The position numbers and the translations under genes were made by a program. Of a stretch of 64,000 nucleotides of DNA, positions 1 to 64,000 are shown one piece after another (the first letter of the stretch is position 1; each line of letters begins with the position of its first letter). The stretch is taken from IMG/VR virus record IMGVR_UViG_3300035663_000011, positions 3,364-67,363 of that record. One strand, 5' to 3'. The DNA is from a virus. The notes under the pieces are model-generated. The model was not told where the DNA came from, searched no databases, and saw only the letters and a list, made by a program, of their open reading frames with translations.

Positions 1-274
1 GCGGGAGGCTGGGTTCATCACAGCAGATGCAGATACTTGCTCCGAATCTCTTGCCGATTTCGCCGCCCTTGTTGCCGCAGCCGTCCTTGCGGAGCCGGAG
101 CCGAAGCCTGTGGCGTGGATGGAAGCCCCTCACGGAGCGATACGCGCAAACCCGCTGTACCGCATGATATTTCCATCCGAATTACTGGCGTGGAGCATTC
201 CGCTTTACACCCACCCACCCAAAGCGCGTGACTGGGCGGCCGACGCCATCCGTGAAAGAGGAGAAATTGAATGA
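1..274 (+). CDS. Partial small phage protein (5' truncated), paralogue of 519..749
   Basis: Frame 2 reads REAGF...DFAALVA...EPKPVAW...IPLYTHP...AIRERGEIE*; shares 17 nt (gcgggaggctgggttca) with 548-564. Confidence 0.6.
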   Translation, partial: REAGFITADADTCSESLADFAALVAAAVLAEPEPKPVAWMEAPHGAIRANPLYRMIFPSELLAWSIPLYTHPPKARDWAADAIRERGEIE

Positions 275-522
275 CCCATGTTGTTCACGTACGAAACGAG
301 CGTAGGCAGGAACTGCTTAAACACATGAACGCAGTGATCGAAGCCGAACGCGCAGAACGTGCGCGAGATGCTTGGTTCCACGGAGTGCTGTGGGCGATCC
401 TGCGACTGCCCGACGACATAGCCCGCACCCTTGTGGACGATCTGATCAAGAAACAGCCTGACCGAAAGGCACAACTTGGGAGATTGCTGTCTTGGACGGA
501 GTGGAATGGAGAAAGCAAATGA
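271..522 (+). CDS. Hypothetical protein
   Basis: 83-aa ORF, GAGGAG RBS, ATGA overlaps with neighbours. Confidence 0.6.
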   Translation: MTHVVHVRNERRQELLKHMNAVIEAERAERARDAWFHGVLWAILRLPDDIARTLVDDLIKKQPDRKAQLGRLLSWTEWNGESK

Positions 523-749
523 CCAAAGAAGACATCATCCGACTGGCGCGGGAGGCTGGGTTCAGCGACCACAGCAGCCCGGAGATGTGGGGAGTAATGG
601 TTGCATCCCACGAGGAGATTGAACGCTTCGCCGCCCTCGTTGCAAAGGTCGAGCGAGATGCGGTTTGCCAAATTTTCTTGGAATGGTGCATCTGCGACGC
701 CAACGGAGAGGAAATTGTCAGCGCCATCCGTGCGAGGGGGAACAAATGA
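519..749 (+). CDS. Small phage protein (MTKEDIIRLAREAG family)
   Basis: ATG at 519 after GGAG; typical proteobacterial phage small-protein pattern ...AREAG...ERFAALV...AIRARG. Confidence 0.65.
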   Translation: MTKEDIIRLAREAGFSDHSSPEMWGVMVASHEEIERFAALVAKVERDAVCQIFLEWCICDANGEEIVSAIRARGNK

Positions 750-991
750 CTAAACAATCAGAATATCTTTACGACCGGCTGCGTCAGACGCAGCGGGAGC
801 ATGAAGCTGTACTGAAGAAAATTCATGAAGACTGGATGCGCGAAGAGAACTGGAAGTGGGAACAGAAGCTTCGGGAGATGCACTCCGACCGTGGCAATGT
901 CTTGGTCGCGAAAATCATCTTGGCTATGCTGTGTTTCAGTGGTGGATTCTGTGCAGGAGTATGGTATGTCATATGGTACGTCAGGAATTGA
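746..991 (+). CDS. Hypothetical protein with C-terminal transmembrane helix
   Basis: ATGA overlap; hydrophobic C-terminus IILAMLCFSGGFCAGVWYVIW. Confidence 0.55.
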   Translation: MTKQSEYLYDRLRQTQREHEAVLKKIHEDWMREENWKWEQKLREMHSDRGNVLVAKIILAMLCFSGGFCAGVWYVIWYVRN

Positions 992-1190
992 CAACGAATC
1001 CCCGCCGGGGTCATGGCAACGAGAGATCGAGTTGCAGCCGTGGAAGTACCCGCAACAGATGAAGGTGGAGTGGGCGCTGTACGAGATTCGTTTGCGCGGA
1101 CTGCGCACCGAAGCCGAGATTCTTGGGCAAGAGATCACGTTCTTGAAGGCTGAACTCAAAAGACTACGCGAGAAGTCTGATGGAAATTGA
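966..1190 (+). CDS. Hypothetical protein (start uncertain)
   Basis: Fills the gap in a tightly packed operon; coiled-coil-like C-terminus. Confidence 0.45.
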   Translation: MSYGTSGIDNESPPGSWQREIELQPWKYPQQMKVEWALYEIRLRGLRTEAEILGQEITFLKAELKRLREKSDGN

Positions 1191-1365
1191 AGACGACATT
1201 CTGGACTTGATCCGTGCGCTACCCAACGAGATCAACGACACATCGACAACGACGGAATTCAAGTTTCTTACCGTGGGCAGTGTGCTTTGGCAGTGCCATG
1301 ACGAGATCAAGTACCTGCGTAAAAAAGTGGAGCGACTGGAACGTGAACATCGTAAAAAGGGTTAG
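1180..1365 (+). CDS. Hypothetical protein
   Basis: 61-aa ORF in operon context. Confidence 0.55.
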   Translation: MEIEDDILDLIRALPNEINDTSTTTEFKFLTVGSVLWQCHDEIKYLRKKVERLEREHRKKG

Positions 1366-1525
1366 GCGGTGCCGGGAGTGCAAGCGGGTGTTCCTGAACC
1401 CTGAGTCATTCCGTACGCACAAGCACAAGTTTGGAATGTGCCGCACCGACGAAGCCTTGGAAGTGGTAGGCTTCGTTCGCAAACCGAACGGCTGGATTCT
1501 CGACAAGACACAGAGGACGGTATGA
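1343..1525 (+). CDS. Small zinc-finger protein
   Basis: GTG start; CRECKRVF...FRTHKH...C motif; overlaps the polymerase start (ATGA). Confidence 0.55.
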   Translation: MNIVKRVRRCRECKRVFLNPESFRTHKHKFGMCRTDEALEVVGFVRKPNGWILDKTQRTV

Positions 1526-3348
1526 ATATATTGACAGTCGATTTTGAAACTTACTACGACAAGGAGTTTTCCTTGTCCAAGATGACAACAGAAGAGTACA
1601 TCCGCGATGAGCGGTTTGAGGTAATAGGGGTTGCGGTGTCTCTGAATGGTTCCAATCCGGAATGGTTTAGTGGTACGCACGAACAAGTTGCTGATTGGTT
1701 ATCCAAGTTCGACTGGAAAAATAGCTTTGTGCTTGCGCACAACACGCAGTTCGATGGGGCTATCCTGTCTTGGGTATTCGGTATCCGTCCAAAGGGGTGG
1801 CTCGACACGCTCTGCATGGCGCGGGCCGTACACGGGGTGGAAGCGGGCGGCAGTCTGAAATCCCTCGCAGAGCGGCACCAATTAGGAGAGAAGGGAGATG
1901 AAGTCATCAATGCGCTGGGTAAACGCCGGGTGGATTTTTCTTCTGAAGATATACGTAGGTACGCTAGTTATTGTGCTAATGACGTTAGTCTTACTTATAA
2001 TCTTTTTAGTAGACTTTGCGAAGGATTTCCTCCACGAGAACTCCGAGTCATCGACCTGACGCTACGGATGTTCATCGAGCCGACACTTGAACTTGACCTG
2101 CCGCTACTTGAAGCGCATCTGGAGTCTGTGAAGGAGAAGAAGGCTGCGCTTCTGGCAGCGGCTGAGGCCGACCGTGAGTCGTTGATGAGTAACGACAAGT
2201 TTGCAGAACTGCTGATACGGTTTGGCGTAGACCCACCGAAGAAGATCAGCGCCCGTACGGGAAAAGAGGCTTGGGCGTTTGCCAAGACGGACGAAGCGTT
2301 CAAGGAACTCTTGAACCACCCTGATCCACGGGTACAGACATTGGTAGGAGCGCGGCTTGGTACCAAGACTACCTTGGAAGAGACCAGAACTCAGCGGTTT
2401 ATCGACATAGCCCTGCGGGGAAAACTGCCGGTGCCGATCAAGTACTACGCGGCACACACCGGACGCTGGGGTGGCGATGACAAGATCAACCTCCAGAACC
2501 TTCCATCGCGAGGGCAGAACGCTGGCAAGTTGAAGAAGGCTATCCATGCTCCGAAGGGATACGTGGTTATCGACTGTGATTCCTCGCAGATCGAAGCCCG
2601 TACCGTCGCGTGGCTGGCTGGGCAGCAGGACTTGTTGACTGCGTTTGAGAATGGGGAAGATGTGTACAAGATTATGGCTTCAGCCATCTACAACAAGCCG
2701 GTAGAGGAAGTCACGAAGGATGAACGGTTCGTAGGGAAGACGACAATTCTGGGAGCCGGATATGGTATGGGTGCTGTCAAGTTCCAGATGCAGTTGAAGA
2801 CGTTTGGAGTGGACACGGACCTCGACGAGTGCAAACGCATTATTGACGTGTACCGTAGCACCTACCCGACTATTCCCGCGCTGTGGAGGCAGGGGCAACG
2901 CTGCATCGAGGCTATTCTGACCGGGAAAGGAAGCAACTTTGGGGTAGTCGATGCAGTGCAGTTTGATCCGAGAGAATCCGGATTCCTACTACCTAGCGGG
3001 CTTTGGCAGCGATACGAAGGCTTGCATAAAGTTACGGATAGCGATGGCAAGGATCAGTACGCGTACCGTACACGCAAAGGTGCGACCAAAATTTATGGGG
3101 GGAAGGTAGTTGAAAATCTCTGTCAAGGCGTAGCAAGATGTGTGATCGCGGAGCAAATGGTCAGGATCGCAAAAAAGTACCGAGTTGTTCTGACCGTACA
3201 TGACGCTGTTGCTTGTATTGCGCCAGAAGCCGAGGCTGATGCTGCACAGGAGTACGTCGAAGAATGTATGCGATGGCGACCAACGTGGGCCGCGACACTT
3301 CCGCTCAACTGTGAGTCGGGGGTTGGTAAAAGTTATGGAGATTGCTAA
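1522..3348 (+). CDS. polA: Family A DNA polymerase with N-terminal 3'-5' exonuclease
   Basis: Exo I DFETY; Exo II HNTQFD; TGRW; NLQNLP; motif A DSSQIEAR; motif B RxxxKTTILGAGYG; motif C VHD. Start ATG 1522 after GAGG. Confidence 0.95.
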   Translation: MNILTVDFETYYDKEFSLSKMTTEEYIRDERFEVIGVAVSLNGSNPEWFSGTHEQVADWLSKFDWKNSFVLAHNTQFDGAILSWVFGIRPKGWLDTLCMARAVHGVEAGGSLKSLAERHQLGEKGDEVINALGKRRVDFSSEDIRRYASYCANDVSLTYNLFSRLCEGFPPRELRVIDLTLRMFIEPTLELDLPLLEAHLESVKEKKAALLAAAEADRESLMSNDKFAELLIRFGVDPPKKISARTGKEAWAFAKTDEAFKELLNHPDPRVQTLVGARLGTKTTLEETRTQRFIDIALRGKLPVPIKYYAAHTGRWGGDDKINLQNLPSRGQNAGKLKKAIHAPKGYVVIDCDSSQIEARTVAWLAGQQDLLTAFENGEDVYKIMASAIYNKPVEEVTKDERFVGKTTILGAGYGMGAVKFQMQLKTFGVDTDLDECKRIIDVYRSTYPTIPALWRQGQRCIEAILTGKGSNFGVVDAVQFDPRESGFLLPSGLWQRYEGLHKVTDSDGKDQYAYRTRKGATKIYGGKVVENLCQGVARCVIAEQMVRIAKKYRVVLTVHDAVACIAPEAEADAAQEYVEECMRWRPTWAATLPLNCESGVGKSYGDC

Positions 3349-4013
3349 TGCCCATTGAATACAGTTGGTCATATTCGTCGTTGGACTTGTTCATGCAATG
3401 TCCGCACAAGTACTACCGCCTCAAGATCAAGAAGGATATCAAGGAGCCTCCAAGCCCGCAGTTGACGTACGGGTTGGAAGTACACAAAGCCGCTGAGGAC
3501 TACATCAAGGAAGGAAAGCCCATACCGGAAAAGTTCCAGTTCCTTGAACCGATACTGCAAAAACTGAACGCCTACGAAGGGGAGAAGTTGTGCGAACACC
3601 GTATGGGGTTGACCCGCAGCCTTGAACCGTGTGGGTTTTTCGGTAAGGGAGTCTGGTGGCGCGGCGTTGCGGATTTGATTATCCTGAACGGTGATTCGGC
3701 AAAGATCGTTGACTACAAGACTGGCGGCTCCTCCAAATATGCTGACACGAAGCAATTGGAAATTTTGTCGCTAGCAGTATTCAAGCACTTCCCGCAAGTC
3801 AAACGCGTGAAGGGTGGGCTGCTGTTCGTAGTAGCCAACGATCTAGTGAAGAACAACTACGAGGCAGAAAAGAGCGACGTTTACTGGCAGCGGTGGTTAA
3901 CGGATACGGTCCAACTTGAGAAAGCGTTTGAGGCCAACGTCTGGAACCCCCGTCCTAACTTTACATGCAAAAAATGGTGCCCAGTCACCGATTGCACACA
4001 CAATGGGAGATGA
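3348..4013 (+). CDS. PD-(D/E)xK RecB/Cas4-like exonuclease
   Basis: SYSSL..F.QCP, D...DYKTG, QL motif, C-terminal CxxxC..C cluster. Confidence 0.85.
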   Translation: MPIEYSWSYSSLDLFMQCPHKYYRLKIKKDIKEPPSPQLTYGLEVHKAAEDYIKEGKPIPEKFQFLEPILQKLNAYEGEKLCEHRMGLTRSLEPCGFFGKGVWWRGVADLIILNGDSAKIVDYKTGGSSKYADTKQLEILSLAVFKHFPQVKRVKGGLLFVVANDLVKNNYEAEKSDVYWQRWLTDTVQLEKAFEANVWNPRPNFTCKKWCPVTDCTHNGR

Positions 4014-4015
4014 AC

Positions 4016-4267
4016 ATGACTCGTGACTACAAGCGTGAATATGCGAACTATCAAGGCAAACCCGAACAGATTAGGAACCGTGCCAAACGCAACGCAGCGC
4101 GGGCCGAAATGGTGAAGGAAGGTCGGGTACGTAAAGGTGACGGTAAAGATGTTGACCACAAGCGACCACTCAGCAAAGGCGGCTCGACCGGCAAGGGCAA
4201 CCTACGAGTGACTAGCGTTCACACCAACCGCGCATACAAGCGCCAGAAGGATAGGAAGCCTGTCTGA
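4016..4267 (+). CDS. HNH endonuclease
   Basis: DVDHKRPLSKGG...NLRV....N motif. Confidence 0.8.
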   Translation: MTRDYKREYANYQGKPEQIRNRAKRNAARAEMVKEGRVRKGDGKDVDHKRPLSKGGSTGKGNLRVTSVHTNRAYKRQKDRKPV

Positions 4268-4268
4268 C

Positions 4269-5819
4269 ATGCAGATCATCGACAATAAAGCCCTGCTAGT
4301 TAGAGTGCGCGAACCACAGCGGATCACGGCAGCAATCCGTACCGCCAAGCAGTTGAACGCAACCGATGTGCTGGTCAAATGGGGCGTGGAAGAAGCGCAG
4401 ATTCTGAAGAACCTGCGGCTCAAAGATGTTCCATCCCCGATCATGCGGGACTACAACTGGCCCGGATTACAGAAGCCGTTCAAGCATCAATACACTACCG
4501 CGTCGTTCCTGACCCTGCACCGTAGAGCGTTTTGTTTTAACGAGCAAGGCACGGGCAAGACCGCATCTGCTATTTGGGCAGCGGACTACCTGATGAAGCA
4601 AAAACTGCTCCGTCGCGTTCTGGTGCTTTGCCCTCTGTCGATCATGCAGTCGGCATGGGAGAACGACCTGTTCAAGTTTGCTACCCATCGAACATGTGCT
4701 ATAGCGCACAGTTACTCCAAGGAGAAACGCATCAAAGCCGTGGAAGGCGATGCCGAATTTGTGATCTGCAACTACGACGGCTTGGACATTGTGAAAGAAG
4801 CGATTATCAAGGGCGGGTTCGACCTTGTAATCATTGATGAGGCGAATGCTTATAAGAACGTGTCCACGAAGCGATGGAAGACTCTGAACTCGATACTAAC
4901 CCCTGCTACATGGGTATGGATGATGACCGGCACCCCCGCAGCGCAGTCGCCTACTGATGCCTATGGGCTGGCAAAACTCATAAACCCCAACAAGGTACCA
5001 AAATTTTTTGGGGCGTTTCGGGATCGAGTCTTGATCAAGATCAGCCAGTTCAGGTTTGTCCCGCGTCCGCAGTCCCAGCAAATCGTCCACGAGGCGCTAC
5101 AACCTGCCATACGGTTTACCAAGGACGAATGTCTGGACTTGCCGGAGATGACTTATGTCATGCGTGACATACCGCTGACCAAGCAGCAGAAAACATACTA
5201 CGAAGAAATTCGCAAACAGATGTTGACGGTTGCCGCTGGCGAGGAGATCACTGCGGTGAACGCAGCCGCGAGTCTGAACAAACTACTTCAGTTGTCGTGT
5301 GGTGCGGTCTATTCGGATAGTGGAGAAGTAGTGTCATTTGACGCTAGGAACCGGCTCGATGCGCTACTGGAAGTGATCCAAGAAGCCAGCCAGAAAGTGA
5401 TCGTGTTTGCGCCTTTCCGACACGCCATAGAAATAGTTACCGAGGAGTTACGTAATAACAATATACCGTGTGAAATAATCAACGGTGCTGTTCCTGCAAC
5501 CAAACGCTCTGAAATCTTCAAGAAGTTTCAGGAGAGCGACACCCCCAAGGTGCTGGTCATCCAGCCCCAAGCCGCTGCGCACGGTGTCACGCTCCATGCC
5601 GCCAACGTTGTTGTTTGGTGGGGACCGATAACTTCAATTGAGACGTATTTGCAAGCGAACGCCCGTGTCCACCGTGCAGGACAACACCATCCTTGTACCG
5701 TCGTACACCTGCAAGGGTCTCCAGTGGAGAAGCGGATATATAAAATGCTGTCTCAGAAGTTGGACGTACATACCAAGTTGATCGAGTTGTACCGAAATTT
5801 CATCGAGGAGGTGGCTTGA
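4269..5819 (+). CDS. SNF2/SF2 DExx-box helicase
   Basis: GTGKT Walker A, IIDEA, TGTP, C-terminal HGVTL...QANARVHRAGQ. Confidence 0.92.
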   Translation: MQIIDNKALLVRVREPQRITAAIRTAKQLNATDVLVKWGVEEAQILKNLRLKDVPSPIMRDYNWPGLQKPFKHQYTTASFLTLHRRAFCFNEQGTGKTASAIWAADYLMKQKLLRRVLVLCPLSIMQSAWENDLFKFATHRTCAIAHSYSKEKRIKAVEGDAEFVICNYDGLDIVKEAIIKGGFDLVIIDEANAYKNVSTKRWKTLNSILTPATWVWMMTGTPAAQSPTDAYGLAKLINPNKVPKFFGAFRDRVLIKISQFRFVPRPQSQQIVHEALQPAIRFTKDECLDLPEMTYVMRDIPLTKQQKTYYEEIRKQMLTVAAGEEITAVNAAASLNKLLQLSCGAVYSDSGEVVSFDARNRLDALLEVIQEASQKVIVFAPFRHAIEIVTEELRNNNIPCEIINGAVPATKRSEIFKKFQESDTPKVLVIQPQAAAHGVTLHAANVVVWWGPITSIETYLQANARVHRAGQHHPCTVVHLQGSPVEKRIYKMLSQKLDVHTKLIELYRNFIEEVA

Positions 5820-5844
5820 CATAGTGAGAACGACTTCATAAATT
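5816..5844 (+). promoter_or_regulatory. Sigma70-type promoter
   Basis: TTGACA(5816-21)-N17-TAAATT(5839-44) upstream of AGGAG/ATG 5868. Confidence 0.7.
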
Positions 5845-5867
5845 AGGAAACCCACAAGGAGAACATC

Positions 5868-6248
5868 ATGAGTGCAGTAAACGCAGAAAAGCTTGCGGAG
5901 ATTTACGTCAAGATACGAGACGCCCGCAAGAAGTTGGCTGAAAAAGACGATCAGTTGAAAGAGCAACTGAATACCGTAGCAGAAGAACTTTTGAACATCT
6001 GCAAAGAGCAAGGTGCTATGACAATCCGTACCCCCCACGGTACGGTGTCGCGTCGGATAGACAAGCACTATTGGACTAGCGATTGGGATTCGTTCTTCAC
6101 TTTCGTCAAAGAAAACGATGCTTTTGCATTGCTCCAACGTCGGATAAACAACTCCAACATGGAGCAGTTCCTTGAAGAGAACCAAAACCTTCACCCGCCG
6201 GGGTTACAGGCAGACACGAAACAGACTATTGTGATTACCAAGCGTTGA
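5868..6248 (+). CDS. Conserved replication-module phage protein
   Basis: 126-aa ORF, AGGAG RBS, N-terminal coiled coil, position typical of such phages. Confidence 0.75.
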   Translation: MSAVNAEKLAEIYVKIRDARKKLAEKDDQLKEQLNTVAEELLNICKEQGAMTIRTPHGTVSRRIDKHYWTSDWDSFFTFVKENDAFALLQRRINNSNMEQFLEENQNLHPPGLQADTKQTIVITKR

Positions 6249-6257
6249 GGAACGTAT

Positions 6258-7148
6258 ATGAGCAATGAACTTGCTATGCTGAATACCACTCTGCCGGATT
6301 ACCTGCGGAGCGCCACAATTGACGACACGACCAAGGCCCTCATGGGAGGAAGTGGAGCCACTTCCCGCCGTATCTCCATCAAAGGGGGTGTGTGGCGTCT
6401 CATGATCAACGGCAAGGAAGTCGCACAGAACGAAGACCGCCACATGAACGTGGTCATCGTTGCGGCATCCCCGAAGGTCTCCCGCACCTACTACGCAAAC
6501 CAGTATCAGGAAGGTGCAGAAGTAACCGCACCTGACTGCTGGTCGGCGGATGGTGAAGTTCCGGACGCAAAGGCAGCGTCCCCGCAGTCGAAGCGGTGTG
6601 TCGATTGCCCGATGAACGTTCAAGGTTCGGGGCAGGGTAACAGCCGTGCGTGTCGTTACAGCCAACGTCTCGCTGTCGCATTGGCTAATGACATCGAAGG
6701 TGACGTGTACCAGTTGACCCTTCCGGCTACGTCGATCTTCGGTGAAGGTGCGGCGGGTAAGTGGCCCTTGCAAGCGTATGCCAAAATGCTTGGCAGCAAG
6801 GGGATTCCGGTCACGGCTGTGGTGACAGAAATGCGGTTTGATACCGCTAGTGCCACGCCGAAGATCAACTTCAAGCCGGTGAGTTTCTTGGATGCCACGC
6901 AGCATCAGGCCGCTATCAATCAAGGCAACACTGATTCGGCTAAACGCGCCATCACGATGACGGTTGCGGAGGCTGACGGGGTCAAGGTCAAGGCACCTAC
7001 TGCTGCGCAGCCCCCTGCGGAAGCCCCTCCAGCCCGCGCTGAAGAGGAAGCAGTACCTGAACCTGTGAAGCGATCATCCAAGAAGGTTGAGGAAACCGCA
7101 GCGGCCAAGCCTGATCTCTCGAAAATCCTCTCGGAATGGGATGACTGA
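6258..7148 (+). CDS. Putative single-stranded DNA-binding/annealing protein
   Basis: Cys motif (PDCWS...CVDCP...AC), low-complexity linker, acidic/aromatic C-terminal tail EWDD. Confidence 0.55.
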   Translation: MSNELAMLNTTLPDYLRSATIDDTTKALMGGSGATSRRISIKGGVWRLMINGKEVAQNEDRHMNVVIVAASPKVSRTYYANQYQEGAEVTAPDCWSADGEVPDAKAASPQSKRCVDCPMNVQGSGQGNSRACRYSQRLAVALANDIEGDVYQLTLPATSIFGEGAAGKWPLQAYAKMLGSKGIPVTAVVTEMRFDTASATPKINFKPVSFLDATQHQAAINQGNTDSAKRAITMTVAEADGVKVKAPTAAQPPAEAPPARAEEEAVPEPVKRSSKKVEETAAAKPDLSKILSEWDD

Positions 7149-7381
7149 TGGCTGGGCACGGGTATTCAACGCTTATGATACAGGCAATAAACGATGCCAA
7201 TCCTTTCTTGACGGGGGTCAAACTCGCCAAGATTTGCGTACGCCTCAGCATTCCTGTGAAAGACGTTGCTGAATATCTGGATGTCAGTCGCCCTACTGTA
7301 TACGGGTGGTTCGTCGGCAAGAAAGAAGTGTCCGAACCGTACCGTGAAAGGGTTGAGAAGCTAATCGAAAAATTAGCTTAA
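7148..7381 (+). CDS. Cro/XRE-like HTH DNA-binding protein
   Basis: VKDVAEYLDVSRPTVYGWF helix-turn-helix. Confidence 0.75.
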   Translation: MAGHGYSTLMIQAINDANPFLTGVKLAKICVRLSIPVKDVAEYLDVSRPTVYGWFVGKKEVSEPYRERVEKLIEKLA

Positions 7382-7385
7382 CGGT

Positions 7386-7462
7386 TAAATGGGCTAGGGT
7401 AGCTCCCGAAAAAGATGTGCCGTCCATCTCTGCCCATTTATTTTTGACGGTTTGAGGACGGC
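7386..7462 (+). ncRNA. Candidate C4-like structured regulatory RNA upstream of primase
   Basis: Three-stem fold taaatgggc/gcccattta, ggg/ccc, agatg/catct; GCCGUCC (7419-25) complementary to GGACGGC (7456-62) at the primase RBS. Confidence 0.6.
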
Positions 7463-7463
7463 T

Positions 7464-10352
7464 ATGATTTCACGTAAGGACTTCCTTGCCTTGGTGCTTC
7501 CATCTTTGGAAGAAGGCGAGTCCTATTGCACTGTTGGCATCAAGGAAGATGGAGAGGACAAGGATGTCCGCCAACGCTTTGTACACAGTATCGAAGGTAT
7601 TTCCGAACACGCTGACGAGTATGTAGTTAGCAAGTACAACGCGTTTTATGGAATGGCAAAGTATGGTCCGGAAGACCGCCGTACCACCAAGAACGCCATT
7701 GCCCTGAAATCGTTCTACATCGACCTCGACTGCGGTACGGGTAAGCCTTTTGCTGATCTGAGTGAAGGACTTCTTGCCCTACGTGCCTTCTGCAAACTGA
7801 CTGGGTTACCCCGCCCCACGATAGTGAAGTCGGGTACGGGCGCTCACCTGTATTGGGTGTGCGAAGAGGCCCTGCCACGGGAGAAGTGGTCTCTGTATGC
7901 CGAGCAGTTGAAGGCGCTGTGCGTTCAGCACAAGTTTGATGTTGACCCAGTGGTGACGGGGGAAGCGGCACGTATCCTGCGTATCCCCGAGACGTACCAC
8001 GTCAAAGACCCTACAAATCCGATTCTGGTAGAAGTGCTTCACGTTGCCCCGCAACTATCATGCGACGACGTTCACAAACTGCTTGAACCGAGTTTCGAGG
8101 TCATGGCTGCTGCCAACAAACAGCAGTACAAGCGCCAACTGGACCCGGTCACCCTAGCGTTGATGGGCAACAAGGAAGCCAAGTTCAAAGACTTGCTGGT
8201 CATGTCTTTGGAAGGGAAAGGCTGCGCCCAGATCGCTCATATCTACAACGAACGCGCTACTCTGAGTTACGACATGTGGCGCGGCGGACTTAGCATTGCC
8301 CAGAAGTGTAGTGACCGGGACAAGGCCATCCACATACTGTCCAAAGGCCATCCGGACTATTCCCCGGAAGCCACGGAAAAGATGGCGAACGGCACGAACG
8401 GCCCATACACCTGTGAGAGATTCCGTCTTCTGAACCCGGTGGGCTGTGAAGGATGCCCCCACAAGATCGTGACCCCCATTGCGCTGGCTGAACGGGTAGT
8501 GGAGGCTCCTGCTGATACGGTCGTGACTGCGGTTGAGGAAGTGACCAAAGAGGTCAAGCAGTACGCGATACCGAAGTTTCCGTTCCCTTTCTTCCGTGGC
8601 AAGAACGGTGGGGTTTACTACAAGACTACCCGCAAGGCCAAGGATGATGACGACGACGATCAGGAGGTTGATGAACTCCTGTACCGATACGATTTCTATG
8701 TAGTGAAGCGCATGGTTGACCCCGACCTGCTTGACACCATTTTGTGTCGGCTACATACCCCGAAAGACGGTGTGCGGGACTTCATCATGCCCAACACCAC
8801 CATCGTATCGAAAGACAAGTTCATGGCAACTATTGCCCCGCAGGGTTTGGTCATACTGGGCAAGAAGCAAGACATGATGATGCAGTACGTAAAGTCTTGG
8901 GTAGACGAACTTATGAAGGAAAAAGCAGAAAAGGCGCACCGCCAGTTTGGATGGACTGAAGACGACTCGTCCATCATCATTGGGGAGCGTGAGATCAAGG
9001 CCACAGAAGTTCTGTACAGCCCTCCGTCCGCGCCGACCTTGCCCAATATCCATTACTTTCAGCCCAAGGGCGACTTCCATGTATGGAAGAACATCATCAA
9101 CCACTACGGCAAGCCCGGTATGGAGAACAGGGCGTTCGCGTTTTTCTTGGGGTTCGGTATCCCGCTGATGCGGTTTACCGCGCTGGACGGATTCCTCGTC
9201 AACCTGATGAGCCGTAACTCAGGTTCCGGAAAAACTACGATCCTGCACGCTATCAACAGTATCTATGGGCGTCCGAAGGAACTGACGCTGGCTCCGAAGG
9301 ATACCTACAACGTCCGCATGAACCGCCTTGGTGTGATGCAGAACCTTGCCGTGACGATGGATGAAATAACCAACATGCCCGCTGAGGACATGTCCAACCA
9401 AGTCTATGACGTGACATCCGGACGCGCCAAACACCGCCTGAAGCAGCACGATAACGTCGAGCGGAACAACAACACCAAGTTTCAGACTGGCGTCATATCG
9501 TCCTCCAATCGCTCCGTCATGGACGTACTGCTCTCCATCAAGGGATTCCCAGATGGTGAATTGAAGCGGGTTCTGGAGGTCACTGTAGAGGCTGAGGAAG
9601 GCGCAGACGCTACATGGTCGCGTGACCACTTTGAAAGACTGATGGAGAACTACGGCCACGCCGCAGAACCGTACTTCCAAGCCGTGATCGCCCAGCTACC
9701 GGCAGTTAAAGACCTACTGAGCAAGACGCGTGACAAGGTAGACCTTGCGGCTAACGTCCGTCCATCTGAGCGGTTCTGGAGTTTGATCGTTGCCCTGTCC
9801 GTTACTGGCGGACTGATCGCAAAGAAGTTGGGGCTTCACGATATACCGGTTCAGCCGGTATTCGATTATGGCGTTCGCTTGATAAAGGAAACGCGTATCA
9901 AGAGCCGTGAATACATGTTTGATGGAGATGAGTTCTTGGGAGTGTTCTTCCAACACCACTTCAACGAAGTGCTGGTCATCAACGCCAAGACAGACAAGCG
10001 CACCGGACTGGAGCAAGGACCGATCAAGGAACCCCGCAATGCGATGACAATGCGGTACGAACCAGACACGAAGATGTTGTACGTATCCGCTACAGCGTAC
10101 CGGACAGAGTGCAACAAGCGGTCAATGAACTTTGAGGAAACCCTGAAACCCTACATCAAGTGCAAGGCGCTTGTGGTCCACCCCGGCGGACTAACGACCA
10201 AACGCAAAAAGATGTTCGTTGGAACCACTGCCAGCAACACGGCGGCTACTACCTGCCTGTGGTTCGACACGACCAAGTTGGACTTCTTCAACGAAGACGT
10301 ACTGATCAACGCAGTCCCCGATGAAGATTTACAACCTCCCAGTTCTGGTTGA
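7464..10352 (+). CDS. Primase-helicase (AEP/RepB-like primase, Cys cluster, DUF927-like P-loop domain)
   Basis: YIDLD, SGTGAHLYW, RILRIP primase motifs; C..CEGCPH; GSGKTT Walker A and MDE Walker B. Confidence 0.85.
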   Translation: MISRKDFLALVLPSLEEGESYCTVGIKEDGEDKDVRQRFVHSIEGISEHADEYVVSKYNAFYGMAKYGPEDRRTTKNAIALKSFYIDLDCGTGKPFADLSEGLLALRAFCKLTGLPRPTIVKSGTGAHLYWVCEEALPREKWSLYAEQLKALCVQHKFDVDPVVTGEAARILRIPETYHVKDPTNPILVEVLHVAPQLSCDDVHKLLEPSFEVMAAANKQQYKRQLDPVTLALMGNKEAKFKDLLVMSLEGKGCAQIAHIYNERATLSYDMWRGGLSIAQKCSDRDKAIHILSKGHPDYSPEATEKMANGTNGPYTCERFRLLNPVGCEGCPHKIVTPIALAERVVEAPADTVVTAVEEVTKEVKQYAIPKFPFPFFRGKNGGVYYKTTRKAKDDDDDDQEVDELLYRYDFYVVKRMVDPDLLDTILCRLHTPKDGVRDFIMPNTTIVSKDKFMATIAPQGLVILGKKQDMMMQYVKSWVDELMKEKAEKAHRQFGWTEDDSSIIIGEREIKATEVLYSPPSAPTLPNIHYFQPKGDFHVWKNIINHYGKPGMENRAFAFFLGFGIPLMRFTALDGFLVNLMSRNSGSGKTTILHAINSIYGRPKELTLAPKDTYNVRMNRLGVMQNLAVTMDEITNMPAEDMSNQVYDVTSGRAKHRLKQHDNVERNNNTKFQTGVISSSNRSVMDVLLSIKGFPDGELKRVLEVTVEAEEGADATWSRDHFERLMENYGHAAEPYFQAVIAQLPAVKDLLSKTRDKVDLAANVRPSERFWSLIVALSVTGGLIAKKLGLHDIPVQPVFDYGVRLIKETRIKSREYMFDGDEFLGVFFQHHFNEVLVINAKTDKRTGLEQGPIKEPRNAMTMRYEPDTKMLYVSATAYRTECNKRSMNFEETLKPYIKCKALVVHPGGLTTKRKKMFVGTTASNTAATTCLWFDTTKLDFFNEDVLINAVPDEDLQPPSSG

Positions 10353-10533
10353 ATGGAACAAGTTCCAGCCGGGTAGTTCGTTCTTTATTCCATGCCTTGA
10401 CCGTAAAGACATGGAGAAACAAGTTAAGGCTGAGGCCGAACGGCTGAAAGTTGAAGTTCTGTGTAAACATGTTGTAGAAAACAACATGTATGGATTGAGA
10501 GTGTGGCGCGTGTACAATACCCCCGCACTCTAG
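10321..10533 (+). CDS. Small hypothetical protein
   Basis: 70 aa, GSSFFIPC...GLRVWRV motif; last gene before terminator. Confidence 0.65.
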   Translation: MKIYNLPVLVEWNKFQPGSSFFIPCLDRKDMEKQVKAEAERLKVEVLCKHVVENNMYGLRVWRVYNTPAL

Positions 10534-10552
10534 TTCTCCGTAAGAGAGCCTT

Positions 10553-10578
10553 GCCCCCGGTAACACGGGGGCTTTTTT
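10553..10578 (+). terminator. Rho-independent terminator at the convergence of replication and late arms
   Basis: gcccccg-gtaaca-cgggggc followed by T6. Confidence 0.85.
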
Positions 10579-13500
10579 ATTCCTCCAAGCCTAGTTCGTC
10601 GTAGATTCTGCGGGACAGTTTCTGGTCTACAGTAATGCCGTACACGGACTGCGCAATGCTCTTCTGCCGTCGCTGGACTGCCCCGATCAAAGTTTCGGCG
10701 GTAATAGCCCGCTCGGGGAACGTAGCACTGAACGCTTGTGCTTCCTCAACTGCCGACTGAAACCCTTCATAGTCGCCGCTGAGTCGGGCTACAGCCGCAC
10801 GAGCGATGATGGAGTTACGTCGCTCCAGTATCTCGCGCTGCATACGGGTAGTGGCTCCCGCAATGTCTCCAGCCTCAGCAACATCACTCGGACGGAAGCC
10901 AAATATCTGCATGAAGACGTTGTAGGCATCCACATCGTCAACCAACGGCTTACCGGAGGCAGTTACCGCGCCTTCTTCTGCGTACCGCATACCCTTGAGA
11001 ATGTTGCCGACTACCTTCGGGCTGAGTTGTTCAAACCCACGCTGGTACTCCCCCGCGCTGAAACTGTCGAGAACGCCGTTTGGCTTGAACCAGCCATTAG
11101 CGTATGAGTACGCAGGGCCAAGCAACTGCTCCATCGTGTAGGTAACAGGACCAACTTCAGCCATGCGCTTCGGGTCTTCGCGCCAAAGCATACCCGTCCA
11201 CCCCGTACGGCTGGCGAAGTCCACGCCAAGCAGGTAGTTGGCTGGACCCTTGTAGTTGAACAACCCAACCGCATCCCGCAATTCAAAGTCCGGGTTGTAC
11301 GGCTCATCATCATCGCCCAACGCCCCGTTCAGCACCGAAGCCAGAAGGCTTGCGGCACCGATAACCGGCATACCCTGAACACCGGCAAATAGGTAAGCGG
11401 TACCGAAGTAAGCCAGTATCTCCCTGCGTGCAGCCTTGCGAACCTCTGGAGACTCGCCCTTTGTGGCCTCTCGGTAGGCGTTCAACAACAGGTTGATACG
11501 GATCAGGGCGAACTTCTTGAAGGTCAGTGCAGTACGGGCGAACCCGTTACCCATGATGGGTGGGGAGGCTTTCGGAAAAGACGATCCATATACGTCGTAC
11601 ACAGCACGCTGGGCAGCATCAAAGGCGTTCTGGTCAAACGCACCTTCGGGAGTATTTTTGCTCAGTTGATACGCAGCCATGAACGCGACGTTTCTATTGA
11701 ACATGTCTGACTTGGCAAAAGCCCAACTGCTTACACGTTCAGCACCGGCTTTGATTCGCTCATACTTTGACCCCATGTTCTTGAATTCAGCTATGTCCCG
11801 AAGCTGCTGCTCACGGAGTACACCAGAATCAAGCCCACGTTGCAGTAGTTCCTGCGTTTCCTTGGACTTGTTTTTGCTGAAGTACGTCGTTGTCGCTTTC
11901 TGTATAGCGTTGAACGCCTTACCCCAACCATGCTTACCGGCCAAACGGCTATACGTAATGGTTGGGATATCGACGAGGTTGATGATTGCCGTGGATACGT
12001 TGGCTCCAAGGTACATCTGGAAGCTGAAGTAGCTCAACTTCGCTGCAACGCTATTCAGCTTTGGGTCACGGATAAACGCCATCTGCTTTTCAGTGGCATC
12101 CAGCAAATCATCCGCAACGTTCGTATCCAATGCTCCGTCACTTCTGGCGTTTTCCAAATCTTCTTTGATCTTTTCCTGTGCCGCACGGAACTTGGGGGTA
12201 TACGTCAAATTGGTCAAACGCCTAGCGTAACTACTACCGACATTTGCATACGCGTCGAGCATGTCCTTGGAGTACCCTTCAGCCCCCTTTCTCTGTCGGG
12301 CAAACTGAAGCGTGGACTGCGCCGGAATAAGGTCCAAATAGGTATTGACGATAGACGTAATAACTTCCGGGTCTACCTTTTGCTCAGTCAACGTACCTAC
12401 GATCTTGCCGAAGAACCCGCTTGGCGGGATGGCCTCGGCTTCCTTGGTACCTACACGGCTAGGTATGATGTCCGTAGCGCCATTACGACGGGCTTCTGCT
12501 TCGGCCCTGTTGCGCTGTCCGAGTGTTTCAAACTGAAGCGATACGGTATCGCCATTGGCATCCACATACTTCAGCTTGAAGTCGCCCTTGCGGAAGAGCG
12601 GGAAGTACACAGGCAGGCGCTTCTCATTAAACTGGCTGATCAGTTTCTGCCATTCGGTCGGGGCAAGGTACTGCTTCAGTACGTTCTCGATACCAAGCGA
12701 ATAGTCAAGGTAAGCCAGACGAAGCCCCTTGTACACCTCTTCCAGTTTCGGGTCTTTCCGTACCAGCGACTGGTACTGCTGGTACAACGGATGCGCCTTA
12801 TCGGCAACCCAGTTGATACGCCGCGCATCATCTTTGAGGTCTAGAACCTCAACACCAAACTTCTCAACTACCTTTCCGTCCTTGGTAGTGCGCTTTATCT
12901 TGGTTGTGGTGGTAGCCATGAACGTATCGAAAATACGATCACGTTCGGCGGGACTGTACTTGGAAAGAATCTTCTCCCACTTCTGGTAGTTTTCCATGAT
13001 GAGGTCCTCCTGTTTACGGAGGAACGCACCTTCGGAGTTGAGTTCATTCCAAAGCTGTCCAAAGCCCTTGGTGTGCTTGCCGTACATCCGGTCAAAGTCG
13101 TGGGCAGTCAGCGTGCTGTACAAAGCCCGACGCATCGCAGGGGTGGCGTTAGACGCAGCATCCGCAGCCGCTTGGAAAGTCCCACTGGTCGGCTTCGGCA
13201 ACTTCGACGGAATGCTTGCAATACTGCTGAGGAAGGCCCGGTCATTCTTCTGCTGCTCGGCGGGGGACATGGAATACCGCGCAGCCGCGTCAAACGGGTC
13301 AATCGGTTTTTGGGAAGGACTGTTCTGGTGAATGGAAAGTGGATGTGGAAGCGGTTCCGTAAGCCAAGCATCTGCGGACCCCGGACCCATGTCGTCAAGG
13401 AACTTTTTGACTGTTTTGGCTGGGGCAAATCTGTTACCAGTGATCGCAGCAACAAGCTCACGAAGTTTTCTAGCCACATCAGCAAAGAACTTTTCGACAA

Positions 13501-16500
13501 TACCGACAGGCTTTTCGCTGGTCGTCACCCACTTGGAAGTATTGTCAGCAAACCATTCAGTGAACGACCGCCAGTACGAGTCGTTGAGTCTGGTATCCGC
13601 AGTTATCCCAGAAGCGTGCGCTTCAGCAGTTTCACGGTTACGTAACGCACGAACAAGATCAGCCCCCTGCTTACCCTTGGTATCTTTCAACCACCGGTCA
13701 TACTCGGCACGGATGGCGTTTTTTACTTCCGGAGAAGCCTTGTTGTACGCAACACGTTCAACCAAGTGCCCAAGCTCATGCCCAATTGTTTCCAGTGCCC
13801 GAGCTTCAGTCATTCCGGGCTTGAACGAAATATAAAAATCTTTGAGGGTTTCGCCATATTGGCGCATGGACCCTTCTTCGCCGGGGTCTGTTCCAGCAGA
13901 CATGGCAGACGCGTAATGCCCGTACAGCTTGTATTTGTCCTGCCGGTTACGCACGTCTTCTGGATGCAGCAAGAACACACGAACGTCCCCAAGCCCCATA
14001 GACCCCATGAGGTTGGACAGGAACTTACCGTAGTTCGGATTTACGCTATCCGACGTTACTACGTTAGACGTAGCCCCAGTAAATGGCCCATCAGGATTCT
14101 GTGCAAGCCGCGCAGAGTCTTGGGCAACGATACGCTTCTTGGCTTCGACAAGTTTTTGCTTTTGCTCTGGAGAAAATAACGTTCCAGTGAAGGACCCGAT
14201 ATCAACACTAGTACGATTCCCAGTTTTGCGGTCAATACCGGCAAACACAGGTTGCCCGGTGAATACACTGTATCCCCGCACGAGCGCCGTATCTGGATCG
14301 GAGTACACAACTTCGCCAGCAACATCACGCTCATGCTGAGTAGCCCATTCTGGATGCGGTGACGGAGCCTCTTGTTTTGATATTGATGCAGAATCAGGAT
14401 CAAATGTACCTACGTTACCTACCGCAGATTTAATTTGTTTATTGTCAAATACAACATATTCATCGAATCCTTTTGGAGAATCCTTCAGGATTATTCCGTC
14501 GAAATAATTTGTGTTTCTTGCGGCATCAATGAGGTCTTTGCCCCAGACTGTTTCGCCGCCGCCAACCGGAAAGAAAAGCGCATCCTTTAATGTAGCTTCT
14601 CCATTCTTAAGGTCATTCAGCAAATCTTGTGCGTAGACCCCTGCCGATACGTTCCCGAATTTCCCATAATAAAATGGACTGTACTTTAATCTGGATTCAA
14701 TAAGTGATGCTAACCATCCTTGCCAGTCTTTGTTGCCAACAAAAAAATCGTCATCAAATGGCCTTTCAATTTTTAAATAGGCTGGAACCACGTTCCCTTG
14801 GGTCTTTGGCTTCTCCCCAACTTTTGCCCCCCTAAGCCCAGCCGCAAAGCGACTCGCCGCTTTAGGATCGCTCGTGAAGTAAATGCCATCCCCCAAAGAC
14901 CCGTGTTTTGATTTGTATAAAGTATCCCCTTCAAATTCTCCGGGCATTCCGTGATAAACGGTGAGTGGTTCTCCACTGCTATTAACCGTCTTACTCCCCC
15001 CAAACCAATTTTTAAATTCTGGGGTATCAATTTGCGGATTACGCACGCTAGGCGCACGCTGAAACGTCACCTTCCGGTAGTCAATACCTACATTTCTCTC
15101 GCGCTTCGGCTTCGCAGTGCCCTCCATCATGGAAGTGACACGCGCAAAGTTCGGTACGGGCTTCTTCAGTTCTTCCGTAACAGCGAGATAGGTCTTTTCG
15201 TTGATCTCGTCTGCGTCAAACGCATCAATCGCCCGAGTACGCATTTCAGCAGTACGCTGCTCAGCCGCACGGCGGATCAAATCCATCCGATCTACGGGAG
15301 GTGTCGGGGCAGCAGGAGCCGTGGCAGGCGGAGCAGTTTCTCCTAGTGCAGGGACGTTTGCTGCTTCTCCCGCATCAATTCGCTCAGTAGGTGCGCCAAC
15401 ACCGCCCATTCCCCCGTCTCCAGTTGCCGTAAGGTCGGGTCCTGCGGCACCTTGTGGTGGTACAGACACGCTAGGGCTTCTTCGACTGCGAGGAGGTTTA
15501 GTTTCTGAACCAGTTCGTACATTTTCGACTCCTGCGGGAGTTAGCTCCCATTCATTTGCCTTCTTGTTGAAAGCAATCGCGCCTTCCTTCTTGAGGTCGC
15601 CAAGGGTCTTTTGCAACTCCATTGGACGCAGTTGGGTCGCAAACTGCAAGTTCGGAATGTTCTTCTTGTCTTCGGTAATAGCCATAGCCCGCAACACACG
15701 GTCACGGGGTACCAAGCGTTCCATCGGGATACCGGGCAGATTGAACCCTGTTTGTTCAGGAGCAACCTCTGTCTCGGGTTGCTCAAACACCGCCTGATTG
15801 GGTTTGACTTCACCCCTACGGTTAAGCCGAACTCCAAGGTCTTTGGCTTCTTCCCGATACGCACGAGACCTAGGACGAACTTCCTCACCAGTTTCTAACT
15901 GACGCTGTTCAATTGCCTTTGCAAGAGCTTCTTCCCCACTCACAAACATTTGCGGGCGAGGCTCAGTTGCTGGAGGCAGCATCCCTTCAGTTCCAGCTTC
16001 CCCACCTTCCAACGGAAGCCCCATTTGGGTCATTGGTAGGCTGCGCAAATACTGCATGTCATCTTTGGCAGCGGCGGCGGCATCTTGCTCGCGCTCGTAT
16101 CTTTGCAGTGCCTCGTCAGCCCCCAACAAAAATTGCTTCCCGCGTTGTTCCTGCATACGGTTAGCAATGGCTTCTGCTTCGCCAAGTCCGAGTGCGCGGA
16201 ATTGTGAATTCAGCCTAGCCCCTTCTTCCGCCTCAGCCTCTGTCATCGGAACAACATTGCCCTGAGAATCGACTTTGTACCCGGCAGTACGGGGGGCCGG
16301 AAGGGCTTTGATTTCTTCTTCGGTTGGCGCAGCAGGTTCTTCAGCAGGTGGCTCTTCCGCGCCACGCCCACGCAGGCGGCGACCCAAAGCAAGGTCTGCA
16401 ATCGCACTGACGATGGCACCAGCACCACCACCTAACGCAGCGGCTTCGCCTACTCCACCAAACACAGCCTCATCAGGTGCGTATACACCCTTGGCAATGA

Positions 16501-17206
16501 GGTTCTGGAGAACTTGGCTACTGGCTTCCATCAAGCCTTCTTCACCACCCGCCTGAGCCGCACGACGCAAAGCAGGAACAAATCCAGCAACTTCCTTGAC
16601 AGCCTCATCGCCAAAGCCAAGCCGACGCAAAATCCGTATGGGCGCGTATGCTTCAAGCGCACCGGGAGCCGTACCGAGAGCCGTAGCCAGACCACGTTCT
16701 TCTTCGGTAGCGCCTTCTTGCTCCGCACGCTGACGGGCTTCACCCGCTCCCGCTCCAATACCCAGACCAACGGCAGCAGCCCGTCCAGCCGCGCCCAGTG
16801 CGCCTAGTGGGAGGAACGGAACCGTAGAACCTACAGCCTCACTAAGTTTACGTGCGGCAGTATCTTCATAGCCCGGAGCCGGGGCAAACGCCTCACGGAT
16901 AGGTTCAACAACGCCAGATACCCTACGCCGTACAGCCTGCTCGGCTTCTTCCGGAAGGAGTGCAGCAGCGCCAGTAATAGCCGTCTCGACCATACCAGCA
17001 GCGCCGGGAATTAACCCCTTGAAGGCTTCCTTGGCGTACCCGCCGATAGTGCGCTCGGGTTCAGCAGCAGGTATGGGGGCTACAGGCTCTTCTTCCTCCC
17101 CACCGGAGACCAAACCCCGCCGACGCGCTTCTTGAAGCAACGCACGTTTATCAGGCGGAAGAATTCCACGCCGCTCTGCTTCCAACAGAAGCTCAAGTTT
17201 GGACAT
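10577..17206 (-). CDS. Large polyvalent internal virion/ejection protein (ART-PolyVal-like ADP-ribosyltransferase, HExxH metallopeptidase, PLxRFG-like domain)
   Basis: 2209 aa; FKNWFG..VYHG..GIYFTSD..EYVVF..QIKS (ART); ETIGHELGH..EWFAD; YFPLFRKG; last gene of the structural arm. Confidence 0.8.
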   Translation of the reverse strand: MSKLELLLEAERRGILPPDKRALLQEARRRGLVSGGEEEEPVAPIPAAEPERTIGGYAKEAFKGLIPGAAGMVETAITGAAALLPEEAEQAVRRRVSGVVEPIREAFAPAPGYEDTAARKLSEAVGSTVPFLPLGALGAAGRAAAVGLGIGAGAGEARQRAEQEGATEEERGLATALGTAPGALEAYAPIRILRRLGFGDEAVKEVAGFVPALRRAAQAGGEEGLMEASSQVLQNLIAKGVYAPDEAVFGGVGEAAALGGGAGAIVSAIADLALGRRLRGRGAEEPPAEEPAAPTEEEIKALPAPRTAGYKVDSQGNVVPMTEAEAEEGARLNSQFRALGLGEAEAIANRMQEQRGKQFLLGADEALQRYEREQDAAAAAKDDMQYLRSLPMTQMGLPLEGGEAGTEGMLPPATEPRPQMFVSGEEALAKAIEQRQLETGEEVRPRSRAYREEAKDLGVRLNRRGEVKPNQAVFEQPETEVAPEQTGFNLPGIPMERLVPRDRVLRAMAITEDKKNIPNLQFATQLRPMELQKTLGDLKKEGAIAFNKKANEWELTPAGVENVRTGSETKPPRSRRSPSVSVPPQGAAGPDLTATGDGGMGGVGAPTERIDAGEAANVPALGETAPPATAPAAPTPPVDRMDLIRRAAEQRTAEMRTRAIDAFDADEINEKTYLAVTEELKKPVPNFARVTSMMEGTAKPKRERNVGIDYRKVTFQRAPSVRNPQIDTPEFKNWFGGSKTVNSSGEPLTVYHGMPGEFEGDTLYKSKHGSLGDGIYFTSDPKAASRFAAGLRGAKVGEKPKTQGNVVPAYLKIERPFDDDFFVGNKDWQGWLASLIESRLKYSPFYYGKFGNVSAGVYAQDLLNDLKNGEATLKDALFFPVGGGETVWGKDLIDAARNTNYFDGIILKDSPKGFDEYVVFDNKQIKSAVGNVGTFDPDSASISKQEAPSPHPEWATQHERDVAGEVVYSDPDTALVRGYSVFTGQPVFAGIDRKTGNRTSVDIGSFTGTLFSPEQKQKLVEAKKRIVAQDSARLAQNPDGPFTGATSNVVTSDSVNPNYGKFLSNLMGSMGLGDVRVFLLHPEDVRNRQDKYKLYGHYASAMSAGTDPGEEGSMRQYGETLKDFYISFKPGMTEARALETIGHELGHLVERVAYNKASPEVKNAIRAEYDRWLKDTKGKQGADLVRALRNRETAEAHASGITADTRLNDSYWRSFTEWFADNTSKWVTTSEKPVGIVEKFFADVARKLRELVAAITGNRFAPAKTVKKFLDDMGPGSADAWLTEPLPHPLSIHQNSPSQKPIDPFDAAARYSMSPAEQQKNDRAFLSSIASIPSKLPKPTSGTFQAAADAASNATPAMRRALYSTLTAHDFDRMYGKHTKGFGQLWNELNSEGAFLRKQEDLIMENYQKWEKILSKYSPAERDRIFDTFMATTTTKIKRTTKDGKVVEKFGVEVLDLKDDARRINWVADKAHPLYQQYQSLVRKDPKLEEVYKGLRLAYLDYSLGIENVLKQYLAPTEWQKLISQFNEKRLPVYFPLFRKGDFKLKYVDANGDTVSLQFETLGQRNRAEAEARRNGATDIIPSRVGTKEAEAIPPSGFFGKIVGTLTEQKVDPEVITSIVNTYLDLIPAQSTLQFARQRKGAEGYSKDMLDAYANVGSSYARRLTNLTYTPKFRAAQEKIKEDLENARSDGALDTNVADDLLDATEKQMAFIRDPKLNSVAAKLSYFSFQMYLGANVSTAIINLVDIPTITYSRLAGKHGWGKAFNAIQKATTTYFSKNKSKETQELLQRGLDSGVLREQQLRDIAEFKNMGSKYERIKAGAERVSSWAFAKSDMFNRNVAFMAAYQLSKNTPEGAFDQNAFDAAQRAVYDVYGSSFPKASPPIMGNGFARTALTFKKFALIRINLLLNAYREATKGESPEVRKAARREILAYFGTAYLFAGVQGMPVIGAASLLASVLNGALGDDDEPYNPDFELRDAVGLFNYKGPANYLLGVDFASRTGWTGMLWREDPKRMAEVGPVTYTMEQLLGPAYSYANGWFKPNGVLDSFSAGEYQRGFEQLSPKVVGNILKGMRYAEEGAVTASGKPLVDDVDAYNVFMQIFGFRPSDVAEAGDIAGATTRMQREILERRNSIIARAAVARLSGDYEGFQSAVEEAQAFSATFPERAITAETLIGAVQRRQKSIAQSVYGITVDQKLSRRIYDELGLEE

Positions 17207-17208
17207 AG

Positions 17209-18792
17209 TTAGATACCGAGTGCTTTGCGCAACGCGTCGTCTGACATACTTGAATACGGACCACTACCGCCAGTCAACGGTACCCCACCAATACCCCCAC
17301 TCGCTGCTGCCCGCATCTGCGATTCCAGAGTACTTACCTTTTTCTGCGCAGCAGCAATTGCAGCTTTATGCTCCGGAGATTGGGGCTTTATTCCGACTGG
17401 AGGAAAATCGGTAACAGCGTTCAATCGCTCCACAGCCGCTTTATACATCGGGTCTAGCATATTAATCGTCAACGCAGAACGACGGTACTCGTTCTGCCCA
17501 CTATTTGCTCCGTACTGCTGGGATGCAATACGCTCACGCGAAGCAATTTCCGCTTGGGAGATCAATGCAGATTCACGACGTGCGGTAAGGTCTGCAATCC
17601 TGTCTTCTTTCTTCTCCTCAAACGAACGCTTGGCGTTACGTTCCCCACGCGCTACCTCATCTTGGTAACGACGAAGCGATGCCATTTCCTTGTTCAGTTC
17701 CTTCTCGGTCTGACGGAGTTCTTTCTGAGCAGCCGTATACTGCTGCATCCCGCCCAGCGCACCTTCCGCCGCCGCACCAAGGAAGCTAGTACGCTCACGT
17801 CCCCCACGAGCCGCAGCCGCAGCCATACGGAACCCTGCTTGTGCGAGCGCCATACGAACCGCATCCTGCTTTTCGCCTCCAAGTCCCGCCAGAGCCTTCT
17901 CAATACGTTTCTGCTCTTCGGGGGAGAAGGAATCTGCGGTTTCTTCAAACTTGCGTCCTTCTACCTGCTTGATCAGTGCATCAAACCGATTCTTTGGTAC
18001 TCCCGCTCCGCTAGGCGGAGCAAACGGAGACGCAGCCGGAGGAACCGCTGGGGGCATATCCTGCTGTACGCCAGCACGAGCCGCAGCAATCTGCTGATCA
18101 AACCCAGCACCGCCCAACGCAGGAGCAGCGGGAGGCGCAGCCGCCGGGGCCGCAGGGGGGACTGCGCTTTGTGAAGGAGTTACAGTAGGTGTCTGCGCAG
18201 GACGTGTTTCTTGTTCATCGCCAAATATTTGCCCCAAATATTTATCAACTTTGGATATACCGGAATCTGACGGCAATTCACGTCTGCTTAGCTGCCGCCC
18301 TGCTGCCCGAAGAATTTCATTCTCTTCTGGGGTACGGAACACCGGAGATTTCTGAAGAATGCGATGTACCTCGGCTTCCAGATCAGGCTCTCCACCACCA
18401 GCCAACGCGACCACGCCACCGCCTGCAAACTGCGGATACTCCATGTTGCCCGCATCAATTGCACCCAAACCGCGATCCATTGGACTGGGCTGAGGAGCCG
18501 GGGCCTGCATCTGCTGAATATTGCCTTGCTGACGCTGCATCTGCTGCTGTTGGTCCAGCATGTTCAACTGATCTTTGATCGTCGGGGGTGTCTGGGGAGC
18601 CTGTGCCTGCGGCTGCTTTAAACGCTGGAACTGATTCATCATGGCGTAGAGATCAGCCAAGGGAGCCACGCCCTGCGTTGCCATGCTCTTGACGTACTGA
18701 ACCGCCTGATCAGGCGGCATACCTTTTTGGACGGCTTGTTGAAGCGAAGCCATCATGGCACGACCCGTGCCGCTTACTGGACCGAACATCAC
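17209..18792 (-). CDS. Putative internal virion/ejection protein
   Basis: 527 aa, Q/P/A-rich plus coiled coil, FAGGG/LAGGG motifs; synteny. Confidence 0.6.
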   Translation of the reverse strand: MMFGPVSGTGRAMMASLQQAVQKGMPPDQAVQYVKSMATQGVAPLADLYAMMNQFQRLKQPQAQAPQTPPTIKDQLNMLDQQQQMQRQQGNIQQMQAPAPQPSPMDRGLGAIDAGNMEYPQFAGGGVVALAGGGEPDLEAEVHRILQKSPVFRTPEENEILRAAGRQLSRRELPSDSGISKVDKYLGQIFGDEQETRPAQTPTVTPSQSAVPPAAPAAAPPAAPALGGAGFDQQIAAARAGVQQDMPPAVPPAASPFAPPSGAGVPKNRFDALIKQVEGRKFEETADSFSPEEQKRIEKALAGLGGEKQDAVRMALAQAGFRMAAAAARGGRERTSFLGAAAEGALGGMQQYTAAQKELRQTEKELNKEMASLRRYQDEVARGERNAKRSFEEKKEDRIADLTARRESALISQAEIASRERIASQQYGANSGQNEYRRSALTINMLDPMYKAAVERLNAVTDFPPVGIKPQSPEHKAAIAAAQKKVSTLESQMRAAASGGIGGVPLTGGSGPYSSMSDDALRKALGI

Positions 18793-21700
18793 TTACCTCC
18801 GATCCCGCCGAAGAGACTACCCAGCCCCAATCCTACACCGGCAATCTGCCCGAACAAGCTCCCCGGCTGCTGGTACATGGTCTGGGTCTGGCCCGTCGCC
18901 GGGAGGCCCCGCAGGATACCCGACATGAACTCCAACTGCTGGTACGGTAGACGCTGCTGGTTGAGGAAGTCCTGATACTGCGTATTGAGCAGTTCCTGCC
19001 CAAGAGCCTGCTGCTGCCCGCCAGCCCCCAACTGAGCCGCGTTGATCCCCATCTGCTGCTGGTACTGCTGCATCCCCAGCCCGCCCAGAGTGCCCGCCGC
19101 AGCCAACTGCTGCTGAAGCCCCTGCAAGCCAAGGTTCGCCCCGAACTGGCGAGACTGCTCGGCAAGATTGGCCCCAGCAAGCCCGTACTGAGCGCGTTGC
19201 GCGGCATTCTGCTGACTGAACTGGTTGGCCTGCGACAACTGAGCCAACTGCTGCTGTTGCTGCTGAAGCTGAGCCGCCTGATTCAACTGCTGGGCCTGCA
19301 TCCCTTGCCCTGCGCCGAACTGCGACTGGTTGATGAGGGCCTGAAGGTTCTGCTGACCGACGTTGAACCCCATCTGCTGATTGGCAAGCTGTGCCTGCAA
19401 TGCCTGACTCGACCCCAACTGCTGGGTCTGAAGGAGTGCCGCGAGGTTCTGCTGCCCCGTAGTGAGACCCGCCTGCTGATTGGCGAGGGCTGCTTGAAGC
19501 CCCATTTGGTTAGTCTGAAGACCTGCCGCTTGGTTAAGTCGGGCAATTTCAGTTGCCTGCTGGGCACTGAGACCTTGAGTCTGGAGTTGAGCAGCGAGGT
19601 TCTGCTGTGCGGTCGTAAGTCCTGCTTGCTGATTGGCAAGGGCTGCTTGAAGCCCCATCTGGTTAGTCTGAAGACCTGCCGCTTGGTTAAGTCGAGCAAT
19701 TTCAGTTGCCTGCTGGGCGCTAAGACCCTGAGTCTGGAGTTGAGCAGCAAGGTTCTGCTGCGCGGTCGTAAGTCCTGCTTGCTGATTGGCCTGTTGCGCC
19801 TGCATTGACTGCTGGCTCAAGAACTGCTGCCGCGCCTGCTCCATCTGCGCATTCTGCTGATTGGTCGTGAGACCCGCCTGCTGGTTGGCAAGAAGTGCCT
19901 GCAAGCCGTACTGCTGGTTAGCCATACGCGCCTGTTGTTCAGCCGACAGGTTCTGCTGCCCCACGGTAAGCCCCGCAGACTGATTGAGCCGCTGAGCCTC
20001 CATCTGCGCCTGCTGGTTAGCCAGAGCAGCCTGCTGCCCTGCCGAGAGGTTCTGCTGCCCCACGGTGAGGTCTGCTGCCTGATTGAGCCGTGCAGCCTCC
20101 ATAGCCTGCTGGGCGCTGAGTCCTTGGGACTGAAGTTGTGCAGCCAGATTCTGCTGCCCCACGGTAAGCCCTGCCTGTTGATTGGCAAGCTGGGCCTGCA
20201 TTGACTGCTGCGCACCGAACTCCGCCGACCGCTGGAATGCCTGCTGGTTAGCCATCGCGGCTTCTTGCTGCTTGGCCCGGTAGAACTCCGCTTCACGCTG
20301 TGCGGTTTGCTGGTTGGCAAGTTGGGCCTGAAGACTCTGCTGCCCCATGAATTGCTGGCGCGACTGTTCCGCGCCGAGGTTCGCCTGACCGACCGTAAGG
20401 CCCGCCTGCTGGTTTGCCAACTGCGCCTGAAGCGACTGTCCTGCACCCAACTCCTGAACGCCCATCGCCGCTTGGAGGTTCTGACGAGCGACATCCTGTG
20501 TCGCCGCTTGGTTAGCAAGTGCAGCCTGCATGGCCGAAGCGCGGTCGCGTTCAAACTGAGCAGACGACTGCTCGTAGGCTTTCTGAAGGCCCCCCGCCTC
20601 GATATCCCCCAACTGGGTCGCCAGATTCCGCTGGGCTTCAGACTGGAGCAAAGCCTCGCGGGTACCGCCCCGCGCTCCCATCCGAGCCGCCTGTGCGCCA
20701 AGAGCGGGGAGTCCTCTCATGTAATCGCGAGTCGCTGCTTGCTTCTGACGCTCAACGACGCTCTGCATGTAGGGCGACATGTATTCAAGCATCGAACCAA
20801 GACCGAACCGCTCAGTGCCTACCCGCTCCGCCGGTCCCATCCGATACTGTTCAAGTGCCGCAGCGCGTACACGCTCGGCAGGGGTCATCGACAGCGCCCC
20901 GTACTGATACCCTTGAGCGCGTTCTACGTCATAGGCAGAAGGGCCAGAAATACGCTCCGGGGCGTAGTCATACGTGGATGCTGCCCGTTCGTAACCCCCC
21001 ATCTGAGGAGCGTTGTACTCACGCGCCGAAACATCCCGCACCGGACCCATACGCCCAGCCGAAACTTGTGACGCCAATACGTTAGGTAGCCCCGCCATCT
21101 GCGCGGCTTGAATCCGCTCAGCAGAAACATCCGTAGGGCCAGCCATCCCGACAGGGCCGTACTCACGAGCAGAAATCTGCTGCGGTCCCTGCATCTGATA
21201 ATTTTGAAGCGCCTGCTGCTGGATACGCTCATAGTCACTGGGTGCCCGGACATTGCCCGGTCCCTGCATCTGATAATTTTGAAGCGCCTGCTGCTGGATA
21301 CGCTCATAGTCACTGGGTGCCCGGACATCGCCCGGTCCCTGCATCTGATAATTTTGAAGCTGCTGTGCCGAGACATCACGCGGTCCCTGCATCTGATAAG
21401 ACGTATCTGGGCGAGCGTTCACCCGCTCAAACTGGGTCTGCATCTCCCGAAATTCGGGAGAGTTGTAGAAATTCTGCGCGGCAGCAGGGTTGTACTGACT
21501 GAGTCTCTGCGCATCCAATCCAGCAAGCGAGGCTAACCCCGTGGCAGTACGCAACTGATCAGAGGTCTGCATCCCCGCAATCTGATTGAACGCCTGCATT
21601 TGCAGGGGATTGAACCCTTCAACACGCTGCCGCATTTTGGGCTTGCCCGTGCTGGGGTCTATGATCGGGTTGCCGTTTTTGTCCGTCTCTACATAGGGCT

Positions 21701-21806
21701 GATAACCTTGCTGAGACAACGCTTGAGCCTGCCCCACAAGTTGAAGTACGGGGTCTCTAAGCCAGCTAGGAATATTGGTTTGAATCTGTTCAGTAGGCGT
21801 AGCCAT
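18789..21806 (-). CDS. Gln-rich repeat protein, putative ejection/pilot protein
   Basis: 1005 aa; repeated QAQLANQQAGLTVGQQNL; hydrophobic Gly-rich C-terminus. Confidence 0.65.
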   Translation of the reverse strand: MATPTEQIQTNIPSWLRDPVLQLVGQAQALSQQGYQPYVETDKNGNPIIDPSTGKPKMRQRVEGFNPLQMQAFNQIAGMQTSDQLRTATGLASLAGLDAQRLSQYNPAAAQNFYNSPEFREMQTQFERVNARPDTSYQMQGPRDVSAQQLQNYQMQGPGDVRAPSDYERIQQQALQNYQMQGPGNVRAPSDYERIQQQALQNYQMQGPQQISAREYGPVGMAGPTDVSAERIQAAQMAGLPNVLASQVSAGRMGPVRDVSAREYNAPQMGGYERAASTYDYAPERISGPSAYDVERAQGYQYGALSMTPAERVRAAALEQYRMGPAERVGTERFGLGSMLEYMSPYMQSVVERQKQAATRDYMRGLPALGAQAARMGARGGTREALLQSEAQRNLATQLGDIEAGGLQKAYEQSSAQFERDRASAMQAALANQAATQDVARQNLQAAMGVQELGAGQSLQAQLANQQAGLTVGQANLGAEQSRQQFMGQQSLQAQLANQQTAQREAEFYRAKQQEAAMANQQAFQRSAEFGAQQSMQAQLANQQAGLTVGQQNLAAQLQSQGLSAQQAMEAARLNQAADLTVGQQNLSAGQQAALANQQAQMEAQRLNQSAGLTVGQQNLSAEQQARMANQQYGLQALLANQQAGLTTNQQNAQMEQARQQFLSQQSMQAQQANQQAGLTTAQQNLAAQLQTQGLSAQQATEIARLNQAAGLQTNQMGLQAALANQQAGLTTAQQNLAAQLQTQGLSAQQATEIARLNQAAGLQTNQMGLQAALANQQAGLTTGQQNLAALLQTQQLGSSQALQAQLANQQMGFNVGQQNLQALINQSQFGAGQGMQAQQLNQAAQLQQQQQQLAQLSQANQFSQQNAAQRAQYGLAGANLAEQSRQFGANLGLQGLQQQLAAAGTLGGLGMQQYQQQMGINAAQLGAGGQQQALGQELLNTQYQDFLNQQRLPYQQLEFMSGILRGLPATGQTQTMYQQPGSLFGQIAGVGLGLGSLFGGIGGK
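19474..19790. repeat. 153-bp tandem duplication (51 aa) in the Gln-rich gene
   Basis: Units start near 19475 and 19628; the 51-aa peptide is identical. Confidence 0.85.
21184..21360. repeat. 75-bp tandem repeat (25 aa), about 2.3 copies
   Basis: ggtccctgcatctgataattttgaagc at 21184, 21259 and 21334. Confidence 0.9.
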
Positions 21807-21818
21807 GATCGCTCCCGA

Positions 21819-24374
<2,556 letters not shown>

Positions 24375-24407
24375 AGTCCCCCCACGGGGTTAATTTGCTA
24401 GAAGATA

Positions 24408-25004
24408 TCACGTATTGGCCTCGTTACTCGATACCCAGTTCACCGTCAAGATGATCGACGGAATCGCCGGAATATTGCCGCTGGCTGCGACGTAGGGCAT
24501 GACGACATTCGTGTCGGAAGACTCCCACGCGAGTTCAAAGTAGTCCCCTGCCCCCATGACCAGCACGAAATTCCATGCCGCGACGACTTCGTCGTTGGGG
24601 CCGTTGATCACCATCTTGGTGGCGGAGTCTGGTAGGTTCACCCCGTTCACTCGGGGCCAGATGTATACGGCGCTCGCTCCACCGCCCGTCTTGTCCAACT
24701 GAGCAGAGAACTGGAAGTTGTACACCCCAGTCTGGTTGATATAGACCTTAGACGTAGGGATAGACCGGTTGACTTGATGTTCTGAAATAACAGAGTTGTA
24801 CGTGAAGAGATTGACCGCGTTGGCTACCGGGTTCGTCTGCGTTGTAGTGTCGTAGTAAGACGCATGGGGCATCGGAGCATTGACTGTGTTCGTCAGCCGC
24901 GTGAAGAAAAGCCTCAGTACGTTGGAGAACTGATCGTGGTACCGCTGCTCATAAACAGTCGGAGCATTCGGCAAATTCGGTGGTACGACTTTGGCGTACG
25001 ACAT
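24408..25004 (-). CDS. Virion structural protein
   Basis: 198 aa, beta-rich C-terminus (GVYNFQFSAQL), follows the tail nozzle gene. Confidence 0.6.
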   Translation of the reverse strand: MSYAKVVPPNLPNAPTVYEQRYHDQFSNVLRLFFTRLTNTVNAPMPHASYYDTTTQTNPVANAVNLFTYNSVISEHQVNRSIPTSKVYINQTGVYNFQFSAQLDKTGGGASAVYIWPRVNGVNLPDSATKMVINGPNDEVVAAWNFVLVMGAGDYFELAWESSDTNVVMPYVAASGNIPAIPSIILTVNWVSSNEANT

Positions 25005-25006
25005 AC

Positions 25007-27295
25007 TCAGCGCCTGCCGTCAGGCTTAACGTCGAGGCGCATCATGCCCATCTGCCACGCCACGCCAAGATCGGTGGAGTCCACACGGAACGCCATCTGC
25101 CGCCCACGCACCCGCGTGTAAACCTGACCGGTGTACTGCTGAATCGGAATAGTTGCGGTGCGGGTTACAATCGGCATATCCGCAGTGGTGTAGTTCACGC
25201 CGGAATTCTGTCTCGGGCGCACCGTAAGCATGACAGACGGATTTGTTGCGCTGGACCCAATGAAGTTGAGGTCAGGCAGAATGCGCCAGACGTACCCAAA
25301 ACTTTGCCCATCTTGGATATCGAAGTCCGAAGTCTCGATGTACGACTCGATTGGGAGTGCGGGTTCAACAGACGCATCGTCGTAACCCACTTCATGCTGC
25401 ATGACTTGATTCGCCACGTTGTATGTGACCGCAGCATACTGATCATGGGCCGCAGCCGTCGTGCTGGCGTAGCCGCGAGTACAGCCTGTCAAAGTATTAC
25501 CTGACTTGCCGGTGTAGAGAATTTTCTCGGAATCTATCGTGATATTGCCCGACTCCGGATACGTTGAGGCATCCGTAAGCGCAATGGTGGTGACAGATGA
25601 GTTGATTGCCGACGCAAGGTAAGCGTTTTGCAGGCTGAACGCCGCCAGCGGGTAGTTGCGCTGGGAATGCTCCGACCAGAACGTACGGCTGATGTTGCCG
25701 TAGTACCAGATTCGCTCAAGGTAGTTGTAGATGACGTACCGGTTATTCGCGGTACTGTCAGCAGAAGGGTAAAACCACCAAACCTCGTTGAACCCTTCGT
25801 TGGTTCCTACGACTACTTGATCCAACTGGTTGTAGTTGATGTCGCTGTAGACAAACTGACGAAGAGTGCAGGGCAGCGTCTCCACGCGCCCCGAATACAT
25901 GAAGAACTTATCCCGCCCCATCCAGTAGACCATGTTGTTCACAGTCGTTACGGCGTTAGGCGATGCCAGTGATATATCCTGATCAAGCAACGTGAACGAC
26001 CAGACAAAGGGAGGCCCAACATACTGCATGGAGAAAAGCGCAGTATCCGACCAGATCAGAATCTCCTGACGGGTGTTGATCGCCGTGATCAGGTACGAGC
26101 CATGCGAAAGTTTTTGTTCACCAGACTGGTTCGTAGTCTCCGGCACCCACTCGTATGTCGTACCTTGGTCAGACCAGCGGACAAGCAACGGGTCAAATGC
26201 CGTATCGAAGTTGGTCGGGTCATACGGGTTCGCCCCGAATGCGATCACGAAGTCGTTGATTGGCGAGTCCAGCAGCGCATACACCTTGTTGGGTACGTGC
26301 CTACCGGCATAACTGAAATTGACAGCGCCTGAAACTGCACCGGTCGTCGCCGCAGAAATCGGTACAGACGTAGACCCCGTCCATGCAGTAGTGACGTACG
26401 CTCCTGTCGGAATGTTGGTGCCGCTAACCACCGAACCGGTATTGATCCCCGTAGCGTCTGCCACCGTGATGGTAGTTGCGCCTGAACCCGCACTGGCCGT
26501 CGTGGAGAATTTAACCTGCGTGTTGGTCTTGGTTTCGAGCGTGACCGCCTTGGCCCATGTCGTCGTGTCGAGCGTCCAGTAGTAGATTTCGCCATTACGC
26601 TCAGCAAACATCAGGTCATCGCCGTAGTTGAACATGGACCAAATCCGCATCGGGACGCCTGCACCGGTCGATGATCCCCACCCACCGAGACCCCACGGAG
26701 GACCACCCCAACCCACTCCTGCGGTGTAGACGGCGTTGCCCGCATCCATATCAAACGTGGCTACAACGGACGATCCACCCCCCGTCGTCGTGCTGCTGGC
26801 ATTGGCTAAAGCATAGATGGTGAACGTACTGGTCGTAAGTACAGACTGGATTTCGTAGCTACCGTTTAGCGTCAGCCCAGCAACCGCCGTAGCCCCACTG
26901 AACGTGACGTAGGTACCAATCGTAGCCCCGTGAGCCGTTGCCGTGACTGTGACCAGCCTGCTTCCGGAAATGGTGGCGAACGGAGCCGCACCAAGATTGA
27001 CCGTGTTCCCTACAGGAGTGATGTCGTTGTAGGTGCCACCGATTTCTACGTAGACTTTCTGGTTGGTACCGACGCCCAAAAGGTTCTGCGTCCCCGTTGA
27101 GACCCAGTTCCACAGCATCCGGCAGACGCCTTTAAACGTACTGCCATTGACATTGATGCTTTGCCAGCCGCCAATTTTTTCAGCGTATCCAGAACGGAAA
27201 CGTACCTTGTCCCCCGCGTAATAGCCGCCTTCGTTTGCGTAGCTAGTGGACTCGCGATTTACACCGGGGCGAATCTCAAGTTTTTGGAGGGGCAC
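25007..27295 (-). CDS. Tail tubular/nozzle (stabilisation) protein
   Basis: 762 aa, MPLQKL..PGVNRE..KVRFR, RWSDQ, EVWWFYPS; podovirus-type synteny. Confidence 0.75.
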   Translation of the reverse strand: MPLQKLEIRPGVNRESTSYANEGGYYAGDKVRFRSGYAEKIGGWQSINVNGSTFKGVCRMLWNWVSTGTQNLLGVGTNQKVYVEIGGTYNDITPVGNTVNLGAAPFATISGSRLVTVTATAHGATIGTYVTFSGATAVAGLTLNGSYEIQSVLTTSTFTIYALANASSTTTGGGSSVVATFDMDAGNAVYTAGVGWGGPPWGLGGWGSSTGAGVPMRIWSMFNYGDDLMFAERNGEIYYWTLDTTTWAKAVTLETKTNTQVKFSTTASAGSGATTITVADATGINTGSVVSGTNIPTGAYVTTAWTGSTSVPISAATTGAVSGAVNFSYAGRHVPNKVYALLDSPINDFVIAFGANPYDPTNFDTAFDPLLVRWSDQGTTYEWVPETTNQSGEQKLSHGSYLITAINTRQEILIWSDTALFSMQYVGPPFVWSFTLLDQDISLASPNAVTTVNNMVYWMGRDKFFMYSGRVETLPCTLRQFVYSDINYNQLDQVVVGTNEGFNEVWWFYPSADSTANNRYVIYNYLERIWYYGNISRTFWSEHSQRNYPLAAFSLQNAYLASAINSSVTTIALTDASTYPESGNITIDSEKILYTGKSGNTLTGCTRGYASTTAAAHDQYAAVTYNVANQVMQHEVGYDDASVEPALPIESYIETSDFDIQDGQSFGYVWRILPDLNFIGSSATNPSVMLTVRPRQNSGVNYTTADMPIVTRTATIPIQQYTGQVYTRVRGRQMAFRVDSTDLGVAWQMGMMRLDVKPDGRR

Positions 27296-27659
27296 TGGTC
27301 ACTCTCCGCCATTCAGGCTGTCCTATACCGCGAGAGAAGTGCGGGGTGTCTACCAACTTAACCCCGTTGCCGCCCCATGAGTTCAAGGGATGGAGCGATT
27401 CCCAGTACGCCCCGAGCGGAGCGAGAACGGCTTTATCGTAGCAGAGTTTGCCGTCTTTGAAAAAGTTCAGGTCTACGGCACGACGCTGGATGTGCAGGCT
27501 GTTCATGGTCCGTGTCTGGCCTGACTTGAAGTAAATCGCCTGCTGGTCCGGGGTGCGATAGAGTTCCCCCGCAGTCACCACGAACCCGAGTTCGGTCGCC
27601 TTCTGGATCAGTTTGCAGACATCCAGCAGAAACGCAGCCTGTTCGGAGACGTTGCTCAC
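27276..27659 (-). CDS. Endolysin, M15-family peptidase
   Basis: YRT..QQ, SLH..RRAVD, WGG..DTPHF zinc-peptidase motifs. Confidence 0.85.
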   Translation of the reverse strand: MSNVSEQAAFLLDVCKLIQKATELGFVVTAGELYRTPDQQAIYFKSGQTRTMNSLHIQRRAVDLNFFKDGKLCYDKAVLAPLGAYWESLHPLNSWGGNGVKLVDTPHFSRGIGQPEWRRVTSAPPKT

Positions 27660-28201
27660 TTCATGATCTCCTTCAACTGGTCACCCTTGTCCTTGGACCC
27701 CTGACTGGAGCCGAAGTAATACGAGACCACTTGGGTCGAGACTGCCGACAAGACCCCCAGAATGTAGATCAGGATGTCCTTGCGAGAAGGCTCCACCGGG
27801 TCGTTATCGAACATCACGATGCCGAACAGAACGAACGTCAGCGTCAGAAGGATCAGCGCGAGAACGGGGGTCACGATCTTGTTTAGCAAAGGTGCTTGTG
27901 CCGAAGTGACGATCTGCACCTCACGATCCCGCGCTGAATCTGTGTCCTTCAGGAGCATGTCGAGTTCCTGAAGATCGAGCTTGTTCTCTTCCAACTTGAG
28001 CCGCACCAGCTCTTCTTCATGCTCCATCTCGGCGGTCTTCAGCCGGATGATCTCGTCTGCCGTCATGTCGGGCTTCAGTTCAACGCCAAGCTTCTTTTCG
28101 ACGTAATCCTTGCCCTTTGCCATCACGGCATTGGCAACGAGACCCAGCCCGTTCGCAAGGAGCGGTTTGAGGATAGCAACGAGTGCAGCAGGGACGGGCA
28201 T
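27656..28201 (-). CDS. Holin-like membrane protein (3TM/GTA-holin-like)
   Basis: D..SARDRE, two TM helices, YYFGSS motif, adjacent to the endolysin. Confidence 0.7.
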   Translation of the reverse strand: MPVPAALVAILKPLLANGLGLVANAVMAKGKDYVEKKLGVELKPDMTADEIIRLKTAEMEHEEELVRLKLEENKLDLQELDMLLKDTDSARDREVQIVTSAQAPLLNKIVTPVLALILLTLTFVLFGIVMFDNDPVEPSRKDILIYILGVLSAVSTQVVSYYFGSSQGSKDKGDQLKEIMK

Positions 28202-28203
28202 GG

Positions 28204-28476
28204 TTATTTACCGCCTTTGATTACATTCCAATTGCTGATTACAACCCACATGTACACCAAACATGCAGCCATCGTCAGCAGGTATGAGTCGAGATACGAC
28301 AACAGCCAGACCGCCGGAAGTTTCAGCGTCACCATCACAGCGAGCGGCTCAAACCTCGTGAACAACTTGGCGAGAATCGGGTTGACCTCACGATGCCCAA
28401 GTTCCAGCGCCCGCAGCGTCGTCCAGATATCAGCGATCTGAAGCGCGATGAAGAGTAGTAGGAACGTAGTGTTCAC
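28204..28476 (-). CDS. Small membrane protein (DUF5658-like)
   Basis: D..TT..L..G..EVNP motif, three hydrophobic segments. Confidence 0.65.
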   Translation of the reverse strand: MNTTFLLLFIALQIADIWTTLRALELGHREVNPILAKLFTRFEPLAVMVTLKLPAVWLLSYLDSYLLTMAACLVYMWVVISNWNVIKGGK

Positions 28477-28898
28477 TGTGGTTCCTCTCCGAGTGACCCG
28501 TAGCTGATAGCAGGGGTGGGAATAGTAGATATAGACGCTGCTGTAAACGTCAGCGAATATACCGGTTCAGGAGGGGGGATCACAGGCTCAGGAGGGGGCG
28601 GAGGTTCGACAGGAACGACAGGCTCAGGAAGGATCGGGGGTTCAACAGGAACGACAGGCTCAGGAGGCGGTACAAACTCATCAATATCCGCACGGTAGGT
28701 GTAGCCGACCCCCGCGTAATTCTTGCGGAAGTTTCCATTGTATGAAGTTTGCACCCAAGTACCACCTAAAAGACGCTGGCAAAATTCTATTCCTTTGGCT
28801 TCTGATTCTTCGCCGTCGCTGTCGATTAGTTCAGCATTGCTTACGACAATGACCTGCGTCACGACATTATTTTCGTCAAGTTTTGCGAAATGAGCCAT
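28473..28898 (-). CDS. Fibre-associated protein with Pro-rich C-terminal repeats
   Basis: MAHFAKLDENNVVTQVIVV..WVQTSYN..RKNYAGVGYTY; PEPVVPVEPP repeats. Confidence 0.7.
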   Translation of the reverse strand: MAHFAKLDENNVVTQVIVVSNAELIDSDGEESEAKGIEFCQRLLGGTWVQTSYNGNFRKNYAGVGYTYRADIDEFVPPPEPVVPVEPPILPEPVVPVEPPPPPEPVIPPPEPVYSLTFTAASISTIPTPAISYGSLGEEPQ

Positions 28899-28900
28899 GA

Positions 28901-31732
28901 TTAGAAGGTTATGGTTCCAGAAGAGTTGAAGATGTAAACGCGGAACCCACCAGAAACCGAGACTGTCGGGCTTCCTGTGGTAACCGCTGCCGGGAGTGTA
29001 TCCGAGTATTTGATGACGACAATCCCTGACCCGCCCGCTTTTCCGTAAGCATTTGGGATAGTACCGCTCCCGTCACCTGCACCGCCGCCATCCCCACTAT
29101 TCGCAGTTCCGGCGCTTCCACCGGTAAATCCTCCGGTACCTCCGGTACCGTAAGTAACAGAAGTCCCGGTTATCGAGTTCGCAGTCCCCACGCCTCCGGT
29201 CGGAGTGCCACCTGCACCGCCTGACCCACCACCACCCCCAGCGGTCAAAGTTCCCGGCCACGCGCCAGACCCTGTACTACCCCCGCCGTTATATCCTTGA
29301 ACGGGCGTCGCAGAAGGAGTATTACCTGCACCGCCACCGCCAGTAGTGATACCGCCGCCGCCGGCGTCTTGTTGGTAAGACCCGCCGCCGCCTCCAGACC
29401 CGCCGGATGCTCCGTTGGCGGGAATAGTGCCGTAACTAGAACCATTACCGCTGCCACCTTTGGCGGATGTCACACCCCAAAAACTAGAGTCGTTCCCAGA
29501 GGCATTACGTGCGCCACCCGCACCTACAACTACCGCATACGTAAATCCACGAACAATTTGGAAAGCGGTGCTTGTTCGGTAGCCTCCTGCACCGCCGCCG
29601 CCGCCCGGAGCCAGATATCCCGAACCGGGGGTAAGATCAACACCGCTGTCAAACCCACCACCACCACCTGCGACTATCAAATACTCGATGTTGACGAGCG
29701 CCCCACCTCCAATAAGCGGGAACGCCGCAGTCGGCGCGGTAAAGTTGGCGGTGTAGCGGGCAACGCCTTTGGTGATGCGCAGGTCGTCAATGTAGCCGTT
29801 CAATGGAAGCGGGGAAGCCGCGCCTTGCCCATCGCCAACTCGCAATGGAAGCGTAGAGTCAAGCGAAGGGGTTCCAGTAAACGTGGAACCAATCTGTGTT
29901 CCGTTTAAAAACAGCCTAATCGCGCCGGATTGCCCAGAAACAGCAAGGTGGTACCAAGTTCCTGTTGCCGCAGGGGTTGATGTAGATATGTCAGGCGTGT
30001 CGCCTGTAGCCCAAAACGCAAAATTGCCACTAGAAATTCCAAGACCCCATCCAATGGAATTATTTTGATAGTTGCTTAAAGCGTATTGAGTTCCGCTTGC
30101 ATTGTTAAAATAAATCCAAAGTTCAGCCGTAAATGGCCCTGAACCAAAATTTGCCGTTAGCACGTTTTGCAACGGCAGATAATCCCCCGTTCCATCGAAC
30201 GCAATGGACGAGCCGCCCCACTTGCTCTGTGCCGTGCTGATCTGCGCATTACCTACGGTCTCTAGGTCGTTCTTGGCAGTCGCGTCAAGGACACCTGCGT
30301 TGGTGAAGTTGAGCAGGAGCGAGGTGCCGGAGATAGCGGTAAGCGGTGCGGTCGGAGGCGTGAAGTTGGCCGTGTAAACGGCGGTGCCTTTGACGACGCG
30401 AAGGCTCCCCATAAAGCCTTTCATATGCCCAGACGCACCGGGGTACTTGCCAATCGTAAAACTGGCCGATCCTTTGTTTCCGGTGTCAGTAGCGGGAGTT
30501 CCTTCAGATACTCCGTTGACGTACAGCGTGACCGTTCCGCTAGAGCGAACAACCGCGATATGCGCCCATTGATTAAGAATGTTTGTCGTGCCGGTAATTA
30601 CCGTCCCAAGACTTCCGTTGTCACAGTATTGAGCAACGCCCGTCGTTGTTGTTACGTGGCCAATTTGAATTGATGACGTGCCATTAACGTCGGTCGCAAA
30701 GAACCGTCTGTTTTGAGTGTCAACAGATGCATCGGTGGAATAGACCCACATTTCCACCGTGAAATTGCCCGTCCCCATATCAAGGGCGGCGTTGGTTGCA
30801 AGCGTAAGAAAATCCCCGCTTCCATCAAAAGACCCGCTCCCGCCGTTGGCGGCTGCGCTGTACGCTGCCGTGGGGTTGAACGGGCTGAAGGCTTGAACGG
30901 ACACGTCACCGTTGCGGGTGATCGTGAAATTGTTGGTCGAGTTGTCTACGAAGCGGTTGCTCTGGCAGGTGAGCAGGGAGGTATTGGTAATGGCGGTAAG
31001 GGGTGCGGTAGGGACGGTGTAGGTCGCGCCAGAATAAACCGCAGTTCCTTTCACAATGCGCACATTGGACAAATAGCCAGTTAACAAATTGGAGCCGGTA
31101 ACATTTGCGCCTATCAAAAGAGAGTAAGTGTTATTTAGGTCATGCCCCCAAGAGGCATCTTGGTCTCCACGAGTTCCGTTTGCATAACAGCTCAAGGTCG
31201 TCCCAGAACGCACAAATGCAAAATGAATCCATGTGGAAAGAGAAACTACGGGCGTAGCCCTTGTAGTAGTTTCTGCCGCGCAATTCATGTTGATTTTTTG
31301 ATTAGTGGCGTCCCACGCAATACGCCAAGCCCCACTAGTAAAAGTAGGGTCATCTCTTTTTGAGATCAATCCATCGCCGTCAACCCCGGCTGTTGAAAAA
31401 TAAACCCAGCCTTCAATGGTGAAATCCCCAGTCCCAAGGTCAAGCGCAGCGTTATCAGCGATGCTTAAATAATCCCCGCTTCCATCAAAGTAGTTTCCCC
31501 ACCCCGTCTGTGAGAACGGCGAGAACGTACCCTGCGTCGTGTTGCCGTTGCGGGTGATGCTGAAGGCATTCGTGGACGAGTCAAGGAACGTGTTGTTCTG
31601 CGCTCCGTTCGTGCCGTTACCGGGCAGGAGCAGCGTGACGTAGTTGAAATACTGATCCACTGCTTGTACGACAGAACCCAAGAACCCGTAGGCTCTAGCC
31701 GCCGCTACTGCAAGACGACTGATTACAGGCAT
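28901..31732 (-). CDS. Tail fibre/adhesin with three LamG (concanavalin-like) domains and Gly-rich C-terminus
   Basis: Three FDGxGDxL..FTxE.W.Y..W.H.A..G.....R..KG repeats; AGGGGG/GGSGIVVI Gly-rich domain. Confidence 0.85.
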   Translation of the reverse strand: MPVISRLAVAAARAYGFLGSVVQAVDQYFNYVTLLLPGNGTNGAQNNTFLDSSTNAFSITRNGNTTQGTFSPFSQTGWGNYFDGSGDYLSIADNAALDLGTGDFTIEGWVYFSTAGVDGDGLISKRDDPTFTSGAWRIAWDATNQKINMNCAAETTTRATPVVSLSTWIHFAFVRSGTTLSCYANGTRGDQDASWGHDLNNTYSLLIGANVTGSNLLTGYLSNVRIVKGTAVYSGATYTVPTAPLTAITNTSLLTCQSNRFVDNSTNNFTITRNGDVSVQAFSPFNPTAAYSAAANGGSGSFDGSGDFLTLATNAALDMGTGNFTVEMWVYSTDASVDTQNRRFFATDVNGTSSIQIGHVTTTTGVAQYCDNGSLGTVITGTTNILNQWAHIAVVRSSGTVTLYVNGVSEGTPATDTGNKGSASFTIGKYPGASGHMKGFMGSLRVVKGTAVYTANFTPPTAPLTAISGTSLLLNFTNAGVLDATAKNDLETVGNAQISTAQSKWGGSSIAFDGTGDYLPLQNVLTANFGSGPFTAELWIYFNNASGTQYALSNYQNNSIGWGLGISSGNFAFWATGDTPDISTSTPAATGTWYHLAVSGQSGAIRLFLNGTQIGSTFTGTPSLDSTLPLRVGDGQGAASPLPLNGYIDDLRITKGVARYTANFTAPTAAFPLIGGGALVNIEYLIVAGGGGGFDSGVDLTPGSGYLAPGGGGGAGGYRTSTAFQIVRGFTYAVVVGAGGARNASGNDSSFWGVTSAKGGSGNGSSYGTIPANGASGGSGGGGGSYQQDAGGGGITTGGGGAGNTPSATPVQGYNGGGSTGSGAWPGTLTAGGGGGSGGAGGTPTGGVGTANSITGTSVTYGTGGTGGFTGGSAGTANSGDGGGAGDGSGTIPNAYGKAGGSGIVVIKYSDTLPAAVTTGSPTVSVSGGFRVYIFNSSGTITF

Positions 31733-32799
31733 TACGCAAACCTCGTCTGCGAGGCAAACACCGAGAACGTCGCGGAAGCGGTCTTGATGATGGTGTACGA
31801 GTACGCATCAACACTTGAGGCGTTACCTGCGGTCGGAGCCGTACCGCCCTGCCACCGGGTCGTTACACCAGAGGTCGTGCCGTCTACCTGAACCGTCGTG
31901 TTGTAGTACGCCGTAGCGCCGTTGGTCACAAGGAATACGACCGTGATGGCCTGTCCGGTGGAAAGCAGTGTGTTGAGCGAAGTGCCCGCAGAACCCCGCA
32001 CATTGACCGTCCAGTTAGCCGAAGCGTTGGTCGTGTAGAACAACACCGACTGCGTGGTGACATCGTAGTTGATCGTTCCGGTCGCTGCCGTGGCCGATAC
32101 GGTCGTGGTCTCTGCGGCGTCGGTCAGGACTGCGGCAAGCGTGGAGGAAGACCCGCTAAACGTCTGCGTGGCTGTGAACGTGGTTGCCGTGCCGGGGGCG
32201 ACGTAATCCGTTCCTGCGGTCGCGGCAGAGAACGCCAACGCCCCATTGCCCTTCAGGATGCCGGTAACCGTAGATGCGCCTGTGCCGCCGTTAGGAACGG
32301 TCAGAACCCCAGTCACTCCAGTGGTTAGCGGGAGGCCCGTAGCATTGGTCAGCACCCCAGATGAAGGCGTTCCGAGTGGGCCACCGTTGAGCAGATACGT
32401 CGAAGCATTAACGATGTCCGTGCCGTTGGAGACAAGAACGACCTTACTGCCGTTGGGTACAGAGACACCTGTCTGGCCTGAAACCTTGACGGTCACCTGA
32501 CCGGACGAAGTGTTGTTGTAGATGAAGTAGAGCTTCCGATTGGCAGGGACGATCAGATTGGTATTGGTCCCGCCCGTACCCGTCAACTCGATGTACATGT
32601 TCCGGGCCACGCCTGTGGACCCGCTCGGAATCGTAATCGTCGTGTCCGTACCCGTGGCTACGGCTTGGGTGACATAGCCTGAAATCGCCTGCTCGATAAG
32701 CGTTCCGAGGTTGGTGTTGGTCGTGGACCCCCAAGTACCTGCCTGATCGCCTGTACCGATCAGTTCTAGGGCCAAATTTGTGCTGAATGTACTCGGCAT
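31732..32799 (-). CDS. Proximal tail fibre protein
   Basis: GTWGSTTNTNL N-terminus, LTNATGLPL / V.NGGTGA fibre repeats, T/S/G-rich. Confidence 0.75.
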   Translation of the reverse strand: MPSTFSTNLALELIGTGDQAGTWGSTTNTNLGTLIEQAISGYVTQAVATGTDTTITIPSGSTGVARNMYIELTGTGGTNTNLIVPANRKLYFIYNNTSSGQVTVKVSGQTGVSVPNGSKVVLVSNGTDIVNASTYLLNGGPLGTPSSGVLTNATGLPLTTGVTGVLTVPNGGTGASTVTGILKGNGALAFSAATAGTDYVAPGTATTFTATQTFSGSSSTLAAVLTDAAETTTVSATAATGTINYDVTTQSVLFYTTNASANWTVNVRGSAGTSLNTLLSTGQAITVVFLVTNGATAYYNTTVQVDGTTSGVTTRWQGGTAPTAGNASSVDAYSYTIIKTASATFSVFASQTRFA

Positions 32800-32809
32800 T
32801 TACGTCACC

Positions 32810-33088
32810 TTACGCCGCTATGGGCGTCCAATTCGGATTTTGTCCTGTTCCAACACCTGTCCAGTTCGGATTTTGTGTAGGGTCTATGACTACCCAAATG
32901 ATAACTGATCCTACATACCCTGTCGCTGAGACGCCGGTCACAGGGACCAGCGTTTCCAAAAATACCGTGGGTGTCCCAACTGCTCCTGTCCCAGTTGGTA
33001 AAGAGGCAACACCCTGCCCCCAACCCTGCTCGCCCCAGCCTACGCCAGAGGCATTCCAGCCCTCAAATGCGACAACGACATCGGTCAC
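32810..33088 (-). CDS. Small virion protein
   Basis: GWG repeats, QNPNWT repeats. Confidence 0.6.
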   Translation of the reverse strand: MTDVVVAFEGWNASGVGWGEQGWGQGVASLPTGTGAVGTPTVFLETLVPVTGVSATGYVGSVIIWVVIDPTQNPNWTGVGTGQNPNWTPIAA

Positions 33089-33534
33089 GCAATCCTCAAG
33101 ATCGCCGTAGTCGAGGATGCAGCCGGGAATTGGATCGTGAAGTTACCAGCCGTAGCCGTCTTGTCACTGCCAAACGCCAGCACTGCAACTGCTTTGTCCC
33201 CCTGCGAAGCGTTGTAGATCAACGCCCCATTCGCAGTCAGAGACACGTTAGTGAACACTGCGTCATCGAAATCAAGCCATGCCGTCGTACCAGACGAAGT
33301 CGGTACCTGAGAGACGGTCAGCACAATTCCGCCCGCCGTGTAGTTCGTACCCGTGACCTCATCCACAGTCGTGTAGACCGTCGTAGATGCGCCCAGATTG
33401 GCCGAGGACGTATAAAGCGCAATCTTGAACGTGTCCGGAGTCGTACTGGCACGAACTACCGTAGTTCCTAGAGCATGGATTCCATTCAGAATCTCTACCT
33501 TGAACGAAGTGACCATCGCTTGGGAAATCGGCAT
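33085..33534 (-). CDS. Conserved virion (tail-associated) protein
   Basis: MPISQAMVTSFK..FKIALYT..GALIYN..FTIQFP; GGAG RBS. Confidence 0.7.
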   Translation of the reverse strand: MPISQAMVTSFKVEILNGIHALGTTVVRASTTPDTFKIALYTSSANLGASTTVYTTVDEVTGTNYTAGGIVLTVSQVPTSSGTTAWLDFDDAVFTNVSLTANGALIYNASQGDKAVAVLAFGSDKTATAGNFTIQFPAASSTTAILRIA

Positions 33535-33535
33535 A

Positions 33536-33772
33536 TCAGTCTCCGAGACGCGCTGCCGCGTCAGCAAAACCTTCTTGAACCAACCGCGTCTTCACATCCT
33601 GAAGTTTTGAATCCTGCGCTTCGACCAAGTACTTGACCAGCACCCGGTGCAGTTCTTCCTTCGTCGTGATATGCAACAGGCGGTAGATCGCTCGTTCGGC
33701 AATCTCTTCCGGCGTGGGGCCACGGTTATCCGTGGTGAAGACCTCGACGGTACCGATTTCTCCAGTCATCAC
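33536..33772 (-). CDS. Hypothetical late protein
   Basis: 78 aa, translationally coupled. Confidence 0.6.
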   Translation of the reverse strand: MMTGEIGTVEVFTTDNRGPTPEEIAERAIYRLLHITTKEELHRVLVKYLVEAQDSKLQDVKTRLVQEGFADAAARLGD

Positions 33773-34419
33773 TGGGGCACCCTCATCGGCTGAATTCTCG
33801 GCTGTCCTGAGCGGTACGCATCGCCTCTCTCAAGCCCATCACCCAACCGAACCAACTGCTGCATGGCTTCCTGATACTTGGCCTCATAGTTCTGCATCAG
33901 GTCAGCTTCGCCCTTGAGGTAGGTATACGCCTCGCGCAAACACCCATACAACAGGATTTGCTCAAAGTTATCCCCAATCCAAGAAGTGCCCGCCGTAACG
34001 ATGGATTCTGGATAGTAGAAGTAATGCAGTTCCGTTGTGTAGTTCAGATCGGGCGTAGGTCCAAGAATTATCGTCGTGGGGTTCCACACCGCGTAGTAGT
34101 CAGGCTGTCCAGTATCCGCCACGGTCGGGTACGCTGAACGGATGTAGTTCACATCCTTGTTGAACAGAAACTCATACTCGTTCGTTACCGGGTTGATCAC
34201 CGCCATCGAATACGTCGCCAGCCAATCGGAGGGCAGGGTCATGTACTGGAACCCCGCCGTCATGTTGCCCGTGACATACTTCTTGAGCGCCGGGATCAGG
34301 ACCGAGTTGTAGATGCGCTTCTCGGCAACTTGGACAAACGTAGGAATATTGGCTACGAAGGACTGCTCCGTAGACTCACAGTATTCCTGAATCAGTTGGT
34401 TAAGCTGCGCGTAGTTCAT
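33769..34419 (-). CDS. Head-tail adaptor / tail tubular A-like protein
   Basis: F...AE.RI, G.P.YYA..GPTPD..Y, LLYGCL.EA. Confidence 0.7.
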   Translation of the reverse strand: MNYAQLNQLIQEYCESTEQSFVANIPTFVQVAEKRIYNSVLIPALKKYVTGNMTAGFQYMTLPSDWLATYSMAVINPVTNEYEFLFNKDVNYIRSAYPTVADTGQPDYYAVWNPTTIILGPTPDLNYTTELHYFYYPESIVTAGTSWIGDNFEQILLYGCLREAYTYLKGEADLMQNYEAKYQEAMQQLVRLGDGLERGDAYRSGQPRIQPMRVPQ

Positions 34420-34607
34420 TAGCTCCAGCCTGCGCGGACCTTACCTGCCTTGGTCAGATTGATCTGCGACACAAATTTCGTGCCCTTGGTGGCAGCGCCA
34501 GCGCCACGCATCTTCATGTGCGTAACGCCACTGTTGATGTCCTTCTCCGGGTAACCGTTCTCACCCGTCGATTCGGTGTTCTTCTTGATCTTGCCTGAGT
34601 CCTTCAT
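34419..34607 (-). CDS. Small basic protein
   Basis: 62 aa, RGAGAATKG motif. Confidence 0.65.
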   Translation of the reverse strand: MKDSGKIKKNTESTGENGYPEKDINSGVTHMKMRGAGAATKGTKFVSQINLTKAGKVRAGWS

Positions 34608-34612
34608 GGAGA

Positions 34613-34804
34613 TTACCTCGGACCCGAAGACTTACGCATCGGACTACGCTGATTCATGACCTTCGCCATGTTGCGTCCGTACTGCTTCATTTCGCTGTTG
34701 GTCTTGCCACCAGCACGGAAGCCCTTGACCTTCTTGCCATGAGCCTCGCTTGCAGGCTTGGCAGCATGGCGGCGAAGCGCCTTCATCGCGTCATTGTTCC
34801 TCAT
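34613..34804 (-). CDS. Small basic protein with FxxGG motif
   Basis: 63 aa, FRAGG; AGGAG RBS. Confidence 0.65.
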   Translation of the reverse strand: MRNNDAMKALRRHAAKPASEAHGKKVKGFRAGGKTNSEMKQYGRNMAKVMNQRSPMRKSSGPR

Positions 34805-34813
34805 GGGATTCTC

Positions 34814-35191
34814 CTAAGTAGTCACTACGGTGACTGTTCCAACATAGCCAGTCGGGGCAAGCGAATTGGGGGTCAGCCCAGCATCGACTCCACTTGCTCC
34901 ACCTACGGGGTTCCACCCCCACTCAAACATTCTGCTGCCGCCAGCACCGTCATTGCCGGGGGCATAATAACTCAAATCCGGGCGGGGATTACGCACCGCC
35001 TGCGGGTCACTGACTGGGTAAAGCCCCAGCGACAACTGCGGCTGATCCGGCTCCCAGCACTCCGGGCAGACCAAGAGATTGATGTTCTTGGTCTTGATGA
35101 CCAGCGTCTTCAACTGCTTCAGTTTGTACCGAAACCCACACCGGTCGCACTCTGCGATAGCGTGTTTGCCGGATGAGAACCGAGTACCCAT
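34814..35191 (-). CDS. Conserved zinc-ribbon late protein
   Basis: CDRCG...VCPECWEPDQPQL..DPQAVRNPRPD. Confidence 0.7.
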   Translation of the reverse strand: MGTRFSSGKHAIAECDRCGFRYKLKQLKTLVIKTKNINLLVCPECWEPDQPQLSLGLYPVSDPQAVRNPRPDLSYYAPGNDGAGGSRMFEWGWNPVGGASGVDAGLTPNSLAPTGYVGTVTVVTT

Positions 35192-35192
35192 A

Positions 35193-35912
35193 TCAGCCTA
35201 TGAAGCTCTCACGGGGGACGAACCTGTCCGGGGCTTTCTCTCGGTCCTCACCAGCCGCCAAATCCCAAGCCTCGTCATACTGAGCCTTGAGCGCGGCCAT
35301 CCGCTCCATCCCACCGGGCACCTTCATCGAGAGGTAGTACGCCAGCCCTGCGACCATACATGGCATGAACCTGAATGGGATGTCCTGACCGTTAACCCCA
35401 GTCCCCGGATCAAACATCCGTCGCAGGCGCGTGTAGACGAGCGTCCACGTAGTCGTGTTGTCGGGCTTCGGCCAGACGGTGAACTGCGGGTACTGAACCA
35501 CCCCAGCGGAGTTGGTCGCGCCAGACTTGCGCTGAATCCAAATCTGGATTGGACGCCCTGTCGCGTTCTTGTTGGGGATCGACAGGTAGGTACTGGACGA
35601 AATGCGCGAGATATTGATGTCCTGCTGGTTGGTACCCGTACCGGTTCGGATCACGTGGTCAAGCAGGTCTACAGTATCCACCGGCAGGTCGTAGGTCCCC
35701 TGCTCGTAGGTCAGCACCTGCGTACCCGTATCCAGCGTCCAGAGGTTGATTCCCCGGTTCGCCCAGTCCATGAGTAGCAGCGAAAGACTACGCTTCGCAG
35801 TACGGAACTCGTACCCGGTCCGCATTTCAGCCCCACAACGCTCGTAGGCTTCCTCAATCAGGATATTGAGGTCGAGGTTGAAATCGGTGGTGTTTGTAGT
35901 CCTGTAGGCCAT
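35193..35912 (-). CDS. Head-tail connector/adaptor protein
   Basis: IEEAYERCG..WANRGINLW..GRP.Q..P.RF.PC..AGLAYY. Confidence 0.7.
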   Translation of the reverse strand: MAYRTTNTTDFNLDLNILIEEAYERCGAEMRTGYEFRTAKRSLSLLLMDWANRGINLWTLDTGTQVLTYEQGTYDLPVDTVDLLDHVIRTGTGTNQQDINISRISSSTYLSIPNKNATGRPIQIWIQRKSGATNSAGVVQYPQFTVWPKPDNTTTWTLVYTRLRRMFDPGTGVNGQDIPFRFMPCMVAGLAYYLSMKVPGGMERMAALKAQYDEAWDLAAGEDREKAPDRFVPRESFIG

Positions 35913-35933
35913 TACTTTTTACTCTTGGACTTC

Positions 35934-36179
35934 TTACTTGCCCGCTTGGCGATAGCTGCGCGTTTTAGCAGCAATACCTTTGGGTTGTTGTACGAACTGC
36001 TTACCTTGCGCCTTGCCTTTACGCTTGGCGGCGGTGGTTCGGGCGTACTCGGAAGGGGAGAGGGCTTTGATCGCAGCCTCTGGAAGATATCTTTCACCCG
36101 TGTCAGAAGATCGTTTACCACTCTTCGTCCTCCACTTCTGCTGCGTCCAAGCCTTCAATGACTGCTGAGGAGCCTTCAT
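35934..36179 (-). CDS. Small basic protein (DUF5872-like C-terminal half)
   Basis: QQSL..WT.QKW.TKSG..GERYLP..A..AL..GKQFV. Confidence 0.7.
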   Translation of the reverse strand: MKAPQQSLKAWTQQKWRTKSGKRSSDTGERYLPEAAIKALSPSEYARTTAAKRKGKAQGKQFVQQPKGIAAKTRSYRQAGK

Positions 36180-36472
36180 GACTTATACCCGCCGCCCTTT
36201 TCCTTGTAGCGTTTAGCCAACAACTGCGCCTTCCGCGCCGACCACTGCCCCGCACCTGTACCCTGCGTTGCTGAAGACTTGATGGACTCAAACAACTTCT
36301 TACGCATACCGGGCTTGGTGTAGTTACCGGCCTCGTTGACCTTGCTCTCGCCACCTTCCTTGAACGTCTTGATCGGCTTGCCAGTACCGATGACAGGCGC
36401 GCCATCACCCCGCCGTCTAGCGCGGGGCAACTTGGACTTCGCAACCGCGCCCATGCCGCGAGACGGTATCAC
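36176..36472 (-). CDS. Small basic protein (FxxGG motif plus DUF5872-like N-terminal half)
   Basis: FKEGG; NYTKP..GQWSARKAQLLAKRYKEKGGGY. Confidence 0.7.
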   Translation of the reverse strand: MIPSRGMGAVAKSKLPRARRRGDGAPVIGTGKPIKTFKEGGESKVNEAGNYTKPGMRKKLFESIKSSATQGTGAGQWSARKAQLLAKRYKEKGGGYKS

Positions 36473-36585
36473 GACGGAGTCGCCTTCGGTTTGACCTTCG
36501 CCCCCCTGACAAACTTCACTTCGTCCTTCTTGGGGAGAGCCGCCTGCTTCTTCGGCTCTTCGTACTGTCGTGCAAGGTTCTTCAT
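36469..36585 (-). CDS. 38-aa basic peptide not in the ORF track
   Basis: MKNLARQYEEPKKQAALPKKDEVKFVRGAKVKPKATPS; coupled to both neighbours (TGATG / GTGA overlaps). Confidence 0.55.
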   Translation of the reverse strand: MKNLARQYEEPKKQAALPKKDEVKFVRGAKVKPKATPS

Positions 36586-37184
36586 CAGATCATCCGACCT
36601 CGGGTCTTGCCCTTCGTGGCACAGCCGTCAGCCCGCTTGGAAGCGGAGGAAACGGACCCGCCGGAAGCATAACGTTTCACAGACCCGCCACGTTTATAGC
36701 CCTGCGCTGTTGGATTTTTACGCATAGCTTTATATGCGTCATCCAAAGTAACAATTGTGGGCTTAGGCCGATTACCCCCCGGCTTACCGGGGGCTTTTTG
36801 GTTTCGTACTTTATACCGCGCTTCATCACGCATCGCTTGAGATGGGGCTTCATCAACTTCCGCCCCCGCAGCAATAGCTCTGGGGTTGGGTCTTACCCGC
36901 CCTTCTTTTGCAAAATCAACGCTTGGAGTTTTACCCTCTTTTGCAAAATCTACTGCTGCTTCTTTTGTCTTTTTGTCTTCCTTCATCTCGGTCGTGTACT
37001 TCTTTCCACGCCAAGTGAACTCATCGAGGCCCTGCTTGCGGGCTTCTCTAAACGCATCCTTAAAACTAATGTTAGACCCGCCAGCACTACCGGATTCAGC
37101 ATAACTAGTCATGCCGGGAACTTTGCCACCTTCCACAAATCGCTTCATGCCGTAGCGGGGACCGAACTTCGTAGGCTTCTTCAT
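36585..37184 (-). CDS. Basic protein with three xxGG motifs and shared C-terminal module
   Basis: FVEGG, YKRGG, YASGG; SFKDAFREARKQG..FTWRGKKYTT mini-domain; C-terminal RADGCATKGKTRG. Confidence 0.7.
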   Translation of the reverse strand: MKKPTKFGPRYGMKRFVEGGKVPGMTSYAESGSAGGSNISFKDAFREARKQGLDEFTWRGKKYTTEMKEDKKTKEAAVDFAKEGKTPSVDFAKEGRVRPNPRAIAAGAEVDEAPSQAMRDEARYKVRNQKAPGKPGGNRPKPTIVTLDDAYKAMRKNPTAQGYKRGGSVKRYASGGSVSSASKRADGCATKGKTRGRMI

Positions 37185-37237
37185 ACAAACTTTCCTCGGG
37201 TCTTGCCCTTCGTGGCACAGCCGTCAGCCCGCTTGGA
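36598..37237. repeat. 44-bp identical direct repeat at 36598-36641 and 37194-37237
   Basis: cctcgggtcttgcccttcgtggcacagccgtcagcccgcttgga, encoding SKRADGCATKGKTRG in two adjacent genes. Confidence 0.9.
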
Positions 37238-37459
37238 CGCCGACGAAACAGAGCCACCAGAGGCGTACTTCTTCTCAGGCTTCTTAGGCGCTTTCGGCTT
37301 GGGCGGCGGAGTAGAAGCGCCGTACCCAAACTGACGCCATTCCGGAATCACCGACTTTTCCGGCAGGTTCCCTCGCGGGGTCAAATCGTCCGAAGACGAC
37401 GGAGGCGGGGGCGGAGGAGGCGGTGGGGGCGGCGTAGGCTTTTTGTCTTTCTCAGCCAT
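37181..37459 (-). CDS. Small Pro/Lys-rich protein with shared C-terminal module
   Basis: Poly-Pro, YASGGSVSSASKRADGCATKGKTRG. Confidence 0.65.
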   Translation of the reverse strand: MAEKDKKPTPPPPPPPPPPPSSSDDLTPRGNLPEKSVIPEWRQFGYGASTPPPKPKAPKKPEKKYASGGSVSSASKRADGCATKGKTRGKFV

Positions 37460-37815
37460 CAGCAAGCACCGCCCATACGCATCTTGATCTGCTTACCCTT
37501 GGTCTTGCCCTTGGACGCAATGCCATCAGCAGCACGACGGAACGAGCCGACAGAGCCACCGCTCTTCATGCCGTACTCGGCCTTCTCATGCTTGACCATC
37601 GACTTCGGAGCGCCCTTCTTCTTCATGAAGGCAATCTCCTTCTTCGCCATTTCTTTCGAGTGTTTCATTGTTCCTCCGGAACCAAATTTGCGGCCCTTAT
37701 CGGCCTCAGCGTAATCACGACCCACAGATTGAGGGATTCCAACACGCTTGGCTGCTTTGGGGTCATGAGCAACCATCGCCATCAAACGATGCTGAGCCGC
37801 AGACTTACTCGGCAT
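37459..37815 (-). CDS. Small basic protein with three xxGG motifs
   Basis: MPSKSAAQHRLM; FGSGG, MKSGG, MRMGG; ADGIASKGKTKG. Confidence 0.7.
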   Translation of the reverse strand: MPSKSAAQHRLMAMVAHDPKAAKRVGIPQSVGRDYAEADKGRKFGSGGTMKHSKEMAKKEIAFMKKKGAPKSMVKHEKAEYGMKSGGSVGSFRRAADGIASKGKTKGKQIKMRMGGAC

Positions 37816-38002
37816 TGTCGGTATTCCCTTTACGGCCAAGAAGTTTCTGAACGGTCGCGGATTCATAAATCCGAAGCCCAGTCCACACTATCGTGAAGAG
37901 CGCAGCGATTGAGGGAAGCGCGTCTACCAACGCTCCTACTACAGTGAAAACGGAAACAGCATCACCAACGTTTTTGAGAGTTTCAGCAGTTTCGTGTTTC
38001 AT
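37805..38002 (-). CDS. Small membrane protein (holin-like)
   Basis: Two hydrophobic segments; LPSIAALFTIVWTGLRIYE. Confidence 0.6.
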   Translation of the reverse strand: MKHETAETLKNVGDAVSVFTVVGALVDALPSIAALFTIVWTGLRIYESATVQKLLGRKGNTDNAE

Positions 38003-38403
38003 GCTGCCCCCGAATACAAATTCCATTCAGGTGCGTCAATCGAAGCTAACAGATACATACGTGCAAACTCCAGTAATTCAGGGTTGTCTCGGAAATGCCC
38101 TAAACCGCGATTACAGTGATTACAGAGTATCCCTCGTATCTGCCCCGTTTTATGGTCGTGGTCAACTACAAGCGGACCCGTATCCCCGCAGATTACACAT
38201 TCTTGTACTTCTGATTTTAGCTTTATCAACGCTTCATCAGATATAACATTCCTAAACTTTCCGCGATTTATTCCGTTTCTATACGTAGATCGACACGAAC
38301 GGCACCAACTATCAAACCCATTTTGCTTTTTGTTGTGTGGCGGGAAAAACTCCAGCGTAGCCGGTTTTTCAGTTTTACACCGAGTGCAGTTCAACAGTTC
38401 CAT
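37999..38403 (-). CDS. Endonuclease VII-type (HNH-like) homing endonuclease
   Basis: CVICG..LVVDHDHKTGQIRGILCNHCNRGLGHFRD; lower GC than neighbours. Confidence 0.85.
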   Translation of the reverse strand: MELLNCTRCKTEKPATLEFFPPHNKKQNGFDSWCRSCRSTYRNGINRGKFRNVISDEALIKLKSEVQECVICGDTGPLVVDHDHKTGQIRGILCNHCNRGLGHFRDNPELLEFARMYLLASIDAPEWNLYSGAA

Positions 38404-38651
38404 GCGCGTAACGACAACGCTTTTCGCGTTGGGCGTCCTTTTTCGTCTTTCGTAGGACCGGGCATCCCTGACATTCTGGCGCAAAACGATTTACGTCGTG
38501 CAGCATCCTTTTTGGTTTTAGGATTTGGCGCGGGGGGCTTCAGACCCGGCTTGCCGGGGTTCGCACGGTTGTAGGAAGCCCGACCTTTGGCGTTCAATCC
38601 GCCTTTCGGGTTCTTGCCTTCGGCGCGTTGCCATGCAGGAGATTTAGCCAT
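38391..38651 (-). CDS. Small basic conserved phage protein (DUF6321-like)
   Basis: AWQR.EGKNPKGGLN.KGR..RRKSFCARM..LRAW.C. Confidence 0.7.
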   Translation of the reverse strand: MAKSPAWQRAEGKNPKGGLNAKGRASYNRANPGKPGLKPPAPNPKTKKDAARRKSFCARMSGMPGPTKDEKGRPTRKALSLRAWNC

Positions 38652-38817
38652 TGGACACCAGAGTCAGTAGTTGATTAAGGGTATTCTGCGTCTGCGACAC
38701 TTCCTTGTCGATAGATGCCACCTGTCCCTCATCGCCCAATCGCGCAGCCGTTTCCCGCTGTTTGGCGAGATAGCCCAATCTCGCTTCGGCTATGGTGATG
38801 AGTTCATTAATGGTCAT
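38644..38817 (-). CDS. 57-aa coiled-coil protein not in the ORF track
   Basis: MTINELITIAEARLGYL...NQLLTLVSNG; ATGA overlap with the upstream gene. Confidence 0.6.
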   Translation of the reverse strand: MTINELITIAEARLGYLAKQRETAARLGDEGQVASIDKEVSQTQNTLNQLLTLVSNG

Positions 38818-40424
38818 ACCAGAACCACCATCTCTTGACAGACCGTGGACAGGTGCGATTCAAGCAGCACGACATCGTAGGTGTCGGTTCCGTCAATCGC
38901 CGCGTATGCCGCCATGCGCTGCCCCAGCGTCGCCGTGCCGGACTGCAAAAAGTCGGTCGGCGTGAACGGGGACAAAACGCGATTCTCTACGTCAAAACGC
39001 CAAAGCTGGCTGACAGCCGATGCGGTGTAGACGTTGATGTAGAAGAATCGGCCTTCGCCGCCAAACGGCGAATAACACCCCGTCGTGCCAACGGTCAGCG
39101 TAGTGCTGCCGTCGTAAACGATTGCGCCAGCCCAAGTGCCGGTAATGCTTGCCGCGATGTCCAGTACGTCAAGCGTCGCCGCGCCCCCGCGCCAGAAGTA
39201 CTGAAACGAGTGGCGGGCATTTCGCGCTGCGTCCGGCACGATGCCGAACGACGGCATCCACATACCACCCGAGGCGTTGGCGGCAGGAGCCGCGCCAAAG
39301 TAGGTCGTAGACCACGCATCGTTGTTGATGGTGTTGGTGCCGTTGTTGACCGTCGCGCCGGAGTAGTTGTACGTGTAGACCGTGGTCGTCGCAGACGAAC
39401 GCACCAAGATCAGGTTCGGGTTTTCAATGACGTACTTGGCCGAGGCCGAGGGCTGCGTCGTCCACGCGGTGCCGAGGGTGTAGACCGGCGACGGCCCTGC
39501 CGTGTGCGAGGCGATGATGCGCCGCTGGCCAACAGAACCCGGAGTCGTCGTGTCCTCGACAATGCGAATCTGAAAGTTTCGATATTCGTTTGCCGCCACT
39601 ACCGCATCGCCTAGCGTGGCCTGACCCGTCAAGGTAGACGCACCAGAAGCCGTGGCCGTCAACGCCTTGAGCGACGTGCCGCTGTCGTAGGTGTACGCGC
39701 CGAGAACAAGTCCCTCACCGGGCTTATTGGTGTACGGGACGTAGAGTTCGTCCAACACGTTGATGGACGAGTCCGTGCCGATAGTCGCCGGAAGGTTGGT
39801 CGTCGAAAGGCCCGTTGACAGCGTGTTGGTGCCGACCTCAAACGACCGCCAAATGTTCGCCGCCGTCGTACCGGCACCCAGCATATACACGCGACCCGAC
39901 AGAATCTCGTAGGTTGCGCCCGTAGCCGGAGTGAACGAGAACGCGCTGTCCACTTGAATGGTCGGCGTCGTGCCGGAACTGTTTCCCGTAATCCACCGCT
40001 GCTCGGTCTTGCCCGCCGTCGTATCAACGATGCGGATGCGGAACCCGAGGTCACCGGAGCCGCCACGGTTGGCAAGCATATTGACGCCGACTGCCGTCGG
40101 AAGCGCCGTGGACAGCACCACCGAAGTCGTCGTGGCACCGGCTGCAATCGTTCCGACGAGCGCACGGGACGGGGCAAATGCCGATGCCGCACCCGCACCG
40201 AACGTACCCGCAAGAGCGGGCGACTGCACAAGGTTCCAACCCTTCGTGACGATGTTGTAGCGGTTCAGCACCGTACCTGACGCGAGGTTGTAGACGAAAG
40301 GATTGCGCGTTGTGTTGTTGCGCATATCGACCGCCATGCACGACCCCGCCGCGTGGGCGTTGGGAGACGGGGCGACCTGCGCCCACATCAGACGATCAAT
40401 GACCTTTTTGAACGTGTTAGCCAT
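38814..40424 (-). CDS. T/S/G/A-rich beta-structured virion protein
   Basis: 536 aa; internal repeat IRIV.....GxxxQ.R.I..; GAGG RBS. Confidence 0.6.
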   Translation of the reverse strand: MANTFKKVIDRLMWAQVAPSPNAHAAGSCMAVDMRNNTTRNPFVYNLASGTVLNRYNIVTKGWNLVQSPALAGTFGAGAASAFAPSRALVGTIAAGATTTSVVLSTALPTAVGVNMLANRGGSGDLGFRIRIVDTTAGKTEQRWITGNSSGTTPTIQVDSAFSFTPATGATYEILSGRVYMLGAGTTAANIWRSFEVGTNTLSTGLSTTNLPATIGTDSSINVLDELYVPYTNKPGEGLVLGAYTYDSGTSLKALTATASGASTLTGQATLGDAVVAANEYRNFQIRIVEDTTTPGSVGQRRIIASHTAGPSPVYTLGTAWTTQPSASAKYVIENPNLILVRSSATTTVYTYNYSGATVNNGTNTINNDAWSTTYFGAAPAANASGGMWMPSFGIVPDAARNARHSFQYFWRGGAATLDVLDIAASITGTWAGAIVYDGSTTLTVGTTGCYSPFGGEGRFFYINVYTASAVSQLWRFDVENRVLSPFTPTDFLQSGTATLGQRMAAYAAIDGTDTYDVVLLESHLSTVCQEMVVLV

Positions 40425-40432
40425 GTGCTACC

Positions 40433-41083
40433 TCAAGTAATGCGCGCACGGACGACTGACGCCCATGTGGCAAGGTTCTGGCCGTACACTTGGATGCGGC
40501 CTTGCAGCGTGTCGATGGTGGAAAGGTTGGTGACCGTTGAGACTGTCGTCACAGTCGTGACCGTGCCTACCGTCGTGACAGTCGGCAACGTGCCGGTAAT
40601 ACGCAGCGCCTGTAGCGACTTGTCGTAGCCTTGCGGGGCGTTCAAATAATTCAGAATGCGCGTCAGCAGCAATTGCGAATCAACGTCGGTGACTTCCAGC
40701 GTCCCGACTGCGCCGATGTCTACCGGCAGCGGGTTGGATGAACTGACACCGACGAGGTTGCCGCCAGAGTTAAAGCCAATGTAGTCGGCAGACCCCGGTA
40801 CACCCGCGCCCGTGGCGCTTGCTGCGGCGTTACCAGCAGATGCGCTTGAAACTGTCCCAACCGGGGTGTACAGCGTCCAAGCAGGAATCGCGTAGGCGTT
40901 CGGAGTACCCGACCCCGTGTCGCGGTAAACAAACAACTGCCCCGTGGAGTCTACAAATACGGTGTCCGACAGGCTTCCACCACCGCCGCCACCGCCTCCC
41001 GTGGTGGGCAGTGGGTTGCTGCTGGTTATCGGATTTCCGTTTTCGTCCAGTAACTCTGTACGGAAATCAACTATGCCAGTCAT
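40433..41083 (-). CDS. Virion protein with TVTTV repeats
   Basis: 216 aa; NPLP motifs, poly-Gly, TVTTV repeats. Confidence 0.6.
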   Translation of the reverse strand: MTGIVDFRTELLDENGNPITSSNPLPTTGGGGGGGGSLSDTVFVDSTGQLFVYRDTGSGTPNAYAIPAWTLYTPVGTVSSASAGNAAASATGAGVPGSADYIGFNSGGNLVGVSSSNPLPVDIGAVGTLEVTDVDSQLLLTRILNYLNAPQGYDKSLQALRITGTLPTVTTVGTVTTVTTVSTVTNLSTIDTLQGRIQVYGQNLATWASVVRARIT

Positions 41084-41644
41084 TTACAGACCCTCGATCA
41101 AAGCCTTGTGCTTGGCGATGATAGCGTTCTTGGCAGTAATGGCGTCCTGTTTGGCCGCTTCAGCCTCAGCCAGAGCCTTGGCAAGATCGGCTTCTTTCGC
41201 CTGCAGACGCGAGGCAAGGTTAGTCAGTTCCCTTTCCTTGGCGTCGAGTTCAGTAGTGCGTTCGTTGGCTTTCTTGACCGAATCGTTGGCTTTCTTGGTC
41301 GTTGCCTTGGCATCAGCAAGCAACTTGTCAGCGGCCAGTCTAGCTTCTTCCAAGACCTTATCAGCTTCCGCTTTGGCTTGCCGTTCTGTATCAGAGGCAA
41401 ATTTATTGGCCTCTTCAAACTTGCTGCGGGCCTCAGCGTTCAACTTTGAAGCCTGCTCTCGCAAAGCCAGAATATCAGCGGCAGGACCGACTGCTTCAAC
41501 GTATCGCTGATTTTCAGCGATCAAAGCTTGGAGTTCTTTGACTTTGGCTGTGTAGGCTTTGGAGTCCGTAACAAGCGAAATAAGGTCAAAAAGTTGATTC
41601 GCGCCACCCGAAACAGTGCCAGTAATGTCGCGAGCAATACTCAT
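41084..41644 (-). CDS. Coiled-coil protein
   Basis: 186 aa, A/K/E-rich heptads. Confidence 0.65.
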   Translation of the reverse strand: MSIARDITGTVSGGANQLFDLISLVTDSKAYTAKVKELQALIAENQRYVEAVGPAADILALREQASKLNAEARSKFEEANKFASDTERQAKAEADKVLEEARLAADKLLADAKATTKKANDSVKKANERTTELDAKERELTNLASRLQAKEADLAKALAEAEAAKQDAITAKNAIIAKHKALIEGL

Positions 41645-41970
41645 GACAAGCCTCCGCCACCCGCTTGGATGATCGTGAAGATTGCAGTGCCGGTTCCCGA
41701 GTTCCCAACAATCCGAATGCCCGTGACCGGGTAAGCGATGTTACTGTCCTTGGTTGCCGTCTGAGCAGTGAGCGACGGATGGTCCACCCAGTTTCCAGTT
41801 GCCGGGTTGTAGTCCGTTGCAAACACGTTGTCGAAGGTGTACTGCACTGTGTAATTGATCGTACCCGACACACGAACCGACAACGCGACGTTCATGGGCG
41901 AGACGTAGTGATCCGGCGTATAAACACCGGATGTCTGCGTACCTTTGATACTGAGTACTGCTGGTCTCAT
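41641..41970 (-). CDS. Small virion protein
   Basis: YTVQYTFD..YPVTGIR..QAG motif. Confidence 0.65.
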   Translation of the reverse strand: MRPAVLSIKGTQTSGVYTPDHYVSPMNVALSVRVSGTINYTVQYTFDNVFATDYNPATGNWVDHPSLTAQTATKDSNIAYPVTGIRIVGNSGTGTAIFTIIQAGGGGLS

Positions 41971-41982
41971 GGCAGCACCCGA

Positions 41983-42315
41983 TTAAGCGGAAATTACAAC
42001 GACACCATAGGTGGCTGCACCGGGGGTGACACCCGCAGCCGTAATGTTCGACGCCCTGACGGACACAGTGTTTGCCGCCGACACAAAAGCGTTGAATACG
42101 ATGCCCGCAGTCGGGGCGGCAGGGAGCGCCAAGATAACCTCATCTCCCACCGCAGCGCCCGATACCGTAAAGGTCTGCGTGTTCTGAGAAACCGCAGCAA
42201 TCAGGGGGAACGTCAGGGTTCCCGAAGTGGAAAGAACCTTGGTGATGGTGGCACCGGAGCCAGTAATGAAGCCATTCTGGGAAACTACCGGGCCACTAAA
42301 CGTAGTACGAGCCAT
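41983..42315 (-). CDS. Small virion/capsid-associated protein
   Basis: MARTTFSGPV.S.NGF start; GAGGT RBS. Confidence 0.7.
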   Translation of the reverse strand: MARTTFSGPVVSQNGFITGSGATITKVLSTSGTLTFPLIAAVSQNTQTFTVSGAAVGDEVILALPAAPTAGIVFNAFVSAANTVSVRASNITAAGVTPGAATYGVVVISA

Positions 42316-42322
42316 TGTAAAT

Positions 42323-42383
42323 ACCTCACATGCGAGTTGCGCCTGCCAGTCTGCATGTCGTCAGTCGGGGCTGTCTGGCAAGC
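42323..42383 (-). ncRNA. Candidate pseudoknotted 5'-leader RNA
   Basis: 9-bp stem gcuugccag/cuggcaggc; loop ACAUGC pairs with GCAUGU immediately 5' of SD GAGGU. Confidence 0.5.
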
Positions 42384-42401
42384 AATTTTTCCCGATACCC
42401 C

Positions 42402-42430
42402 TGTATAGCACTAAAAAAGAGGGGCCACAA
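42402..42430 (-). promoter_or_regulatory. Putative promoter overlapping the terminator
   Basis: TTGTGG-N17-TATACA with extended -10 TG. Confidence 0.45.
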
Positions 42431-42454
42431 GCCTCTAGGTAACCTGTGACCCCC
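42412..42454 (-). terminator. Rho-independent terminator after GIY-YIG gene
   Basis: ggggtcacagg...cttgtggcccc followed by tcttttttag on the - strand. Confidence 0.6.
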
Positions 42455-42497
42455 CTAGTTCCAGCTAGCTCTCTCTAGGAACAGATTCGGTATACGC

Positions 42498-43232
42498 CTA
42501 GGCGGTGGGGGAGTCAACGTACTTCATCACCCATCCAGTCAACCTCCCTCGTGTGATGGGCTTACCCGATTTCAGCGCACGATTCACCGTGGGGGATTTC
42601 AAAGACAATGCTTCACGAAGAGCTTTGATACTGGGATAGACCTGTGAAGTGCCGTCTGGCTGAATAACTACCACCCTACGGCTGACCTTCTCAATAAACG
42701 AAGCATCACGGGGCTTGCCGTAGTTGGGGTTTCGTTCTCCTGATACCGCCGCAGCAATCTTGGCTCGGACTTCGGCCGGTTTAGGTTTCCCAAGCAAATA
42801 CGCACGAATACGTTCACGTGACTCTTTTCGGTGCCGCCGTCCTCGACTATGTTTGCCGATCTTTAACTTGGCTTCAGGAGTGTGGGAGAAGGTCTTCCCC
42901 CACATGTAATTTTTTTCGCCTGACATACCAAGTGTAGGAGCAGTGGCATCAGTAGCTACGTTGTAGCAATAGTCTTTTCCAACATGCTCTTTGAGCCATA
43001 CGTTTTCCGCAGCAAGAAGGTCTGTACCTTCAGGATGTTCTTCAACAATCACGAAAGTAAACGCTTGCTCACCATACTTATTCCATGCGGCTTGGAGATG
43101 TTTGTTTGCATGATCCCCTCGGCGCAAGCGCCACCAATGTAGACGTTTTCGTCTTTTGAAATCTACGGCGCTACCGACGTAGAACTTGTTGTTGATGACG
43201 TTGATGATTTTGTATATGCCAGATTTGTTCAT
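42498..43232 (-). CDS. GIY-YIG homing endonuclease with NUMOD3-like repeats
   Basis: SGIYKI..FYVGSA..R..H; GEKNYMWGKT.SHT, GERNPNYGK. Confidence 0.9.
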   Translation of the reverse strand: MNKSGIYKIINVINNKFYVGSAVDFKRRKRLHWWRLRRGDHANKHLQAAWNKYGEQAFTFVIVEEHPEGTDLLAAENVWLKEHVGKDYCYNVATDATAPTLGMSGEKNYMWGKTFSHTPEAKLKIGKHSRGRRHRKESRERIRAYLLGKPKPAEVRAKIAAAVSGERNPNYGKPRDASFIEKVSRRVVVIQPDGTSQVYPSIKALREALSLKSPTVNRALKSGKPITRGRLTGWVMKYVDSPTA

Positions 43233-43272
43233 GTACGAGACTGTACCTTATTCAAACTAATAACACAGCAAC

Positions 43273-43300
43273 TAAAAAAGAAGGGGGCCGAAGCCCCCTT
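43273..43300 (-). terminator. Rho-independent terminator after major capsid gene
   Basis: aagggggc-ttcg-gccccctt followed by cttttttag; UUCG loop. Confidence 0.85.
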
Positions 43301-43324
43301 CCCAAACACAAAGTGCTTGTTTTA

Positions 43325-44233
43325 TCAGGACGAACCGGGCGATGCGAACATACCCAATGGGTCCGACCAGCCGAAACTGTACCTCTCTCGGCTCTTGTAG
43401 CGGACGTTGCCGGTGTCGAAATCACCATCCATCGAGTTCGCCAGCGGCGAACGGACAAAGTGCTTCATACCATTCGGAACGTCCGTGGTCAGGAACCACG
43501 CATTGGTATCAGTCAGGTAGTGGTTGACGGTGTAGCCGCCCGGAATCGACCCCATCGCCTTGAGAGCGTTGATGTCGTTATCCGCAGTCGCCACACGAAG
43601 CTCCGTGTCGAGGAGACGCTTCGCAACGAACATCAATGCCGGGGGCACGATGAGCTTACGAGGCTTCGCCGCGATCAGGAGACCACGCTCGTCGGTCCAG
43701 CCAGCAATCTGAATCACCGCAGCCTCAAGCGAAGTCTCGTTGAGGTCTGAAGCCGTCAGACGGTTGCTGTTGGTACCACCCGAGATCAGCGGATGTGCAG
43801 CCGAGAACAGCGGCTGTCCGTCACCACCCGTGTAGGCAGCAGAGAAGCCGTTGTTAAGGACCGACGCCGCCTTGACCTGCTTCGTGTACGCCATCGCTCG
43901 GGCGAGCGCCTTGGTATATCGCTTGGACAGCGAATCGTACAGGTTGTCTTCAACCGCTTCCTCCGTGATGGCGAAGCCGAGAGCAATGGTCTCGTGGTTG
44001 TAACGGGCAGTCCAAGCTTCCTGCGCGTTGTCGTACTCGATAGCCTGACCTTCAGGCTTTACCGGAGCAGCGGAGAACCCGCTGAGCTTGGTCTCTTCTT
44101 CAAAGGAACGCTCGGAAGTCTCGGTGTCGTAGATTTCCTTGTGTTCCTCACCATACTGCTTGTACTCAAGACCGAACAGGGCGTTCAAACCCGGAAGCAG
44201 TTCCTTGAGCAGTTGTGCGCGTGAAATAGCCAT
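43325..44233 (-). CDS. Major capsid protein
   Basis: MAISRAQLLKELLPGLNALFG..DFDTGNVRYKSRERYSFGWSD; followed by a strong terminator. Confidence 0.9.
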   Translation of the reverse strand: MAISRAQLLKELLPGLNALFGLEYKQYGEEHKEIYDTETSERSFEEETKLSGFSAAPVKPEGQAIEYDNAQEAWTARYNHETIALGFAITEEAVEDNLYDSLSKRYTKALARAMAYTKQVKAASVLNNGFSAAYTGGDGQPLFSAAHPLISGGTNSNRLTASDLNETSLEAAVIQIAGWTDERGLLIAAKPRKLIVPPALMFVAKRLLDTELRVATADNDINALKAMGSIPGGYTVNHYLTDTNAWFLTTDVPNGMKHFVRSPLANSMDGDFDTGNVRYKSRERYSFGWSDPLGMFASPGSS

Positions 44234-44248
44234 TTTTTACTGCTCCTA

Positions 44249-45091
44249 TTAGGCGGTTACACTGCTGTAGTAGCCGTGGGTGAGGACATTCATCTTGACC
44301 AACACCTCCGGATACACAGTGAACACGATGGAAGATGCCGCCGGGATAGCCGTTACGCCGCCCGGAACCGCAATTGCCGCATTCAGCGTGACCGCCGTAT
44401 CACCCGCAGCCGCAGCCGCAGTGACAAACGAACTCGTCTGAATAAGCTGACCGTTTGCGGCTACATAAGCCACGCTCGTACCCACCGGAATCGCGGCAGG
44501 AAGCCCCGTTCCCGTAAGGGTGATTGCCGTGCCGCTCGATGAGCCGGTAGCCGGAATACTATACGAGGTCTCGTTCACAACACCCACACAACGAACCGGG
44601 AGGATCGTCGAAACAGGAGTCGCAGTCGGGGCAAGGATCGCGTTGGCCGAATTGCCGGTATTCGCCGAACCCGTGTTGTTGATGCACGAGAGGTTGGTAC
44701 CAACCATCGCCATAGCGCCCGAAGCCAAGGTCGTGCCCGACGAGCAGATAGCCGCACGGAAGACGGTATCCGGATCGTCACAGACATACGCCACCGCATC
44801 ACCAGCCTGCACCGAAGCGGGCCAATACTGCGAGAACTGCTTCTGCTTGGTGATCGGGTTCGTATAAGCGCAACCCAAGAAAACGCCCGTCACAGCGTTC
44901 GACGAGGTCGTAGCCCCAATCGAAGCGCGAGTGACAAAGCCACGGGACAGCACGACAAAATCGCCATAGAAAATGTCCGTGGCGTAGGCGTACTGGATCG
45001 GGTACTCGCGGGTGGACCCCACGAACACCTGACCGCCGATCAAATTGATCGGTTTCAGGCCATACGGCCTGTCAACGGTAGGATATGCCAT
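44249..45091 (-). CDS. Capsid-associated (decoration/minor capsid) protein
   Basis: PYGLKP..IFYGD.V..GVFLGC.YT..DDPD; immediately upstream of MCP. Confidence 0.65.
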   Translation of the reverse strand: MAYPTVDRPYGLKPINLIGGQVFVGSTREYPIQYAYATDIFYGDFVVLSRGFVTRASIGATTSSNAVTGVFLGCAYTNPITKQKQFSQYWPASVQAGDAVAYVCDDPDTVFRAAICSSGTTLASGAMAMVGTNLSCINNTGSANTGNSANAILAPTATPVSTILPVRCVGVVNETSYSIPATGSSSGTAITLTGTGLPAAIPVGTSVAYVAANGQLIQTSSFVTAAAAAGDTAVTLNAAIAVPGGVTAIPAASSIVFTVYPEVLVKMNVLTHGYYSSVTA

Positions 45092-45109
45092 TTGTTACTC
45101 CAAAAAAGT

Positions 45110-45559
45110 TTATTTACCCTTACCGAACGACGTAGTCGATCTGCGTTCATTGAACAGCGGCATTCGCTCGTCATTCAGCCTCATGAAGTTGTTGTCTACA
45201 GACTGAATCTGCGCCTTTGACTGCTGGGCGTAATACGCATCACGCTGCTTCATCAAATCAGCAGGAGCCTTGCACAACAACAGACCACCGATCTCGATAT
45301 TCCCCTTGAATTTGGAGTTCGGATCGGCAACGTGCATCAACTCCGGATGATCTTCGGCCTTCACAGGCTCCCAACCTTCACGGAGTTTTGCGGAAGTATT
45401 CGACGGATCAGCAACACCCATCGTACTAGTCCGGATATATCGAAAGACCCAACCCGGCTGTGGCGCAGGGGCCGGAAGCGTCTGAGGTGGGGTCCAAGTT
45501 TTTACGCGCTGCGCGGATTCCCGATTTTCGAGTTCACGTGCGAGTCGATTCTCAGCCAT
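45110..45559 (-). CDS. Conserved head-module protein
   Basis: W.PP..LP..REGWEPV..GGLLLCK. Confidence 0.7.
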   Translation of the reverse strand: MAENRLARELENRESAQRVKTWTPPQTLPAPAPQPGWVFRYIRTSTMGVADPSNTSAKLREGWEPVKAEDHPELMHVADPNSKFKGNIEIGGLLLCKAPADLMKQRDAYYAQQSKAQIQSVDNNFMRLNDERMPLFNERRSTTSFGKGK

Positions 45560-45560
45560 T

Positions 45561-46538
45561 TTAGTTAGCCTCCAGTTTCAGAACTTCTCGTGCATACTGC
45601 TCGTTGCTCAGTCCAAATTTCTTGGCGATAGCAACTTGAGTTGGAGTCAGGCGTACCTGACGTGGCGCGGTTGCCCGCGTTACCGGAGCCACTACATTGG
45701 CTGGTTTCGTGCGAGTAGGCTTCTCAGCCTCTCTCGTTTGAGTCTGCTCTTCACCGAAAGACTCGGGGAATCGCTTCCTCATTGTCGCGTTAACTCGGTC
45801 GTAGTATTCGTCGCTACGCGGATCGACTCCAGACCGGACCAATTTCTCGTGCAGTCCCAAAGCGAGGGCGGTCATCTCCTCGTCTGTGCCAAACCACGGA
45901 TTATTCTCTTTCCACGCTTCCGCTTTTTGATCGACAGCGGGCTGAGATACCGTGGGCACTTGGTACTGTTGTGGCTGTTGTACTACTGATTCCTCTTCTT
46001 GTAAAGAGGGCCGGAAATTTTCGTACTGCTTGATCCGGAACTTGGCTTCCGTCAAAGCCTCTTGGGCGTCGGTGATCTTCTCCGCATCCCCGGCTTCGTA
46101 TGCCTGCTTCAGACGCTCCTTGGCTACAGCGAGTTCATTGGTCGCCGCCTTGGTGACCTCCTGCACATAAGCCTTCTCGCCATTACCGAGACGCTGCTTA
46201 AGCTGCCGGTTCTCCTGCTCTCGCTGGTTGGCAACGGTCAACTGATACTGGGCGAACCGGAGGGCTTCTTCCTTCTCACGAGCAGCGGCTTCCTTGGCAC
46301 GGCGTTCATCGTGCCAGACCTTCTTCATCTGTGAGAGGCGCTTCTTGACCTTGTCGGAATACTCCTCAAGGTCGTCCTTCTCCAGTTCCTCCACTACCTC
46401 TCTAGGCAGCGGGACGCGCCCGCGATCCTGTGGCGGGGTATCGTCTTCGATCTTGATCTCAATCTCAGGTTCAGCCTGCGTACCAACTTTTGCTTCAGGC
46501 TGCTCATCCGGAAACTTGAATTCTGTCTGTTCGGTCAT
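45561..46538 (-). CDS. Scaffolding protein (putative)
   Basis: Acidic coiled coil, NPWFG.D..MT, LTP.QVAIAKK.G; between portal and MCP. Confidence 0.7.
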   Translation of the reverse strand: MTEQTEFKFPDEQPEAKVGTQAEPEIEIKIEDDTPPQDRGRVPLPREVVEELEKDDLEEYSDKVKKRLSQMKKVWHDERRAKEAAAREKEEALRFAQYQLTVANQREQENRQLKQRLGNGEKAYVQEVTKAATNELAVAKERLKQAYEAGDAEKITDAQEALTEAKFRIKQYENFRPSLQEEESVVQQPQQYQVPTVSQPAVDQKAEAWKENNPWFGTDEEMTALALGLHEKLVRSGVDPRSDEYYDRVNATMRKRFPESFGEEQTQTREAEKPTRTKPANVVAPVTRATAPRQVRLTPTQVAIAKKFGLSNEQYAREVLKLEAN

Positions 46539-46548
46539 GGTTTACTCC

Positions 46549-46926
46549 TTATGCGCGGCGAATTCCACGGGGGTCTTGCACCACCGCTTCCACCGTATCG
46601 TCGTTGATGAGGCGGAACTCTCGACCGTGGATGACCACGCGAGTACCGGAATACGGACGGGTGAGGACGAAATCGCCTTCCTTGCACCACGGACCATTGG
46701 GGAATCGGTCCTTGTCCTTGTAACAGAGGTCACCCATCTTCACGACAAAGAGGACGACGGTAGTCAGTTCCTCAGTTCGCTTGGTGTCGTCTGCCTTGAT
46801 GATCCCACCCTCAAACTCCTCCTCTACGTGCGGAACTGCACATAGCATCCGGTAGCCCTTGGGTTCTGGCAGGAGTTTGGCCTTGGCGGCTTCTTCCTGA
46901 GTCTTCTGTATGTCGATGCTGCTCAC
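46549..46926 (-). CDS. groES: GroES-like co-chaperonin
   Basis: P.GYR.L..GGII..VVKMG..GDFV...YSG...G.EFRLINDD. Confidence 0.8.
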   Translation of the reverse strand: MSSIDIQKTQEEAAKAKLLPEPKGYRMLCAVPHVEEEFEGGIIKADDTKRTEELTTVVLFVVKMGDLCYKDKDRFPNGPWCKEGDFVLTRPYSGTRVVIHGREFRLINDDTVEAVVQDPRGIRRA

Positions 46927-47111
46927 TCTTCTTCCATCCTCTTTGCAAGGTCTTTGATGTAGTTACGTGCGAGGTCTAGACCCTGTAACGCCCCGCATAA
47001 CCTTCTGTACTCACCTTCATTCATATTGCCTTGAATGATGCTTTCCACGATCAATGTGCGCTCGTCTTGGAGTTTTGAATCCAAGTATTCCAAAGCGTTT
47101 GAATACGCCAT
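46923..47111 (-). CDS. Small conserved protein
   Basis: 62 aa, EY..LCG..QGL; between portal and GroES. Confidence 0.65.
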   Translation of the reverse strand: MAYSNALEYLDSKLQDERTLIVESIIQGNMNEGEYRRLCGALQGLDLARNYIKDLAKRMEEE

Positions 47112-49676
47112 TTACTCCTCCTTCTCTTTGGCAGGCGGTTTTGCCTGTTGTTGCTGCTGCGAACGCTGCTGTGCAGACGCTCGCTGAATTTCTGCGGTGT
47201 CCTTGGCTTTGCCAATCTCGACACCGATTCTGACGCCGTCACGACGCTGTTCTGCCTTGTGCTTCTCGATATCCACACCAAGCCGAGCGGCATCAAGCTG
47301 CTGGCGACCGGAGATTTCACTCTTGCGAAGCTCCAACTCGTCAGCCTTGGCCGCAGCGTCCATGAGGTCTTTCTGCTTCTTGCGCTCGATCTCAGCCTGC
47401 TGAATCTGGGCTTCGATCTGCATCTGCTGGGCTTTGGTCTGCGCCTGAAGCTGCTTGATCTGGAGGTCCATCATCTGCATCTGGACAAGCGGGTCTTGGG
47501 CCTGCTGCTGCGCCTGCTGCGCTTGCATCTCTGCGGTGTCCTTCTGGAGGACTCGGGCAGCGGCTGCTGCCGTCAACTGCGACAACTGCGCCTCAAACTC
47601 AGGCGGCAGGTCGTACTCCTCGTTGTCGTCCTGCGGAAGCGGGGGCAGGGCAGCGCCCAACTGCTTCTCGATCTCACGCCGGTACTGGAACGCCACATGC
47701 TCCATGATGTGCGCCTGAAGTGCCGCCGTAATCTGCTGCGCCATCGGGTTCTGCCCGATCTGCTGGGCAATCTTCGGGTCTTGCCCAAGCGCCATATGGA
47801 CTGCGATATGGGCCTCGTGGTCCTGATACATGAACGCCTTCATCGGCTTACCTGTCATCGCATCCATGTTCTCGGTGATGGGATCACGCGGCTTGGCGTC
47901 GTCAGGGAGCGGGACGATCTTGTCCGCATTCTTGACCCCCAGCACCTCGATCATCTGCCGGTGCAAGTAGGGCAGGTCATACAACTGAGGCGCAGCCTGC
48001 GCCAACTGCATCACCGCCTGATACTGGACTACCTTCTGCGACATCGTCGCCGCGTTCGGGTCCGCGACCGGGATGACATCCACGTTGTCGTAGTCAGCCT
48101 TCTTTGCCGACGCCTTGCCTACCTCCGGCTGGTACGAATACTTATCCGGGGTGTTGTCGCGGATGATGCCTGCGAGGAGCTTGAACTCCTGCTTCATGGC
48201 GTAGTAGATGCGGGCCTGAACAGCCGTCATCACCTTCAGGACACGCTCCAGCACCGCGAGCGTCGTGCCTACCGGGGCTTGGTTCGACATGTCGCTGATC
48301 TTGAGGTCGGACACGGCAGCGAATCTGCGGCCTTCCTCCACGATCTTGTCCATCAACGCCGCTAGGGTCTGGCTTGGCTCCTTGTAGGGCAGCGGGAGGA
48401 TGTTGTCCCTGATCGACCCGGAGGGGATGTCCACGTCTCGGAACTCGCCCGGAGAGATGGGCGCGTCGTCACCCTTGATGCGCAGCCCGCGTGTCTTGAG
48501 ACCGCCCGGAAGGTTGCTGAGGGTTCCCGCATCGACAAGCTGACGCAGGAGCGACGTTGCCGCCTTGGAGTGCCCCCCGATGAGGTGGATGAGGCCGAAG
48601 TAGTAGAACCCGAAGCCGGGGATGTACCCGTAGTGGACGAAGTGCTGCCGCTTCTCCTTGAGCTTGTCGTCCTCGCGCCAGTTGCGCCGAATCGAGAGAA
48701 CCGTACCCGTACCCTTCTCAATCGTGATCACATAGGGCAGCGCCAGCCCGGTCTCGTTGTTATCTTCATCGACATCCGGGTATCCCGGCATGTCGTAGTT
48801 GGCATGTATCTCAAGCAACTGGAACCGATCATCCGTCGTGGCAGAAAAGCCCTGATCCTCAGCCTTCTGCTTCTCCACCTCGTCCATCGTCCGGATGGGC
48901 TTGCCGAGGTCGATATCGCGGTAGAACCCTGCATACTGAAGCTTGTTGAGTTCGTTCTCCGTCTTCCGCATCCGGTGGGTCACCCGGTCTGCCGACTCCA
49001 GATTGGTCGCCCCGTACGGCACGACGATATCTTCAGCAGGGATGTAGACCGCAGTCTGCCGGTTGAGTGAGGGGTCGAAGTAGACCTTCTTGAAGGCGTT
49101 GCCCGAGAGGGCCAGAGACAGCAGCATCCGCTCATGCTCGGGGCGGTACTCCTTCATGACCTCGGTCAGTTGGTAGTTCATGTCGTCCGCGACACGAACC
49201 GCAGAGTCTTTCTTCTCCGGGGTCTCCTTGCCGATGATCTTGGCCTTCACCGGACCCATTGCCGGGAACGTCTCGATGATGGTCTCAGACTGGAACTTGA
49301 CCGCGCTCTCCATCAGAAGCGGGTGGAAGATGCCGCACGCACCCGCCCACGGCTCGGTCCTCTCCTCGTACCGAATGCCGAGAATCTTCAGCCCCTTGAT
49401 GTAGGTATCGAGCCATTCCTTGCGGCTGGAAATGTCCTGCTCGTAGTTCGCCAGCAGTTCGCTGGAGACCATCATGAGGTCGTTCTCGTCCATGAACTCC
49501 GCGAGGTTGGCGTCGAATTCTTCTGCGCGGGGTCTGTCCTTCACCAACTCGATGAGTGCCCCATCCACGCCAATCGAGACGCTCTCGGGGTCTTCGATCA
49601 TGATCTCAATCGGTTCCGGGGGAGTCAAAGACTCAAGACCCAACGGAGCCTGCATCAAACTTTTGTCAACGGCCAT
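47112..49676 (-). CDS. Portal protein
   Basis: 854 aa after TerL; GFYYFGLIHLIGG..RQLVDAGTLSNLP; Gln-rich C-terminal barrel region. Confidence 0.85.
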   Translation of the reverse strand: MAVDKSLMQAPLGLESLTPPEPIEIMIEDPESVSIGVDGALIELVKDRPRAEEFDANLAEFMDENDLMMVSSELLANYEQDISSRKEWLDTYIKGLKILGIRYEERTEPWAGACGIFHPLLMESAVKFQSETIIETFPAMGPVKAKIIGKETPEKKDSAVRVADDMNYQLTEVMKEYRPEHERMLLSLALSGNAFKKVYFDPSLNRQTAVYIPAEDIVVPYGATNLESADRVTHRMRKTENELNKLQYAGFYRDIDLGKPIRTMDEVEKQKAEDQGFSATTDDRFQLLEIHANYDMPGYPDVDEDNNETGLALPYVITIEKGTGTVLSIRRNWREDDKLKEKRQHFVHYGYIPGFGFYYFGLIHLIGGHSKAATSLLRQLVDAGTLSNLPGGLKTRGLRIKGDDAPISPGEFRDVDIPSGSIRDNILPLPYKEPSQTLAALMDKIVEEGRRFAAVSDLKISDMSNQAPVGTTLAVLERVLKVMTAVQARIYYAMKQEFKLLAGIIRDNTPDKYSYQPEVGKASAKKADYDNVDVIPVADPNAATMSQKVVQYQAVMQLAQAAPQLYDLPYLHRQMIEVLGVKNADKIVPLPDDAKPRDPITENMDAMTGKPMKAFMYQDHEAHIAVHMALGQDPKIAQQIGQNPMAQQITAALQAHIMEHVAFQYRREIEKQLGAALPPLPQDDNEEYDLPPEFEAQLSQLTAAAAARVLQKDTAEMQAQQAQQQAQDPLVQMQMMDLQIKQLQAQTKAQQMQIEAQIQQAEIERKKQKDLMDAAAKADELELRKSEISGRQQLDAARLGVDIEKHKAEQRRDGVRIGVEIGKAKDTAEIQRASAQQRSQQQQQAKPPAKEKEE

Positions 49677-49686
49677 TCAGATTCTC

Positions 49687-51201
49687 CTAGTAATAGCCTT
49701 CGCGCTTGCGCTTGAAGTAGCGTGTCGGCTCCGGCTCGTCTGACACAAGCCGCAAGAAACCCCCACGGCGGTACCTAAGCAGGGCCTGAGTCATCGAGTC
49801 TACCAAGTCATCATGCTCGCCAGAGGGGAAACTTGCCACTTCTTCGACCAATTCTTCGGCCCAGTGTGTATTGGGAACCCAGACCCGGCCCGATGCAAAC
49901 ATGTCCGCCACCGCATTTAGACGGGCAATCTTGTCGTTTCCTTTGTTGGGGGTGAAGTCCTGCACTGGAATACCCATTGCCCGAAGCTCAAATATCAGGG
50001 GACTTCCCGCCGCCTTGGCCTCGACTATGATGCTGTCCGGGTTCCAGTACTTGTACTCATCAAACGCAGCCTCTTTGAGTTCCGGAAACTCCATACGTTT
50101 CTTGAACGAGTTGAGAAGGATGATGTTCGACTGCAATTTGCCCGTATCGTCCGGTTCTTCAAACACCCCCCATGTAGTACACGCGGAATAGTCTGCTCGC
50201 TGGGTTTTGAGGAACGCCGTATCCCAAGACTGAATGATATAAGAGCAGAAAGGAGGGCTGTCCTTCTCCCAAACTCGCCACCATTCCCGTTTGATGATGG
50301 CCGATACGTCGGAAGTGGGCTGTTGCTGGTACTGCGCCATCCACTTGCCGTTAGGAAGTTCCTGACGGAGTGCTTCAAGCTCCTCAATACGCCAAAACTC
50401 AGGCCAAAGTGGCTTTCCTGAAGGCAAAATAGCCGGAAATTCGATGACTTCCCACTCTTCTCCGCTTCTTTGGGTCGCGGCCTTCAAAACTTGCCCGCAC
50501 AGGTCTTTTTTTGACCATCGAGTGGCGACTATGACGATGGCACCACCCGGCTGGAGACGCTGCCGAGGCCCCGACGTGTACCATTCGTAGGTTTTGTCGT
50601 AGATATCGGGGTTTGTTTCGGCCAATGTGGCCTCTTGCTCACTGTGTGGGTCGTCAATGATGAGTAGATCGGCACCCTTACCGGTCACTGCACCGCCAAC
50701 ACCGATGGCAAAGTACTCTCCCGCGTAGTTTGTAGCCCACCGACCTGCTGCTTTTGAGTCTGCTTGCAGGGCAACTTGCGGATATACGTCTTTGTACCGC
50801 TCAGAATCGACCAAGTTACGCACTTTTCGACCGAAACCCACTGCTAGTTCGGCTGTGTGGGAGGTCTGGATGATCTTTTTGCCGGGGAATTTGCCCAAAA
50901 ACCAGCTAGGTAGAAGGTATGAAGCAAACTCCGACTTCGTATGACGGGGTGGCATGTTGATGATCAGGCGTTTGATCTGGCCTTCCGCCACTTTTTCAAA
51001 AGCCCGCGCCATTTTTTCATGATGACGCCCATGAATGAAGTTCGGCCACACGTATTTGACGTACGCCATGAAGTCGGACTGAGCTTTTTCCTGAGTTCCT
51101 ATCTTTCTTGCTTCAGCAAGAAGCTGCCCCACCTTCTGTTGCAGTTCAGGGGGCATCGCAGGAAGCCTAGCTTCCACATCAAGCAGAAGTTTTGGGTCCA
51201 C
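49687..51201 (-). CDS. terL: Terminase large subunit
   Basis: MPPRHTKS Walker A, LLIIDDPH Walker B, QSWDTA, HDDLVDS nuclease motifs. Confidence 0.95.
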   Translation of the reverse strand: MDPKLLLDVEARLPAMPPELQQKVGQLLAEARKIGTQEKAQSDFMAYVKYVWPNFIHGRHHEKMARAFEKVAEGQIKRLIINMPPRHTKSEFASYLLPSWFLGKFPGKKIIQTSHTAELAVGFGRKVRNLVDSERYKDVYPQVALQADSKAAGRWATNYAGEYFAIGVGGAVTGKGADLLIIDDPHSEQEATLAETNPDIYDKTYEWYTSGPRQRLQPGGAIVIVATRWSKKDLCGQVLKAATQRSGEEWEVIEFPAILPSGKPLWPEFWRIEELEALRQELPNGKWMAQYQQQPTSDVSAIIKREWWRVWEKDSPPFCSYIIQSWDTAFLKTQRADYSACTTWGVFEEPDDTGKLQSNIILLNSFKKRMEFPELKEAAFDEYKYWNPDSIIVEAKAAGSPLIFELRAMGIPVQDFTPNKGNDKIARLNAVADMFASGRVWVPNTHWAEELVEEVASFPSGEHDDLVDSMTQALLRYRRGGFLRLVSDEPEPTRYFKRKREGYY

Positions 51202-51763
51202 TTTCGGTACCTAATTCGGCATCCAGATCAATTTCTGCAAAGCTAGTAGGGCGTGTTTCCAGTACCTCGGTGTACTCCCCTTCGTATAGCTCCAGTGTTT
51301 TCCGCAGTTCTGTCTCGATATCTTTAACCGTACGGTGCGTAACGGTGACATCCACCCGGTCTGAAAACAGCCCGACTCCGCTAACCTTGCCAAGTAGCTC
51401 CAGCGCCTTGAGACGCGTTCTCGGGTCCGGGTCGGTGGAATCCAGAACCAGTTTGTTCGTGACGTAGTTCCGAAGTCTGCGATGTACGTCCAGCACTTCC
51501 CGGTCGTATTCCGAGATGATGGCATTCAGATGCTTGATGGATGCCGGGGTGAGGTTCTTGGGTGCGGGGATATTTTCTTCCAGCATCATCCCGTGTGACT
51601 GGATTCGGTCTTCCTGACCGACCTCGACCTGCAACCCACTTCGTTCCAACTCCCCAATCGTGTTGAGCATGGCTTCGGCTTTTGCGCGAAAGTCGTGTAG
51701 CTCTTCCGGTGTGGTGTCGAACGGAAACGGTATCCCCAGTTCTGGCGTGCTTATAACAGGCAT
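51179..51763 (-). CDS. Terminase small subunit (putative)
   Basis: Upstream of and overlapping terL; RLKALELLGK motif. Confidence 0.6.
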   Translation of the reverse strand: MPVISTPELGIPFPFDTTPEELHDFRAKAEAMLNTIGELERSGLQVEVGQEDRIQSHGMMLEENIPAPKNLTPASIKHLNAIISEYDREVLDVHRRLRNYVTNKLVLDSTDPDPRTRLKALELLGKVSGVGLFSDRVDVTVTHRTVKDIETELRKTLELYEGEYTEVLETRPTSFAEIDLDAELGTESGPKTSA

Positions 51764-51770
51764 TTCCCAA

Positions 51771-51799
51771 AGTATACGAACAACTCCAGCAAATACCAA
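51771..51799 (-). promoter_or_regulatory. Putative late promoter, leaderless
   Basis: TTGGTA-N17-TATACT, 7 nt before ATG 51763. Confidence 0.55.
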
Positions 51800-51982
51800 A
51801 TACCCCTACCCCGGCTGTATGGGACCCAAATGAGTGACGGGGGGTGTATTTATATACAGGGGGTGGGGGTCCGATCCTGAAAAATTGGAATTGGTTGTGC
51901 AGATCAGAGAGCAACGCGCCCGCACGGGACTCTTAACGGCGCTCGGGGGGTCGGGGGGTAGTGGGGTTCGCGCAGCCCGATT

Positions 51983-52000
51983 TATAAACACCTGTTTATA
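51983..52000. promoter_or_regulatory. Early-region palindrome, copy 1
   Basis: TATAAACA-CC-TGTTTATA, 19 nt upstream of a TTGACA at 52020. Confidence 0.7.
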
Positions 52001-52098
52001 CTTCGCACACTAGAAATAGTTGACATTGTCTTCAGAGTGTGAGACTATATGTGCACGGTGACGCGACGGGCGCGCACCGACAACCAGAGGAAACGACA

Positions 52099-52608
52099 AT
52101 GATCGACGCAACTGTTAAAAAGGCTTTGACCGATGCTATCCGTGGCGACGTTACCACCACACGGAAATGGGTTCAGGCGGGACAGACTGTCGCGCTCGCG
52201 TACACTGGACCGGAAGCCTTCGAAGCCGTCCGTGCGCAGGTACTCGATGAGGTTATCTACCCGGCAATGGGTGACGACGCGGTCAAGGTGATCCGCGCCG
52301 AAGTCCCACGCAAGGGCGGAAAGGAATGGAACGGCGCGACCACCGATCAACAGGCTGCATGGGCGGCGTTGACTGAAGCAAAGAAAACCGTACGCGGTTC
52401 GGGTTCGGTCTACTTCGGTCGCGTCGTCAAGTACGCGTGGCCGACTGACAAGGAAAAGGGACCGGTTGCGAAGCGCGACCTGAAAACGCGGATGAATGAG
52501 GAACTCGCCGCGCTGGTTAAGGCTTGCCAGTCGGCCGAAGCCGCGCCGTTCGATATCGGCCCGGTGATCGGCCACTTGGAAGCCGCGCTCAAGTACGTTA
52601 ACAAGTGA
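52099..52608 (+). CDS. First early gene, hypothetical protein
   Basis: ATG 52099 after GAGG; followed by a terminator. Confidence 0.7.
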   Translation: MIDATVKKALTDAIRGDVTTTRKWVQAGQTVALAYTGPEAFEAVRAQVLDEVIYPAMGDDAVKVIRAEVPRKGGKEWNGATTDQQAAWAALTEAKKTVRGSGSVYFGRVVKYAWPTDKEKGPVAKRDLKTRMNEELAALVKACQSAEAAPFDIGPVIGHLEAALKYVNK

Positions 52609-52622
52609 GGGGAGCGTGACCC

Positions 52623-52656
52623 AACCGGGAGCCGCAAGGCTCCCGGTTATTTTTTG
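52623..52656 (+). terminator. Rho-independent terminator
   Basis: aaccgggagcc-gcaa-ggctcccggtt followed by a T-run. Confidence 0.9.
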
Positions 52657-52698
52657 GCCCGAACTATCATGCCTGTAGCCGCCGGTCGGCGCGCATCA

Positions 52699-52716
52699 TA
52701 TAAACAGGTGTTTATC
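52699..52716. promoter_or_regulatory. Early-region palindrome, copy 2
   Basis: TATAAACA-GG-TGTTTATC. Confidence 0.7.
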
Positions 52717-52749
52717 GTTCGGTCGGGGTTGTTCTTGGTGTGGCCTAAC

Positions 52750-52773
52750 CGATAACGTGCGCGCACGTTATCG
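52750..52773. repeat. Perfect 24-bp palindrome
   Basis: CGATAACGTGCGCGCACGTTATCG. Confidence 0.9.
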
Positions 52774-53080
52774 TATTTTCGAGCCGCCCGCAAGCCCCTG
52801 AAGCAACTATTTTTGCTTCGCATTATGCGAAGGAAGCGCAGCTGGTGTACTTCGGGAGCAGTATGAGGTACACCAACTAAGTCTATGATTTATAAAGAGA
52901 AAGTAACGCTTTTTTATATATAGTGCAGAGAATCACTTTTTTTTTATACGTCCCCCAAAATCGTTTTTCATCACCTATAAACCATCCCGTTTTTTTAAAT
53001 GGGGTACAAGACCCGATTTTGCCGGAACGTCAAAAATCGCTGTTTTTTCAGCACTCGGTGACATTTAGTGTCGTAAACCC

Positions 53081-53109
53081 TTGACTTACAAGGCTTTTTC
53101 TGATATCAT
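53081..53109 (+). promoter_or_regulatory. Sigma70-type early promoter
   Basis: TTGACT-N17-TATCAT with extended -10 TG. Confidence 0.7.
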
Positions 53110-53152
53110 TTTTTCAACACTGGGCGTACCAACTGCACCCGATCCACTCCAT

Positions 53153-53178
53153 CATAGAAAAAAACGTTTTTTTCTATG
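53153..53178. repeat. Perfect 26-bp palindrome
   Basis: CATAGAAAAAAACGTTTTTTTCTATG. Confidence 0.9.
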
Positions 53179-53196
53179 TTCACGCACAACCCAATT

Positions 53197-53214
53197 TATA
53201 AACACCTGTTTATA
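53197..53214. promoter_or_regulatory. Early-region palindrome, copy 3, abutting RBS
   Basis: TATAAACA-CC-TGTTTATA-GGAG. Confidence 0.75.
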
Positions 53215-53224
53215 GGAGCATGAC

Positions 53225-53437
53225 ATGTCCGATAAGCCAGATGAGTACTGTTGCTCTTTCTGCAACGCGTCGATCAATCCGCACCGATACGACCTTGGCT
53301 ATACAGTCTGTATGCCCTGCGGCGAGCAGCAAGCCAGAAAGCGCAAGCATACGGTGGTGCCGATGGCGAAATCCAACTACATCGTCGTGACGGATCGGGA
53401 ACTTCTAAAGCAACTCAACAAGTACGCGAAGATTTAA
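53225..53437 (+). CDS. DksA/TraR-like C4 zinc-finger protein
   Basis: CSFC...I...R......CMPC spacing. Confidence 0.55.
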   Translation: MSDKPDEYCCSFCNASINPHRYDLGYTVCMPCGEQQARKRKHTVVPMAKSNYIVVTDRELLKQLNKYAKI

Positions 53438-53440
53438 ATT

Positions 53441-53458
53441 CATAAACAGATGTTTACA
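53441..53458. promoter_or_regulatory. Early-region palindrome, copy 4
   Basis: CATAAACA-GA-TGTTTACA-GGAG; 36 nt identical to copy 6 including RBS and ATG. Confidence 0.75.
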
Positions 53459-53469
53459 GGAGAACAATC

Positions 53470-53706
53470 ATGAGAATGTTCGTCATGAGAATGTTCGTTG
53501 TGAGTGTGTGGATGGAGGGTGTCAGGGACGGTGCCGAGCCTACCTATACATACACCCGGTTAAGCGTCCAGCCGTGGAAGACCGTGCATAAGCGTCTCAC
53601 CAATGAAGCGATGAAGAAGTTTCATGGATGGGGTCGCATTGAAGTGAACGAGAGAGACAGTTGGACAGCGGTATATAAAGAGGAGAGCAATCATGAGCAC
53701 TTTTGA
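53470..53706 (+). CDS. Hypothetical early protein
   Basis: RBS plus ATG; 15-nt duplication gives MRMFV twice. Confidence 0.6.
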   Translation: MRMFVMRMFVVSVWMEGVRDGAEPTYTYTRLSVQPWKTVHKRLTNEAMKKFHGWGRIEVNERDSWTAVYKEESNHEHF

Positions 53707-53929
53707 CGAAATGTGGGCGCGTCTTGAGCAGCATCAGCCTAGCGCAGACAGGCGCGGCTATGGCGCAGAGTGGCGCAGGATGTGTCAAGAGCGCACCAAG
53801 GAAGCGGCGTTGGATGCATCATGGGCGGCGAGGGCTGCGGCGAGGGCTGCGGCGAGGGCTGCGGCGTCGGCTGCAATCAGGCACATCAACAAAGCCAACA
53901 AAGCAGAGAACAATCATGAGCAAGTTTGA
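53693..53929 (+). CDS. Ala-rich early protein, paralogue 1 of 3
   Basis: MW..LE.HQP.AD.RGYG.EWRRMCQERT plus Ala-rich tail; (gcggcgagggct)x3. Confidence 0.7.
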   Translation: MSTFDEMWARLEQHQPSADRRGYGAEWRRMCQERTKEAALDASWAARAAARAAARAAASAAIRHINKANKAENNHEQV

Positions 53930-54236
53930 TATCCAAGATCATGTCAAGTCGGGCAAGGTGATCGAGTTGTCGGAGCGTTCGCATCGACGCCCGGCTCCGG
54001 AGATCGTTTGTGCCGATGGGTTCACCATGTCGGTTCAAGCGAGTTCAATTCACTATTGCGAGCCGCGTGACAACGACGGGCCGTATACACAGTTTGAAGT
54101 GGGGTACCCGAGCGAGTACGAGGATAAATTAATGCCTTACGCCGAGGACGCAGAGCGCCCAGCCGATACCGTGTACGGGTATGTCCCGTACGAAGTGGTG
54201 ATGGAGGTAATTCAGAAGCATGGAGGTGTGAAGTGA
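53916..54236 (+). CDS. Conserved phage early protein
   Basis: C.DGF.MSVQAS..HYC.PR..EVGYP..TVYGYVP..HGG. Confidence 0.7.
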   Translation: MSKFDIQDHVKSGKVIELSERSHRRPAPEIVCADGFTMSVQASSIHYCEPRDNDGPYTQFEVGYPSEYEDKLMPYAEDAERPADTVYGYVPYEVVMEVIQKHGGVK

Positions 54237-54394
54237 AGACGAGAAAAGTAACCAACCAGATTCTAGAGATGCTTGAAGAAGGCATCTTGAGCAAGGACGC
54301 CGTGATCACGGCCTGTCTCAAGTACATGAGCGAGGCCGATGTTGCAGACATGGCACATATCAATGGTTTTTTGGATGAGGAGGATAAGCGATGA
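54233..54394 (+). CDS. 53-aa hypothetical protein not in the ORF track
   Basis: GTG start after GGAGG; MKTRKVTNQILEMLEEG..CLKYMSEADVADM. Confidence 0.6.
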   Translation: MKTRKVTNQILEMLEEGILSKDAVITACLKYMSEADVADMAHINGFLDEEDKR

Positions 54395-54600
54395 GTAAGA
54401 AAACGAAACACCCGATAACCGAAATGGCGCAGAGGACTTTCCTTGACGCTATGCGGATCACGGAACTTGAACAAGCACTGGAGGCGGCAATCCTGCATAT
54501 CGAGGGACTTATGGGCAGCGATGCCGATGAGAGCGTGAGGGAAGACGTAGCCGCATTTCGAGAAGTGCTTGAGGACGACCATTGGGGGGACGAAGAATGA
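54391..54600 (+). CDS. Hypothetical protein
   Basis: RBS, ATGA coupling. Confidence 0.6.
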   Translation: MSKKTKHPITEMAQRTFLDAMRITELEQALEAAILHIEGLMGSDADESVREDVAAFREVLEDDHWGDEE

Positions 54601-54989
54601 GTTACGGAGCAGCATTGGAAGCGGCAGGTGCCAAGGTTCTGGAGTTCAGGTATCTGGGGTCATATCAGGGCGTGTGGGTAGCACTCGTCAGATACGGCGG
54701 CGAACGTGGTTGGGTACAGGGAACATTCGGTTCCTGCTCGCATTGCGATTCTTTCGAGCGGGAGTTCGGTTGGGGTATTGATCCGGAGAATGAAACCGAA
54801 GAGCAATACCAAACACGCCTTGCGGATTTCGGCAGGACGTATCTGGACGGGTTACAGACAACGGAGCAGGTCGCTGCGGACTTCGACCGAGATGCCGAGT
54901 GGGATTCGGAGTCCGAGGAAGCCGCAAAGTGGGTTCGTGATACCGGGGAGTGGTACGGGAATGCAGAAGCCGATCAAACTACCACCTAG
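54597..54989 (+). CDS. Hypothetical protein
   Basis: GSYQG.W..GSCS.CD motif. Confidence 0.65.
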   Translation: MSYGAALEAAGAKVLEFRYLGSYQGVWVALVRYGGERGWVQGTFGSCSHCDSFEREFGWGIDPENETEEQYQTRLADFGRTYLDGLQTTEQVAADFDRDAEWDSESEEAAKWVRDTGEWYGNAEADQTTT

Positions 54990-55170
54990 AACCAAACTGT
55001 ACGGGTATGACTACGACAAGAACCAGATTCTGCGGATGACGGGTACGGAGTGGCATACCTACACGAAACGTGACGTGTTCAAGCACCCGCACGACAAAGA
55101 CTCTCGCGATACCGCATGGAGTGGTACGGGCGTCGAAGTGTGGCTCGACGGCACGAGCATGGATTCATAA
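54961..55170 (+). CDS. Hypothetical protein
   Basis: GGAG RBS; stop codon lies inside palindrome copy 5. Confidence 0.55.
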   Translation: MQKPIKLPPRTKLYGYDYDKNQILRMTGTEWHTYTKRDVFKHPHDKDSRDTAWSGTGVEVWLDGTSMDS

Positions 55171-55183
55171 ACAGTTGTTTATA
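55166..55183. promoter_or_regulatory. Early-region palindrome, copy 5
   Basis: CATAAACA-GT-TGTTTATA. Confidence 0.7.
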
Positions 55184-55227
55184 GAAGTCACAAGACTAAG
55201 TCTAACTAACAATAAAGGCACTTCAAT

Positions 55228-55656
55228 ATGCAGACTTTCCTACCGTATCCGTCCTACGCGCAGTCGGCACGGGTACTGGATTACCGGAGACTCGGCAAGC
55301 AGCGGGTCGAGACGAAGCAAATCTTGCTTGCGATGAGCAAGACGACAGGCGGGTGGAGGAACCACCCGGCAACAAAGATGTGGCGCGGACACGAGGTCGA
55401 GCTGGCTCTGTACGGAGCGGCAATGTGTCAGGAGTGGCTGCGGCGGGGGTACAAGGACAGCCTGTATGCCTTCTTCATGCAGTCGCATTGTGATCTGGAG
55501 TCGGACGGGCGTGATCCCATGCCGCCGCCGTGGCTTGGGGACGAGACTATCCACGCGTCCCACAGGTCGAACCTACTCAGAAAAGACCCGGCGTACTACG
55601 GACAGTTCGGTTGGAGCGAGAGCGACGACATGCCGTATGTATGGCCGGTCAAATAG
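55228..55656 (+). CDS. Pyrimidine-dimer DNA glycosylase/endonuclease V-like protein (MSMEG_6728 family)
   Basis: MQTFLPY..LD.RRLGKQRVE..HPA..MWRG..EW..RGY.D..PPWLG..H.SHRSNLLRKD. Confidence 0.8.
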   Translation: MQTFLPYPSYAQSARVLDYRRLGKQRVETKQILLAMSKTTGGWRNHPATKMWRGHEVELALYGAAMCQEWLRRGYKDSLYAFFMQSHCDLESDGRDPMPPPWLGDETIHASHRSNLLRKDPAYYGQFGWSESDDMPYVWPVK

Positions 55657-55661
55657 TGTTT

Positions 55662-55679
55662 CATAAACAGATGTTTACA
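55662..55679. promoter_or_regulatory. Early-region palindrome, copy 6
   Basis: CATAAACA-GA-TGTTTACA-GGAG. Confidence 0.75.
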
Positions 55680-55690
55680 GGAGAACAATC

Positions 55691-55888
55691 ATGAGTGAGG
55701 CAAGAACTTCAACGTCCGGTCCGGTGCGGGTCGAGTTCAGGTATCTCGACCACCTGCGGATGAGTGGCGAAGTGAACATGTTCGGAGCGGGGCCGTACCT
55801 GCAAGCCGAGTTCGGACTGGACAGACATGAGGCAAGAAAAGTGTTGATGGAGTGGATGCAGCAGTTCAAGAAGGAGACACGGCAATGA
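55691..55888 (+). CDS. Small conserved phage protein
   Basis: YLD.LR.SG..NMFGA.PYL..FG....A...L.EWM. Confidence 0.7.
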   Translation: MSEARTSTSGPVRVEFRYLDHLRMSGEVNMFGAGPYLQAEFGLDRHEARKVLMEWMQQFKKETRQ

Positions 55889-56748
55889 TTTGGAACAGTG
55901 AATTCGATCACGTCAAGCGAAACTACGAGAACACAAAGCCGATTCGTGGACGCAACGTGGACGTGCGCCCGCTGTTTGATCGACGGCGAGATTGGGAACA
56001 GGTGTGCATGTTGGGTACGGACAAGTACTCGCATCGGTTGTACAGCACGGACTGTGTGATCTACGAGCCGAAGCAGATCACTCTGAAATACGGGATATGG
56101 CCGTCAGTTACGACAGCGGAGTTCATTTCCAGAGCGTCACCGTTCAAATGCCAAAAGTCGAATAAAGCCTTGTGGGTGTACTTACGCAACAAAGATACGT
56201 TGCGCATCGAGAACGAAGGTTGGTACCCGATTTATAAACAGATGTTTGTAAATGTGATCGACGGGGTGATGATCCCGCAGATCGAGCCGGTGCCGGTACG
56301 GGTGGTGAATCGTGTGAACGCCAAGAAGTTGCGGTCCCGACTCAACAAATTGCTGGAGTACGGTACGGCAATACTCAAGTTGTCGGACGGGTGGATCACA
56401 CGCGAGTTTGAACAAGAGGCGCAGATGGAGGCTCAGCGACTCAATCAGGAAGTACTGGTCAATGCGAATGGGATCGGGATTGGAAAGTTTACATCCCCCG
56501 GTTTGCACCTGCTGACACTCGACACGAGCGAAGAAAAGTTGCCCGCTGTGTTTATCCGCATGTTGCAAAATGTAAGACGTATCGACGCTAGACAAATCGA
56601 ACGTTCGTACGAAAATCGGTACTCTCCGAGCGGGTTCAAGAATGCTTTGTACAAATTCCATGATTCGATGGAACCCGGCGTGTACGACATCGTGCCGCAT
56701 ATGCCTGACGGCAAAGTATTCTCCAACATCACGTTTAAAGATGCTTGA
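55885..56748 (+). CDS. Hypothetical protein
   Basis: ATG 55885 after AAGGAG; contains palindrome copy 7. Confidence 0.7.
   Translation: MIWNSEFDHVKRNYENTKPIRGRNVDVRPLFDRRRDWEQVCMLGTDKYSHRLYSTDCVIYEPKQITLKYGIWPSVTTAEFISRASPFKCQKSNKALWVYLRNKDTLRIENEGWYPIYKQMFVNVIDGVMIPQIEPVPVRVVNRVNAKKLRSRLNKLLEYGTAILKLSDGWITREFEQEAQMEAQRLNQEVLVNANGIGIGKFTSPGLHLLTLDTSEEKLPAVFIRMLQNVRRIDARQIERSYENRYSPSGFKNALYKFHDSMEPGVYDIVPHMPDGKVFSNITFKDA
56233..56250. promoter_or_regulatory. Early-region palindrome, copy 7 (intragenic)
   Basis: TATAAACA-GA-TGTTTGTA; shares the cccgatttataaaca context with copy 1. Confidence 0.5.
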
Positions 56749-56773
56749 CATAGAGGCTTAGTTCTCTTATAAT
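56745..56773 (+). promoter_or_regulatory. Consensus sigma70 promoter
   Basis: TTGACA-N17-TATAAT exactly. Confidence 0.9.
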
Positions 56774-56813
56774 ATGTCTAATAGTTTAGTAAACCATAAC
56801 AACGGAGTACATC

Positions 56814-57887
56814 ATGAGTGTAATCAACTTTGGTAAGACGGTTTCCCTGCAAGAGTTCGCCCGTGCCGTGGCTGAGGTCGGCCACGAAGTATGTCTGGTC
56901 GGTGAGGGTGAAATGGGTATCGGCAAGTCAGCGATGCTCAAGGTAATTAGTAAACAACTGTCTACACATCTTCCCGCGTACATTGACTGCACGTTGCTGG
57001 ACTTGGGTGACTTCGCACTGCCGTATACGGTCGAGGAAAACGGTATGCGTGTGACGAGGTTCGCACCTAACGCAAGGTTCCGTATGCACGAGGGTCAGCC
57101 CGTCATCATCATGCTCGATGAGATTGGCAAGGCTATGTCGGCAGTGAAGAACGTGCTGATGACCTTGATGAACGAAGGACGTATCGGTGATCACTACTTG
57201 CCCGAGGGTAGCATCGTGTTCGGCACGACTAACTTGGGTGCCGAGAATCTGGGTGACCTGTTGCAGCCTCACCAACGGAACCGTATCTGTTCGGTGCGCA
57301 TCCGCAAGCCTGAAGCCGACGAGTGGATCGAGAACTATGCGATGGACAACGGCATAGCACCCGAGATCATCGTATGGGTAAAGCAGTTTCCACAATGTCT
57401 CGCAGCAGGGGATGACCCGGCACAGAAAGACAATCCGTATATCAACCGCCCCGGAAAATCCTCACAGGGCGCGGTCGTCACGCCGCGTAGTCTGGAGAAG
57501 GCAAGTTACATCGCCAAACGACGTGATGTACTGGGTGAATCACTCACGATAAGCATGCTTACAGGTGTGATCGGTGAGGCTGCGGCGAGGGATATGCAAG
57601 CGTTCTTCACCATCGCGGACAAGTTGCCTACGTGGGATGCCATCATCGCAAGTCCGAGTACGGCCAAGTTGCCGGATGACACCATCGCACGGTGTATCTG
57701 CGTGTTCAGTGCAATCTCGCGAGTCGAGCGGGATACGCTGTCCAAGTGGATGACGTACGTACGACGTATGGACAAGGAGTGGCAAGCCCTGTTCGCCAAG
57801 TCGGTGATGAAGTCTAGCAAGCAGGGGTTCTGCGTGATGAACGGTGATTTCAAGAATTGGGCTTTGGAAAATTCTTGGTTGTTCTGA
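56814..57887 (+). CDS. MoxR-like AAA+ ATPase
   Basis: GEMGIGKS Walker A, IMLDEIGK Walker B, TTN sensor, NR finger, TPRS. Confidence 0.85.
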   Translation: MSVINFGKTVSLQEFARAVAEVGHEVCLVGEGEMGIGKSAMLKVISKQLSTHLPAYIDCTLLDLGDFALPYTVEENGMRVTRFAPNARFRMHEGQPVIIMLDEIGKAMSAVKNVLMTLMNEGRIGDHYLPEGSIVFGTTNLGAENLGDLLQPHQRNRICSVRIRKPEADEWIENYAMDNGIAPEIIVWVKQFPQCLAAGDDPAQKDNPYINRPGKSSQGAVVTPRSLEKASYIAKRRDVLGESLTISMLTGVIGEAAARDMQAFFTIADKLPTWDAIIASPSTAKLPDDTIARCICVFSAISRVERDTLSKWMTYVRRMDKEWQALFAKSVMKSSKQGFCVMNGDFKNWALENSWLF

Positions 57888-57903
57888 TAAACACCTGTTT
57901 ACA
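57886..57903. promoter_or_regulatory. Early-region palindrome, copy 8
   Basis: GATAAACA-CC-TGTTTACA overlapping the AAA stop codon. Confidence 0.7.
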
Positions 57904-57917
57904 TATCGGAGTGCAAC

Positions 57918-59108
57918 ATGACGAAGCTTACTGCTGAACAACGTGTGCAACGAGCGCACGTTGCGTTGATGAACGAACCGAAGTACTGCCTGTTCTCTGG
58001 CATCTTCATGATCGGCAAGACCGAGGTTGTCGATGATGTTCCGACTGCCTGTACCAATGGGCGCGACGTGAAGTACGGACGCAAGTTTGTGGATAAGTTG
58101 AGTGAGCAGGAGTTGCGTGGCCTGATCCTGCACGAGAACAAGCACAAAGCGTTCCGTCATCTGGAGATTTGGAAGTCTCTGTGGGACGAGGACCCGCACC
58201 TTGCGAACATGGCCTGTGACTACGTGATCAACCTGATGATCTACGACTCTGATCCGCAGGGTACGTTCGTGAAGTTGCCCGAGGGAGGATGCTTTGACGA
58301 TTACTTCCGAGGCATGGACGCCGGTACCGTGTACAGGATGCTCAAGCAGCAAGGCAAGGGGAAAGGTAAAGGCAGTAACGGGCAGGGCGGGGAGTCAAGC
58401 GACGGCGAGTCGGATGGTGGGTTCGACCAACACGACTGGGAGTCAGGCGAAAGCATGACTGCTGGCGAGAAGGAGGCTCTTGCCCGTGATGTTGACCAAG
58501 CGTTGCGGCAGGGCGCGATACTCGCCGGGAAGATGAAGGGTAACGTGCCGCGTGAAGTGACCGAAGCCCTGACACCGAAGGTGGACTGGCGCGAAGTACT
58601 GCGTGAGTTCATAAAGTCTGCCTGTGCGGACAAGGACGAGAGTACGTGGCGTCGGCCAGCCCGTAGGTGGATTGGGCAAGACATATACATGCCATCCAGT
58701 ATCAGTACGGCTATCGGTCGCATCGTGGTTGCCGTGGACACGTCGGGGTCCATTGGTGGTGCGCAGATATCGCAGTTCCTTGGCGAGTTGAAGTCTATCT
58801 GTGATTCGGTCAGGCCCGAGGGTATTGACCTGTTGTATTGGGATACTTCCGTGTGTCAGCACGAGAAGTATGAACGGCAGGACTTTGACCGATTGTTGAG
58901 CAGCACGAAGCCGAGCGGTGGAGGAGGCACCAATCCAACGTGCATCATCGAGTACATACGGGAAAAGAAGATGAAGCCCGAGTGCTGTGTGGTACTCACT
59001 GACGGGTACGTAAGTTCGTGGGGAAATTCGTGGCCGTGTCCCGTGCTATGGGGTATCACGACTGCAAATATCACTTCACCTGTTGGCAAGTCTGTAACCA
59101 TTAAATAA
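57918..59108 (+). CDS. Metallopeptidase-vWA protein (DUF2201-like)
   Basis: PTACTNG, HENKH (HExxH), NMACDYVIN; MIDAS DTSGS, GGGT, TDGY. Confidence 0.85.
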   Translation: MTKLTAEQRVQRAHVALMNEPKYCLFSGIFMIGKTEVVDDVPTACTNGRDVKYGRKFVDKLSEQELRGLILHENKHKAFRHLEIWKSLWDEDPHLANMACDYVINLMIYDSDPQGTFVKLPEGGCFDDYFRGMDAGTVYRMLKQQGKGKGKGSNGQGGESSDGESDGGFDQHDWESGESMTAGEKEALARDVDQALRQGAILAGKMKGNVPREVTEALTPKVDWREVLREFIKSACADKDESTWRRPARRWIGQDIYMPSSISTAIGRIVVAVDTSGSIGGAQISQFLGELKSICDSVRPEGIDLLYWDTSVCQHEKYERQDFDRLLSSTKPSGGGGTNPTCIIEYIREKKMKPECCVVLTDGYVSSWGNSWPCPVLWGITTANITSPVGKSVTIK

Positions 59109-59120
59109 ACACTGTTTACA
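59104..59120. promoter_or_regulatory. Early-region palindrome, copy 9 (1-nt spacer)
   Basis: AATAAACA-C-TGTTTACA containing the vWA stop codon. Confidence 0.65.
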
Positions 59121-59135
59121 AATAGGAGTGCAATC

Positions 59136-59957
59136 ATGATTCAGGACAGTTCTGTATTGGTTGATTTGAACATCTCTGTGTGGACTGGACGCAAGATGGA
59201 CAAGCGTGTGTCCGAGCAGGTCGATCTGTCGAACAACACCAAGACGCGGGCGGGCAACTATCACAAGAAACTTCTCGCGGGTACGCAAGCGTTGGACGCG
59301 CTGCATAGCGTGGCTGCTGTGATCAGGCAGTGGAACTATGAGAACACGTTGCCGTGGAATGACAACGGATCACGACTGCTGCCGATGGCTAACTTCTTTG
59401 ACTACAAAGCCATGCTTGGGCAGTACCAGCAACAGTTCAACAACGCGGTGGACAACTTTGTCGGGCAGTACGACGACCTCGTGAGTGCCGCTGCGTTTAC
59501 GCTGGGCGACCTGTTCAATCCGAATGACTATCCGACTGCGGACAAGGTGCGTGTCAAGAATTCCATGCGAGTAGTGTTCAGTCCCGTACCGAGTGCGGGC
59601 GACTTCCGTGTGGACATTCCGAACGAGTACCGTGAGGAGTTGCAAAAGATATCCGAGGAGCGGGTCAATGCGGCAATGCTCGATGCGTGGGAGAGACTGC
59701 ATCAATGCCTCAAGCATATGTCGGACAAGTTGTCAGGCGCGGAGAAGCAGGTGTTCCGTGACACGTTGGTGACTAACGCCGTTGACCTGTGCGCAATGCT
59801 GACAAAACTCAACGTGACCAACGACCCCAAGTTGGAACATGCACGGCAGCAACTGGAACGTACCTTGGTCGGAGTTGACGCCAAGGAACTGCGCAAGAGC
59901 AACGAGGTTCGCCACGAGGTCAAGACGCGTGTGGACGAAATTCTGAGCATGTTTTAA
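59136..59957 (+). CDS. DUF3150-like protein
   Basis: L.ISVWTGRK.D..TLPW.D.G.RLLP..LGDLF...DYP..LNVT.DP. Confidence 0.65.
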   Translation: MIQDSSVLVDLNISVWTGRKMDKRVSEQVDLSNNTKTRAGNYHKKLLAGTQALDALHSVAAVIRQWNYENTLPWNDNGSRLLPMANFFDYKAMLGQYQQQFNNAVDNFVGQYDDLVSAAAFTLGDLFNPNDYPTADKVRVKNSMRVVFSPVPSAGDFRVDIPNEYREELQKISEERVNAAMLDAWERLHQCLKHMSDKLSGAEKQVFRDTLVTNAVDLCAMLTKLNVTNDPKLEHARQQLERTLVGVDAKELRKSNEVRHEVKTRVDEILSMF

Positions 59958-59974
59958 GTAAACACCTGTTTACA
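59957..59974. promoter_or_regulatory. Early-region palindrome, copy 10
   Basis: AGTAAACA-CC-TGTTTACA then AGGAG RBS. Confidence 0.7.
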
Positions 59975-59989
59975 AGTAGGAGAACAAAG

Positions 59990-60760
59990 ATGCTTACTGG
60001 ACAGATTCACGACAACAACCGGACTGCAATACTCAACGTATTGATGCGGGAACTACACCGTACCCACGTCAGTCCGGACGACCTGCTCGTACAGTCGGAG
60101 TCTATAAACGTGCTGACAATTCGGGACTTGCGTTGGCCCGAGGCATATGGGTTGATGCTGATTGACATGGGTGGTGGGAAGCTCAAAATAAAAAACGACC
60201 ACATCAAGAACGACAAGTACCGCGAGAACAATCCAGAATACAACACGCACACGACTTCGGACTTGAAGAAGATACGGCGGTGGTTGCATGAGTACACAGG
60301 TCCTCTTGATTCAGAACGCATAACGAGAGAGTCTCATTACAAAGCAAAAAGAATTTTTGAAGTTTGGCAGAAAGAGACTGCGGGCGTCATGAACGATATG
60401 CAAAGGAAGCTTACTATTTCTACCATCGTGCTGGACATTGCAAACTACCTGCGTACCGGGGCCGCTTATCAAAACCCTCTAATCAGGGAGTGTTTCGACA
60501 AAATCCCGGCAGCAGAACAATACGCGTTACGGATGTCCGCACCTATGCCCGATACACATCTTCTCCTGAGTACGGATGGTCGGGTCTCATGTAGCCGGAT
60601 GATTTCGTTCTCATCCCCACAAAAACAGTATTCAGGAGTTTTTGAGGGCCTTGCTCCCACATACAAAGAAAAGATTGCGATTCTCAAGATATTGGAGGAC
60701 AAGACGTTCGTGGAAGATGTCGGTGTCAGGCTCAACGACTACAACTTTTGGGTCTACTAA
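59990..60760 (+). CDS. Hypothetical protein
   Basis: 256 aa, AGGAG RBS. Confidence 0.7.
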   Translation: MLTGQIHDNNRTAILNVLMRELHRTHVSPDDLLVQSESINVLTIRDLRWPEAYGLMLIDMGGGKLKIKNDHIKNDKYRENNPEYNTHTTSDLKKIRRWLHEYTGPLDSERITRESHYKAKRIFEVWQKETAGVMNDMQRKLTISTIVLDIANYLRTGAAYQNPLIRECFDKIPAAEQYALRMSAPMPDTHLLLSTDGRVSCSRMISFSSPQKQYSGVFEGLAPTYKEKIAILKILEDKTFVEDVGVRLNDYNFWVY

Positions 60761-60781
60761 CAGTTGACTCGGGGTAAGGAT

Positions 60782-61132
60782 ATGCCGTATCTTAATATCA
60801 TGAATGTATTGCGTAGAGTGCATAATTTACGATTTAACAGTAATTGGTTGTTAAGCGTAAGTACTAAAACTAGCGGCGACCTTTACCCGCTTTTCACGTT
60901 GATTGACAGAAAGCAGTCGAAGTCAACCAAGTTCAACAGTAATAAACACTGTTTACAAAAGTCAGTCGAAGAAAAACTCGCACTGGTCAGAATCATGCGC
61001 GGCGTGGTTGATACGGAGAATGTACTCGGTACGTGGATCGGAGGTCGTCACATGGTCGTCTGGCTAGACAAAGCCGAATACGACTACTTGATGGGAGTTC
61101 TAAAAACACATGGCAATGACACCGGAAAGTAA
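60782..61132 (+). CDS. Hypothetical protein (start uncertain)
   Basis: AAGGA RBS before ATG 60782; AT-rich; contains palindrome copy 11. Confidence 0.5.
   Translation: MPYLNIMNVLRRVHNLRFNSNWLLSVSTKTSGDLYPLFTLIDRKQSKSTKFNSNKHCLQKSVEEKLALVRIMRGVVDTENVLGTWIGGRHMVVWLDKAEYDYLMGVLKTHGNDTGK
60941..60957. promoter_or_regulatory. Early-region palindrome, copy 11 (intragenic, 1-nt spacer)
   Basis: AATAAACACTGTTTACAAA, identical to copy 9. Confidence 0.55.
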
Positions 61133-61466
61133 AGTAAAGCAGAAGGTAAGAGAGGCACTACGCTCGATCACTCTTTCCTACCACGTTATGCCGGTAACAG
61201 GCGGGTACGGCAAGTCCGGACCACCAGATTTCATAGTCTGTATCAGCGGGCGTTTCGTGGGAATCGAGTGCAAGGCGAATGGGAACAAGCCGACTGCGCT
61301 GCAAATGAAAAATCTACAGGACATAGTTTCTGCCGGTGGACAGGCGTTCATCGTTGATGAAACGTCAATCGGGGTACTCGTGATGTATCTAAGTGAACTT
61401 GCGCGTGGGCACTGGCTCCCCTCCTCACGCGTTATGGACCTGACCGGTGAAGAAGCAAAGGACTAA
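61110..61466 (+). CDS. VRR-NUC domain nuclease
   Basis: TPE.KVK..G.PD...C..G.FVGIECKA...PTALQ. Confidence 0.85.
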   Translation: MAMTPESKVKQKVREALRSITLSYHVMPVTGGYGKSGPPDFIVCISGRFVGIECKANGNKPTALQMKNLQDIVSAGGQAFIVDETSIGVLVMYLSELARGHWLPSSRVMDLTGEEAKD

Positions 61467-61689
61467 AACACGCTACGGCGTGGCGCGTCGGATACTGAGA
61501 TTGACTAGATCAAAGTTCGCCATCACCGCGCAGGATTTGGTGGAGACGTACAACTTCACCTACCGGCACTCGCTGCGGTACATAAAGTGGATGCAGGAAG
61601 AAGGCTTGCTGTATCTGCGCTACCGCACAGGCAATCGCAATTTTTATTCAGTTGTCAGGAGAAAACATGAAGTTAGAAAAATTCAATGA
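61447..61689 (+). CDS. Winged-helix DNA-binding protein (putative)
   Basis: IL.L....AITAQDL....R...RYIKWM..EG.L. Confidence 0.55.
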   Translation: MKKQRTKTRYGVARRILRLTRSKFAITAQDLVETYNFTYRHSLRYIKWMQEEGLLYLRYRTGNRNFYSVVRRKHEVRKIQ

Positions 61690-61966
61690 TGCTCTCGCCG
61701 TAGCCCATGAGTTTGGGTTGGATGGTGTGGATGTAGCAATACTCGGGGCTATCGCAGAGAAGCGCCGTATCGAGGGGGCTGCAACTATCATGCGATTCGC
61801 AGACGGAATGCCCGTCGCGTCATTTGCAACCATCCATGCGCGTGTCAAACGCATGGTGAAAAGTGGAATCCTGTCCAAACGGGTGGATAGGAGCAACGAG
61901 AGATTCAAGGTGTTGGAGAACGGGCCTGTGTTCGACAGGTTCATTGATAAGTTGAATAACGTGTAA
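61667..61966 (+). CDS. MarR-like winged-helix protein
   Basis: S.ATIHARVKRMVKSGIL...D..NER.K; AGGAG RBS. Confidence 0.6.
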   Translation: MKLEKFNDALAVAHEFGLDGVDVAILGAIAEKRRIEGAATIMRFADGMPVASFATIHARVKRMVKSGILSKRVDRSNERFKVLENGPVFDRFIDKLNNV

Positions 61967-61983
61967 CCATAGGAGTAACTAGA

Positions 61984-62379
61984 ATGACAATGACCGATAA
62001 GATTCGCCGCTTGCTCGCGATAGGCAATTCCGTGGGAGAGACCGCCCTAAAACTGAATGTTTCAAAGAACCGTGTCTACACGGTGCGTTGGCTTGACAAG
62101 AAGAACAAGCAGGAGAAGCAACAGGACAGAAGCGTGTTCACGCCGGACAATATAGTCAACCCACAAGTTGCTATCGAAACTGTCAATCACCCCCCGCACT
62201 ATACAAAGGGTGGCATCGAGACCATCGACTTCATCGAGGCCAAGGATTTGAACTACCGACTGGGCAACGTCATCAAGTACGTGAGTCGTGCAGGTAAGAA
62301 GAACTCCGACCCCATCGAGGACTTGGAGAAGGCTGCGTGGTATCTACAGCGTGAGATTGATGCGAGGAAGCGGGCATGA
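61984..62379 (+). CDS. DUF3310/SaV-like protein with N-terminal HTH
   Basis: VNHPPHYT.GGIE.ID.I..GNVIKY..RAG.K..EDL.KA.WYL. Confidence 0.85.
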   Translation: MTMTDKIRRLLAIGNSVGETALKLNVSKNRVYTVRWLDKKNKQEKQQDRSVFTPDNIVNPQVAIETVNHPPHYTKGGIETIDFIEAKDLNYRLGNVIKYVSRAGKKNSDPIEDLEKAAWYLQREIDARKRA

Positions 62380-62579
62380 GTGCAATCAACGACGGCGGGC
62401 AGGCGTTTCCGTGGCACGAACGCGGCATACACTACGGCATGACACTGCGCGATTACTTTGCAGCGAAGGCGATGCAGTCTTTGCTAGTGGCCGACGGGAC
62501 ATCATATCTTGAGGTGCGCGTCCGCAGAGCCTATGAGGTGGCCGACGCCATGCTCGCAGCGCGGGAGGTGAAGCCATGA
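62376..62579 (+). CDS. Small conserved phage protein
   Basis: DGG.AFP..GMTLRDYFAAKAMQ..AY..ADAML.AR. Confidence 0.8.
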   Translation: MSAINDGGQAFPWHERGIHYGMTLRDYFAAKAMQSLLVADGTSYLEVRVRRAYEVADAMLAAREVKP

Positions 62580-62857
62580 GCGACATTGCAGAGATGTGGG
62601 CGGCGCTAGAGGCGCATCAATCGCGAGCCGACGAGAGGGGCTACGGGAGAGAGTGGCGCAGGATGTGTCAAGAGCGCACACCAGAGGCTGCGATGGAAGC
62701 GGGCGAAGAGGCGTGGTCGGCGGAGGCGGAGTCGGCTGCGGCGAAAGCGGCGTGGGCGGCGGAAGCGGGGATAAGGGCGAAGGCAGGGGCCGCGTGGGCA
62801 ACGGTCGCAATCATGTACATCGCAGAAGCAAAGGAGTTAAAAAATTATGAGTTTTAG
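62576..62857 (+). CDS. Ala-rich early protein, paralogue 2 of 3
   Basis: EMWAALEAHQ..AD.RGYG.EWRRMCQERT plus Ala-rich tail. Confidence 0.7.
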   Translation: MSDIAEMWAALEAHQSRADERGYGREWRRMCQERTPEAAMEAGEEAWSAEAESAAAKAAWAAEAGIRAKAGAAWATVAIMYIAEAKELKNYEF

Positions 62858-62990
62858 AGCAGCGTTTTTTGACTTTAAAAGAGGTCGCAATTCAAACCCC
62901 CCGAAAGGGTATTTTCGCGACCCGACACCCGAGCAATGGGAAAAAACACTCAACGATTACTACAAGAAAGAAAGGAAGAAGAAATCATGA
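62847..62990 (+). CDS. 47-aa basic protein not in the ORF track
   Basis: AAGGAG RBS; MSFRAAFFDFKRGRNSNPPKGYFRDPTPEQWEK...; ATGA coupling to the next gene. Confidence 0.5.
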   Translation: MSFRAAFFDFKRGRNSNPPKGYFRDPTPEQWEKTLNDYYKKERKKKS

Positions 62991-63259
62991 GCGACCTTGA
63001 CGAACTGTGGAGCCGTCTCGCGCAGCATCAGCCTATCGCGGATCAACGCGGATATGGCCTTGAGTGGAAACGGATGTGTGCCAAGCGAACGCCACGGGCG
63101 GCGAAGTGGGTCGCGAGGGTGTTGGCTGCAACGGATGCGGCGGATGCGGCGTGGGCGGCGAGGGCTGCGGCTGCGGCGGTGGATGCGTCGTGGGATGCGG
63201 AGGCTGCGGCGGGGGCGGCGATTGGTCACATCAACAAAGCAGAGGAGGTGAAGCCATGA
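62987..63259 (+). CDS. Ala-rich early protein, paralogue 3 of 3
   Basis: ELWSRLAQHQP.AD.RGYG.EWKRMC..RT; ends AAIGHINKA like paralogue 1. Confidence 0.7.
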   Translation: MSDLDELWSRLAQHQPIADQRGYGLEWKRMCAKRTPRAAKWVARVLAATDAADAAWAARAAAAAVDASWDAEAAAGAAIGHINKAEEVKP

Positions 63260-63384
63260 ACTGGATCGAGACCATCCGGCGCTTATTTGCTTGGCGGCGG
63301 TACATCAACACACGGATCATCAGGGGGGAGAACATCCCCCCGCCCAACTGGGCCTGTAAAAGAAATGGGAGGGATGTCTGGTGA
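63256..63384 (+). CDS. Small hypothetical protein
   Basis: GGAGG RBS, MNWIETIRRL..PPPNW.C. Confidence 0.5.
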   Translation: MNWIETIRRLFAWRRYINTRIIRGENIPPPNWACKRNGRDVW

Positions 63385-63761
63385 GCAGGGGAAGAAGCGT
63401 ACTGACTCTTGATCAGTACAAGGAACTGTTACGCCTGTCCGCTGAAGCCAAGGCAGCAGGGAAAAACATGGAGTCTTGGAAGATCGCCTACGAGTGGGGC
63501 GTGAATGTTGGCACTCTCAAGTCTGCTCGCAGTCGTGGCATCAAGCACTACGATGTGATGATCCGAAAAGAGCAGCAGCAGAAAGCCCGTGAGGAGGCAG
63601 AACAGCAAAGGCTGTATGAAGTGAATGCGGAAGCGTTGATCCTTTTGAAAGCGGTGCAATCAACCCGATATTTGCACTTCATCAGCGAAGCCGGACCGGG
63701 AATGAGGAACTGGGACAATCGTGTCGTTGCGCTGATCAAAAAAGCGGGGAGCAAAGTATGA
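63381..63761 (+). CDS. Hypothetical protein (possible HTH)
   Basis: GTG start; IAYEWGVNVGTL. Confidence 0.55.
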   Translation: MSRGRSVLTLDQYKELLRLSAEAKAAGKNMESWKIAYEWGVNVGTLKSARSRGIKHYDVMIRKEQQQKAREEAEQQRLYEVNAEALILLKAVQSTRYLHFISEAGPGMRNWDNRVVALIKKAGSKV

Positions 63762-64000
63762 CCGAACAACCCGAAGCCTTATTCCTTGCTGACGAGCTTG
63801 AAGCGCCGCTTGGTACTGTGATTAGTGGTGAAGTGGATAAACGCGCCGCCGCCGAATTGCGTCGGTTGCAGACGGAGAACGAGCGGCTGTGGAAAGAAAG
63901 AGAGGAACCGCACAAGCAGATTGAGACGTATTTGCTTGAATGCAATCGTCTTGAGCGCGAACGCGATTCTGCTCGTGCGGAGAACGAGCGGCTTGGCAAA
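63758..64000 (+). CDS. Partial small phage protein (3' truncated)
   Basis: QPEAL.LADEL..AAAELRRL..ENE motif. Confidence 0.6.
   Translation, partial: MTEQPEALFLADELEAPLGTVISGEVDKRAAAELRRLQTENERLWKEREEPHKQIETYLLECNRLERERDSARAENERLGK

What the first reader, a model, noticed from the sequence alone, without database searches (positions are those of the whole stretch)
17209..37815. A shared hydrophobic-x-x-G-G peptide tag across otherwise unrelated late proteins: candidate capsid-targeting or cleavage code
Seen in sequence: about 17 copies of [FYMLV]-x-x-G-G, often preceded by K/R and followed by x-V. They occur in five small basic proteins (FGSGG, MKSGG, MRMGG; YASGG; FVEGG, YKRGG, YASGG; FKEGG; FRAGG) and two putative ejection proteins (FAMGG, YAEGG, VRKGG, MQAGG, FAAGG, YLAGG; FAGGG, LAGGG). 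The tags separate low-complexity, probably disordered segments, as in a polyprotein. The 851-aa protein ends in a GG..GPGDGMSDSIPA..GEFV domain. Established (from memory): siphophage tape measure proteins such as lambda gpH carry F/Y-A-x-G-G and GEFV motifs near the C-terminal region that is proteolytically processed. No canonical prohead protease was recognised in this head module. Inference: the tag is a recognition site that routes cargo into the head and/or is cut by a phage protease (candidates: the GEFV domain or the HExxH domain of the 2209-aa protein), releasing basic DNA-condensing peptides.
Basis: partly seen in the sequence, partly recalled or inferred. Interest (0 to 1): 0.8.

Follow-up and report, generated by a model that had tools for sequence, protein, structure and literature searches.

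The report
Shared Gly-Gly tag on phage internal proteins
A short-tailed phage marks its small, positively charged late proteins and its injected proteins with one conserved hydrophobic-x-x-Gly-Gly tag, also found at the cut end of tape-measure proteins in long-tailed phages; it is probably a docking label, and cutting there is unproven.

Summary
All 17 listed motifs are present. [FYM]xxGG occurs 9 times against about 1 expected in seven small basic proteins, and 9 against about 2.4 in the 851-aa protein. It is at chance level everywhere else in the genome.

It is positionally conserved in homologues:
- 119 of 120 for the 527-aa protein
- 13 of 15 for each of two internal sites of the 851-aa protein
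- invariant Gly-Gly columns before the C-terminal domain

The tag heads two larger modules. One is a tape-measure-type GPGxGxSDSIPA...GEFV module, present in 9,323 representative clusters, in annotated siphophage tape measures and in lambda gpH. The other is a lineage-specific basic C-terminal tail containing GxxxxGKT, found in 120 of 120 and 118 of 120 listed relatives.

No protease was found. One third of the tags sit at fixed C-terminal positions. The best reading is therefore a docking or address label for virion-internal proteins. Cleavage is neither shown nor excluded.

Earlier notes of this scan describe similar tags on other phage DNA. No paper describing it was found.

The parts
37459..37815 (-). 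sb118, a small basic protein of 118 aa starting MPSKSAAQ. Tags: FGSGG (37672-37686), MKSGG (37555-37569), MRMGG (37468-37482, 2 aa before the stop). It carries a diverged copy of the basic tail with GIASKGKT (37501-37524).
   Evidence: The N-terminal 42 aa match phrog_16759, phrog_22033 and phrog_25121; the last two are labelled virion structural protein. Third copy of the tail in the record's own genome, E = 1.2e-10.
37181..37459 (-). sb94, 92 aa from the ATG (MAEKDKK). It has a proline run, then KK-YASGG (37253-37267), then the tail SVSSASKRADGCATKGKTRGKFV to the stop, with GCATKGKT at 37199-37222.
   Evidence: 1175 clusters at E <= 0.01; all 120 listed end in this tail. The start overlaps the sb118 stop and the stop overlaps the sb199 start.
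36585..37184 (-). sb199, a basic protein of 199 aa. It starts with the N-terminal mini-module FGPRYGMKR-FVEGG (37125-37139). Near the end are tandem YKRGG (36684-36698) and YASGG (36657-36671) with a 9-aa spacing, followed by the same tail (GCATKGKT, 36603-36626).
   Evidence: Against sb94, 9 of the 10 codons of YASGGSVSSA differ synonymously with no residue change; the next 14 codons are identical in DNA.
36176..36472 (-). sb98, a basic protein with FKEGG (36350-36364) in front of a conserved C-terminal domain (phrog_17747).
   Evidence: A homologue is present in 60 of 80 related loci.
34613..34804 (-). sb63, a protein of 63 aa with 27% K+R, carrying KG-FRAGG-KT (34706-34720).
   Evidence: A homologue is present in 23 of 80 related loci.
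34419..34607 (-). sb62, a basic protein of 62 aa without a strict tag. It has a degenerate tail-like stretch (GAGAATKGTKF).
   Evidence: repeat family D4.
21819..24374 (-). The 851-aa ejection-type protein. Conserved internal tags: FAMGG (23385-23399) and YAEGG (23187-23201). It has poly-Gly tracts. Tags VRKGG, MQAGG, FAAGG (22104-22118) and YLAGG (22074-22088) lead into the C-terminal tape-measure-type module GPGDGMSDSIPA...GEFV (GEFV at 21972-21983) and a terminal helix.
   Evidence: No Pfam, NCBIfam or PHROG hit.
21819..22124 (-). The tape-measure-type C-terminal module itself, about residues 751-851 of the 851-aa protein.
   Evidence: 9,323 representative clusters at E <= 1e-3; the matched stretch ends within about 10 residues of the C-terminus in all 150 listed proteins, which are 121-1509 aa long. 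tblastn finds annotated tape measure proteins. hhalign to the lambda gpH C-terminus gives probability 31%, E = 5e-4.
17209..18792 (-). The 527-aa ejection-type protein. A tandem FAGGG-VVA-LAGGG (18391-18429) closes the conserved N-terminal part. A long coiled coil follows.
   Evidence: Tag present in 119 of 120 aligned proteins. 40 of 112 N-terminal BLAST matches end at residues 120-149. In the AlphaFold2 model residues 90-135 have pLDDT < 50 and the helices at 337-497 have pLDDT > 90.
10577..17206 (-). The 2209-aa polyvalent protein: ART-PolyVal domain (aa 743-935), HELGH at aa 1143, and a DarB-like / PLxRFG C-terminal part.

Best explanation
The window is a complete 67-kb genome of an uncultured short-tailed phage related to Synechococcus phage MinM2 and Pelagibacter phage HTVC023P.

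The motif K-[F/Y/M]-[A/K]-x-G-G-x-V is a real short linear motif. It lies in disordered stretches of proteins that most likely travel inside the virion. These are a hypervariable row of small polycationic proteins between the capsid and adaptor genes, and the ejection-type proteins of 851 and 527 aa.

The motif is not free-standing. It is the leading edge of two conserved modules:
1. A tape-measure-type module (tag, GPGxGxSDSIPA, GEFV, helix, often a second tag). It ends the 851-aa protein. It also lies at or near the C-terminus of lambda gpH and a Burkholderia siphophage tape measure, and occurs elsewhere in the tape measures of many other long-tailed phages.
2. A 23-aa basic C-terminal tail (ADG-x4-GKT-basic-G-basic-x-V/I) that is restricted to this phage lineage.

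Inferred mechanism: the tag is a docking or address element. It binds a conserved virion partner by folding on binding. Candidate partners are the GEFV module of the ejection protein, the portal or nozzle lumen, and the inner capsid face. In this way, swappable cargo modules would be loaded with the ejection proteins and leave with them.

Shown: enrichment, positional conservation, terminal placement, module boundaries, and kinship with tape measure ends.

Inferred: presence in the virion, docking, and the identity of the partner. Cleavage at the tag is possible but has no support here.
For: Genome and lineage:
- Capsid protein 74% identical to MinM2 and Pag-Yong1, and 64% to HTVC023P.
- SU10-type adaptors; no tail tube or sheath family.
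- The record is 67,363 bp and judged complete.

Specific enrichment.

Positional conservation:
- G58, G59, Y65 and G69 invariant and G68 nearly invariant in 38 sequences.
- 13 of 15 at FAMGG and 13 of 15 at YAEGG.
- 119 of 120 at the 527-aa tandem tag.
- GG present in 117 of 120 tail-bearing proteins, with an 8-residue spacing to ADG in 93.
- The same tags occur in syntenic MinM2 genes that BLAST could not match.

Selection acts on the peptide, not the DNA: 9 of the 10 codons of YASGGSVSSA differ synonymously between the two paralogues, with no residue change.

Terminal and portable character:
- 34 of 273 tags have four or fewer residues after GG, and 59 of 273 lie 20-24 residues from the end.
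- 125 of 215 basic cassette proteins end in the tail or have GG in the last 8 residues.
- The same tail sits on unrelated N-termini in 120 of 120 short and 118 of 120 longer (166-500 aa) proteins. One of these has a non-basic 470-aa N-terminal part.

Cassette position: a fixed place between the capsid and adaptor genes, 2.7-6.6 kb long, in 36 loci.

Tape measure kinship:
- lambda gpH motifs.
- Burkholderia siphophage tape measure, and the Caulobacter phage GB2A homologue, with the same tag-GPG-SDSI-GE[FY]V-tag order.
- 37 phage records match that tape measure piece. Of the 33 annotated ones, 32 are labelled tape measure and one endolysin; 4 have no annotation.

Disorder with conservation: both AlphaFold2 models leave the most conserved tag regions unstructured. 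This is typical of motifs that fold on a partner.
Against: - No experiment or structure shows that the small basic proteins are in virions. The only hint is the PHROG label 'virion structural protein' on families matching the first 42-52 residues of sb118.
- No partner was identified.
- Caulobacter phage GB2A has the GEFV-module protein but no basic cassette, so the two are separable.
- Homology breakpoints coincide with tags only in part. 33 of 150 alignments start at FAAGG, and only 52 of 150 start within about 6 residues of any tag.
- Sequence support for homology to lambda gpH itself is weak (hhalign probability 31%). The mycobacteriophage Douge tape measure match is not significant (E = 1.3).
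- In lambda and T5 the corresponding tape measure region is proteolytically cut. This keeps the cleavage reading alive.
Confidence: 0.45

Rival explanations
1. Cleavage code. A phage or host protease cuts at or next to the Gly-Gly. This would release basic peptides in the head and separate modules of the ejection proteins, as the adenovirus protease does with core proteins.
For: - The homologous region of lambda gpH is cut off as a fragment of about 14 kDa. Neither the site nor the enzyme is known (passages of PMC12617516).
- T5 pb2 is also cut (passages of bioRxiv 10.1101/2022.09.20.507954). If pb2C is the last 92 residues, as PMC12617516 states, the cut falls three residues before a GG. That placement is my inference from length only.
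- Tags lie in disordered linkers between modules.
- The fixed GG-to-tail spacing would give a defined 23-aa basic peptide.
- Iyer et al. 2017 propose that the zincin domain of polyvalent proteins self-processes them (passages of PMC5512222).
Against: - No prohead, adenain-like, C39 or other candidate protease appears in Pfam or PHROG scans of 67 ORFs. The protein next to the portal looks like a scaffold.
- The capsid protein is 302 aa and aligns from residue 1-2 with relatives.
- The HExxH protein carries 1 tag against 1.6 expected.
- 34 of 273 tags have four or fewer residues after GG, where cutting would achieve little.
- The hydrophobic residue is at P5. Only 3% F/Y/M occurs at P4, where the adenovirus consensus (recalled) needs it.
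Confidence: 0.17
2. DNA-condensing sticker. The tags have no protein partner. They are aromatic or Met plus Gly-Gly 'stickers' in polycationic disordered proteins. They help bind and compact the packaged DNA. The GxxxxGKT tail acts as a small phosphate-binding loop.
For: - The small proteins have 19-27% K+R and are glycine-rich.
- Tags recur at a 9-residue spacing in tandem.
- The tail matches the Walker A pattern GxxxxGK[ST] in 120 of 120 and 118 of 120 relatives. The Walker A consensus is established knowledge; phosphate binding by such a short peptide is recalled, not tested.
Against: - The same tag occurs in non-basic contexts: the 527-aa N-terminal part, the 851-aa linkers and tape measure ends.
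- Met is the commonest hydrophobic residue: 46%, and 110 of 243. This fits cation-pi stickers poorly.
- Near-invariance of a 23-aa tail suggests a specific folded partner rather than bulk DNA.
Confidence: 0.2
3. Neutral recombination joint. The motif is merely a tolerated flexible linker at which modules are shuffled between phages, and has no function of its own.
For: - N-termini in front of the tail are unrelated, and several mini-modules recur in different combinations.
- Many 527-aa relatives share only the N-terminal 23-28% of the query, which ends at the tag.
- The commonest alignment start for the 851-aa C-terminus is at FAAGG, 33 of 150.
- A 44-nt identical stretch between sb94 and sb199 points to recent gene conversion.
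Against: - A neutral linker would not keep a specific hydrophobic residue (59% against 9% background), a following Val and a preceding Lys.
- It would not stay invariant in families where the flanks are also conserved.
- It would not persist through synonymous change.
Confidence: 0.08
4. Composition artefact of Gly- and Lys-rich low-complexity sequence.
For: The 851-aa protein is 18% Gly and has long poly-Gly runs. Two of its motif hits (YGGGG, FGGGG) lie in such a run.
Against: - Shuffles within 25-aa blocks keep local composition and still give about 1 against 9 observed.
- The Gly-rich fibre protein (943 aa, 17.7% Gly) has only L/V-type hits inside Gly runs, plus YNGGG and YGTGG.
- The tags are positionally conserved.
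Confidence: 0.02

Closest known systems
C-terminal region of siphophage tape measure proteins (lambda gpH fragment gpHC; Burkholderia phage vB_SBP33 tape measure)
   Same: - Same order of elements: hydrophobic-x-x-GG, Gly-rich stretch, (GPGxGxSDSIPA), GEFV, short helix, second tag.
- Direct tblastn matches between the 851-aa C-terminus and annotated tape measures.
- It lies at or near the C-terminus of a long protein that must leave through the tail ahead of the DNA.
- In lambda this region is Gly-rich and is cut off. Its last helix sits as a trimer in the tail tip (passages of PMC12617516 and PMC10721106).
   Different: - The host protein here belongs to a short-tailed phage with no tail tube to measure.
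- Lambda lacks the GPGxGxSDSIPA part (alignment).
- Statistical support for homology to lambda itself is weak.
- The function of this module is unknown even in tape measures. Residues of about 690-817 of gpH are unresolved.
- The spread of the tag to a row of small basic proteins has no counterpart in lambda.
Capsid targeting sequence of phage T4 internal proteins (from my own knowledge)
   Same: A short shared peptide on otherwise unrelated, partly basic proteins that are carried in the head and injected. The cargo is swappable.
   Different: - The T4 signal is N-terminal and is removed by the prohead protease after Leu/Ile-x-Glu.
- Here the tags are internal or C-terminal.
- The sequence is different, and no prohead protease was found.
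Cargo-loading peptides of encapsulins (from my own knowledge)
   Same: Short, Gly-containing, mostly C-terminal peptides on unrelated cargo. They dock on the inner face of an HK97-fold shell without being cut. The terminal placement seen fits this.
   Different: - Different consensus.
- Binding to the capsid protein is untested here.
- The tags also occur in tandem and inside long proteins.
Adenovirus protease sites in core protein precursors (consensus recalled)
   Same: A hydrophobic residue a few places before Gly-Gly in basic DNA-associated virion proteins.
   Different: - The hydrophobic residue is one place further away: 59% at P5 and 3% at P4.
- There is no adenain-like protease.
Gly-Gly 'joints' noted earlier by this scan in crAss-like and other uncultured phages (notes e1-6019246, e1-5996083, e1-3580224, e1-6094012 and others)
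   Same: The same kind of Lys-Lys-Met/Tyr-x-x-Gly-Gly motif in rows of small basic proteins behind the capsid gene and in cargo proteins. One note makes the same link to the tape measure GEFV module.
   Different: - Those notes concern other lineages and are unchecked AI notes. I did not examine their DNA.
- The GxxxxGKT tail described here was found only in this lineage.

Membership tests
Tape-measure-type C-terminal module (tag, GPGxGxSDSIPA, GEFV, helix) | Sequence similarity to the module in annotated tape measure proteins | tested here: met
   - tblastn of the last 103 aa finds 6 Burkholderia siphophage tape measures (38% identity, E = 5e-3), plus podophage homologues annotated as tape measure.
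- The Burkholderia piece in turn finds 37 records. 32 of the 33 annotated ones are labelled tape measure.
- E-values are modest.
Tape-measure-type C-terminal module (tag, GPGxGxSDSIPA, GEFV, helix) | Order of elements: hydrophobic-x-x-GG, then GPG..SDSI.A, then GE[FY]V, then helix | tested here: met
   Read directly in the 851-aa protein, MinM2 294-aa protein, GB2A gp065c and the vB_SBP33 tape measure. Lambda has the tags, GEFV and helix but lacks the GPG..SDSI part.
Tape-measure-type C-terminal module (tag, GPGxGxSDSIPA, GEFV, helix) | Profile-level homology to lambda gpH C-terminus | tested here: inconclusive
   hhalign probability 30.9%, E = 5.2e-4, 51 aligned columns. The PDB profile search gives only the Douge tape measure at E = 1.3.
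Tape measure protein (whole-protein role) | Encoded in a long-tail module with tail tube and chaperone genes; length sets tail length | tested here: not met
   No tail tube, sheath or chaperone family appears. The gene order and SU10-type adaptors are those of short-tailed phages. Relatives are described as Podoviridae (abstract of PMC9599517 as listed). The 851-aa protein shares a module with tape measures but is not filed as one.
T4-type capsid targeting sequence | N-terminal position and removal by a prohead protease | tested here: not met
   Only 1 of 273 tags lies in the first 5 residues, whereas 93 of 273 sit at fixed C-terminal positions. No prohead protease was found.
Encapsulin-like cargo-loading peptide | Short C-terminal peptide on unrelated cargo | tested here: met
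   The same tail sits on unrelated N-termini in 120 of 120 and 118 of 120 proteins. 125 of 215 cassette proteins end in the tail or in GG within the last 8 residues.
Encapsulin-like cargo-loading peptide | Binds the inner face of the HK97-fold shell | not testable with these tools
No structure exists.
Adenovirus-protease-type site | Hydrophobic residue at P4 of x-G-G, and an adenain-family protease in the genome (consensus recalled) | tested here: not met
   F/Y/M makes up 3% at P4 against 59% at P5. No peptidase of that clan appears in the Pfam scans.
Double-glycine leader peptide | N-terminal leader ending in GG, with a C39 peptidase or ABC exporter nearby (recalled) | tested here: not met
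   The conserved part lies C-terminal of the GG and the N-termini are variable. No C39 or ABC gene is present.
P-loop (Walker A) NTPase | GxxxxGK[ST] within a beta-loop-alpha NTPase fold with a Walker B motif | tested here: not met
   The pattern is present, but in a 23-aa terminal peptide of a disordered protein. There is no NTPase domain. It is a resemblance of pattern only.

The most novel reading that the evidence does not exclude
One address code runs through tailed phages.

By binding tags in trans, the module would string tape measure or ejection proteins and a changeable set of small basic cargo proteins into one chain. That chain would be loaded at the portal or tail channel and pulled out in order at infection.

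The unexplained cut in lambda gpH would be the release step of the same device. The GxxxxGKT tail would be a natural minimal phosphate-binding loop that fastens cargo to the DNA end.
Probability: 0.1. Interest if true: 0.85.

Novelty: new variant of a known kind. Interest (0 to 1): 0.63.

Why it matters
How phages choose which proteins ride inside the particle and enter the cell with the DNA is known for very few systems, T4 among them.

Here a simple tag is conserved across thousands of protein clusters. It links three things that have been treated apart:
- the cut C-terminal end of tape measure proteins. The site, the enzyme and the purpose of the cut are still unknown in lambda.
- the ejection proteins of short-tailed phages.
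- fast-changing rows of small basic proteins in abundant aquatic phages.

If it is a loading label, it gives a direct handle for finding injected proteins in metagenomes and for packaging chosen proteins into phage particles. If it is a cleavage site, it points to a missing protease.

Neither module has a Pfam, NCBIfam or PHROG family. No paper describing them turned up in my searches.

Tried and rejected
- **Co-folding.** Three copies of the GEFV module were sent to test a tape-measure-like trimer.
- **AlphaFold2, last 153 aa of the 851-aa protein.** Mean pLDDT 56, with only one helix. This is too poor for a fold search, so none was run.
- **AlphaFold2, 527-aa protein.** Coiled coils and a disordered tag region, pTM 0.29. 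No fold search was run.
- **Family scans.** Pfam at E up to 10, NCBIfam and PHROGs on all tag-bearing proteins gave nothing relevant.
- **PDB searches.** Sequence and profile searches gave only a non-significant proteasome match, a non-significant Douge tape measure match and nothing for the tail.
- **ESM Atlas.**
  - The nearest named cluster for the GEFV module was a crassvirus cargo domain at 0.81, below the lead threshold. Pfam scanning did not confirm it, and the crassvirus structure paper mentions no cleavage or such motif (passages). This lead was dropped.
  - For the 325-aa protein there was only a weak scaffold lead.
- **BLAST of small proteins against cultured phages.** No match.
- **527-aa against MinM2 533-aa.** No detectable similarity, so the MinM2 tags there are not positional homologues.
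- **Shine-Dalgarno-like or internal-start explanation.** Considered because Met is common in the tag. Rejected because Tyr and Phe together fill the same place more often than Met and the codons vary.
- **Host inference.** The 18 MAG contigs are labelled in many phyla, which most likely reflects binning errors. Host inference from them was rejected.

Full report
**What the window is.** The window covers 64 kb of a 67,363-bp virus record judged complete.

- All late genes lie on the minus strand, from about 10.5 to 51.8 kb.
- Terminase, portal, a GroES-like protein, a Glu/Lys/Gln-rich probable scaffold (325 aa), the major capsid protein (302 aa, Mu gpT-like), two SU10-type adaptors, fibres, a 762-aa virion protein and an M15 peptidase were recognised.
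- No tail tube, sheath or tape measure chaperone family was hit.
- The capsid protein is 74% identical to those of Synechococcus phage MinM2 and Planktothrix phage Pag-Yong1. It is 64% identical to Pelagibacter phage HTVC023P and 41% to Caulobacter phages RW and GB2A.
- The operon ends with proteins of 851, 1005, 527 and 2209 aa, in the place where short-tailed phages keep ejection proteins. MinM2 has the same order.
- The 2209-aa protein is a polyvalent protein. It has an ART-PolyVal domain, HELGH at residue 1143 and a DarB-like / PLxRFG C-terminal part.

Counts of [FYM]xxGG against 2000 shuffles:

| Protein set | Observed | Expected (whole shuffle / 25-aa blocks) | Note |
|---|---|---|---|
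| Seven small basic proteins (715 aa) | 9 | 0.92 / 1.12 | 0 of 2000 shuffles reached 9 |
| 851-aa protein | 9 | 2.2 / 2.6 | p = 0.0005 |
| 527-aa protein | 1 | 0.4 / 0.6 | not enriched |
| 1005-aa protein | 0 | 0.8 / 1.1 | not enriched |
| 2209-aa protein | 1 | 1.6 / 1.7 | not enriched |
| Other late proteins | 8 | 8.8 / 9.7 | not enriched |
| Early proteins | 3 | 2.3 / 2.7 | not enriched |

The set was chosen after the motif was seen, and three copies belong to one paralogous module. I therefore repeated the test on related DNA.

**Related loci.** A pattern scan of IMG/VR with an alignment of the sb94 family gave 523 confirmed loci, of which 80 were kept.

- All 80 belong to this phage lineage. 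Where the capsid gene is on the locus (45 of 80) it is 80-94% identical.
- The order is fixed: portal, GroES-like, 325-aa, 149-aa, 280-aa, capsid, a variable stretch, adaptor, 125-aa, adaptor, 160-aa.
- The variable stretch measures 2.7-6.6 kb in the 36 loci that hold both flanks.
- In those loci, 215 distinct basic proteins (K+R at least 17%; 25,569 aa) hold 273 motifs against 28.6 naively expected.
- 150 non-basic cassette proteins hold 27 against 19.5. 452 proteins outside the cassette hold 82 against 54.6.
- Taking every isolated GG without preselecting the hydrophobic residue, F/Y/M stands three residues before it in 243 of 415 cases (59%; background 9%). At all other neighbouring positions F/Y/M makes up 3-21%.
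- Val is enriched 6.8-fold two residues after GG. Lys is enriched 2.3-fold just before the hydrophobic residue.
- The consensus is K-[M/Y/F]-[A/K]-[K/E/S]-G-G-[S/K/M]-V.

**Positional conservation.**

- For the 851-aa protein, a HMMER search of 1.84 billion representatives with its last 153 residues found 9,323 proteins at E <= 1e-3 and 5,978 at E <= 1e-10. In all 150 listed proteins, which are 121-1509 aa long, the matched stretch ends within about 10 residues of the C-terminus.
- In an alignment of 38 of these proteins, G58 and G59 (FAxGG), Y65 and G69 (YxAGG) are invariant and G68 nearly so. One to three further tags usually precede them.
- The internal tags FAMGG (residue 326) and YAEGG (residue 392) are each kept in 13 of 15 aligned full-length relatives.
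- The 527-aa tandem tag (F-A-G-G-G-I/V-V-A-F/L-x-x-G-G) is present in 119 of 120 aligned proteins. It closes the conserved N-terminal part: 40 of 112 N-terminal BLAST matches end at residues 120-149.
- So the 527-aa protein belongs to the finding even though its count alone is not significant.
- MinM2 carries the same tags in syntenic proteins that BLAST could not match: YAKGG and YASGG plus a tail, MKKGG, YAEGG before the GEFV module, YADGG and YAVGG.

**The tag leads two larger modules.**

*Module 1: the basic tail.*
- sb94, sb199 and, more diverged, sb118 end in K-K/R-Y-A-S-G-G-SVSSASKRADGCATKGKTRG-x-x-x-stop.
- A search of 5.8 billion proteins gave 1175 clusters at E <= 0.01.
- All 120 listed have unrelated N-termini and the same ending. 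GxxxxGK[ST] occurs in 120 of 120, ADG[C/I/V] in 118, and a strict tag in front in 103. The GG-to-ADG spacing is 8 residues in 93.
- A search among longer proteins gave 210 at E <= 1e-3. Of the 120 listed (166-500 aa), 118 end in the tail. One has a non-basic 470-aa N-terminal part that weakly matches a segment of a giant phage protein family.
- Between the window's two close copies, 9 of the 10 codons of YASGGSVSSA differ synonymously with no residue change. The next 14 codons are identical in DNA. This indicates selection on the peptide plus recent gene conversion.
- In 185,579 species genomes the tail was found 18 times. All 18 are on MAG contigs of this same phage lineage, with labels in many phyla. 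It is a phage module.

*Module 2: the tape-measure-type module.*
- It is YxAGG-KLL-x-GPGDGMSDSIPA...ADGEFV-IPADVV...helix.
- Lambda gpH, read from the record, has FATGG, GEFV, YATGG, MRDGG and LFSGG in its last 130 residues (4 [FYM] tags against 0.5 expected).
- A Burkholderia siphophage tape measure, encoded beside genes annotated minor tail protein L and tail tip assembly protein K, has FSEGG, then GPGTSTSDSIPAMLSNGEFV, then FATGG. The Caulobacter phage GB2A homologue has MARGG, then GPGTGRSDSIKANLSDGEYV, then YMDGG three residues from its end.
- tblastn links the window's module to these tape measures.
- The Burkholderia piece finds 37 phage records from Proteobacteria, Actinobacteria and cyanobacteria. 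32 of the 33 annotated ones are labelled tape measure, one is labelled endolysin and 4 are unannotated.
- Profile support for lambda itself is weak (probability 31%). The Douge tape measure match in the PDB is not significant.

**What is known about that region.** I read passages, not whole papers.

[quoted passage not shown] The site and the enzyme are unknown.
- Residues 818-849 form a trimeric helix on gpI in the tail tip. Residues of about 690-817, which hold the tags and GEFV, are unresolved (PMC12617516; PMC10721106).
- T5 pb2 is also cut, and its C-terminal piece stays in the tip (bioRxiv 10.1101/2022.09.20.507954).
- In mycobacteriophage Douge only the last 42 tape measure residues are modelled (PMC13033339).
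- The module's function is therefore unknown even in model phages.

**Cleavage or docking?**

- I found no protease. No peptidase family other than the M15 cell-wall enzyme and an early DUF2201 metallopeptidase-VWA protein appeared in 67 ORFs.
- The proteins between portal and capsid look like a scaffold and a decoration-type protein.
- The HExxH polyvalent protein is a possible self-processing enzyme according to Iyer et al. 2017 (passages of PMC5512222), but it does not carry the tag above chance.
- Tag placement argues for a terminal label. Of 273 tags, 34 have four or fewer residues after GG and 59 lie 20-24 residues from the end. 125 of 215 basic cassette proteins end in the tail or have GG in the last 8 residues.
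- Lambda gpH and GB2A gp065c also end two to three residues after such a tag.
- Both AlphaFold2 models leave the best-conserved tag regions without structure: pLDDT below 50 at residues 40-71 of the 153-aa piece and at residues 90-135 of the 527-aa protein. This is expected of a motif that folds on a partner.
- I therefore favour a docking or address label, with the partner unknown.
- The cleavage reading keeps some weight because the tape measure counterpart is cut.

**Limits.**

- Nothing shows that the small basic proteins are in particles. The only hint is a family label on the first 42-52 residues of sb118.
- GB2A has the GEFV-module protein but no basic cassette. HTVC023P has small basic proteins with few tags.
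- Breakpoints of homology coincide with tags only partly.

**Literature and earlier notes.**

- Literature searches: crassvirus, cargo protein and Gly-Gly; GEFV with tape measure (no paper); tape measure, conserved motif, glycine-rich and cleavage. None found a description of the tag or of either module.
- Supplements were not read. The T5 cleavage site is shown only in a supplementary figure whose legend I saw.
- Earlier notes of this scan report similar Gly-Gly joints in crAss-like and other uncultured phages. One note links a stand-alone GEFV protein to the tape measure cut region.
- Those notes are unchecked. I reached the lambda link independently before seeing that note.

Noticed in passing
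window 36603-36646 and 37199-37242: The 3' ends of sb199 and sb94 share 14 identical codons (about 44 nt), while the ten codons just upstream differ at 9 synonymous sites. This looks like recent gene conversion between paralogous tails.
   Followed up: partly
window 37199-37222, 36603-36626, 37501-37524: The conserved C-terminal tail contains GxxxxGKT, the Walker A pattern, inside a 23-aa basic peptide with no NTPase fold. It is kept in 120 of 120 and 118 of 120 relatives. A phosphate- or DNA-binding loop is a speculative reading.
   Followed up: partly
window 22752-22874: The 851-aa protein holds uninterrupted runs of 24 and 12 glycines, followed by PTKPTP repeats. These runs may cause length variation or assembly errors.
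   Followed up: no
window 37999-38484 and 42498-43232: Two endonuclease genes interrupt the structural operon on the same strand. One is endonuclease VII/HNH-like and lies beside the basic cassette. The other is a GIY-YIG/NUMOD3 homing endonuclease just after the capsid gene. GB2A also has a homing endonuclease after its capsid gene.
   Followed up: no
window 56814-59108 (+): An early gene pair encodes a MoxR-like AAA ATPase and a DUF2201 putative metallopeptidase with a VWA-like domain. It lies in the early region, not the head module. I did not link it to the tags.
   Followed up: no
window 37687-37815: The first 43 residues of sb118 (MPSKSAAQ...) are 65-72% identical to small ORFs in 69 cultured phage records. 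These include phiKZ-like jumbo phages (PHIKZ165.1) and phages of Stenotrophomonas, Serratia and Klebsiella. It is a widely travelled N-terminal mini-domain.
   Followed up: partly
window 37805-38026: A 73-aa ORF overlaps the start region of sb118. It begins MEFVFGGSMKH, which is 76% identical in DNA to the FGSGGTMKH stretch of sb118, and then has a hydrophobic, membrane-like segment. It is unclear whether it is a real gene.
   Followed up: no
window 46549-46926: A GroES-like (Cpn10) gene lies between the portal and the scaffold. It is conserved in the lineage: 19 of 80 loci, limited by locus ends.
   Followed up: no
P0012, P0014, P0079, P0095-P0097, P0408 (relatives): Another portable mini-module, MPDLTGDGK[V/I]TRADVLKGRGVF-[K/R]-x-GG, recurs in front of tags. 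Its DxxGDGxxxxxD pattern resembles a calcium-binding loop (recalled).
   Followed up: no
L090 (phage T5 pb2, residues 1113-1142): If T5 pb2C is the last 92 residues, as one paper states, the cut would fall between R1127 and A1128, three residues before a Gly-Gly (AEGG). This is inferred from length only.
   Followed up: partly
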